Part shown: in pieces, positions 1 to 64,000 of the stretch | Position numbering within the stretch: the first letter of the stretch is position 1 | Layout: each line of letters begins with the position of its first letter | Assembly: GCA_002269645.1 (NCBI GenBank) | Contig: NIVC01000746.1 | Span: 248,001 to 312,000 of the forward strand | From: Macrostomum lignano | Lineage: Eukaryota | Direction: 5' to 3' | Length of the DNA: 64,000 bases | The notes under the pieces: generated by a model | Database searches by the model: none | The model's input: only the letters and a program-made list of their open reading frames with translations | What the model was told of the DNA's origin: nothing | Made by a program: the position numbers and the translations under genes

Positions 1-1
1 A

Positions 2-2922
2 TTGGTTGAGCCGGTGATGCCTTACCTCTCCAGTCCGGTGCTCAACATTAAGGTCCTCGCACTGTTTCTCATTGCGTTTGCGCTTGACGAGAGCCAGGTA
101 AGTAGACAGACATTGATGAATAGTTGAGGTTTCAAGGTATCAAGCTATACTTCAAGAGTAATTTCCTTTTTATTCTGCCAGTTTTAAAGCGATTTCTTAG
201 AAAACTCATAAGTGAGGTCAAATGTGCTCCACGTGATTCTATTGCTATGCTGTCCTGTGGCCTGACCTTTCTTAAATAAAAAGAAGTCTGGAAGTCTCAA
301 AACTTCACCTCGGTTTTTGCTCTCTTCTTGAGCTCTGGGTAATCTAAAAGCCCCCCCCCCAGCGAATCGAAGGACTTTCCATTTGTAATTGTTGCAACCT
401 CTCAATCATCAAATAGATACGTACTATTACCTGCTTATCGATGCTCAGTTGAATCAATTTGTACTCGGATCCTCCCAGGCTGAGCTGTACGAGAGCGCCA
501 CGGAGGTGATGCAGTTCCTGGTGGACAGCCTCAAGGAGGCCACAAAGTCAGACAATCGGACCTGCTACGTCAGCCTGCTGGACGCTGACTACCAGACTTA
601 CCACGCCATCGAGCTGGCTCAGTGCATCAACCGGTTGGCTTTGAACGAAGTCAACAAGAAGCTGCTGGTTGGCTTCGGCCTGCTGCCGGTGCTAAAGACG
701 ATGCTCGACGGAGAGGCCGAGGATGAAATCGCCGCGGCGTTGGACATTCTCTTCACCCTCAGCTTCAGGTTGGTGTCTTGGAAGGGGAGTAGTCAGGAAG
801 ATCGGCACCATTTCAGTTGAAAGGGCGCCAGCAAATGAGGCGCCAAACATGCAGGTGGGCGAAGCAGCTCTGTGGAAAACGCATCTGACGCGCCACGAGA
901 CCCCTGATTCGATTCCAAGTGCAGTCACATTAATTGGAATCTCGGCTTGGCTCTGCTCGTGCAATTAATATTTTTGAGGGCCAACCCCTAAGACTCAGTA
1001 AAGTGTACATGACTAACGATAAATAAAGTTAGGGCCGCTGTACTCGTCTGTGCGTATGACTTCGTACGTATCCGCGCGCTTGTGTGTCTGCTCAGGGCAG
1101 TCGGTGGAATGGGCAGTAATGCCTCTCGCCGGTTGTGTGACAATGTCGCTTTAAGTGCGCTACAGGGTCCAGACAGCCCCCTATACCACAGAGAATGTAC
1201 ATGCATGATAAAACGAAAGCAAAATGACCTGTATGAGTGCGTGCCTGTGAACATGTGCTGAGGAGTCATGGAATGGGTAGAATTAATTGCTGATTGAAGG
1301 AATTTCGCCAGCCTTTGCCACGTCTCCTGGCATCCGCTACTTGTCTTGGTTGGCACAAGCTACTGAAATCAGACGCTTGGGGTGGAGATCTCATCAGATA
1401 TGAGCAGAAACGCGCAAATCCCCCACCCCCCTCTCCTGCGCAGAGAAGACAATCGCGAGGCCATCAAGCAGCAGTTCTCGGACAGCCTGCAGCGCCTGTA
1501 CTCAAGCGACCAGCCAAGTCGGCATACTCGGAGGCTGTGGCGGAGTTATCGACCGATGCAGGGCCTCGACTTGAACCTGGGCGGCTTTGTCTCTGGACTC
1601 TGCGCCAGGGCGGTGGACGATAAGCCGCAGCAACAGCAGCAGCAGAAACAGTTATTGAAAGGAAAAAAACAAGAACCAAGACCGAAGAACAAAGAGTCGG
1701 AGACTGGTCACGTGATGATCAGCTATCAGCACGAGAATAAGCAATTAGCGATGCGGATTAAAGATGCTCTGAGCCAGCACGGCTTTCAGGTAGGTAAATT
1801 TTTATGCGGCAGTTTTCTACAAGACAAATAGTTTTTAGCATGCGTTTTAATCGTGGCCTCACTGATTGTTCATTTGTAACATCACTGGCTGTTTCATTTG
1901 TAACATTGCTGATTGTTTTATTCGTAACATCACTGGCTGTTTCACTTGTAACATCACTGGTTGTTTTATTCGTGACATCACTGGTTGTTTCATTCGTGAC
2001 ATCATTGGTTGTTTCATTCGTGACCTCACTAATTGTCTCACTCGTGACCTCACTAATTGTCTCACTCGTGACCTCACTACAAATCTTACATATACAGGTG
2101 TGGATCGACTACGAGCGAATGCAGGGCAGCGACGGCGGCTCCACGCTGAGCCTCATGGCCGAGGCAGTCGAGGGCTGCTTCGCTTTCCTCATGTGCATGA
2201 GCCGCACGTACAAGGATTCTAACAATTGCCGCCTAGAGGCTGAGTACGCCTACAAAAAGCAGAAGATGATTGTTCCTCTGCTGATGGAGCACCGGTACAG
2301 GCCTAGCGGATGGCTGGGCATCATGCTGGGCATGGGCATGTACAGAGACTTCTCCGGCAAGTACCCGTTTGAGGTGAAACTGGCGGAGCTGCTGGAGGTG
2401 CTGCGAAAAGCGAAAAATGGAGAACAGGTAAGCTGATTGGCGCTCCAAGGTGCTGAGAGACTCAGTTTCGATGGGGAGTGGGTGCACGCTCCTAAAGTAC
2501 AGAGACTCAGTCCACACTGTAAATATCTGCAGCCGGAAGCGGTGGTCTCGGAGAAGCCTCACCGAGCCGTTCCAGCCGGCGAGCCCAGTCCCAGTCGGCC
2601 CGTCAGCGCTGGGTCCAGGGAGCATCATTTTCCATCCGCCTACCCTGCACTGCCGCCAATCAACGGTCAGGGAGGTTCTGTCGATGGTGCCTCCCGAGTC
2701 CGGGCCTGGACGCGGGAGCAGACCGTTGGCTGGCTGACTGAACGAGCTGATCTGCCTGAGTCGGCGCTGGCGCCATCGATTTCTGGCGCCGATTTGCACT
2801 TTTTAGTGACGGCGCGAGATCGAGACGCGCGCACCTTCTATCGGTTGGCCGAGAGATATCTGGCACAGCCGGCTTCTGTTCACAGCCTGGCTCGGTTTGT
2901 CAACGCATTGTACGAGTTGTAG
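2..2922 (+). CDS. ARM-like/TIR/SAM-like domain protein, 5'-truncated; exons <1-97, 449(or 479)-768, 1444-1789, 2098-2427, 2533-2922
   Basis: TIR_2-type motifs HVMISYQH, VWIDYERMQG, LMAEAVEG, CRLEAEYA, GWLGIM..YRDF. Helical ARM-like N-terminus (LDILFTLSFREDNREAIK). C-terminal VRAWTREQTVGWL is SAM-like. All junctions are GT-AG with matching phases. Confidence 0.85.
865..1182 (+). mobile_element. SINE family B copy (tRNA-like head) in TIR-gene intron
   Basis: B-box-like GATTCGATTCC; long similarity to 44062-44365 (gattccaagtgcagtcacattaat...gcagtaatgcctctcgccggttgtg...cagcccc). Confidence 0.7.
1860..2085. repeat. ~24-bp intronic minisatellite (tttcattcgtgacatcactggttg)
   Basis: About 9 degenerate tandem copies inside intron 1790-2097. 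Confidence 0.9.
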
Positions 2923-3374
2923 CGTTTACCACATTTATGGAATGCTTTTGATTGTATGCGCGTTGAGATTTTTTTAAAGAATCATATTATTTGTTTTGGA
3001 TAATTTATGCTCGATAAATTTTTTGTTTCCAATTAGCTTTTCTGTTTCCGTCTCCTTTGTGGCATTTTAATGCTATGCCTATTATAGTAGAATAGCTATG
3101 CTCGTATTTATGACAGATTGCTTCTTTTTACAAATAAGTGTATTTTACAATTCAAATAAAGTGCCTTGATACTAAAAAAATTACTTTACAATCCCGTTTG
3201 CGCCATATCATTTTTTCTTTTCTACTCCGGCGTTAATTGATCCCAGGAATTTTCTGAACATGTACCTCTATAGCAGAACTTTGCAATGCATACACTCGTG
3301 CAGTAGTAACGTGTAATATACGGCGGTATATACGAGTAAATGTAAATTTGCGGTAGAGAAGCACTCTTAACAGA

Positions 3375-3690
3375 TAATAGTAAGACAAAACTCAATATTA
3401 TTTGCGACGCGTTTCGGCTGAAACTAGCCATCTTCAGGCACTATCGAACAGATAGTGCTTTTTTCTCTAGCCATCTTCTTTTTTCTCTGTCCTGTCATTC
3501 CACAAAAAATATTATGAACATTGCTATACTGTACATTGATCCTTTAGTCCTTTTATATCTTTTCAATACCTGATTTTGTCGTCTACACAGTATTTAATAG
3601 GTTGAAATAAATTCTGTTCGATAGTGCCTGAGGATGGCTAGTTTTGGCCGAAACGCGTCGCAAGTAGTATTGAGTTTTGTCTTACTATTA
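3375..3690. ncRNA. Inverted repeat (arms 3375-3452 / 3613-3690), each arm with a minimal type I hammerhead ribozyme motif; Penelope-like pLTR remnant
   Basis: Plus copy: tgc-CTGAGGA-T-GGCTA-gttt-TGGCC-GAAA-CGCG-TC|gca (3625-3662). Minus copy: tgc-CTGAAGA-T-GGCT-agtttc-AGCC-GAAA-CGCG-TC|gca (3440-3403). Confidence 0.7.
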
Positions 3691-4583
3691 AATGTAAATT
3701 TAGTTGCGAGTTGCGAACATGATGCACCTGTGCGATCCACACTCACTTTACACGTATAATTTTACGCCAGCAGCGAGGTACACAGAGGTACACAGCTGTA
3801 CAGCACTAAATATACAGAGTAAAAAGAATTTAAATATTACATGTACTAGCCGTATGGATTTATTAAACATTTGGATTTTAGAAGAATTGCTTTGGTTTCA
3901 CTTGACGCATATTGTTTGTATTGGTACGTATCGATCTTTAATGTTCATTTAAAAGTAAAAAAAAGTGCGTGAACTACTACAGTGCTTATACATTTACGAC
4001 ACATAATAGAATGATATATAAATTATTTATCTTTTAATAATAAACAAAATTTAAAAATATCTGGCTGCAAACAGAATTTTAATTACATATACTATTTATT
4101 ACTCATCTCCGATTTAATTTTTTAAATTAACAAGACAAAGACCATCGAAGTCATCAGTATCTTCTTATTTGAGAATTTCTAGCATCTGATCTAGTATACA
4201 CATACACTTACTGGGAATGAATTAATTAGTTAGGTGCCACTCATATGACAATCCGGTGTTTCATGCCTACGGTTTGCAATTTTTAAATAGTATGAGGTTT
4301 AACAAAAAAGGCTGCTTGAAACTTTTTAGGTAGCCTAAAAAGGTAAGAAGGATCAAAATAAATACTTAAAAAATTTAAAAAAGGATTTTATTGACTAAAA
4401 ACAAATTGCTAAAAACATATCCTGACTAATTTGTACTCAAAATTATAACCCGTAGTTCTTTCTTACAAAGCCCCCCTATATCGGGTCTCCCTAAAACACG
4501 CACCGCACCGCCCCGAACCGCTACACATTATAACATTTTTTGTCAATGCAGTATTTGATTGCAAAGAAAACTCTTTTTGTTGT

Positions 4584-5387
4584 AATAATGTGCAGCAATC
4601 TACGGGACATTCTAAGATATATAAAAACATTATCCGACGGAATAAGTGACGGAATTACTGACGGATGAACCTATTGTAAATGTACTGCTCTCTGCACCGA
4701 TCAATGCTTAAATTATCCGACGGAATAAGTGACGGAATTACTGACGGAATAAACATACATGTACTGCTCTCGGCACAGATCAATTTGCACAAATTATCCG
4801 ACGGAATAAGTGACGGAATTACTGACGGAATAAACCATACTGCCCAAGTAAAAAAGATCCGACTTTTTAACGTTCAGAAAACGTTTTCGGCAAAACACTT
4901 AACGTTTTCGAAACGTTCTCGTGCAAACGTTCAAAACACGTTCAAATTTCTAACTTTTTTATGTTACAGATCGCTATTTTTTCAAGAAACTTAATTTCTG
5001 AGAAATTTTCCCTGATTTTCAGGTTAACAGTAAACACTATTACACTACACAAAACTATACACCATAATTAAGCAATGTTAAGCATTGATTACTGCAGAGA
5101 GCAAAGGGAATTGCTTATTAACTGCAGTCACTAATTACAAGTTTCCGTCACTTATTCCATCGGATAATTTAAGCTTTGATCGGTGCAGAGAGCAGTAGGC
5201 CTACATTTACAATAGGTTCATCCATCAGTAATTCCGTCACTTATTCTGTCAGATAATCTAAGCATTGCTCGGTGCAGAGAGCAGAAGGTTCATCCCGTCA
5301 GTAATTCCGTCAGTAATTCTGTCACTTATTCTGTCAGATAATGTTTTTATATATCTTAGAAAGTCCCATAGATTGTTACACATTATT
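4584..5387. mobile_element. Foldback/MITE-like element with ~250-bp modular inverted arms
   Basis: Three direct modules ttatccgacggaataagtgacggaattactgacgga at 4629-4830 are mirrored as reverse complements at 5140-5345. Outer ends aataatgtg.../...cacattatt are also complementary. No TSD recognised. Confidence 0.7.
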
Positions 5388-6142
5388 TGATGGAATATCT
5401 GACAGAATTATGTGGCGGAATATCCAACGGAAAAAGTCACACACGTCTAGGCTGGGCCTCCTAGTCCTAACCTACTCCCCAGGCCATTGTTTGGAACACC
5501 CTGAATGTATCATTGTATGCCGCCTGCCAGACTAAAATCTCCCACAAGGCATGGAGTCGGAGTCAGAGACAAAAGCAAAGCCAATCAAATAAGTTATGTC
5601 TTATGATAGCAAGTCAGGGCTTTGTTTGTTTTAGTTCAATTAGGATTAGGACTCTAGGCTATATAGGTAAGGTAAAAAAGCCAAACAGTTTTGGTGATGA
5701 CAATAGGCCTAGGTTTTGGTTTTGTAAGGTTTTGTAGTTTTTATATATATAAACTCTGATGTAGGGCCTAGAGACTCATTACTCCAGCTTCAGTGAGATT
5801 TTAAGGTTATTTTTTAGTTTGTTCACTCCATTTGATAAATCTCATTTGCCTGAGTTAAAAGACACTTTAGGCCCCTAATGTTGAAAATTAGGCCTAGTCA
5901 AGTAAAAATTACTAAACTTTTTTGTAAGCCTTATTTTAAATTTTTAGCACTTCACAAGTTTAGTTTTGTAAGGCCTAGCCTAGGCCTAGTGTATTTTGCC
6001 TAGATATAGCTGAATTGTAGTCACATCATATGACTTTCACTTTATCTATGCCTAGCCTATGCTATGGCCAAGTTGTGCTATATGGCCATCTTATAAATAA
6101 GTTGACTATATTGAAAAGTAGAGAAAACTAGTAGTAGTACAG

Positions 6143-6625
6143 CCATAGTCAGGATGATATACATTACGCCAGAAATTTCCAGCATACAATTGAAAATTTT
6201 ACTTTTTTGGCATACAATTGGTGTAAAAAATGAGGCAAAATATATTTGGTATACCTTTTGGTGTGACGCCGTGGCGTAAATCATAAAAACCATAAAACTC
6301 GTAAGATGAAAGTTCATAACTATTTATGATTTATTAAAATTTAAAATTCCATGCAAACTAATTGTGTAATTTTCTACAAAAAACTTAAACAAAAAATATG
6401 ATGTTAACTAGTGCATTGTGTTTGGTGAGTGAAGCGGGTAAAGTAGAGGTGTTTATAAAGTAGACAAAAATGTGTAACACAAAAAAGGCCATTTATTGTC
6501 GCAAAGCCTAGAAAACCTGGCATAATTTCCTAGGACCTTGGCATACGTTTCAGTATGAAGTGGTGTACATTTTTTTGGGGGGACTTTTTATTCCGGCATA
6601 TACCATGACATGATCCTGACTATGG
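6143..6625. mobile_element. Candidate MITE with short TIRs
   Basis: ccatagtcaggat (6143) and atcctgactatgg (to 6625), with further imperfect complementarity inward. Confidence 0.45.
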
Positions 6626-8247
6626 TAGTACAGTTTATTTTATATTAGTAAATTCAAACTAAATCTAAATCTAAATATTAGCATAATTTTTTTATTTTTA
6701 AAGTAAGAGATAGTAAGGAAGGATAAGTGCCATCCATTTTAATAAAAGTTTTCTTTGATAATAGCATGTTGATTATTTGGAAAAATCTAAGAATTAGGGC
6801 AAATTTTTTTGAAAAACCATTTTTTACAATTCAAAAGCAATGAAGCTATAAAATATACTTATTTCAGTTTAAAAAAGTAAAAAATTATATATAAAAACAC
6901 AAATTGTCCATGTATAGCCTTGTCTTAAATAAAATTATTTGTTAAAATGTTTTTTACAATTATGACTAAAATGACTAAAAAATATTACAAAATAGTATTC
7001 TGTCATAGCTATGGCTACAGTTATGGGATCTTATAGAAAATATAGTAAAACAGTGTTATATTAAATGTTATTAAAAGCTTAGCTTTTACTAGCTAAGCTT
7101 AGAAAAGCTTATAAAATATTTATTAACTTCAAGTTTCCAATATTAGTACTTGTAAATTCTATAATGCTACACAGTTTCAATATTTTTCTTAAAGGTTTAT
7201 TTGTTTATCACTTTGTTATTATTAACAATATATACATTGTAGAGTTTGTCTGCAATAAATACAGTATTTAATGTAAGCTCAACATTTAATGTAATACAAA
7301 TTCCTATAAGGATTGAAAATCACATTTTACTTTGCTTCTATTAAAGTGATTCAAAAATTCTTTTTTCCTACATATACGCTGCAATGATACATGTTTATAT
7401 GTACTTTTAATATTCTTTGTCACTTAATAAGCATACAAGAAATATTTGATATGGAAGCCAGATGACACATAGGAATTCCCTTAAGGATCAGAAAATTGCA
7501 TTTTACTCAGCTTTTACTAAAGCAATTCAGAAAATTCTTTTTTTCCTATATACATATTGCAATAATACACTTTTTAGTACATTTGTGTGGCATTTTGTTG
7601 CTTATTAAGCTTAAAAATAGCAGTTAGAATGAAAGCCAGACAATATATTTGTGGTATCACTTTTTAACCCAAAATTGTAAATCCTAAATATCTGCCCTTT
7701 AGAACTACTTATGTAGTACAAGTTGATATTTAAATGATAGAAGGCATTCTAAAGTTTATATTGCAAAAATATTTGAGCACTATATTTACTTCAGAAGAGA
7801 GATATTTTGTTGCAAAGTTAGCTTTTATGATTAGTTTAGTCAGCTTCGAGAGTTTGTATGGTTTAGAAAAATTTAAATTTCTCTTGAAATCTGAATTCTT
7901 AAAAAAAGTAAAACAATGCTTAATGTCTTGTGCATCAAATAGAGCAAAAATCATCGTCCTTTAATAGCTTGCAACTTTATATTAGGTATATATTTTTTGA
8001 TAAAAAGTTGAACAAAAACTTGCAAAAACCTAAAAATAGACTTAAAAAAAGTTTTTTATGTGGCTTTTCTTTATGAAAGTGTACGTACCTGAAAGACGTA
8101 CCTGTCTTTTAAAATGCATTTTTTATACATTACCTTGCATTGAAAGTTCAGAAATTTATTATACTGTTATATCCTACATTTTTGGATTTCACATTTATTT
8201 TTTGGCAAAAATTCTGTCGCGGCAGTAGCGGCGCCAGCAACAGCTCC

Positions 8248-10702
8248 ATGACAACAAAAAACGAGTCCTTAACGACCAAGCGTCGACGCCACCGTCGCTG
8301 CGGAGTCCTTAGCAACAAAAAGGTTGGCGGAGGCACCTGTCAGCGCTGTCAGTGTCGAATGAACTCTTCATCCAGCCAATCGCTGTCAGCTTCATCTTCC
8401 AGACTCCAATTGTCAGCTTGTAGTAGTGGCATTGGTCAGGTAAAGTTTTTTTTATTTACAGCATTTATAGCATTCTCAATTAAACTCAAATGTGTTTTTA
8501 TACTACTTAGCTGCATTGAAATCAGTAGTATCACGACATAGCTTTGTGTGAATTCTAACTTTTTCACGCTTCGAGTTAAGCGTTAATAAAACAGCTCTGT
8601 TTTAAAGTTTAATCTGACCATCGATCTTATTTTATGAATTCTCTAGTCTACGGTTTCTTAGAAAACTAAGTTTTTCAGTTACTACTTATATTCAGTAGTG
8701 TTTCAAAGTGTCCAATCGTTTTTCCTCACCCGACAGAGCCAGCTGCTCAGGCAGCAGCAGTCGCAGTACCATCAGCTGCAGCAGCTGGCCAGGCTGAAGG
8801 CCAACAATCAGGATTTGGCCAGGGTTAACGCTGGCCTGCAGCTGGCCAATCACAAACTGACAGCCGATGCGCAGAGGCTGCACAGCGAGAATCTGCAGCT
8901 GAGACAGCGAGTTGCCCGACTGCCCGAGCTGAGAGCGAACCTGTTTGGCGTGCTGGACTCAGTCTACAGGTACAGGCTTATACTCATTCCACTGGCTCCT
9001 GGGCACACTCAAGCGCAACTGTTTATTTTATTTTCTAGATTCGCTTCGCGAATTCTCTTTTTGCTACTTGTTAGTAGACGATGTGATCGCATCACATGAG
9101 CTTAGTTTACCCTAACAGTATGGTTACGGTATACGGTAATAGCCCCACTGCCAGCTACGAACTCTAGAATATAGAACTATGATTCCATTTGAAGCTGGGA
9201 TCTGCAAACCTATTTACATCAAGGGCCAAGTGAGAAAGGAAAGCAGAGGGAATAGTAGAGACACAAAGCTTGAGCAGGCCAGATTGCTATTGTGAAGTCT
9301 CAAAGGACCCGAGGGCCGGATGGAGAGGCTTCGCGGGCCGGAGTCTGCCGAGCCCTGATCTGAAACCTCATAAAGCGTGACTTCCGCCCCTATTTATAAC
9401 GTTATTCCTCGCAGATGTGTCGAACAGCTGGGCGGCGAATCTGACGATACCATCGGTTCACAGAAGGCCTCATCCTGCGATGCTGCGTCAGCACCTCCTG
9501 CTGCCGCGGCTGCTGAACTACTTCAACAACGTCATGATGACGAATTCGTTGACGAAGAGCTCTCGGAGGAGCCGCAGCCGTCCTCAGACGCTCTGGCAGT
9601 CTCGGAATTGCCTCCGGCTTCGTCTGCGCTGCCTCCGCCGCAGCAGTTCCAGCCGCAGGTCCGCGTTGTCGCCGCCGCGCCGTCCGGCTCAGTCATCGCT
9701 GAGGTCTCCGCTGAGCTGGAGGTCTCTAGTACTGCTGCTGGTGCTAATCCGATGAGTTGCACCCCCGGCGCGGATGTACAGCTGGACTCCACCGTGTCCG
9801 CGCCCACCGAGCCCGCCGGCGACGAGTGCCAGCCGCTGGATGACCTGCCGACACCCGTCGGGTCTGTCGCCGAGCCTGACGTCCCCGCCCCTCTATCACC
9901 TGTGGCGGCCAAGCAACGAAAGACGTCCGGCAGTCAGGCGTCAAAGTCAAACAAATCAAAAGAGAAGCCGGCCAGATCGACCAGGCCGGACAAAAAGTCG
10001 TCGGCGCCGTTGCAGCAGCGTCGGGCAAAGTCGGCTGCGGCAACGTCGAAACGGACGGCAACCGCCGACCAGCAGCAGCAGCCGGTGGTGAAGCGGCCAG
10101 CCCGGTCCACCCGCCGGCCGGTCAGCTACCTGGAAGACCCGGAGCAGCTGTCCTCGCCAGAGTATTCCGCAGCGTCCGGCTCGGACAAAACCGCCGGCCG
10201 GTCGGGCAGGCGGACGGTGATGGCCGTGCAGAAGCGGCCCGGCCAGATTCGCTATTTGGTTGCCATTGGCGACCCGGCCGTCAGCGAGGACGCCGACGCC
10301 AAGGCGATGCCGCCTCCGCCGGCGCCGCCGAGTCGGAAGCGTCGAATGCCGTCACCAGCGTCTGGTTCGGTCGGCAGCGGCGCCTCGCCCAGAGCTCAAC
10401 TCGTTGCCGACAATGATCCGTTCAACCTGAGCGCCAACCGGACAGCGAACCTGTCCGCCCTGCCGGACAGCCTGCAGGGCCTGAGGGAGCGCTGCCAGAA
10501 TGTCGCCAAACTGCCGCAGCAAGTCGCCGACAGCAAGTCGCCTCAGCAACAGCAGAAACTGCAGAAGAAGCCAAGACCTAAAAAGACATCAAACGGTGCT
10601 TCGACTAATGAAGCTGTCAAGAAGAAACCATCGCGGCGTCATCATCAGCAGCAGCAGAGGCTGGACGAGTCAGATGAAGCTGATTTTGTCAGTCTGTACT
10701 AG
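8248..10702 (+). CDS. Probable shugoshin-like protein; exons 8248-8439, 8737-8969, 9415-10702
   Basis: N-terminal coiled coil KANNQDLARVN...LHSENLQLRQ resembles the shugoshin N motif. Basic RPARSTRRPVSYLE resembles a partial SGO motif. Long disordered middle; splice phases consistent; start codon uncertain. Confidence 0.6.
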
Positions 10703-10761
10703 GCCTGGCTTGACCGAATCAAACCACAAACATTTGTATCATTCTCTTTGAATTTTACTAT

Positions 10762-11530
10762 TAGAACCGGCTCTGACCCTCCCTTTAGAACCGGCTCTGA
10801 CCCTCCCTTTAGAACCGGCTCTGACCCTCCCTTTAGAACCGGCTCTGACCCTCCCTTTAGAACCGGCTCTGACCATTCCTTTAGAACCGGCTCTGACCCT
10901 TTCTTTAGAACCGGCTCTGACCCTTCCTTTAGAACCGGCTCTGACCCTTCCTTTAGAACCGGCTCTGACCCTTCCTTTAGAACCGGCTCTGACCCTTCCT
11001 TTAGAACCGGCTCTGACCCTTCCTTTAGAACCGGCTCTGACCCTTCCTTTAGAACCGGCTCTGACCCTTCCTTTAGAACCGGCTCTGACCCTCCCTTTAG
11101 AACCGGCTCTGACCCTTCCTTTAGAACCGGCTCTGACCCTTCCTTTAGAACCGGCTCTGACCCTTCCTTTAGAACCGGCTCTGACCCTTCCTTTAGAACC
11201 GGCTCTGACCCTCCCTTTAGAACCGGCTCTGACCCTTCCTTTAGAACCGGCTCTGACCCTTCCTTTAGAACCGGCTCTGACCCTTCCTATAGAACCGGCT
11301 CTGACCCTTCCTTTAGAACCGGCTCTGACCCTTCCTTTAGAACCGGCTCTGACCCTTCCTTTAGAACCGGCTCTGACCCTTCCTTTAGAACCGGCTCTGA
11401 CCCTTCCTTTAGAACCGGCTCTGACCCTTCCTTTAGAACCGGCTCTGACCCTTCCTTTAGAACCGGCTCTGACCCTCCCTTTAGAACCGGCTCTGACCCT
11501 CCCTTTAAACCCGGCTTTAAACCTCCCTGA
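10762..11530. repeat. 24-bp minisatellite (agaaccggctctgacccttccttt), ~31 copies
   Basis: Near-perfect tandem array just 3' of the shugoshin-like stop. Confidence 0.97.
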
Positions 11531-12130
11531 GTCTCCCTTTAGAACCCTCCCTGAGCCTCCGGCATCGCGATTCAGTCGCTTGAGTAAAACAGCGTTAACT
11601 GTTAAACTTTTGTAATTGTATATCTGACGCAAGACTCTCACACGAGTAAATAGTGGTGCTTGCGCTAAATATTCACACAAGCATTTTTTACTACTGTAAC
11701 CTTTCATTGCTTTCGTAATCTATTTAGTATTTTTAGTTTTTGCTTTCAATTTTCCTATATTTTTATGCATCTGTTTATAGTACTCAAATCAATTTAGCGT
11801 GCTGGAAATTTGCATTTTTAATCGCTTTATAACTTGGTTCTAAGCAATGAAATTTTGTTAGCGTTTGCTGTTATGTTGTCCAACAATTATCTGAATTCCT
11901 GTAATTCTCGGTAGCCTTTATTATTTTTTGTGTACTTTTACATCCAGGATATCCACAAGTGCAGTAGGCATCAATTTATAATACTACCGCTGTTCGTGAC
12001 TGTTATCAATCTGTTTCATTGTATTTGTACGAAATTGTCATAGCTCAACTAATGTTTGCATTCTTTTTACTATCATAAATGTTTGTGTTCGGCGATTTCC
12101 CTTGCTTAACTTTTAGAATAAATGAGTCTG

Positions 12131-12508
12131 GTGATGAGAGGGGAATAGACAGCTGATGAGAGGGGAATAGACAGCTGATGAGAGGGGAATAGACAGCTGA
12201 TGAGAGGGGAATAGACAGCTGATGAGAGGGGAATAGACAGCTGATGAGAGGGGAATAGACAGCTGATGAGAGGGGAATAGACAGCTGATGAGAGGGGAAT
12301 AGACAGCTGATGACAGGGGAATAGACAGCTGATGAGAGGGGAATAGACAGCTGATGAGAGGGGAATAGACAGCTGATGAGAGGGGAATAGACAGCTGATG
12401 AGAGGGGAATAGACAGCTGATGAGAGGGGAATAGACAGCTGGTGAGAGGGGAATAGACAGCTGATGAGAGGGGAATAGACAGCTGGTGAGAGGGGAATAG
12501 ACAGGTGA
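12131..12508. repeat. 22-bp minisatellite (gatgagaggggaatagacagct), ~17 copies
   Basis: Tandem array ending ~150 bp upstream of the Abi ATG. Confidence 0.97.
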
Positions 12509-12653
12509 GACGGGAATACGGACGTTAGAAAAGAGGTAATAAACGAGCAATTGCGAGCAAGGAGTAATGAACTCGTAGAAAGCGTAATACCGGAAGCAGA
12601 CAATCAGTTAGTAAGGACGCCCCCCCGACAACCGTTGCAGCAGCACTGCGGGA

Positions 12654-15996
<3,343 letters not shown>

Positions 15997-16164
15997 CCCT
16001 TGCCCGGTGAAAATGCCTCTTGTGTATTCTGCTACTTAATACGGTTAGCTGCATGCTTTTTATCTGTAAGTTTTTTATAGATTTTCTGAGTAATGGAAGT
16101 TGCATTCTCCCTTATAGCTTATATTTGTACTGTTGAGTTTTGTACCTGCCTTTGCCTGCTGTGC

Positions 16165-17545
16165 GAGATGAGATTGATGCTTACCTGGTTGAGATTGATG
16201 CTTATCTGGTTAAGATTGATGCTTACCTGGTTAAGATTGATGCTTATCTGGTTAAGATTGATGCTTACCTGGTTAAGATTGATGCTTACCTGGTTAAGAT
16301 TGATGCTTACCTGGTTAAGATTGATGTTTACCTGGTTGAGATTGATGCATACCTGGTTAAGATTGATGCTTATCTGGTTAAGATTGATGCTTACCTGGTT
16401 AAGATTGATGCTTACCTGGTTAAGATTGATGCTTACCTGGTTAAGATTGATGTTTACCTGGTTGAGATTGATGCTTACCTGGTTAAGATTGATGCTTACC
16501 TGGTTAAGATTGATGTTTACCTGGTTGAGATTGATGCATACCTGGTTAAGATTGATGCTTATCTGGTTAAGATTGATGCTTACCTGGTTAAGATTGATGC
16601 TTATCTGGTTAAGATTGATGCTTATCTGGTTAAGATTGATGCTTACCTGGTTAAGATTGATGCTTATCTGGTTAAGATTGATGCTTACCTGGTTAAGATT
16701 GATGCTTATCTGGTTAAGATTGATGCTTACCTGGTTAAGATTGATGCTTATCTGGTTAAGATTGATGCTTATCTGGTTAAGATTGATGCTTACCTGGTTA
16801 AGATTGATGCTTATCTGGTTAAGATTGATGCTTACCTGGTTAAGATTGATGCTTACCTGGTTGAGATTGATGCATACCTGGTTAAGATTGATGCTTATCT
16901 GGTTAAGATTGATGCTTACCTGGTTAAGATTGATGCTTACCTGGTTAAGATTGATGCTTACCTGGTTAAGATTGATGCTTATCTGGTTAAGATTGATGCT
17001 TACCTGGTTAAGATTGATGCTTATCTGGTTAAGATTGATGCTTACCTGGTTAAGATTGATGCTTATCTGGTTAAGATTGATGCTTACCTGGTTAAGATTG
17101 ATGTTTACCTGGTTGAGATTGATGCTTATCTGGTTAAGATTGATGCTTATCTGGTTAAGATTGATGCTTACCTGGTTAAGATAGATGCTTATCTGGTTAA
17201 GATTGATGCTTACCTGGTTAAGATTGATGCTTACCTGGTTAAGATTGATGTTTACCTGGTTGAGATTGATGCATACCTGGTTAAGATTGATGCTTACCTG
17301 GTTAAGATTGATGCTTATCTGGTTAAGATTGATGCTTACCTGGTTAAGATTGATGCTTACCTGGTTAAGATTGATGCTTATCTGGTTAAGATTGATGCTT
17401 ACCTGGTTAAGATTGATGCTTAGCTGGTTAAGATTGATGCTTATCTGGTTAAGCTTGATGCTTACCTGGGTGAGATTGATGCTTACCTGGTTGAGATTGA
17501 TGCTTACCTGGTTAAGCTTGATGCTTACCTGGGTGAGACTGATGA
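16165..17545. repeat. 21-bp minisatellite (ggttaagattgatgcttacct), ~65 copies, grading into a related gagatttccgatt repeat to ~17715
   Basis: Tandem array starting ~170 bp after the Abi stop. Confidence 0.97.
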
Positions 17546-18669
17546 TTATTTAGGCGAGATTTCGATTTCTAACGTGAGATTTCCGATTACCTGGGTGAGA
17601 TTTCCGATTACTTAAGTGAGATTTCCGTTTTATTAGGTGAGATTTCCGATTGCGAGATTTCCGATTACTTAGTTGAGATCTCCGATTTCTAAGGTGAGAT
17701 TTCCGCTGAGATTCCTGGCGAATCGCAAAATACCCAAGTAAGTTTCGAAAACAATTAATCAACCAGTTATGCAGGGTCCACTTTCGTGCTGAGCTTACCA
17801 TCAGATTGAAGTGCGAACTAAGTGAGCTACACCTGTCACGTGACCAAATGATATTTCTTTACCAAAAGGGCACCGATTGTAAATGAATTTTCACCTCGCG
17901 TTTATCTGAGCATACCCCCTGCTGCGCAATATAGACATCTTATTATTAAAGATCTGCGGTTTTTTGAGCAATAATTTATCACTTGTGTTTTTATTGAACC
18001 TTGTTTATTTGTTACCTGTTTGCAATTTGCTTTAAACCCAAATATTCAATTTGTTCAAATTTTCCCAACAAAGTGCAGTGCAAGCCTACTGTCAGTAGAC
18101 GGATTGGCATATGCTTTCCTATTTTTGTTTTTTTACAATAACAATATTATTTTAAGTATTCATCCAAATTGTGAACTTATTGATGTTAAAATTAGTTGTA
18201 GAAAATATACAAAGCTTGTGTGCAATACCAGCTAATTAATATTTGTTGGACTCAGTCACTGTTCACATTATGAAATGCCATTGACTCAGGATTGCCATAA
18301 TATTATGCCCCTTCACCTTATGCGATTCGATTTGCCGTGCTTACGCAGCCTAATTGAAAATTATTTACTAATCTGTATACCGGTTTTATAAGCTATTTGG
18401 TATCTGGCAACTCTGCTGCAGCTGATAAATATGAAAACTGTGTTTTATATACTTGAATCTCTGCATGGCAACACTGGTGAAACACACAGCTGCTTGGTAT
18501 TCTTGTTCCGCTGCAATCTATCGATATATATATGCTTACTGTTATCATTGCTATTGTATATGCTAACTGTACAAGCCTGCAGTAAAATACTGGAGTCTGT
18601 TCTCCAATGCTTTGTTGTACGGCTAATTTTTTTCTTTACCATCATCATGGGTTTTTCTCCTAGTTAGTG

Positions 18670-21357
<2,688 letters not shown>

Positions 21358-21520
21358 AATCCCATTTTCTATCCCCTAGGTCTCTTTCCGATTGTTCCTC
21401 TTTTACCAGCATAAAACAAAATATGCAATAAAAATGCATTCATGCTCAGCCATTGCGTCACGCTTTTGGCCAGTGAAACCGAGGCAAATAAACTCCTGAC
21501 CTTACCAACCCATCGCTGCC

Positions 21521-24500
21521 ATGCTACTAGGAGCCGCTGGCTGCTGCACTCGCGGCTGTCAATCAGCTGTCCGCCAGTTCCGCTCGTCAGCGGCTTCTGC
21601 CGCGGTTGCCAGTCCGAGGAAGGCGCAGCAGCAGCAGAAGCCCCCGACTTCGCCAGCGCCTCAGCAGCAGCAGCAGTCTGAGGACCCCAAGGCGGCCAGC
21701 CTGCGCGCGGTGAAGGTGACCAGCGCCATCCGAGCGTATCTGAAGAGCGCTGAAAATTATGACAAATTTATCCGAATGGAGAGAGAGAATTTCGAGCTGG
21801 GCAAACGGTTTCTGGCCAGCATTCTGGGCGTCTCAGTGGCCGACCTCACGCAGGAGAATATTGAGGTTTGCCGCTGCTGATGAGGCTGCTTTGCTGCCCT
21901 CCCATGGTTTTTTCGCGTCCCTCTGATCCCTCATCTCTCCCCGTCTCTCTGATCCCTCTCTCATCTCACCCAGTCTCTCTGGTCCCTCTCCTGTGTCTCT
22001 GATCCCTCTCTCATCTCACCCAGTCTCTCTGGTCCCTCTCCTGTGTCTCTGATCCCTCTCTCATCTCTCCCCGTCTCTTTGATCCTTCTTTCATCTCATC
22101 TTGTCTCTCCGATCCCTCTCTCATCTCTCCTGTGTCTCTGATCCCTCTCCCATCTCTCCCTGTCTCTGATCCCATCTCCCATCTGTCCCCGTCTCTCTGC
22201 TCCCTCTCTCATCTCACCTTGTCTCTCTGACTCCTTTTCCATCTCACCCAATCTCTCTGATCTCTCTCTCATCTCACCCAGTCTCTCTTGTCCCTCTCCC
22301 ATCTGTCTGATCCCTCTCTCATCTGTCCCCGTCTCTTTGATCCCTCTCTCATCCCACCTTGTATCTCCGATCCCTCTCTCATCTCCCCTGTGTCTCTGAT
22401 CCCTATCTCATCTCTCATGTGTCTCTGATCCCTCTCTCATCTCTCCTGTGTCTCTTTGATCCCTCTCTCATCTCACCCAGTCTCTCTGATCCCTCTCCCA
22501 TCTCTCCTGTCTCTGATCCCATCTCACATCTGTCCCCGTCTCTCTGCTCCCTCTCTCATCTCACCCCGTCTCTCTGCTCCCTCTCTCATCTCACCCCTTC
22601 TCTCTGATCCTCGGGGATCTCCCTCCCTGCTCTGAGCTGTGTTTACTCTCCTTATTCAATGCACTCGCAAGTATAACAGCCGAGAGAGCTGATGCCACAG
22701 CAGTCGCCGCTAATTCGTTCGCATTGCAGAAAGCCATCCAGTACCTGTTTCCATCAGGTTTGTTTCACGTTAAAGCGAAGCCTCACATGTCGGTAGGTGT
22801 ATTTCGATCATAATCAGTATTCAACTTTTACCATTAAAATGTACTAAGTTAAAATAAACCAATTAAAAAAACTCTTTCAATTCAGACTCCAGAAGATGTG
22901 TTTCCTAAGAAAAAATGTAAGTCAGTTTAACAGATGTAATTTATAGCTTTTATGTCGGATTCAATCTTTTTATTATCAAATTTGTTATAATCCCCATTTA
23001 ACCTTATTTAAGCTCTGCAATGCGACTACACTGGCAGACCGAATCACAGCATGTTTTACATGAAGCAGCCCAACTTTTATCAGCTACTAAGCGTGAGTGT
23101 TATTTTAAGTTACTCAATGCCCGCCGATATGTAGCGAAATCAACTTTGCTGAGCACCATCTGTGATAGAGTTCAGGACAATATTTACTTTAATATAATAT
23201 TTATTTCTCTTTACTTTATAATACTGTTTTATACTAGTGGCACCATATCTAATAGAAAGAAAGTTTTAACTACCGATATGTAGCGTAAATATCTTTGTAC
23301 GATGTAGCAATATACTTGTAGGAACCATTTAAATATGTTTTGGGGCCACTTGAGGCCATATTAGCTTGTTAAAAAAACCACAAGAATAATAAAATAACTT
23401 GGATGAGACCACTCAGGCATAAATACGAGCCTCGTATTCAAACAGCTCTCTACTTTCAGTTCAGTAGCAAAGAAGAATACATAAGCTATTTTATAAGAAT
23501 AAAGGCGGCTGAAATTACTTTGATAAGTTTAGAAGCCCCAAGCTTGCAGGCGTAAACAACTTGCTAATTGGTTCAGCCATAATGTACATTGGCCAGTCCA
23601 CTGAAAATGTACATGGCAGCTTTAGGCTGGAATTCCGAGAAAGGCAATAAAAATTGGGGCGGGGCGGGGGGTAGTGTGGAAAAACGCGGTTAGAGGGTTC
23701 AAGCTGGGGAGTCAGCCAATAAAACGAGCCTCGGCTTTAAAAATACATTAAAATGCTTCAGTTTAATCTACTACTGAACTGAAAATAGCTTACACGCAAA
23801 TGTTCTGAGTGGCCCCATCTAGTTATTCTAGTATCTGTGGGGCTAGCCACCTGCCCTTCCGCGAATATAATTATTTCCCGATATGTAGCGTAAATAAGTT
23901 TGCAATTGTGAATAACTGCTGCAGGACATCGCCTGGAAAGTGGAGCAGCTGAAGCGCAAAGAGGACGAGCATCTCCGTGCGGGCAGGCTGGTGCCGGCGC
24001 GAACCAACCTGGATCTCAGCAACTCGCACTGGCTTGACAAACAGCAGATTGAGAAGCGCCTGTTGGAGACCGTGTCCGATGCTCAGTACAGTCAGGCTAT
24101 TGCCGCGCTGGAATTTCTGGTTGCTATGCCGCTGTCTGCCGAAGAGTCTGAATTTATTATGCAATACCGCAATGTCATTGTGGGCACCGCGACTGAGCTG
24201 CCGCTGCCCGAACTGCAGGTGGGTTTTGAAATACTTTGACGGCAGTGTTAATTTATAGCTTGAGTAGGGCGGGTTTGAGCAGTGGGCGGGCATCTTGCTC
24301 AGGATATGCTCAGTCACTAATCTCAAATTGAGGATTTGAGCAGTCATTAATCTCAAATTGAGGGTTTGAGCAGTCACTAATCTCAAATTGAGGATTTGAG
24401 CAGTCATTAATCTCAAATTGAGGATTTGAGCAGTCATTAATCTCAAATTGAGGATTTGAGCAGTCATTAATCTCAAATTGAGGATTTGAGCAGTCACTAA

Positions 24501-25984
24501 TCTCAAATTGAGGATTTGAGCAGTCAATAATCTCGAATTGAGGATTTGAGCAGTCACTAATCTCAAATTGAGGATTTGAGCAGTCAATAATCTCGAATTG
24601 AGGATTTGAGCAGTCACTAATCTCAAATTGAGGATTTGAGCAGTCAATAATCTCGAATTGAGGATTTGAGCAGTCACTAATCTCAGATTGACGATTTGAG
24701 CAGTCACTAATCTCAGATTGACGATTTGAGCAGTCACTAATCTCAGATTGACGATTTGAGCAGTCACTAATCTCAGATTGAGGATTTGAGCAGTCACTAA
24801 TCTCAGATTGAGGATTTGAGCAGTCACTAATCTCAAATTGGGGATTTGAGCAGTCGCTAATCTCGAATTGAGGATTTGAGCAGTCACTAATCTCGAATTG
24901 AGGATTTGAGCAGTCACTAATCTCAAATTGGGGATTTGAGCAGTCACTAATCTCAGATTGAGGATTTGAGCAGTCACTAATCTCAAATTGGGGATTTGAT
25001 CAGTCACTAATCTTAAATTGATTATTTGAGCAGTCACTAATCTCAGATTGACGATTTGAGCAGTCACTAATCTCAGATTGAGGATTTGAGCAGTCACTAA
25101 TCTCAAATTGGGGATTTGAGCAGTCACTAATCTCGAATTGAGGATTTGAGCAGTCACTAATCTCAAATTGAGGATTTGAGCAGTCACTAATCTCAGATTG
25201 AGGATTTGAGCAGTCACTAATCTCAGATTGAGGATTTGAGCAGTCACTAATCTCAAATTGGGGATTTGATCAGTCACTAATCTTAAATTGATTATTTGAG
25301 CAGTCACTAATCTCAAATTGAGGATTTGAGCAGTCACTAATCTCAATTTGAGAATTTCAGTAATCTCAAATCTTAAACAATTTCTAAAGCACTTCTCCAT
25401 CTGCTCTCCACAGTTTGATGAAGCCACCCAGCGCCCGTACTCGGAGGCCTACGGTCAGCGCAAATGGGCAACAGCCAGCTGCCGGCTCTATTCAGGTGGC
25501 ATCGGCCGGTTCACGGTCAACGGCGAGAGCATTCTAGAGGCATTTCCGCTGCTAGCTGACAGGGAGGCTCTGGCCTCGCCCCTGGTGGTCACCGGGATGC
25601 TGGGCAAGGTAAGACAAACTTTGATGACCTTTAATAGCCTTAATAAAGTGGGTCTTAAAGGGGCCGTTTTAGCCGCTTGAGCATATTGCCCTCTTCATCC
25701 TCTCGCAGGTTGACATCGATGCCACAGTGACAGTCTCCAGCCCTGAACAGCCGGAGGGCCGGCTGCGCGTCAGGACCCGGGTGGACGATGTGGCCTACAT
25801 GGCCTCCCAGGCCGGGGCGCTGCGTCTGGCCATTGCCCGCGCCATCGCCTGCCACCTGCCCACAAAGCAGCTGCGCGATCGCCTGCGAATGTCCGGCCTG
25901 CTCACCCCGGACATGCGCCTGCCCGAGCGGTTTTACTACGGACAGGACGGTCCCCGGGCCAAGTGGACCTGGAAGGCGCGCTGA
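21521..25984 (+). CDS. MRPS9: Mitochondrial ribosomal protein uS9m; exons 21521-21865, 22730-22792, 22886-22916, 23013-23092, 23925-24218, 25414-25608, 25709-25984
   Basis: Presequence-like N-terminus; AIQYLFPSGLF, GRPNHSMFY, GQRKWATA, SQAGALRLAIARA, GLLTPD, KWTWKAR*. All seven exons join in frame through GT-AG sites. Confidence 0.95.
21915..22610. repeat. Degenerate CT-rich minisatellite in MRPS9 intron 1
   Basis: Recurrent ctctgatccctctctcatctc units. Confidence 0.9.
24290..25350. repeat. 30-bp minisatellite (gaggatttgagcagtcactaatctcaaatt), ~35 copies, MRPS9 intron 5
   Basis: Tandem array filling intron 24219-25413. Confidence 0.97.
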
Positions 25985-26054
25985 TGAGGCTGAGGATGCT
26001 ATCAGCTCATTCCTGAGACTCAATGCTGGGGATTATTATCAGGGGGTGCTCGAT

Positions 26055-26190
26055 CCAGGTGTGACCGATCGGAGTGAACTTTTGAGTGCTCAATCAAGGT
26101 GTGACCAATTAGAGTGAACTCTCGAGTGCTCAATCAATGTGTGACCAATCGGAGTGAACTTTCGAGTGCTCAATCAATCAATGTGTTAAC
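26055..26190. repeat. ~40-bp tandem repeat x3-4 in the MRPS9 3' region
   Basis: gtgtgaccaatcggagtgaacttttgagtgctcaatcaa repeated. Confidence 0.85.
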
Positions 26191-26665
26191 TAATCGTTAT
26201 TTAACTTAGTAGTTCAATTTGCATTTTGCTTCCATCAGTCGGCAGTCGCAAAATTTTTGCGCTTCAAATAAATAAGAGAATAATGCTTATAACTCTAGAA
26301 AAAATTGCATTAATGCAATGTTGTACGAGTAAAAAAAAATATTTGCTTATTCTTTTCTATTATTTCTACTTGCAGTAGCTTACGTGACCATGCATATTAA
26401 ATCTACACCTACTTTAAATACGAATAGAGTTCAGTTCAGCTGCGCGCGGGGCTGATAAGGCCAGGCTAGACTGTACATTGGAAAGTACACACACACGCCC
26501 TGTGCAGCTGCTAATGGCTGGCTGTGCTTGCAGAGTATGGTTAACAAAAAAGGAACTAAAAATATCATTTTACGTAGTTCAGTATTACTTCAGTATTCCA
26601 AAGTTAAAAGTTAAACTTCAGCAGTAAGACGCAGACAGAGATCGAGGCCAGACCAACGCAGAGTG

Positions 26666-27911
26666 ATGGAGCAGCACTGGCAGAAGACGGTCGTGCGGAT
26701 GCTGGGCCCGAATGTGCGGCAGCAGATTTGCAATCGTCTCTCCCAAGGTGACTCGGCTCAGCGGCTCTTCATATTCGGTAAATTTTCAGAATTAAGTGTG
26801 TTGCTATTTTTAATGAACAAAGGGGTGAAAAAGACAACCAAAATTTGCAAGCTCGAATTTGCGTCTGAGTAGTAGCTCGTAAATTCATAAGTTCTAAAAT
26901 TAATAACAATTGATTACACCTGCCCTAATTTGGGCGCATCTGAAGGCCAAGGACTAGGGGGGGGTCGCCACACACACCTCCAATTGCCCCAGCTAATGCT
27001 GGCACCCATTTTACAGCTGTGTGAACTGAAGCAAGGCAGAGTTGAATGTCTCGCACAAGGACACAAACTATTCCGAGTGGATTGAGAATCGAACCCCCGA
27101 CCTTCAGGTCGTGAGTCGGACGCTCTGACCACACTAGGCTGCAACCCCCTTATGAAAACCAGTCAACCATGGGGCAACTGAAAAATCAACAACCGAACAC
27201 TTTTGATCCCGCAGGCTGCATCGTTCTGATACTGACCGCCTCAACTCAGCCTCAAATGATGCTTCATCAGGACCGGATAAGCAGCTTCAGCTCGAGTCCA
27301 GCCTCTTTGGTCAACAGCTTGGCGGTTGCTGAGCAGCTCGCGTCCAACGGCCTGTTTTATGACGCAAGTGGCGGACTGATCTGCTTCCACTGCTCAGTGA
27401 GACTGCAGTCTGGGAGCTCCGACCCGCTGCAGCAGCACCTGCATCAGAGGCCGCGCTGCTACCTGCAGAAACTGCTGCGACTGGCTGCTGGAAGCGACGA
27501 TAAAATCCTGTTAGCTGATGTCGCTGCTGATCACGACAGGTGAGTGCCTTGATTAATTTGTGATTTATCAGCCACAACACCTCAAATGATTATCAGTGAT
27601 TATCAGCCCAATCATCAATGATTATCAGGTTCGACCGCGCCCTGAGGCGCCTGCACGCAGACCTGAAGTCCAGCACTTCAGTCCAGTTCGCGCAGACCTT
27701 CGGGCTCAGCCCGGAGCTGCTGCAGTTCGCCGCCACTCGCCACTTTATGCGGAACGGCGGCTCAATGCCGAATCGAGCCGGCGACCTTATCGAGCTGGCG
27801 CACGAATGCTCCGACCAGGTGCACCCCAGCCTGCTGCAGGTGCAAATTGTGCACATTCTTGCTGAAAGGTCACCTAACGAAGCTGTGGGTGTTGCGGCTT
27901 TTTTTAACTGA
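26666..27911 (+). CDS. IAP-like locus 1 (BIR + UBA-like); exons 26666-26747, 27215-27539, 27629-27839 (or read-through to stop 27911)
   Basis: DRISSF...QLASNGLFY...ICFHC-x14-H-x6-C BIR. FAQTFGLSPELLQ...AGDLIELA resembles the IAP UBA. Phases 1 and 2 match across the junctions. Confidence 0.75.
26900..27147 (-). mobile_element. SINE family A (CORE-like) copy in IAP locus 1 intron
   Basis: tRNA-like head with GGTTCGATTC, then ccttgtgcgagacattcaactctgccttgcttcagttcacacagctgtaaaatgggtgcc. Lacks part of the 3' segment seen in other copies. Confidence 0.85.
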
Positions 27912-28874
27912 CCAACTGCGAGTACAAATTTGCAATAAATTCTGTCAAGTATTTTGTTTCTCACAATCGACACACAAGCCATGCAGCCATGCTCTCAAAT
28001 ATATTGTGCTTTAAGAAATTCTCAACACTTAACTTATTTAATTTAATTTAATTTGTGCCAACAGCCAGGATGCAGGTTCCTGGAAAGTCCGTTATCGACT
28101 CCGATCGATTTCGATTCGACTGATTCCGATCGAGCAAGGCCCGTTACTTTTGCCTTTCTGAGCTTTCCCTTTTTTCTTTGCATTCTTCTTACCTGGAATG
28201 ACCCAAATTAAAAAGAATAGACAAAAATGAAACAAAAAACGCTGGAATCCGCAAAAGAACTCAGCGAAAACCCGATGATGGGCTGACCCTGAATCAACAA
28301 GCGGCAGGGAGAGGACAGAGAGGAGGCGGAGAGAGCGCAAGGGGGTCGAGGCAAGGGCATTGTGGTACGCAACTGTTTGTACGCTCGTATAACAGAATTT
28401 TTTCTTTCCTTCACCGCTGCACAGTACCAGTTGTACAAGTGAATGCACGAGCTCACTGTTCTCAGGATAAAAATAGAAATTTTTCTTCAAGGCCATGGTA
28501 AACCCGCGGAATTTATTCCAAGCCCCCTATAACTGCTCACTATAAGTTCTTCAACGGCCCAGGATTTCAATATAATCTACTATAATTGCTGCTGACTTGC
28601 CTGAGAGCATTGCCATGCAAGCTGAATTTGAATTCGACTTGTCCATAGTGCCACTGCTGGAGGTTTCTGATCCCATGTATGTCGTACGATCAGTAGGTCC
28701 AGTGCAAGAGGAACCGCAAACATTGACACGTACATCGGTTCTATCGACTTCTATCAACATGGCAAGCAAGCATTTATTTTTGCTCAGAAGAATGTTTAGG
28801 AAAACAACATTTTAGGTAGCTTGAAAACAGCTGTTGAAGTGTGTTGGCCCAGTAGTTGTGACCCCTTGCAGAAG

Positions 28875-29600
28875 TTGCAGTGCCCCCCTTGCAGTAGCCG
28901 TGGCGCCCTCTTCCAATAGCCGCGGCGCCCTCTTCCAGTAGCCGTGGCACCCTCTTCCAGTAGCCGTGGCGCCCTCTTCCAGTAGCCGTGGCGCCCTCTT
29001 TTAGTAGCTGTGGCGCCCTCTTTCAGTAGCCGTGGCGCCATCTTTCAGTAGATGTGGCGCCCTCTTCCAGTAGCCGCGGCGCCCTCTTCCAGTAGCCGTG
29101 GCACCCTCTTCCAGTAGCCGTGGCGCCCTCTTCCAGTAGCCGCGGCGCCCTCTTCCAGTAGCCGTGGCACCCTCTTCCAGTAGCCGTGGCGCCCTCTTCC
29201 AGTAGCCGCGGCGCCCTCTTCCAGTAGCCGTGGCACCCTCTTCCAGTAGCCGTGGCGCCCTCTTCCAGTAGCCGCGGCGCCCTCTTCCAGTAGCCGTGGC
29301 ACCCTCTTCCAGTAGCCGTGGCACCCTCTTCCAGTAGCCGTGGCGCCCTCTTCCAGTAGCCGTGGCACCCTCTTCCAGTAGCCGTGGCGCCCTCTTCCAG
29401 TAGCCGCGGCGCCCTCTTCCAGTAGCCGTGGCACCCTCTTCCAGTAGCCGTGGCGCCCTCTTCCAGTAGCCGCGGCGCCCTCTTCCAGTAGCCGTGGCAC
29501 CCTCTTCCAGTAGCTGTTGCGCCCTCTTCCAGTAGCCGTGGCGCCATCTTTCAGTAGATGTGGCGCCATCTTGCAGTAGTTGTTGCGCCCCCCTTGCAGT
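28875..29600. repeat. 22-bp minisatellite (cagtagccgtggcgccctcttc) with 66-bp higher-order trimer
   Basis: Variants gtggcgcc / gcggcgcc / gtggcacc cycle in order. Confidence 0.95.
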
Positions 29601-30068
29601 ACTCGTAGCTGTGGCGTATTTTAGTCATGGTCGCGTCATCTTAGTTGAATGTTTCTGGCACAAATTCTCATTCTTTAGATTCTACAGGACATCTACGAAA
29701 GTGTTCACAGATTTCTGGCATTCGTCATGCCTCTGAGCAGTCTGAGCCGGTCCAGGCTGTTCGAGAAGACCTCCAATACTCAAAGACCGATTCGCACAAG
29801 GGCTTTCGAGTCACGGAGCTCCTACTTTGGTAATGAAATTAGACATTTCCTTCCAAGCTTAGTAGCAAACCTAAGCACCTTTAAAGTTAGACAATCTAAA
29901 TATACTAAATCTCTAATTACTACTAAAAATGTAATTATATGCTTAGACTTGTCATTTAGTAGTGTGATACGCATATTAGCACATTTTTAAAGGTAAACCT
30001 GGATTAAATAAAATATTTGCTAAAACACTATAAAATATATTTCATTATTTTGTTATTACGTAAGAAAT

Positions 30069-30362
30069 GGAGGTTGTAGCCCAGTGATAGGAGCGTCGGA
30101 CTCACGACTGAAAGGTCGGGGGTTCGATGCTCGATACATCTCAAAGGAAAATCTATCCTTGAGCAAAACGCTTAACTCTGCAATTGCTTAGTTCACACAG
30201 CTGTAAAATAGGTGCCAGCATTAGCTGGGGTAATTGAGGGTGTGTGGCGACCCCCCAGTCCTTGGACTGAACAGCCGTACGCAGCCTTCAGATGCGCCGC
30301 GCAATAGCTGCGGCTGAGCTGTCGGTTGCACATCTGCCAATTACACTCTTAATTATTATTAA
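30069..30362 (+). mobile_element. SINE family A (CORE-like), near full-length
   Basis: Head ggttgtagcccagtg...ggttcgat; core ccttgagcaaaacgcttaactct...cagctgtaaaataggtgcc; ATT-rich tail. Confidence 0.88.
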
Positions 30363-30529
30363 TAGTATCATAACGTAAGAGAAATAGCGAATAAGTTCTG
30401 AGGCAAAACTCAAAATTCTGAATTTATTTTTTTCATTGATCCTTTAATCCTTTCATTTTTCCGCGAAATGCGAGCGTAGCGAGTCTGGCCGTTCTACTGC
30501 TGGTCACCTGCCGTAGCGACTGTCTGCAG

Positions 30530-31063
30530 GCTTTGAGCTTTGAAAACCGTTTGAGCTCATTCGACAGTTACCTGGCCAGCAGCAGCAGCTCAAGCAGAAG
30601 CATCAATCGGGAGCATCAGGAGCTGGCAGCTGCTGGATTCTGGCGCCAACCGGGATTTGTCGATGGCGCCAGCAACAACAACAGCAGCAGCAGCAACAAG
30701 GTGGTCTGCTTCTCCTGCGGCGTGTCCCCCCTGGGGAACAAGCGTCATCTGGAGAGCTGCCGTTTCAGCCAGCTGCTCGATGCCGTGCTGAACTGCTCCG
30801 TGCCAGCTGGCACCGTGAAAATCTGCCCGCTGTCAGCCGGCACCCGGACCGCCATCGGCCTGGCCGAGAGCTTTGGCTTTCCTCGCCGCTCCTGCCTGCT
30901 GGCCGCGTGCCGTCTGGCGGTGCCGGCGCCGAGATGCGGCGACATTGTCGCTGAGCTGCAGCGGTGGGAGGGGGCTGGCGACAGACTCGAGGAAGTTGCT
31001 AGGGATGTAGATGTGGAGACCTTGTGGTGTCTGGCCAGTGTGAATGGCCGCGGCTCATTGTGA
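30530..31063 (+). CDS. IAP-like locus 2 exon (compact BIR + UBA-like)
   Basis: Acceptor ctgcag|30530; FENRLSSF...ELAAAGFW...VVCFSC-x9-H-x3-C; LAESFGFPRR...CGDIVAEL. 5' and 3' connections uncertain. Confidence 0.7.
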   Translation, partial: ALSFENRLSSFDSYLASSSSSSRSINREHQELAAAGFWRQPGFVDGASNNNSSSSNKVVCFSCGVSPLGNKRHLESCRFSQLLDAVLNCSVPAGTVKICPLSAGTRTAIGLAESFGFPRRSCLLAACRLAVPAPRCGDIVAELQRWEGAGDRLEEVARDVDVETLWCLASVNGRGSL

Positions 31064-31580
31064 GCCATCAGCACCGCTGTCTGTTGCTTCTCTGCTTGCA
31101 CAGTTGCCCCTCATTATCTTTGTTTACATGTTATTTTTGTTTGTTTTATGTTGTTGTTTTTCCTCTTGCTGTTCGTATGTATATATTCCCGATAGCTTTT
31201 TCATTGTTAAATATTAAACTAACACCTAGACCCCGCTGGGGAAGACGAAATGAATCCCATCCCGTCCCGTCCCAATACCATGTCATCCTCATTTGTTCTT
31301 GATGTCACTCTTTATGTCACACATTCTTCATGTAACTTATTCCACATGTTCTTCACATCGCAATCTCTACTTATCATTGGTACTATAAGTTTTTAATTAT
31401 AAATAAATGTGTAAATATAAATTTCTCCTAAACCAAATTCTATGCGTCTCAAATACTATTCCTAAGATTTATCCTATTAGTTTTTTCAACACGAATAATC
31501 AGACTCAAGTAGTAAAGCCTCAAGTTGAACAATGAGTCGGCACTGAGCATGGCACTTCACGGATTCTTCCCTCGCCGCAG

Positions 31581-31765
31581 CTGCTCAGCTGAGCGGCAAC
31601 CGTCTGCACCAACAGAAGCTGCTGCTGGCGAGTCGCCAAGGAGCAGCCAGCTTCATCCGGGATGCGCTCATCAATAAGCTGCAGGACACACGGCTGAGAA
31701 CCGCACCAACCGTACGAGCGACTCCAACGAGGCCTGTCATGTCCGAAAGCTGCCCACATCAGCAA
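31581..31765 (+). other. Possible coding exon of unknown product
   Basis: GC-rich, CTG/CAG-rich segment between ccgcag| and |gtaact; no recognisable domain. Confidence 0.3.
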
Positions 31766-32484
31766 GTAACTTACAGGAAAGCTTCGTGAGAAGCATTCTA
31801 CCTGGATTATTCAGAGTAAAAGAATGGATACAAGTCGGAGACTGCGCCTAGGATTTTAGCAGCATTTTACGTATAAAAGTCCTTTGCTAAGGCAAAATGA
31901 CTAATCTTGAAAATTTGTCATCTGCTATTGGCCAATTCCTTTGCTCACTGATACCCAAAATTCGAGTAAATATTTTCTCAAGCAGGTTCATTGTTCTTAA
32001 ACAATCAGCAAATAAGTAAGATGCGATGAAGCATCATAGAGAGGCTGGATAAATGCAAATTCAATTTCATTTTAACAGCAGTCACTATAAATTTAAAGTA
32101 AACCAACTTTGAAGAGAATGCGTGCATTTAGAAAGGCCCAAAGAAGAGGCTCCAATATAATTACATACTTATTAAATATTTACGCCATCCAGTAGAGAAT
32201 ACGAGCATATTGTTATATTTTTTTATCTCCAAGAAAGAGATCAACCTCGAACACTTGTAAACGAGCGCACTGCGCACCGCAGTGCATGGACACACTTATT
32301 TGCATACTAATTCATACAAAGTAGATCCAAAATGAAATGACCTTGAGAAATTCGCGATATTCTATTAAAGTTACAATAAAAAAATACGAGCTAGTCTGTG
32401 CAGGCAAGCAACTTCAGAACAGTATTGGCGGGTTGGGAGTGGGGAGGGCTTCACGGCAAATCCACGGAAATTTCTCCTGATCTG

Positions 32485-32592
32485 TAATCTCAATCGGGAA
32501 TTTGGGATCTCAATCGGGAATTTGGGATCTCAATCGGGAATTTGGGATCTCAATCGGGAATTCGGGATCTCAATCGGCAATTTGGGATCAAA
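32485..32592. repeat. 20-bp tandem repeat (ctcaatcgggaatttgggat) x5
   Basis: Direct inspection. Confidence 0.92.
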
Positions 32593-34824
32593 AGCATTCG
32601 AAAATCTGGCAGTCGAAAATCTAAAAATCGAAAAATTTTCGGATGATGATGCAGGAGCCTGGCTTCTTCCTCCAAAACCTGGCTGCACTACGTGACACCA
32701 CAGTGAGCACCAAGCACACAACAAAGGCCCGCGGGTATCTCTGAGCACGAGTAGATCCAAAGCAATGTATTTTATTTTCAACTCGCATCGAATTCCACAA
32801 TTCCACAAGGTCCATTGACTCCATGGCTGCAAACCTGTACGCTGAGGCCTTCAACAAGTGGCTGGTGAGCTATGGAAATGCATTGAGAAGGGTGGTGACT
32901 GTGTTGAAAAGTGACTATCCTGCTTGTTCTGGTTGTTTATTTGTTTCCTTAGTTTACAGAACAACTGTCCTATTTTTCACCGGACAACATCGGATTTAAA
33001 TGTTGAATATTTTTCACACTTACCGACGTACAGTTATTCGCTTTGAGTGTAGGGGTTTTGGCAATTGAAAAGCAGTGGAATTCTATTCTATTTTTAGCAC
33101 ACTGAACGCTGAAAAAGTTGACAGTAGTGGATGTGGATTATCACATATGAGTAGTTCCCGAGAGGAACGGGTGGACCGACGACAACAGTTGATCTCAACT
33201 TGTATAGTGGATATATATATACATATACACATATCCACAATTTTTCATCGAGTCCAGGTCACACAAGTAAAGTTGGAGTATATACCAACGTTTATGCATG
33301 TAAACTTGAGACATCGACTCAAATCGGCCATCAGACTCAGAGTCCAGAACATCAGCAATGCCAACAGTAACGAGTAGCCCGATTGTTCCAGCCTTTGACG
33401 CAGAATTCATGCCTCTGGTAGATTGGCAGGTGAGCTTTTGTGATTGCGAGCTTTTGTTGATTGAGTCATCCTAGCCCTGAATGAAACCTGAAATACTCTC
33501 CGGCTTTTCAGAGACAGGCTTTGCAACCTGATGATGATGGTGCTGATGCTGGCTGAGTGATTGCACCTGCACATCAATGCATCAATCAATGTAACTCACA
33601 TTCAACAATTTTTGTTAATGACATTAGCATCAAATACCGGTATTGAGTTTTTATTACCCATAGCTGTTACGTAATTCTGATGATGTTGCGTTAAAATTCA
33701 AAATACACTCATATTCCAGCTCGGGTTCCAGCTCGAAAAAGCAGCAAGCTGCAAAAAGGCGACAAAAGCGAACGAGGACGGACATCGATGAGACGTCAGA
33801 GTCTTCTTGCAGCAGTGTTTAACTTAGTAAAATATGTTTAATATACATGTAGGGCTTACACATATCTTTAATAGCATGTTTACGTCATTCAGCAGCTCTG
33901 GCAGAATTTTTTTGTATATTCTAACTTTATGTTCTAATATTCTGTATGGAATTTGCTGTACTTTCAGTAACAATGTTGATGTGTTTTGTTTACTGGTAAT
34001 AAAAAAAGTGTTATACTATAATTCTTTTTTTTTAACACTTTTTTTTTATTGGTATTGGTATAGTAGCGGCTTGAATAACTTCACAAGATATCTCAGTTTC
34101 TGTGCTAAAATATATCTAGTTATGCTACATTTAATGTAAACTAATGATACATTTATATGAGTTTAGTGAATAAATCTATTGTTCACAGAAGAATACCAAG
34201 TGCAGCTATTGTATCAAATAGGGAAAGAGCATAATAAAGTAAAAAAGTTTACATACCCTCAACTTACTACTTAAAGTAGGGTGTTTTATTTGAAATATTT
34301 CGGGAGTTGCCCAGCGGAGTCGGGGCGCCGACTTGGCGTAGTCCATACCGGCTGCCCAGACGACGGTCGCCCGTCGCTAGGCGCCGCGGTCACCGACCCG
34401 CTGGCGCATCGAAATTTCCCACAGGGATATTGAGGATGATGCACTGCAAATGCTGCATGTGTGAGTTCTGAAAATCGCCCCCGCTCAATCGAACTGAATC
34501 AATTAATCGACATGTCAGGTGATAAAAATTAAACAAAGTTCAAAGCAGCTTCTTGATTTCATGCTACCTGGATGTTACAGGACAGGTGTCATACACTGAC
34601 ACACATACACATATCCACACTGAGTTTCTAATTCACGTGAAATGCTCCGGTCCTGCGACAGTTCTCGAGCTTATTTTTTAAAATATCAAATTAAATTTGA
34701 AGCCTCAGAGTTTGTTGTCCGTCGGTTAGTACTCTTTTAACCTGAGAGTTTCTCTTGTTTGGATTCTAGAGGAGTATCAGAGAGGAATTGGAGTATTGCA
34801 GCCTGACCAGCGTGCGGATGTTAC

Positions 34825-35443
34825 CCGAGCTCTCTGGCCTGCAGGCTGTAGATTCCAAGGTTGCTGCCAACGTCGAGGAACGTTGCAGATTTTGTCGGAA
34901 ACGTTTTTAACAGGTTGAGCATGGTCCATGGGAAACTCAGTTTCCCATGCGCCGCTCTTTAGCAGATGCCCGGAAATCATGTCCTCCTTTGCCGAAGGTG
35001 AATAGCGGCATTGAAGGGCCACCCATTGCTCGGGTTATATTAGCCACAGGGGACCCTTGCCTGACAATGGTGTACATCTGGTGTGGTAAGCCCCTCTTCA
35101 GCTTACACAGGGGAAACTTGCCCCTGACTAACTGGTAGGCCGGCGTCTCCTGACACAGCCGGTGCCGCAGGCTGGGGCTCGTGAAGTCGACGTTGCGGAG
35201 CTCATTGTACGGAGGACAGTTTTTGATCATTTCGACATCGCTCAGCGTTGGTAGCGACTCTGCAGTAATCAGGCCATCGCTTCGAATGAGATGTATCTTT
35301 GAAGCGGTCCAATTTTTTGGCCAAGAAAGGATACGACTCCAATTTGATGCCGTTTATTTTCGATAAAAGAGATTAGTAACAATGATTAGCGCAATCGACG
35401 CACAGGCCAGAAGAAAGAAGAATTTTATTTTCATTGCTGTCAT
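34825..35443 (-). pseudogene. Disrupted (or mis-assembled) type II membrane FkbM-family SAM methyltransferase exon
   Basis: ATG 35443, TM segment KIKFFFLLACASIALIIVTNLFY, in-frame TAA 35356-35354. Then PLFTFG[+1 fs ~34989]KEDMISGHLLKSGAWETEF[+1 fs ~34931]PWTMLNLL...TFLDVGSNLGIYSLQARELG, followed by a possible donor GTAACA. Confidence 0.72.
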
Positions 35444-35983
35444 TTTGGGCAGAATTTTTGCTTTAAACTTGTTTTGAGTTTTTTCTCTCTCTCTTTGAGG
35501 TGATGTTGCTGTAGATGGGCTTGTGCGGCAGCGATTATAATCCGAGAATTTTTTTTAAATAAATATTTTTTTTGTCTTATGGCCGTAGCTAGAAGCCTAC
35601 GACTTTAAGGTCTACCAGGGGCATCCTTCCAGTTCGACTTCAGTACAGTCGCTGGGACAATCGATTATTTTACTAGTTTAGTAGATGAACTTGTGCGCGA
35701 GCAAGAATAATGGAATACGAAGTATTATTGATTTGTCTATGGCCATAGCCAAAAGTGCATGAGCTAAAGACAGCCCTCTGAAATACTCTAATTATAGACA
35801 TCGATGATTCAGAAATGGCTGCCAACGCCCAGACGCCTATGCAGTGTGCGGCATAAGGGATCTGGGGAGAGGGATATTACGCAACATAATTCGCAAATTT
35901 AAGCAGGCCGTCAAAGTCTCCAGGAGATATGAAACCCCACCGAGCATTTCTGGGACTTTATAAATCAAAGAGTTCTCTTTAAG

Positions 35984-36251
<268 letters not shown>

Positions 36252-36706
36252 GAACCAGGGATCGTGGCACGAGAGCCGGAAATGTTTACATTTGATTATA
36301 AAGCTTATGTCCAACTTCAATGTGCAGTTTTTCCTTGGGTTTCTTGAAGATCTGGATTAAGTTTTACGAGTTTGTAGCATTGCCCCGGCTCAGGAATCTG
36401 TAGAAACACAAGTAAGATACGGGAGGAACAGAAAGGCTCTTATCTATCTAGCCTAGGATTGAGTTTCATTGGCTACTGCAACTCCACTGCACTCCACTCC
36501 ACTCCGATTTATCTCCCGGCCTCAATATACGGCGCGCAAAGCGCCAACCAACAGGAGAAGCTGTTTGAGGCAGTCGGTGCACGCCTTTTAGCTGATAGAT
36601 ATACCTCTTATAGCGTTACACCCAGCTCAAGTTGAAAACTTTTCGGCAATAATTTTCATGCTGAAGTTCAAACATTCAAGTCGAAATTTCTCCAAGAAGA
36701 TGCACA

Positions 36707-39700
36707 ATGGTCCGGTGCCAGATCAGGACTCTACTGCAACTAGCAACGGCCGCAAGCCTCACCTGTACGCTATTTTATTGGTTGTTTTGCTTGTCTAATA
36801 GAGCGGCAACTGAGCTCTTTCTGTCGTCTGTATCAGTTTACTGTAGCAACGAATCCACTTTGCACCTGCGGATGATCAGCAAAGATGTACAGCTGCCCAC
36901 AGTGTGCCAGGATCTCAACTGCAAGGCTGCCTACCTCAAGCACCTGCCGCTGGCCAGCAGTTCACATCGGGCAGATGGCCATCATCCCATTCCACCTATT
37001 CGACACCTGTTATGGAAAAATGAATCCGTGTCTGCCTATTTCGCTGAGCAACTGAAAACCTGGCATCGATTTCACCCGGACTGGACTGTGATGCTTTGGC
37101 GTGACCAGGATCTGCAGCCGTTTGTGAAGAAGCATTTTCCTGAAGCGCTGCCACGTTTCATGCAATTGGCGCCGTATACAATCATGCAGGTGGACATGGT
37201 CAGGTACATGCTGCTGTTCAAGGTATGAATGAACTCTTGATAAAAATTAGACTATATAGAAAAATTGCAAAATTTGAACATTTCTCAATGCCTTGACTTA
37301 CTTGACTTAGCTGCAGGGCGGTCCGAAGACGCAGCGGGGAGGCGAGCGTCGCCCATTCCGCTAATCCCTGAAAGACCCGCAAAGGCTAGGGCGCGGGGCC
37401 GGTCAGGGAGGTCTGCCGGTCCTGTCTGCAGCGTTGTCTTCGGTGGGGAAGACGGAGGCTCGTTTGGTGGCCCGGAGGAACCGGATGAGCCGTGGGATGT
37501 TCTCGGGCCGGCAAACGTCGTCCAGGGACGGGTTGGGCCCGAGGTGGTTGAGCCGGTCTCGGTTGAAGGCCGGGCAGTAGCAGACGAAGTGCTTGGCATC
37601 TTCATTCTCGAGGCTGCAGAAGGGGCAGAGTTCACTCCGGCGAACACATCGGAGGAAGCAGTGCCTGGCAAAGCAACCGTGACCTGTGATGCCTCAATAC
37701 CTTTAATAGAGTAGCAATACTTTCGGTTATGCCAACAGCGGTTAAAAGAACAGCAGTAGTTCGGCCACAGCTACATTTAACTGTTCTGCGACACGCTCCG
37801 CAATCCACCGGATTGTCCCAATTAAAATTCTTATAGTTTGAGTGAAAATCGAATTCGTTCAAAATGGATAGCAGAGTGGTGTATTTTAGAATTGAAGCTG
37901 AATAAAATTTGTTAAATCAATTAACAAACGCTGGGAAGAGTCAGTTTTAAGTAATTACTCAATATACTCAGCAGCAGTCAAAAGTTCCACCTTTCTCTTG
38001 CAGCAATTTCTCTTGGAATATTCTGAAATAAAGGATACGAGAAAACTGATCAGGGTAGCTTTAATCCATCCAACATGCGTCACTCGCAAGATTGAGAGAC
38101 TTTACCTGGAATCTTCTGTGATGGCGACTTTTTGATGTTGCTGAGAATATCAGCATCCTCTTGGCATCAAAGCCTCCCTTTAAGACTTGGGGGGGGCTGA
38201 GACCGGAGAAAAGTTGACTATTCGTGTCCGCTTTTTTGGGTCGAGGTATGACTTTATGCAGAGTATTAGTTTTCCACCGAGGAAAAGAAGAGGTGCAACC
38301 TTCATTATTTGGCTAGTCATAAAATTAAGGCACGCGCCAAATTTACCGGGTTAAAAACTGGCTCTACTACTTGCAGTACGGAGGCGTGTACGCGGACCTG
38401 GACTACAGTCTGACTGCCAGTCTGGACGACCACCGTCGCTTCTACGCTGTGGTGACCCGCGAGCCCGAAGCCCACTCGCTGCAGTATTTCAAATTCCAAT
38501 GGCCCCCGAGAACATTGGCCAATCCGGCCTTCCTTATGGCCGCTCCCGGGCACAGCTTCTATCGGCACTGCATCAACTGTCTGCAGATGATGCCATTCAC
38601 CAGGGGCAAGCCGCTCAGCTTTGCCGGTCCATTCGGCCTGACTGCAATACTGGAGCGGTACAGTGCGGCATGTCCTGTGGCCAGCAGTCCACTGGAGACT
38701 GTGTACATTCCGCCATCGTACAGCTTCTATCCCTATGAGGGCAACAAGTTAAACTCGTCAGGCAGCGTCTACATGCCCATGCGACTGGTTTCGCTGAAGA
38801 ATTCTTGCAAACAAGTCAGTGGAACTTGGCCTGAGCAGCTGCAAAAGTGAGAAAGGAACTTATGGCTGTTTTTGGTATTCACTGACTTTCTAGACTTGCA
38901 GTGACTTGTGAGCAGTAATTTATTCGCTTGAGTAGGTTTTAGAATTGGTGCTCTGAGTAGGTTTTAGAATTGGTGCTCTGAGTAGGTTTTAGAATTGGTG
39001 CTCTGAGTAGGTTTTAGAATTGGTGCTCTGAGTAGGTTTTAGAATTGGTGCTCTGAGCAGGTTTTAGAATTGGTGCTCTGAGCAGGTTTTAGAATTGGTG
39101 CTCTGAGCAGGTTTTAGAATTGGTGCTCTGAGCAGGTTTTAGAATTGGTGCTCTGAGTAGGTTTTAGAATTGGTGCTCTGAGTAGGTTTTAGAATTGGTG
39201 CTCTGAGTAGGTTTTAGAATTGGTGCTCTGAGTAGGTTTTAGAATTGGTGCTCTGAGCAGGTTTTAGAATTGGTGCTCTGAGTAGGTTTTAGAATTGGTG
39301 CTCTGAGTAGGTCGCAACCTGTTGCTCCGATCTCAATAAATATCAAGATTTATATGCAGTCATACAAAGCGCATGAACTGTTACCATCGTTCATGCATTA
39401 GTAACCAAACCTTTTAGCATCTTCAGTTAGCCAACTTAATAAAAAAATAACATAATTTATTACACTTGGCCTAATAAGCAGACGTGCAACCGACAGCTCA
39501 GCCGCAGCTATTGCGCGGTGCATCTGAAGGCTGCATACGGCTGTTCGGTCCAAGAACTGCAGGGGGGTCGCCACACACACCCTCAATTACCCCAGCTAAT
39601 GCTGGCACCCATTTTACAGCTGGGTGAGCTGAAGCACTGCAGAATTTAGTGTCTTGCTCAAGGACACAAACTGTTCCGAGTGGGTCGAGAATCGAACCCC

Positions 39701-40010
39701 CGACCTTTCATTCGTGAGCCCGGCGCTCTAACCACTAGGCCACAACCCTCACTAACTTCTGTATGCTAGTTTGACAAAGACTCGTCATCGAATTTGTACC
39801 TGTTTTTCAATTCATCACCCAAGGTACTGCACCGACCCGAACAACCTGGACCCAGTCACTGACAAGACGCAACCCATGATCGCCGTGCACGACAATAAAA
39901 AGATTGGCGCAGTCTACGATGGTGTGGGAACAAGCCACTACTTCCAGAATCTGACGCATCTCAGAAAGCTGTTTGGTTCAAAACTACAGATGGGAGTCGA
40001 GTGGATTTGA
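36707..40010 (+). CDS. GT32 / Gly_transf_sug DXD glycosyltransferase, type II membrane; exons 36707-37222, 38377-38846, 39824-40010
   Basis: N-terminal TM; IPPIRHLLWK, WHRFHPDWTVMLWRDQDL, DMVRYMLLFKYGGVYADLD, PGHSFYRHCI, FAGPFGLT. Splice phases 0 and 2 match. Confidence 0.9.
37290..37870 (-). mobile_element. Frameshifted 3' remnant of a non-LTR retrotransposon in GT32 intron 1
   Basis: Minus frame GITGHGCFARH...CPFC..ENEDAKHFVCYCPAF.RDRLNHLG...RLIRFLRATKR (C-terminal CCHC domain), stop 37405-37403; tail with taagtcaag repeats. Confidence 0.8.
38929..39312. repeat. 25-bp minisatellite (gagtaggttttagaattggtgctct), ~15 copies, GT32 intron 2
   Basis: Direct inspection. Confidence 0.97.
39450..39748 (-). 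mobile_element. SINE family A (CORE-like) copy in GT32 intron 2
   Basis: Reverse complement matches 30069-30362 along its length. Confidence 0.88.
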
Positions 40011-41177
40011 TCACTTCAACAAGATTTGAACTACTCACTCATTTCGAAGCCAAATGCATATGTGTTACAGTTTTGCATGCGAGCAAACCTCAATGTTATT
40101 ATAAACCAACATAAACAATGCCAGTGTGAGCGTTAGTGCGAAAAGTGTGGGAGCCTGACAAAGTCAAACTGTCAAAGAACTTTTGATACATTAACATTTG
40201 ATTTTTTAAAAGTACACACTTGACTGTGGAGCCGGGTCGCCCTGCCCTGCAGCCACTTGGCACTGTGCGCCCGCTTCGACGGACTTCAACGGACCTCAGT
40301 GCGGCGGTGCCATCATTCACGCACTGCAGGCATTCACTTCCTAAATGAGTGATCCTCGTCTTAAGTTTTATTATGCGCTGCTCAAGTAAAACAGCAATTG
40401 AGCTGGATATTGTGTCGATTCTTTAATACCAGGTCTCCCAAATTCTACAAAATAAAAATGTCTATAATATATTCCTTTTAAGCTTTTTTCAGAAAGAATT
40501 GTTATTTTTAGAATTCAGAAATCAGCTTCCGAAAAAAAAACCGCAGAGCGTAATGAACAGTGCCGTTTTTTGTATATAGCTCGTATATTTATAGATTAAT
40601 TTCTCTTGGCGTATTTTTCTTATATTTCTAATGTCAGTAAAGTATTAAGTAGAAGTTCTGTATATTTTAGACTAAGATATTTTTTAGTGTAGGTTGCATT
40701 TTAATTTATCGAGCTGTTAGTTTTATGTACGGTATTTCGTTGGCTGAAAAGCAAGGTATGTATAATTATACCTCTTCTGGCAGCGCCAAATTTATAGTCC
40801 AATGTAAAAACATTTATTTTGCCGGGCCTCGCGCATTGCTCAACTCTTGCCAGAAACAAACAGGCTTCTTACCCTTACGGATTCTAATGTGTTTTATTGG
40901 TACGTTCTGGTGCACAAATTGATTGATTGATTGTGAATTCGTCATTAGACACATGTAAACAATAGTTTGATTGAAGCCAGACCAGTCAGCTATAGGATTC
41001 AGATTTATGTGCTGGGAGGTCCGACAGTATCCGCTGATTTCCTAGAAACTCAGCGAGCGTGTTCGCATCGAACAAAAAAAGTTCGTAACGGATATTTCAG
41101 TTTTCAGAAATAAATTAGAATTTTAGCCAGAATTAGTTTTTTTGCATTACTATTTTATTTTTTTGCAGGCGGCCAAA

Positions 41178-44100
41178 ATGTCCAACTACAACCACAACGG
41201 AGCATCGACGGCCAACGAAGAAAACAATATTTTGGTAAATACTGTGCTGCCAAAGATAATTCCCCAATCGGAACAAAGAGAAAAGACAAATCCAAGTGAG
41301 CAAAAGGTGCAATTGGCACCGGATGCGAATCCGAGGCTGCGAGTTTATTTTCTGGGTAGCTTATTGATTATTTTAGCTGCATCCGTCAGCCTCGCCAATC
41401 TTAGCTATGAAAACCGCCTGCGCTCATTCTCTGGAAACGGCCTTGTTGATGTTGAAACTGCGGAGCGTTGGGCGAGGCATGGGTTTACCAGCGACGGTCT
41501 TGGAGGCGCCAGCTGCTGCCACTGCGGAGCTCACGCGGACAAACTGACTGCTTGCGAGCCCGCTGAGTGCCACGCGAACCAGCAGCCAGAGTGCAGTCTG
41601 CATCAACTGATCCGACTTCTCAATGTTGAACTATCCGTGATGGCGGCTGAAATCGCTTCCCGAGTTGAAAAGCTTTTGACTAAACTTCGAAAACTCTTTG
41701 AGCTGCTTTTGAACGGACAACTGGTTGGCCAGGTTGAATCGTACGGCTTCCCGGAGGACGGCGTGACACTGGCAATAAATAACTACGTCTTCTGTCCAGC
41801 AGATAGAAGCTCAGACCTGAGACCTGGGGACTTAATTCAGATCTTGCACTCTCTGCCGCCTGAGCTGGTGTCATTCTTGGGGGAAGCATTGGCTGGTAGA
41901 GGCTCATTCAGAGACCTGCTGCAACGGGATCTTTCGAGCTGTCTGGGAACCACCGATCGATTACCAGAGCAAGTGGTCGCTGCTCGTATTAACAACGGAA
42001 ACCATGTGTCGAATATCGATTTTGGAGCCACGATGCCGTAAGATTCTGTATTTGTTTGCTCGATCGAATTTGTGCTTTAACTCTGCTTTTTGCTTGTGCT
42101 TTGTTCTTTGCTGCAATATACCACACCCACTCAATTCGGTCCTGCGAGCAGTGGATTTCGTCTGAAAGGTAAAAGCCCACACGGATTCATAGAGGCACCT
42201 AGGGTTCTATGACCAGATCTGTCGTTTCGTTCCAATCATGTTCCCACCCGATTTACCGGGCAGCAATGGGAGTGATCGTTCGGTCACTATCTATGGAAAA
42301 GACATACTGAACAATTACATTGTAGTATAGCATTTTGCAAGCTGATAGAGACTACGAGCAAGCAATTTAATCCAAGATAGCAAAAACACATGTATTTCGA
42401 GCCTCACTGCTAGTTGTCTATGGTAAAAAGTGTGTCAAACTGGCAGGCAATTTAATCCTTGGACTCAGGCTTGGAGCACTCATTTAAGCACTGAAATCCA
42501 TAAACAGCGCTGTCTATGCCGTTCTACTCTCAGTTTTTCAACATGTCAGACGAAAGTGACCAAGCCAGCACCATTTTTGAAGACATCGACGGAATCGCTG
42601 CCGAAGATGCCGGAGCGCAACCTGTGCAATATGCTAAGATTAGCGACGAAAAGCATAGATTGATAATCGACGCTATCGACAGAGGCGATAACAACAGAAG
42701 CATTGTGCGCTGGCTAAATGTAAAGGCTAAGACCGTTGCGAGCATTCGAAGACGGTACAAAACTACTGGCCGCAGTGAACGGCTGCGACGTGGTGGTGAC
42801 CAAAAATCCTCTCTTGACTTTAAAACAGATGCAGTTTTAAAGAAATTACTGGATCATTTTCCTGAAGTGCAAGTGAGTGAAGTTCTGTTGTGTGTTTCTT
42901 TATATGCAGGTTTCGTTAAGTGAACTTTTTTGCTCAACCTTGTTCTACGTCGTAACTTTTTCATATGGAGCTTCTTTTTAAGACTTTTCTTTTAAGACAC
43001 ACTTTTTACCATAGACAGCTAGCTTGGATTAAATTGCTTGCTCGTTGTCTCTACTAGCTTGCAAAATGCTATACTAGCATTGAATGGAGAATACTACTTT
43101 TAACTGGAGTGAAATACGAGTACTAAAATACGAGTAAAGTATAGATTAGGATTTTCGACCATAGACAAAGATTTCGATTTATGCAGTCGCTTTTCGACCA
43201 TAGTTTCGACCATAATTTTCGACCATAGGTTGATCTGGATGCTGTTGAAATATCGTCTCTTCCCCAAAGAGTACGCGTGAGCAGATGTATAACTAGCATG
43301 GGGAAGCGTTTGTGAATTTCCGAAGAATCGGTCCGCTGACAACGCTCGCGATATGCCTTCACCCATGCTGAACAAGTATCCGCTGACAACGAAAACGCGG
43401 AGGATGGCATCGTGAAATGATGGGCTACAGCTTCACCGCTGTATCACTGGCCTACCGATTCTCTGAGCTTGATAACTTTCGAAACTGACTATACCACGAT
43501 GGTTTCTATTCTGTTGTCTTGTTCCGCATTGCGTTGCCTTGTCTTGTTGGACCCTGGGATGCATGATGACTGATCTACATAGATTTTAAAAAGCTTGCAT
43601 GCAATTGACTGCTCGCAGGATCAAATTGATTAGAACGACAACCTTGGCCTTAGAACCTCAAAGACTCTCAGACTGTGTGTTTTTCAACATTCAGAACTAA
43701 ACTGACTGCTCGCGGGACGCCAACTTAAGCTACGGAATGGAGCCCGAAGTAAAGCTTCAATCTGATCAACGAATAAAAACTGAAACGATATTCATCCTGC
43801 ATACTCTTTTTTGTTCAGGTAGAAGAAATTCTGTATACACAAGCATGCATATCGGATTTTCGCCTCGTACCCTGATTAGATTTGAAGACATCTCCATCAC
43901 CATGAAGAATCACCATGCAGACCGTCAATAAATTCAACAGTTCAGTCGAAAGTGCAAGTCACCAACTGCGTGCCAACACACTGGAATTATTTTTTACAAT
44001 TTTGCCATCTGAGTTAAAGATTAACATTAACATTGTTTGGGGGGGGGGGAACAATAACAACCAGTGGTCTGGCGCGGCGCTCTGATGTGCCAGCGGCCCA

Positions 44101-46781
44101 GGATCGATTCCAAGTGCAGTCACATTAATAATTTGGGGCTAAATTGGAATCCAAACCCCAAGGCACAGTGAAGTGTACATGCCTAACGATAAATAAAGGC
44201 AGGGCCGCTGTACACTCCTGGGTGAGTGTGTACCTGTGCGTATGACTGCGTACGTATCCGCGCGCTTGTGTGCCTGCTCAGGGGAGTCGGAGGAAGGGGC
44301 AGTAATGCCTCTCGCCGGTTGTGCGACAATGTCGCTTAAAGTGCGCCAGGGTGCACACAGCCCCTAAAAAACTAATATCGAATTCATTTATGCCATCGTT
44401 TTTAGTTGCTAAACTGAAACAAAACACGGTAAAAGTCAAAACTCGCCATTGATCCAGCGTACTCGTGCCAATAGGATGCATTCTGATTAAGCAACATCGC
44501 TGATGCTAAGGAGGCCGGCAGGCCGCCTATAGGATTTTTGTTAACTCGGTGGCTTCAAAGTTCGACAGATGCTGCTTTTGCTGCTCTGCTGCGGTTCAAC
44601 TGTTAAAGTCGCCCCGTAACTACGAGTTACGTGTGTTATTGCTCTATACTTTTGAGTTTGCATTTAACCAACATGTACAGATTTTTGTCCATTATATGAG
44701 TCCGCTATCAGATTTAAACCGAGCTTTCCAAATATTAGATATTAGATGACTGGGCCAATCTTCAGAGCGCCTTTGCACCAGGGGCTTTAGCACCAGGGGC
44801 TTTAGCACCAGGGGCTTTAGCACCAGGGGCTTTAGCACCAGGGGCTTTAGCACCAGGGGCTTTAGCACCAGGGGCTTTAGCACCAGGGGCTTTAGCACCA
44901 GGGGCTTTAGCACCAGGGGCTTTAGCACCAGGGGCTTTAGCACCAGGGGCGCCAGCACCAGGGGCGCCAGCACCAGGGGCGCCAGCACCAGGGGCGCCAG
45001 CACCAGGGGCGCCAGCACCAGGGGCGCCAGCACCAGGGCGCCAGCACCAGGGGCTTTAGCACCAGGGGCTTTAGCACCAGGGGCTTTAGCACCAGGGGCT
45101 TTAGCACCAGGGGCTTTAGCACCAGGGGCTTTAGCACCAGGGGCTTTAGCACCAGGGGCGCCAGCACCAGGGGCGCCAGCACCAGGGGCTTTAGCACCAG
45201 GGGCGCCAGCACCAGGGGCGCCAGCACCAGGGGCGCCAGCACCAGGGGCGCCAGCACCAGGGGCGCCAGCACCAGGGGCGCCAGCACCAGGGGCGCCAGC
45301 ACCAGGGGCGCCAGCACCAGGGGCTTTAGCACCAGGGGCTTTAGCACCAGGGGCGCCAGCACCAGGGGCGCCAGCACCAGGGGCGCCAGCACCAGGGGCG
45401 CCAGCACCAGGGGCGCCAGCACCAGGGGCGCCAGCACCAGGGGCGCCAGCACCAGGGGCTTTAGCACCAGGGGCGCCAGCACCAGGGGCGCCAGCACCAG
45501 GGGCGCCAGCACCAGAAGCGCCAGCACCAGGGGCGCCAGCACCAGGGGCGCCAGCACCAGGGGCGCCAGCACCAGGGGCGCCAGCACCAGGGGCGCCAGC
45601 ACCAGGGGCGCCAGCACCAGGGGCGCCAGCACCAGGGGCTTTAGCACCAGGGGCTTTAGCACCAGGGGCTTTAGCACCAGGGGCTTTAGCACCAGGGGCT
45701 TTAGCACCAGGGGCGCCAGCACCAGGGGCGCCAGCACCAGGGCGCCAGCACCAGGGGCGCCAGCACCAGGGGCGCCAGCACCAGGGGCGCCAGCACCAGG
45801 GGCGCCAGCACCAGGGGCTTTAGCACCAGGGGCGCCAGCACCAGGGGCTTTAGCACCAGGGGCTTTAGCACCAGGGGCTTTAGCACCAGGGGCGCCAGCA
45901 CCAGGGGCGCCAGCACCAGGGGCGCCAGCACCAGGGGCGCCAGCACCAGGGGCGCCAGCACCAGGGGCGCCAGCACCAGGGGCGCCAGCACCAGGGGCTT
46001 TAGCACCAGGGGCGCCAGCACCAGGGGCGCCAGCACCAGGGGCGCCAGCACCAGGGGCGCCAGCACCAGAAGCGCCAGCACCAGGGGCGCCAGCACCAGG
46101 GGCGCCAGCACCAGGGGCGCCAGCACCAGGGGCGCCAGCACCAGGGGCGTCAGCACCAGGGGCGCCAGCACCAGGGGCGCCAGCACCAGGGGCGCCAGCA
46201 CCAGGGGCGCCAGCACCAGGGGCGCCAGCACCAGGGGCGCCAGCACCAGGGGCGCCAGCACCAGGGGCGCCAGCACCAGGGGCGCCAGCACCAGGGGCGC
46301 CAGCACCAGGGGCGCCAGCACCAGGGGCGCCAGCACCAGGGGCGCCAGCACCAGGGGCGCCAGCACCAGGGGCGCCAGCACCAGGGGCGCCAGCACCAGG
46401 GACGCCAGCACCAGGGACGCCAGCACCAGGGGCGCCAGCCAGTAGCTAGTGCACGGGTGTTTAAAAATTCCTATTTGAGGAAATTTAATAATATATTAGT
46501 CTAAGCTGTCTGCTTCGATGTGATGTGATTGCTGCACGCAACCCTCTCAAACATTCCCCTTGAACAAACCCGATTGCAGTGAGCAAGATGTGACGCACGC
46601 CAATTCACTGCTTCAAGACGACGACAGCCCGCAGTGCGTTCGGTGCCGCAGTCGCCAACGCAATCGGATCGTGCTACCGTGCGCTCACCTGAAGTTCTGT
46701 CAGGTGTGCGTCAGCGATATGAAGAACTGTCAACTTTGTGGCCGCTATATACTGTGCAATGTACCTGCCTATATAGTGTGA
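41178..46781 (+). CDS. IAP-like locus 3 (BIR-UBA-like-RING); exons 41178-42037 (possible 81-nt intron 41296-41376) and 46580-46781
   Basis: YENRLRSF...CCHC-x15-H-x6-C; VESYGFPE...PGDLIQIL. RING CVRC...VLPCAHLKFCQVC...CQLC...AYIV*. Phase-2 donor at 42037 matches the phase-2 acceptor at 46580. Confidence 0.82.
42413..43019 (+). mobile_element. Non-autonomous Tc1/IS630-like element retaining the HTH DNA-binding region
   Basis: Inverted repeats tgtctatggtaaaaagtgtgtc (42415-42436) / gacacactttttaccatagaca (42996-43017) with TA at the flanks. Internal ORF ISDEKHRLIIDA...IVRWLNVKAKTVASIRRRYKTTG...RRGG; no DDE domain. Confidence 0.7.
44062..44365 (+). mobile_element. SINE family B copy in IAP locus 3 intron
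   Basis: Similar to 865-1182; B-box-like ggatcgattcc. Confidence 0.72.
44776..46438. repeat. 15-bp minisatellite with two unit types (agcaccaggggcttt / agcaccaggggcgcc), ~110 copies
   Basis: Direct inspection; lies in the IAP locus 3 intron. Confidence 0.98.
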
Positions 46782-48630
46782 CTTAGCGACTGTCAGAGAG
46801 CCTGAAACAGACTTCTGCTAGAATTTTAGGTCTAGACTATCCATATGCAGACAACTCATCTTTATTATAAAGGAATATGTGGGCAGCGTGTGCTGGTAAT
46901 TCTGTATTCATGTCTAAGTGCAGACCAACTGCAGCCGGTAACCCCTGCTTACACTTAATTTGTCTAAAGGCAGCTGTAACAGCGTAAGTTGTTGAATTTG
47001 ACGCCATGCCAGATCGAGCCAAAACTTTTTGACGACTAGTGGGCCTATCTGAGTCGTACCTCCCACCCTGTCCGTGCAGGCGCTGCAAAGAGAGAACCCG
47101 AACCCGCCTCCGCAGCCGTATCAGGTCCTGTCGTGACTTTCTTTATAGTTCATCTGCACTTGTCTTTGTTTACTCTCAGGGACTACTCAAACACCGGGAC
47201 GGGAAAATGGGAATTTTTTACGAGGCTGGTCTTGTAGCAGCTGACGAGGCTGACTGGCTTATTTTCATTAAAGCAATGCTGTGCTACTTTGTTGTCTATG
47301 GTTATTTTCTACTGCTGCTAAAAGACCAGCCTCGTAAAAAATTCCTAGTTTCCCGTCCTGGTGTTTGATCGAGTAGTCCCTGTTTACTCTGTTTTCTCTC
47401 CCTCTTTCCAGTTCATGCCAGTGACAGCTAATTATGAGCTACTTCTTACTCTCACGAATAGTTTAGCGACTCCAGTCGCAAACTCCAGTAGTCAAGTCTT
47501 GGACGCTGAGGTCAACGAAAAAAGATGTCGACGAAATCGTTGGTGAGAATGTGTGGCTCACCCCGTATTTCATGGAATTCCTGGTTTCAACAATAGAGAA
47601 CTGAGTTGCGTTCGCTGGGGTGCTGGACTTATTTGCAAAGTTCTTCACTGAGGACGTGACGTGATTACTCAGCTGATGGAAAACACTATTTCCTGAGCTT
47701 GTGAAGAGCTGCAACTCTTCCAACTCTGCTAAGAAAACGAAGTTAAAAATAGTATGCCATTATTTTCTACATGGGAATTGTACGCAAGCCCGAAATTCAA
47801 TGCTACTGGGCAACCAGCAAGTTCCATGACATTCGATCAGCTGTTTTAAGGCGAGACCTGCCTATCACACAACAGATTCTTATTAATGATTTTAATAGAT
47901 GAGTCAATTAAAATTTCGTTTTTGCAATGACACAAAATTAACCTAACAAAGAGATTAATTCGCCTAAAACAAAGCAAGTATTGTCTTGTTAAATTTGTTC
48001 TTATTTAAAGCCTTCATTCGTGGCATAAAAAAAGATACACACTGACGTTTACTCGTATGCTTGGAGTGAAAAAGAAGTTTTTTATCAACAGATTGCTACG
48101 TTTTTGGTTGTATTTTAGTAGAATGTAAGTATTAACCAAACAACCATGTTTACTAAAAAAAACAGAATTTATTAAACTATCATTCAAGATACTGTCACGA
48201 GTTTTGTCGTGGTGAAGAAATACTAGTTGAGACAACACGGCGGTTTGTAGCGGTAGCACTGGCAATATCGCGGCAACAAGTTTGCCGCAGGCTTGTTTAT
48301 TTGAGTAGTAGTCAGATTGACACAAAGGTTAACAGTTTCAATATAGTGGACTACTGTACTGGGCACTGGCGGCAGCGCAACAATGAGTTGAGTTAAGTTG
48401 AAGGCGGTTGAGCACGATGAAGGTGATCCCAAGTAGCGAATGAGCAAACAGTGCGGTGGCACTAGGAGAATAGACAGGCAGTGGAAAGGCGTAAACAGGT
48501 CTGGCTGGCGACTGTGGCGAGACGGGCCCAGACAGGGTGGGCCGTGGCGAGAGATAAGGAGAGAGAGAAGGAACGCCAGGACAGAAGGCACGAAGGAGCG
48601 AAGGAAAGTAAAAAAAACCCCAGCCCGCCG

Positions 48631-50351
48631 GGGATAGCGACGTTTGCCTGCGGGACGTTTGCCAGCCGACGTTTGCCTGCGGGACGTTTGCCAGCCGACA
48701 TTTGCCAGCCGACGTTTGCCAGCCGACGTTTGCCTGCGGGACGTTTGCCAGCCGACGTTTGCCTGCGGGACGTTTGCCAGCCGACATTTGCCAGCCGACG
48801 TTTGCCAGCCGACGTTTGCCAGTGGGACGTTTGCCAGCCGAAGTTTGCCTGCCGGACGTTTGCCAGCCGACGTTTGCCTGCGGGACGTTTGCCAGCCGAC
48901 ATTTGCCAGCCGACGTTTGCCAGCCGACTTTTGCCAGCGGGACGTTTGCCAGCCGAAGTTTGCCTGCCGGACGTTTGCCTGCCGGACGTTTGCCAGCCGA
49001 CGTTTGCCAGCCGACGTTTGCCAGCCGACGTTTGCCAGCCGACGTTTGCCTGCCGGAAGTTTGCCAGCCAAAATTTGCTAGCCAATATAAAGCCAGTCAG
49101 TGAAAAATTTGATACTGAAACATTCGCAGTTTAGCGGTTTGACAAAAACCGTTTTTACTCCAACTTTTTGACGGTTATTCGCATGTATACAAGTTTGAAA
49201 GCAAAATATATAAATTATGCAGTTCATCAGTCTAACGTCTAATATCTAGTTTAACAACGATTTTGGCACAACATATCAAAAGATGAACATTGGGTTTGCC
49301 TCGTATGAAAGCAATAACAATTGTTGTGCTGAAAAGATGAAAACTTCCTATCTCCCTATGGCCTTCAAAACATTTTTCATAGATTTCGAGTGCTGCGTAC
49401 TTCTACTTTAGTAGTCCTTGGCATGACTAAGCTTTGCATACGTAGTGTCTAGCGCTTGCTATCCTACTAGCTTGCCACTGGCGGCTTGTCTGGCTATTCA
49501 GCTATATAGCTTACTATAAAAACGTACCGCATTCGACTCATCTACACATGTACGTTGAGATCGCGGTTTCCTGGCTTACTTGAGTAGGCCTAGTAATACA
49601 ACAGCATTGGAATCAATTTGCTTACTTTTGGATCTCCCAATGAACTGAGAAATATATGAGCCAGAATTACCGCTCAGCAGCTCTTTTTGTTTGCCTCATA
49701 ACTTAATCGCTGGAGATTCCCGTTGTAATCTTCGCGTCTTCTTTCGCACATCAAAAATCAAACATCTCAAACTGGGAAAAACGATACACAATTGACAATT
49801 GTCAAAAGTAAACAATGTTTTCACATTCAAAGAAAATCGTTGTTAAACTGGATATTAGATGTAAATCTATATAAATTGCATAATTTATAGATTTTGCATA
49901 AATTTCATAATTTATATATTTTGCTTTCAAACTTGTATATATGCGAATAACCGTCAAAAAGTTGGAGTAAAAACGGTTTTTGTCAAACCGCTAAACTGCG
50001 AATGTTTCAGTATCAAATTTTTCACTGACTGGCTTTATATTGGCTAGCAAATTTTGGCTGGCAAACTTCCGGCAGGCAAACGTCGGCTGGCAAACGTCGG
50101 CTGGCAAACGTCCGGCAGGCAAACGTCGGCTGGCAAATGTCGGCTGGCAAACGTCCGACTGGCAAACGTCCCGCTGGCAAACGTCGGCTGGCAAATGTCG
50201 GCTGGCAAATGTCGGCTGGCAAACGTCGGCTGGCAAACGTCCCGCAGGCAAACGTCCGGCAGGCAAACGTCGGCTGGCAAATGTCGGCTGGCAAACGTCC
50301 CGCAGGCAAACGTCGGCTGGCAAACGTCCCGCAGGCAAACGTCGTAGACCC
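48631..50351. mobile_element. Mutator-like foldback element (non-autonomous)
   Basis: Begins GGG, ends CCC, flanked by direct repeat agcccgccg (48622-48630, 50352-50360). Inverted arms of ~520-650 bp contain gtttgccagccgac subrepeats plus unique sequence; no ORF in the spacer. Confidence 0.85.
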
Positions 50352-51891
50352 AGCCCGCCGCCAGGCGGTGTCAATAAAGAGCGCAGAAGGGTTAGCATAA
50401 TACACGCGGAGAGCTTTCATTGGCTGGCGGGAGAACTTGAAATTATCGATCGTGCTAGATTTTACAGACGAACGTAAGGTTTACCAAATACACAGTGAAT
50501 TAGCAATTGATACAGATTAGTTGCACGCTACTACAAGTAAACGTTAAAATAAACTATTGGAGAATTTTAAATGAGAAATTGCAAAGGAAACTACAGTTTA
50601 ACGGCCCTTTTGCGGGACCACTTTAAACTAGCAACGTCACAATACTATATATATTTGAAATACGTTTTACCTTTTGGATAGTTTGTGTCTGTGATAAAAA
50701 CGTATTTAAGTAAAGCTTTTCGAGGACTAAGTTAATAATCCGAGCTAGACCTGGCCTCCAACTTTTGCAGTTCCAACTCCAACTTATGCTTTCATCATAG
50801 GTAGGCTGAATTGCCGAAGCTGATATTGACGCCGCACAGGCACTGCTTACACGTTTCACTAGGGCCTGTCCAATTGATGATGACGCCTCCCGTACGGTAT
50901 TGTCGCGTTTCCAGGATAGCAGTTTCGTTGCCATAGACAACGGACAATTCGTTGTCACGTGCTGCGACCGCTGATTCTTTGCATTGTTATGCTGCTTGAG
51001 GATCCTAAAAACAATGATTAATTGTCACAATTTGCGACTCGCAACTACACATTATAGTTTTTGTAGAGCTTCTGTAAAGCTGCACTTTGGGAAGCTTATA
51101 GTCTGTACATGCCTTGGCTAGAATCAGGGAAGCCTCTATGCTCTATTCCATGTTAGCTGCGGTAGCGCAGCGAACCAATAAGATTCCCTGGCTAGAATAT
51201 TCACTATTGCTCATAGTGGCCCTTTATTGATAGCATATTTTTAGTTCCTTGTTCTATGCTAAAAGCTGCACAAGTACGAGCCTTAGTAACTACCCAGCAA
51301 CACTGAAAACCGGCACCCGGTTAGAGCATTGGCAGAGCGATTGACTTCAGCTCACTACACTGCGACTTGCGCAAAGTTTTCTTTTCCAACTCTTGTTCAC
51401 GCGCACTGAGCTTAGGGTGGCAGTTTTCGATTTGTCTGATTATATACAAGTCTAAATAGAAGTTCTCTGTTTGCAAAAGAAAACCGTCTCTAGAGAGTAA
51501 AGAAGTACGGTTTGAATTGCAGCAAGTCTCATGGAGCGCAGCCACTGCATGGACATGTAGAGTTTTTCTCTGTTGCAAATGGCCTATAAGGTAGGTCGTG
51601 AATCTATTTAACATTTTTGAAAATCACAGAATATACACGAAACGATCAATAATGGTTTCTAACTAAAAAAAGACTTAAAATTCGCACAGCCTACTTTCTT
51701 GCTGTGGATTTTCCTAGTAGTAGAAATTAAATTCATGAAAATTGAAACTGCTATAGTAATTTTTGGGCAACAATACAACCCAAATAAGTTACACTTTTCT
51801 TAAAGCTTCGTACGATTCATTTCGTGTTTTTTTTGACATGCACCCTCACAGGTTCCTTCAGAGTTCAAGCAGGAAACTGAAGAACCGATTA

Positions 51892-53673
51892 ATGGCCCGC
51901 GCCAGTCAATCTAGCAACCAAACCAATATTCAGACCCTGACCATCTCGCTACTCTCAGCCAAACAGGCTAAAAAGTCTATTCAAGGGGCAGAAAATAGAG
52001 TTTGGAATTTGGTTCTGGCCGGTTATCTACTAGTTATAATCGGCACTTCAAACAGACCGGATCAGATTATCTTTAATCGCCGTCTTGAGTCATTCAAAGG
52101 CATTATAGAAGCAACTGCAGCAGAAAAGGTGGCCGAGCAGGGGTTTCATTTTGATGGCAGTTGCAGCGCCAGTTGCTGTCACTGCGGCTTCCGAGTTGAG
52201 AAACTGACGGACCGTCTGGAGCAGTGGAAACCGCTTCACCAGCCCAACTGTGAGCTGCTTCAATTGCTGCAGCTCATTGACAAGAAGCCGCCCAACGCTG
52301 AAATTGCTGCTGATGCTAAAAAACACGAAAAACTGATCGACCAGCTTCTATCAGCTCTTCTTGACCCCATCGTTGGACACGTGAAGTCGTACGGCTTTTC
52401 CGAAGGAGACGTCGTCCTGTCCTTGTTGAAACTCATGGTTTTGAAGCAGGCGGCAGGCAGTGACTTGAAATTGACACAGCCGGGAGACCTCATCAAAGTA
52501 ATTCAGGGCATACCGGATGCTCTGCGCACACTGGGTGCCTGGACCGCAGATTTGGTAAAGGCGGCTGCCAGCTGGTGCGTGACCACACCTGCGCAAAACG
52601 AGCGCATCAACTGCTTGAGGTAATTTCTAACATAATACGTTTTCGACTTTTAGTGTTAAAACCTTTTTCAAGGTCTAGGTATCTTTAACACTATGCGACA
52701 AATTAGATTAGCCTCATCGATTCAAATGTTTCAACTGTGCTGGGCGATATTTAGATCCAGATATAGACAGTCGTAGTGCTGTATACCAAGATCCCTACTA
52801 GCCTACGGGGTGAGCGTCCGGACACATGGGCTCTTCGAACCCCTAGGCAACCGAAACAATGAACAGAGCAGCACGCACTCATGTAATTAGCAACAGAAGG
52901 CTTAATTACGAGAGCAGCATGGCACAAGTGCGCCGGAACGCTTTGGTAGGTCTAGCGGGTCTTCTTTCATTATTGAGACTTCGCAGCAAGAGACCCGTTT
53001 TTCCGGCTAAGTGAGAAAAGCCAATCAAATTGCACGACAAAACCCAATACGACAGGGGGGAGGGTTGGGCAACCCAGACCCACCACCCCACCACCGACCC
53101 CATCCCGCACCAGCCAACCACACCTCCTCCTGGGAAAGAAAACATCGAGTCCGCCGCCGAGCCCAGCCAATCAGAACGCAGTGAAGAGCAAATAGTACAA
53201 GAGACACAGAAGCGCCAAGCCAATTGACGGCACGAAAATTGTGATAAGTTAATAACAAGGAGAACTGGGAGAGGAGGGAATTAACCTCGGCAAAGGCTTA
53301 AGCCGAATGACAAATCACATGGAAGGTGCATGGACAAACGCACACAACTAACTGAGTCATCCAAAGACTGAAGGACGGGGTGCACTTACATTGAAACAAA
53401 AGTACAGAACACAACAATACGATCAATGGCCTCGATTTTTTCTTACTCAGAAATTCAGATGACAGGCCAGAGGAGCCGGCCAGAAGCTCCGGCCCGGCTG
53501 CAACGGATTGCGACGACAGCCCGATGTGCAAGAACTGCAGTCAGCGAAGCCTCGACTGCGTTTTGTTGCCTTGCGCGCACCTGAAATACTGCCGGCAATG
53601 CGCGAGAAGCTTCTGCACCTGCCCAGCCTGCGGCAAAGCCATTCTCACTACCATAGGAGCTTTTCTCGGTTGA
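51892..53673 (+). CDS. IAP-like locus 4 (BIR-UBA-like-RING), paralog of locus 3; exons 51892-52619, 53451-53673
   Basis: FNRRLESF...CCHC-x17-H-x3-C; VKSYGFSE...PGDLIKVI. RING exon absent from the ORF track: DDSPMCKNC...VLLPCAHLKYCRQC...CPAC...AFLG*. Phase 2 matches at both junctions; start uncertain. Confidence 0.82.
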
Positions 53674-54009
53674 AGAAAGTAAGCTTCAATTTTCTCAGAC
53701 TGAGGGTGGTATTTTTCGTCACTTTACATACAGGTGTGTTGTAGAGCTGGCACTTTTTTGAGCTCATTTACACCGCCATCAAATGAGACCAGTTTTTTAG
53801 CTGACTACGTGATGATGGGATGAAATATAATAAAAAATATTCAGAGAAGAGTTTTGGGCATCCTGGTGCAATGTCTTCGGCAACGTCGTCTCAATACCAA
53901 TTCAAGCCCGCCAATACAGTACGCAGGCACGCACTCATACACACGCTCACACAGGGTGTACAGCGGTCGTGACTTCATAATCCTGTCAGGCCATGTACTC
54001 TCTCTGTGC

Positions 54010-54770
54010 CGTGGGGGTTGGCTCTCCTGAGGTTGGCTCTCGTAGGGATTGGCTCTCGTGGGGGTTGGCTCTCGTGGGGGGTTGGCTCCCGTGGGGGGTT
54101 GGCTCCCGTGGGGGTTGGCTCTCGTGGGGGGTTGGCTCTCGTAGGGTTGGCTCTCGTGGGGGGTTGGCTCTCGTGGGGGGTTGGCTCCCGTGGGGGTTGG
54201 CTCTCCTGAGGTTGGCTCTCGTGGGAGTTGGCTGTGATGACTTGCTTGAAGTAATTACATGCGGTGAGGCCAGGAACGAGCCCAGAATTCCGATATATTT
54301 CTATAGCTAAAGCCAAAACTTTGTCTCGCACTCCTGTCTACTAACTTGAGTACTTTTAATCGCTGCAATACTTAGAACATAGACAGAGTTATGAAAGTAT
54401 AGGATTTTAAAAACGCAAACAGAAACAATAACATAGTCGATCTACGTCATTGGCTCTCGTAGGGGGTTGGCTCCCGAAGGGGTTGGCCTTCGAAGGGGTT
54501 GGCTCTCGAGGGGGATGGCTTTCGTGGGGGGGGGTTGGCTCTCGTGGGGGTTGGCTCTCGTGGGGGTTGGCTCCCGAAGGTGTTGGCTCTCGAAGGGGTT
54601 GGCTCTCGAGGGGGATGGCTTTCGTGGGGGGGTTGGCTCTCGTGGGGGGTTGCCTCTCGTGGGGGGTTGGCTCCCGAAGGGGTTGGCTCTCAAAGGGTTT
54701 GGATCTCGAGGGGGTTGGCTCTCGTGGGGGGTTGGATCTCGAGGGGGTTGGCTCTCGTGGGGGTTGGCCC
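54010..54770. repeat. G-rich 15-17-bp minisatellite (gggggttggctctcgt) in two blocks (54010-54235, 54447-54770)
   Basis: Direct inspection; ~200-bp unique spacer between the blocks. Confidence 0.93.
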
Positions 54771-55383
54771 TTGTGGGTATGCGACAACCCGAAAATTAAT
54801 GTCGCACTACGAGCGATTTGTACTTTTTAATATTCCTTTTTGTGAAGGGAAACTCCGCTCGTAAACAGATCGTTTCAGGTTGTTATGGATTTTCGTACAT
54901 TTTTTTCGCTCTCTCAGAAACGAAAGCCTTACTTTTTCTCTATTTAAAAGTCATAAAAAGATGCGAATCATTGATACTGTTTGTAAAATCATGTCAATTA
55001 TCATCATCTATTTATTAACTTTTGGTCTTAAAACTCTTATACAAGTACTAAGTAATAAGTAGAAGCATCTTTTCAGCAAAAGTACTTGCCGCCCTCTCTC
55101 TCTCATTTATTCTCGTTGCTAAAGTAAAAAAATCATTGTTATCATTATTATTATTATTGTGAATTATTGCGTAGTCTGCCGCATGCTCTGGTGGTACTAT
55201 GGTGGAGGGCACCCAACATCGATTTTATTTGTTTCTTATGATTGTTTTTTCTTTTGCATTGAACAAAGTTAAGAATCCGTTAGCTTTATTCATGGACTTT
55301 TCTCGCTTAACCGCGTCGGTCTTATTATTTTGGCTCGCAGCGCTTATAATACAATAAGTTTACTAAAATCTTTAAATCTAGAT

Positions 55384-55791
55384 CAGGGGTCGGTGAACTC
55401 CGGCCCGTGAAGCCTCTGGGCCCTCGGGTCCTTTGAGACTCCACAAATTTGGGCCGGCCAAGGTTTGTGCCTCTTCTCTCCCATCACCTCTCTCTCCTCA
55501 CTCCCCTCTTCCCCTCTTCTCTCCCATCTTCCCTCCCTTCTCTCCTCTCTCCCCTCTCTTCTCTCTCTTCTCTACCCTCTCTTCTCTCTCCCCTCTCCTC
55601 TCTACCATCTTCCCTTCTTCTCTTCCTTCTCTCCTCTCTCTCTTTTCTCTCCCCTCTTTTTCTCCTCTTGTCTTCTTTCTTTTCTCTCATCTCTCTTTTT
55701 CTATTCCCTCTTTTTCCTCTTTCATCTGGCTCCTAGTCATGAGCTGGATTCTTCATTTGGACATTGAGATAAAAACGTTTGCCGATCCCTG
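55384..55791. mobile_element. hAT MITE (Charlie/Buster-type) with internal CT-rich tract
   Basis: TIRs caggggtcggtgaact / gtttgccgatccctg; perfect 8-bp TSD atctagat on both sides. Confidence 0.9.
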
Positions 55792-56984
55792 ATCTAGATG
55801 ATGAACCCTAGTCAAAATCAAATGCAAAAGTGCAAGTCACTTTCGCGTCACGACAATTTGAATATTATTTTCAAACATAGAGCCAAAGGAGAGCTCTGGG
55901 TTAAATTTGGTCTTCCCTTGCAACCTTATGGTCTTGCGATTGCAACCAATGTTATAGTCATAATTGTTTTGACCCAAAAGATTACACTGGGTCCCATTTG
56001 TTTTTTTACTCCAACCTGTTTGTTTCGAAATTAGTTAAGAAGTTAGTCAAAGTCAAATCTCAATTGTGTAAAACACTCTAAGCAAGACATTCGCTATAGT
56101 AGTCACGTGACAAGATCTAAACATGTATTTTGAAAAAGTGTTCTATGCGCAAAGTGCACAGTCTTCAATTATAAATTGACTATTAAAGTTGAAAGCAATA
56201 GAAATAATAATAGCATAAAAGTACATACCTAAAAGTACATTAGGCAACGATAAAAAGCATCATAGTTAAATTGATTGTGATTACAGGAAAAACATTGCAC
56301 TAATGCTAGCGTATACATCTTATTAACCGAATAGAAACGAAATTTATTACTATTATATTATTATATAAGTATAGAGAAGGCTACAAGAACTATGAAAGCC
56401 ACATCACTGTACTGACTCGTGGAAGAACGCGACAAACAAGATGATGCCAAGCAAGAGTTGAACACAGTCGCCGACACAGCAAACGCATTTGAATCTATAA
56501 AAAAATTATTACAGATAAAACTCCCATTGATAAAAGTACATACAGTAAAGTGCAAACCAATCTGTGACGTCATCTTTATCACATGAACTTTAAACCAAAG
56601 AATATAAATATAAAATTCGGATTCGGTAGATAAATCATTATAAGACATGGTCGAGTCAAAGGTTGCTGAGAGTAAGTATTAAGCAAAATATGCAACTATG
56701 AATAGAAAATAAAGTAAACCAACATTGGTTGGTAATATCTACCTATAATATATCGAATCGATAAAAATATCAGAACTTAAAAATAAAACCGCTATGCTAA
56801 AGGCACACACAAATTTAAACTTTTTTAATGAATGAATCGCGAAAGCTTATAAATAAAACTTGTTTTAACAAATTCTTCGTGAAGGCACAGCTAGTAAAGA
56901 ATTTATCTGAAAATTGATAAATAATGTAGTGAGTGTAATCAGTGTAAAGGTGACTGGCATGATATACGTTTTCCCACTGAATCA

Positions 56985-57301
56985 ATAAATAATAATAATT
57001 AATTAATAACACCTGCCCTAAGGGGCAGATGTGCAACCAACAGCTCAGCCGCAACCATTGCGCGGCGCATCTGAAGGCTGCGTACGGCTGTTCAGTCCAA
57101 GCACTGGGGAAAGAGGGGCACACACACACACATCCTCAATTACCCCAGCTAATACTGGCACCCATTTTACAGCTGGGTGAACTGAAGCAATGCAGAGCTG
57201 CAGAGTCTTGCTCAAAGACACAAATTGTTTCTAGTGGGATCGGAATCGAACCCCCGACCTTCAAATTGTAAGTCCGACGCTCTAACCATTACGCTACACC
57301 C
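56985..57301 (-). mobile_element. SINE family A (CORE-like) copy
   Basis: Reverse complement matches 30069-30362; ATT-rich tail. Confidence 0.88.
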
Positions 57302-57857
57302 TCTGAGCAGGCAGGCACACGAACACGGAACACAGTCCAACTTTGGCTAGGGGCTGAGCAGTTCTGAGCAGTTGTCACGAGTATACTTTCAAGAGTTCGA
57401 ATAGAGCTCAAGAGAGTTCGAAAATCTTCTAACACAGCAACATGCAAAAGTTCCGGCCCAACGCCAGCTTAACATTCTCAATACTCGTATTAATCAGCCA
57501 GGCGACGACAACATGGAACTAAAATTCATTGGCAACTTGAAAGAGCAATGCATTCATACAAAGCATGAACTGGCATATGCCATTTCTAATAATAGAACCA
57601 GCATATGCTAGTCCACCGGCTCCGGCTCCGGCTCCCATACGCTTATACGTTTATACGTTTATATACGTTAGTAGCGTGAAAAAGCATTATGTTGGAAGAT
57701 TTTCAAAGTACTCGTAAATCGACCCCAGTTTTTCCCATTTTTGGGGAACACTACAGATAGAATCAATGGGACTATGGAGGCAGTGGATAGTTCTGTCTTG
57801 AAAGCTCCCGAATGACAATCACTGACTCTCGCGTCGCAAATCTTGGTTCATTTCGGG

Positions 57858-58096
57858 CATACATGCGCAACTGCTGGCCGACCTGGCCGATCTGGCCACC
57901 GTAAATTGTGGTGGACCAGGGGTAAGTCGCAAAAATGCTCACCCCAAAGAATAGACGTAGTACTAATTAGATGACGAGGCATTTAGCACATAGTTACTCC
58001 TGCCGTTTACCCAAAATTGCGTTAATGTTGCTCTAGGGTTTCTTCCACAGGTAAGTCGCATGGCCAGTGTAAATCAGGGGGGGTTGCGCATGTATT
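57858..58096. mobile_element. hAT-type MITE, family 2, copy A
   Basis: TIRs catacatgcgcaac / gttgcgcatgtatt; perfect 8-bp TSD atttcggg. Confidence 0.87.
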
Positions 58097-58372
58097 ATTT
58101 CGGGGCTTGTACACGAAAATAGGCTAGAGGGTTATCGTGCGACTCACGTCCACGGGGGCCAACCCCCAAGGCACAGAGAGTGTACATGCTTGGTGATTAG
58201 AAAGTCAGGACCGCTGTGAGAGTGTGTACGAGTGCGTGCCAGCGGTTTTTCGGCCTATGGTGTTTTGACAAAGTATACGGATGCGGATATGGTTACGGGA
58301 ACACATATTTCCCATATCTAGTTCCCGTATCTAGTAATAGCACTCAACTGAGACTTGAAAGACTCCTGGACC

Positions 58373-58661
58373 CATACATGCGCAACAGTCGGCCGATCCG
58401 GCCGACCGATTTGGCGGCCAATCAAGGAAGTCGCAAAAATTCCCACCCGAAAAATACCAAAGTAGTACTACTAAGTAGCTGACGAGGCATTTTGATTTAA
58501 TAAAAAAAGTTATTGTTACTCTTGCCGTTTACCCAAAGTTGCGTTAATTTTGCTTTAGGGTTTTTTACATGTAAGTCGCATTTTTTAGCCAAAAACTACG
58601 TCGCATTTTTGTTAAAACTAAGTCGCACGGCCGACCGAATGTTGGAGGTTGCGCATGTATG
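58373..58661. mobile_element. hAT-type MITE, family 2, copy B
   Basis: TIRs catacatgcgcaac / gttgcgcatgtatg; perfect 8-bp TSD cctggacc; internal sequence homologous to copy A. Confidence 0.9.
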
Positions 58662-58777
58662 CCTGGACCCCTGTTTATTTTGATGGGGGTAGGGTAGTAT
58701 GTATTGTCCACCATGTCCACGTCGATGTATTGACGACGACATAAAACAAAACAACGATGTGTTGTCAACCTGCCTGT

Positions 58778-63421
<4,644 letters not shown>

Positions 63422-64000
63422 TTAGCCATGCAATAAATTAAATATTTGGTAAAATAAATAGCAAAAAAATATATCTATATTAGATAGTTGATACTAAGCT
63501 ATGTTTAAAAATAGGTTCTAATAATCAGCAAAGTACAGTACTTTAGCATTACAAATGAAATAAATTGAAAAAACAAATACATTTATTTTGAATACTTTTG
63601 AACAAATAAAATAGTATCTAATGCTAAATGATTGCCATTGTGTTAGTAAAATATGACTAGTCTAATTTAAAAAAAAATAATTTAAATGACTTTAATTCTT
63701 ATAAATCTTTAGATCATATATACTACATTTGTATAAAAATAGTGCATAAAACTATTTTCTGAATGTAATACATATTATGATGCATAATTGATAATAGTCT
63801 ATTGCATAAAACAACCTAAAATAACATATGATTGTTATTTATATAGGCGCAATTATTTAACAAAACAAGACAAGACTAGAGATTTAAAGCCTTTTTTGAA
63901 ATTGAATTAAAATTGCTTAATGGCAATGGCAAAATATATTTTTAAAAAATTGATAGCTTTCTATGAATTTTTACATACATTTACCAGTAGTTCATTTAGC

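Follow-up and report, generated by a model that had tools for sequence, protein, structure and literature searches.

BIR domains of IAP proteins differ in what they bind. In type II BIRs, such as XIAP BIR3, the IBM groove is built by the segment between C-x2-C and the zinc-binding His; type I BIRs (BIR1 of XIAP, cIAP1/2 and NAIP) bind TAB1 or TRAF2, not IBM peptides. A departure from the zinc-ligand arrangement has been described in oysters, where the 'Type Y' BIR has lost three residues between the zinc His and the last Cys, giving H-x3-C; its helix is predicted to be shorter, and zinc binding is regarded as retained (Witkop et al. 2022, PMC8917759). A survey of 312 species, with no Macrostomum included, reported a near-complete absence of RING-IAPs in Platyhelminthes and the loss of XIAP/DIAP2-like genes (PMC13159474).

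We analysed a window of 64,000 nucleotides from Macrostomum lignano (contig NIVC01000746.1, positions 248,001 to 312,000). Four plus-strand loci with BIR-like domains span positions 26666-53673 of this window, from the locus 1 start ATG to the stop codon that ends the RING exon of locus 4. The four zinc-ligand spacings reported by a first-pass annotation were recovered exactly by a regular-expression scan of the six-frame translation, and the loci comprise the following features:

26666..26777, + strand: locus 1 coding exon 1 (MEQHWQ...LFIF), read from the sequence; phase-1 donor GTAAAT
27215..27539, + strand: locus 1 exon 2, with the conserved hydrophobic helix and the BIR; donor AG/GTGAGT (slash marks the exon boundary)
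27382-27459, + strand: locus 1 zinc motif, C-x2-C-x14-H-x6-C (scan)
27540-27628, + strand: locus 1 intron, 89 nt, in frame
27629..27911, + strand: locus 1 exon 3, with the linker helix and UBA-like segment TFGL...AGDLIELAH, no RING
27909-27911, + strand: locus 1 stop, at the end of exon 3
28594..28761, + strand: locus 2 upstream exon, 5'-partial in the annotation; GC donor
29679..29829, + strand: locus 2 middle exon, from the splice match to BOX15_Mlig028882g1
30480..31063, + strand: locus 2 last exon, with the hydrophobic helix, BIR, linker, UBA-like SFGF...CGDIVAEL and stop, no RING
30707-30760, + strand: locus 2 zinc motif, C-x2-C-x9-H-x3-C (scan)
41178..42037, + strand: locus 3 exon 1, with an N-terminal region, the hydrophobic helix, BIR, linker, UBA-like segment and a tail; phase-2 donor CC/GTAAGA
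41514-41594, + strand: locus 3 zinc motif, C-x2-C-x15-H-x6-C (scan)
46580..46781, + strand: locus 3 exon 2, with an IAP-type RING, C-terminal tail ...AYIV and stop
46635-46739, + strand: locus 3 RING (C3HC4), from the motif scan and Pfam zf-C3HC4_3
51838..52619, + strand: locus 4 exon 1, from Met 'MHPHRF', with the hydrophobic helix, BIR, linker and UBA-like segment; phase-2 donor AG/GTAATT
52174-52251, + strand: locus 4 zinc motif, C-x2-C-x17-H-x3-C (scan)
53451..53673, + strand: locus 4 exon 2, with an IAP-type RING, tail ...GAFLG and stop; acceptor CAG/A completes the codon
53527-53631, + strand: locus 4 RING, from the motif scan

Reading frames and splice sites are intact in all four loci, and the introns are clean GT/GC-AG with matching phases. 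For the duplicate locus L001 an RNA-seq-based product of 252 aa is annotated, which the three-exon model of locus 1 reproduces, and splicing 28594-28761, 29679-29829 and 30480-31063 yields exactly the GenBank protein BOX15_Mlig028882g1 (P0163) for locus 2. Both GenBank models, that of locus 2 and that of the copy of locus 1, come from an RNA-seq-guided assembly; on this annotation, transcription is supported directly for locus 2 and via the duplicate for locus 1. GenBank holds no protein entry for locus 3 or locus 4, and locus 4 is represented in UniProt only by models from an older assembly. The intron of locus 3 contains a transposon fragment and a 1.7-kb minisatellite.

The Pfam BIR model scored 27.2 bits against locus 1, above its gathering cut-off of 22.9, 19.4 bits against locus 2 and 15.8 bits against locus 4, both under the cut-off, and gave no match in locus 3. 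A profile built from the four loci matched solved BIRs in the PDB with E values of 3e-7 to 4e-16; by protein, the values were 3.3e-7 for cIAP1 BIR1, about 1e-6 for cIAP2 BIR1, 2e-5 for XIAP and 4e-16 for NAIP. In a representative library the same profile matched 1,511 proteins, essentially all of them BIR proteins. Under custom HMMs for BIR1, BIR2 and BIR3, every BIR of the family scored 15-42 bits; for most members the BIR1 score equalled or exceeded that of BIR2, and BIR2 exceeded BIR3, the differences being small (0-9 bits). The paralogy of loci 3 and 4 suggested earlier was confirmed (30% identity, E 2e-28); locus 1 is linked to locus 3 by a match of E 1e-12, and the kinship of locus 2 to the others is seen only via the profile. 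Columns invariant in a 12-sequence family alignment are the R of RLxSF, the G of aGF, the three zinc Cys, the G of SYGF and the G of PGDLI, and the three Cys are present in at least 90% of the rows of an 18-sequence alignment.

Structure prediction pointed the same way. The AlphaFold model of locus 4 (overall pLDDT 72.7, pTM 0.66) reaches a pLDDT of about 85-92 over residues 11-200, and the best 50 Foldseek matches listed were all BIR domains (probability 0.99-1.00, TM 0.45-0.67), with XIAP BIR3 entries as the best. The top structural matches of a shallow locus 3 model were likewise BIRs only. Absence of a BIR fold, an outcome envisaged in the first-pass annotation, is thus not what was found for locus 4, whose protein is predicted to retain the three-dimensional fold. 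Profiles and models together show that the four loci encode genuine BIR domains.

The helical linker proposed to follow each BIR appears as helices in the AlphaFold predictions. For the UBA-like segment proposed next to it, the outcome was divided. Aligned by hhalign with 28 IAP UBAs, the family segment gave E 3.9e-4 over 51 columns, with a probability of only 35%, S[YF]GF pairing with the MGF of IAP UBAs; HMMER alignments of the family profile run past the last BIR into Pfam PF21290 (UBA_BIRC2-3) of canonical IAPs, and the AlphaFold order in this region is helix, YGF, helix, loop, helix. However, the Pfam search of the family returned no UBA match and the PDB profile search for a UBA only spurious ones.

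An IAP-type RING exon is found in two of the four loci, 3 and 4, joined via a conserved phase-2 intron and with all eight RING ligands present in both. The RING of locus 3 is recognised by Pfam zf-C3HC4_3 at 1.2e-8, and its PDB matches are headed by CGRRF1 (7e-6), followed by cIAP1 (3e-5) and by cIAP/XIAP RINGs (3e-5 to 4e-3). For the RING of locus 4, the best PDB matches are the cIAP2, cIAP1 and XIAP RINGs (1e-8 to 5e-8), aligned through the C-terminal tail; AlphaFold models this part of locus 4 poorly (pLDDT 34-55). For loci 1 and 2 the window yielded no RING exon, and the RNA-seq-based models of locus 2 and of the copy of locus 1 stop without one. The same RING-less architecture is common to the more distant paralogues P0156 and P0162, and is therefore old and stable. 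The description of the whole cluster as ubiquitin ligases thus suits loci 3 and 4, but not loci 1 and 2.

We consider it likely that these are four functional genes and that, in M. lignano, they belong to a highly divergent, lineage-specific IAP branch. In each protein a conserved hydrophobic helix on the N-terminal side would precede a single BIR, to which a helical linker and then a divergent UBA of the IAP type are joined; the BIR would keep its fold and three zinc Cys, with a variable loop before the His, which lies either 6 or 3 residues ahead of the last Cys. The locus 3 and 4 proteins would most likely be active as dimeric RING E3 ubiquitin ligases, in which the BIR may serve as a type-I-like protein-interaction module lacking an IBM groove and choosing partners, the UBA would bind ubiquitin chains and the RING would recruit E2~Ub. 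Loci 1 and 2 would be stable RING-less paralogues, probably adaptors or competitors for the same partners.

The hydrophobic stretch immediately precedes the BIR and occupies an equivalent position in all family members; it could instead be a transmembrane anchor, making these proteins E3 ligases or adaptors whose BIR-UBA-RING module is tethered to an organelle. Kyte-Doolittle maxima over 19 residues of 1.6-2.0 in locus 3, P0157, P0160 and P0162 would suit such an anchor, but loci 1, 2 and 4, like P0005, P0154 and P0156, reach no more than 1.2-1.56, runs without charge are often shorter than 18 residues, and Asn, Thr and Pro replace helix residues in the locus 3 duplicate. In the AlphaFold model (pTM 0.66) the helix has a pLDDT of about 90, consistent with its packing on the BIR and linker. 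A membrane anchor is in our view improbable; its presence in some members would change the mechanism proposed above.

Loci 1-4 keep four ligands and lack the spacing C-x2-C-x16-H-x6-C, as do all 12 members whose motif was read (the four loci and eight paralogues), the relatives having x17/6, x18/7, x13/6, x11/3, x6/3 and x15/6; the His is always close to the three zinc Cys. Among 466 BIR stretches from 142 non-family profile matches, a sample biased towards this profile, x16-H-x6 accounted for 79%, x13-x18 with H-x6 for about 14% and H-x3 for about 1.7%. Spacings close to x16 that retain H-x6 do have precedents among BIRs. H-x3-C was found in loci 2 and 4, in P0160 and in gene B of L003, where zinc would be bound via the shifted His.

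The motifs of loci 1-3 are without the conserved groove Trp, that of locus 4 contains a single Trp displaced from the usual place, and the acidic positions of the IBM groove are missing, judged solely by reading the sequences; this agrees with the earlier statement that most loci lack the groove Trp/Asp/Glu. The stretch that builds the groove in type II BIRs has anywhere from 6 to more than 40 residues in family members, which makes canonical binding of IBM peptides or caspases seem unlikely, and IBM binding was probably lost. We weighed the possibility that these are canonical anti-apoptotic IAPs, whose BIR binds IBM-bearing caspases or antagonists despite the altered spacing. The BIR-UBA-RING layout, as in XIAP and cIAP-type proteins, and the XIAP BIR3 entries heading the structural matches of the locus 4 model would favour it, but the variable segment has no conserved Trp or acidic positions and the sequence profiles lean to BIR1-position (type I) domains, and we hold it to be quite improbable.

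Comparison with duplicated copies yielded dN/dS values of 0.148 for locus 1 against its L001 copy (p 1e-5, 217 codons), 0.392 for locus 2 against its L001 copy (p 0.011) and 0.257 for locus 3 against its L003 copy (p 2.7e-5). Frames and splice sites are preserved in the copies of loci 1-3, and the three indels of locus 2 are all in frame (multiples of three). The locus 4 protein and that of a second M. lignano copy share 95% identity, with the zinc motif unchanged, and the non-canonical spacing is identical between each locus and its duplicate. The nucleotide identity of locus 2 to its duplicate (86%) is below that of the flanking DNA (94-96%), which, with its omega of 0.39, indicates relaxed constraint. 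Loci 1-3 are under measurable selective constraint, neither decaying nor demonstrably fast-evolving: dN/dS of 0.15-0.39 does not fit the neutral decay contemplated in the first-pass annotation, and its term 'rapidly diverging' is contradicted by the purifying selection evident between copies (omega 0.15, 0.39 and 0.26) and by the unchanged zinc spacings.

It is very improbable, and for loci 1-3 largely refuted, that the loci are pseudogenes, that is, decaying IAP duplicates with lesions for zinc spacings and truncation for the missing RING of loci 1 and 2: low or absent Pfam BIR scores, the lack of a RING in these two loci, the lower conservation of locus 2 than its flanks (omega 0.39) and the transposon fragment and 1.7-kb minisatellite in the locus 3 intron would accord with decay, but no reading frame or splice site of the four loci is disrupted, dN/dS at loci 1-3 lies significantly below 1, the three locus 2 indels are all multiples of three, each odd spacing recurs identically in its duplicate, the RING-less form is shared with P0156 and P0162, hence old and stable, and RNA-seq-based gene models exist.

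Another copy of the cluster region carries three further family members; the gene content of the cluster therefore varies, and the local tandem expansion of single-BIR IAP relatives that had been claimed is borne out. All full-length relatives are M. lignano 'hypothetical proteins'; the four intact genes represent, so far, a Macrostomum-only branch of the IAP family. The main significance of these genes is that RING-IAPs are reported as lost in flatworms, yet IAP-type RINGs occur in M. lignano loci 3 and 4. A speculative extension, which we rate as rather unlikely, is that the BIR acts as a variable recognition scaffold, with the zinc core, fold, UBA and RING fixed, the groove loop free in length and the His moving by one helical turn. 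A tandem set of E3 ligases and of decoys without a RING, variable in copy number and with a separate ligand for each member, would then form an innate-immune or cell-death sensor repertoire derived from the IAP architecture, within a phylum believed to have lost its RING-IAPs.

Compared with XIAP/cIAP1/cIAP2/DIAP2-type IAPs, the family shares the BIR fold and three zinc cysteines, a putative BIRC2/3-type UBA between BIR and RING, and a C3HC4 RING at the extreme C-terminus with a hydrophobic/aromatic tail (..AFLG and ..AYIV versus ..TFLS). By contrast, it has one BIR instead of three, a C-x2-C to His loop that departs from the usual 16 residues (9-17 in the window, 6 to more than 40 family-wide), and, in loci 2 and 4, a His 3 residues before the last Cys; it lacks recognisable IBM groove residues and a CARD, has an extra conserved hydrophobic helix before the BIR, and mostly escapes the Pfam BIR and UBA models.

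There is a likeness to type I BIRs at the domain level: the best single-domain matches are cIAP1 BIR1 (3m1d), cIAP2 BIR1 (3m0a, 7nk0) and XIAP BIR1 (2poi, 6qci), the BIR1-position HMMs score top for most members, and an IBM groove signature is absent. Type I BIRs, however, retain the canonical x16-H-x6 spacing. The H-x3-C spacing of the members named above also occurs in the oyster 'Type Y' BIR. 'Type Y' is rare (2-3 genes per species), scattered and housed inside otherwise canonical multi-domain IAPs (PMC8917759), whereas the entire M. lignano family is non-canonical and varies in upstream loop length too. Finally, as in the IAP expansions of bivalves and other invertebrates, tandem and segmental amplification is accompanied by gain or loss of the RING and by novel BIR variants; unlike those of bivalves, the M. 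lignano expansion took place in Platyhelminthes, and all its members seen are single-BIR proteins.

A regular-expression scan of the six-frame translation of the window found four C-x2-C...H...C motifs, all four on the + strand. Their spacings agree exactly with those of the first-pass annotation, which had described rapidly diverging IAP-like loci with non-canonical BIR spacing. The cluster limits it gave, 26666 and 53673, coincide with the first ATG of locus 1 and the last stop of locus 4.

Coding exons and zinc motifs of the four loci
Locus 1: 26666-26777, 27215-27539 and 27629-27911, + strand; three coding exons with phase-1 and phase-2 GT-AG introns; zinc motif 27382-27459, + strand, x14-H-x6
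Locus 2: 28594-28761 (GC donor), 29679-29829 and 30480-31063, + strand; spliced as in BOX15_Mlig028882g1; zinc motif 30707-30760, + strand, x9-H-x3
Locus 3: 41178-42037 and 46580-46781, + strand; BIR exon, then RING exon; zinc motif 41514-41594, + strand, x15-H-x6
Locus 4: 51838-52619 and 53451-53673, + strand; BIR exon, then RING exon; zinc motif 52174-52251, + strand, x17-H-x3

Applied to a duplicated copy of the locus, the three-exon model of locus 1 yields the 252-residue product annotated there from transcripts. The spliced exons of locus 2 match its GenBank protein residue for residue, and this protein can be reproduced solely with a GC-AG first intron (ATG/GCAAGC ... TTTAG/ATT, donor at 28761/28762). 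In loci 3 and 4 the frame of the BIR exon meets a stop only within the donor (GTAAGA and GTAATT, respectively); a phase-2 intron follows, and the single base completing the codon opens the RING exon. The GenBank models here derive from an RNA-seq-guided assembly, so both locus 2 and the locus 1 copy are transcribed. Transcription is thus shown through annotation only, directly for locus 2 and via the duplicate for locus 1.

Pfam alone was equivocal on the identity of the domains. Locus 1 passed the BIR cut-off (27.2 bits against 22.9), loci 2 and 4 fell below it (19.4 and 15.8 bits, respectively), and locus 3 had no Pfam BIR match. A profile of the four loci was compared with solved BIRs and matched BIR1 of cIAP1 (3.3e-7), BIR1 of cIAP2 (~1e-6), BIR1 and BIR3 of XIAP (~2e-5) and NAIP (4e-16, three BIRs summed). 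A word-indexed homologue search with locus 3 returned no match; what exposed the family was an exhaustive profile search of 1.84 billion representatives, which recovered 1,511 proteins at E <= 1e-3. Among the best 150 of these, M. lignano relatives aside, nearly all were multi-BIR proteins aligned to the BIR part of the profile only. An AlphaFold model of locus 4, computed from an 18-sequence family alignment, reached a pLDDT of 72.7 and a pTM of 0.66 (~85-92 over residues 11-200), and all 50 of the PDB matches listed by Foldseek were BIR domains (probability 0.99-1.00, TM 0.45-0.67). The top structural matches of a shallow locus 3 model were likewise all BIRs. The four-locus profile removes the doubt left by Pfam, and we conclude that the predicted products of all four loci contain BIR domains. 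Zinc coordination at the H-x3-C sites is predicted. HMMs for BIR1, BIR2 and BIR3 scored most family BIRs in the order BIR1 >= BIR2 > BIR3, with margins too small to choose between a BIR3-UBA-RING origin and BIR1 plus a deletion.

Non-canonical spacing recurs among the M. lignano paralogues, which together with the four loci make up the family. Full-profile matches (BIR, linker and UBA) all came from M. lignano, as 'hypothetical proteins' or under spurious automatic names, and form at least 8 clusters at 50% identity. The positions invariant among 12 aligned family sequences were the Arg of RLxSF, the Gly of aGF, the three zinc Cys, the Gly of SYGF and the Gly of PGDLI; the zinc His was found in every member at a shifting position. 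The relatives showed x17-H-x6, x18-H-x7, x13-H-x6, x11-H-x3, x15-H-x6 and x6-H-x3, and one had more than 40 residues in the loop before the His. None of the 12 members whose motif was read (four loci and eight paralogues) had the canonical spacing. For comparison, 79% of 466 BIR stretches in 142 hits from outside the family, a sample biased towards the family profile, were x16-H-x6, ~14% were x13-x18 with H-x6 and ~1.7% had H-x3. Small changes in loop length are therefore not unprecedented; an entire family lacking the canonical form, with recurrent H-x3-C, is unusual. The second-best match to the family profile, P0002 (an unnamed protein of 750 aa from an ENA contig, outside the window), has six tandem BIRs, all ~x18-H-x6-C, so repeated non-canonical BIRs occur in other organisms too.

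A conserved hydrophobic helix lies ~10 residues upstream of each BIR, which is followed by a long helix and then by a segment in which S[YF]GF leads into a helix and a loop, and [PA]GDLI into another helix. The evidence leans against the upstream helix being a conserved membrane anchor: its Kyte-Doolittle maxima are 1.2 to 2.0, the duplicate of locus 3 carries Asn, Thr and Pro within it, and AlphaFold places it confidently inside the compact locus 4 model. Searched alone, the UBA-like segment had no meaningful match among Pfam or PDB profiles (the best PDB match, the Stac SH3 at E 0.12 through 'RPGDLI', was rejected), and single-sequence hhalign was weak (E 0.036-0.1). Family-profile HMMER alignments ran unbroken from the last BIR into Pfam UBA_BIRC2-3 of canonical IAPs from animals including Ptychodera. 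Profile-profile comparison with 28 IAP UBAs aligned 51 columns at E 3.9e-4, placing SYGF on the MGF loop, and the segment lies between BIR and RING, as the UBA does in IAPs. With moderate confidence, we regard it as a probable divergent IAP-type UBA.

Only two complete C3HC4 RINGs were found by regular expression in the window (46635-46739 and 53527-53631), and a tblastn search of the window with the RING exons gave no further convincing copy. The RING of locus 4 aligned best with those of cIAP2, cIAP1 and XIAP (1e-8 to 5e-8), through the C-terminal tail, and that of locus 3 matched CGRRF1, cIAP1/2 and XIAP; by homology both are classed as IAP type. The first-pass reading as single-BIR ubiquitin ligases would apply to loci 3 and 4, each with a complete C3HC4 RING, and not to loci 1 and 2, for which no RING was found. 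Two candidate remnants were discarded. 'LPCSHLALC' at 40230-40268 (tblastn E 0.089) contains a stop, lacks the first Cys pair and is attributed to chance; it lies in a block 92% identical in nucleotides to the duplicated contig L003, within the 84-96% of the surrounding DNA. The apparent RING tail at the end of locus 1 ('AAFFN' against 'RAFIA', MAFFT) is judged an alignment coincidence; the locus-1-like family proteins P0156 and P0162 have different ends.

Constraint could be assessed from duplicated copies. DV1 is a line of M. lignano with duplicated chromosomes and a redundant assembly (PMC5730564), in which two further contigs run colinear with parts of the window: L001, 86-98% identical in nucleotides to 22-39 kb, and L003 (NIVC01003394.1), which matches 34.6-46.3 kb. 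Nei-Gojobori estimates for loci 1-3 against these copies were as follows.

Constraint between duplicated copies
Locus 1 versus L001: dN/dS 0.148; synonymous/nonsynonymous 16/8; p versus neutrality 1e-5
Locus 2 versus L001: dN/dS 0.392; synonymous/nonsynonymous 16.5/20.5; p versus neutrality 0.011
Locus 3 exon 1 versus L003: dN/dS 0.257; synonymous/nonsynonymous 23/20; p versus neutrality 2.7e-5

All three indels between locus 2 and its copy are in frame. Frames, splice sites and every non-canonical zinc spacing are identical between window and copy, and the locus 4 protein is 95% identical to a second copy (P0001, UniProt) with the same motif. Neutral decay, one outcome that the first-pass annotation named as refuting its reading, fails on these observations. 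Its 'rapidly diverging' does not stand either: the paralogues of the window are old (21-34% amino acid identity) and not demonstrably fast, and dN/dS was not calculated between them because synonymous sites are saturated at that identity. Each zinc-site state is stably inherited under purifying selection. The loci belong to a genuine IAP subfamily, lineage-specific and under constraint, whose predicted zinc site is plastic.

Gene content differs between the duplicated copies as assembled. Between blocks matching window 40244-40393 and 40825-42248, L003 carries an extra 8.4-kb segment (L003 7742-16196) where the window has 430 bp only (40393-40825). Three additional family genes lie in it, along with a reverse-transcriptase fragment.

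Family genes in the extra segment of L003
Gene A, P0005: single exon, x17-H-x6
Gene B, unannotated: RING intron, x6-H-x3
Gene C, unannotated: single exon, x15-H-x6

Conversely, a Tc1/mariner-like fragment inside the locus 3 intron (42248-43425, ORF 42516-42923) is missing from syntenic L003 and is therefore a window-specific insertion; its matches to HTH_29, HTH_28 and a Sleeping Beauty-type HTH are all below Pfam cut-offs.

Minisatellites are abundant in the window, a stretch of eukaryotic DNA, and create long spurious ORFs on both strands. Large ones sit within introns, at 44775-46439, 28884-29590, 13031-14878, 18674-21357 and 59750-62536. Among them are 111 copies of a 15-bp unit (62% GC) in the locus 3 intron, a 22-bp array in the locus 2 intron and a 39-bp array in the Abl-interactor (Abi) gene; arrays elsewhere measure 151 x 18 bp and 113 x 25 bp. 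Between loci 3 and 4 is a foldback-like structure with inverted arms at 48638-49227 and 49898-50344, 670 nt apart. Its arms consist of 14/29-bp subrepeats (GGCTGGCAAACGTC), and over the inner 215 nt they are 98% complementary. A repeat of ~200 bp with a tRNA-like head (GGTTCGATTC box) occurs at 26947-27149 (- strand), 30072-30284 and 39480-39748, one copy sitting in locus 1 intron 1; it looks like a SINE, and ARAGORN called no tRNA genes in the window. The neighbouring genes are listed below.

Genes near the cluster
1804-2436: TIR_2 gene (Pfam 7.9e-12), with ORFs 389-820, 1382-1831 and 2437-2922, ~25 kb upstream of the cluster; its reading frame region is broken by a 24-bp repeat, and the neighbouring exons had no Pfam match
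12654-15996: Abi gene (Abi_HHR and SH3) with long poly-Gln tracts, upstream of the cluster
25348-25680: mitochondrial-type ribosomal protein S9 exon, upstream of the cluster
36707-38850: glycosyltransferase gene (Gly_transf_sug, DXD motif) of which two exons were seen, lying between loci 2 and 3 and on their strand; kept in all three assembled copies (window, L001 and L003), with Nei-Gojobori dN/dS of 0.15-0.37 versus L001

Judged by what the homologous domains are known to do, loci 3 and 4 would act as RING-dimer E3 ligases, in which the BIR would pick a partner, the UBA bind ubiquitin chains and the RING activate E2~Ub. Loci 1 and 2 may serve as adaptors or competitors, as may the more distant RING-less paralogues P0156 and P0162. 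In type II BIRs the groove that binds the IBM peptide motif is formed by the stretch between C-x2-C and the His. This stretch is the variable part of the family and is without the conserved Trp and acidic residues, and by sequence the family BIR is closest to BIR1-type (type I) domains. Binding of IBMs or caspases in the canonical way is therefore predicted to be unlikely. These roles are inferred; what the analysis shows is homology, predicted fold, gene structure and constraint.

The family amounts to a natural experiment in BIR zinc-site tolerance, with the Cys fixed, the loop before the His freely variable and the His 6, 7 or 3 residues before the last Cys. Because M. lignano lends itself to transgenesis and RNAi as a model of regeneration, any role that the predicted non-IBM BIR ligases and their RING-less partners play in immunity, regeneration or the survival of stem cells can be tested there directly. 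No papers naming these gene identifiers or Macrostomum IAPs were found. A 2026 survey of 312 species reported the loss of RING-IAPs and XIAP/DIAP2-like genes in Platyhelminthes, from a flatworm sample in which Macrostomum was not included (PMC13159474). Pfam-style screens, that survey's among them, would miss most family BIRs. Because the M. lignano cluster and its paralogues carry BIR-UBA-RING genes, in an early-branching free-living flatworm, the loss would be limited at most to the lineages sampled, and the claim is thereby qualified. The closest known systems are the XIAP/cIAP-type BIR-UBA-RING ligases, the type I BIRs, the oyster 'Type Y' BIR and the invertebrate IAP expansions. Type Y, which has lost three residues on the way from the zinc His to the last Cys, is the published precedent for H-x3-C (PMC8917759).
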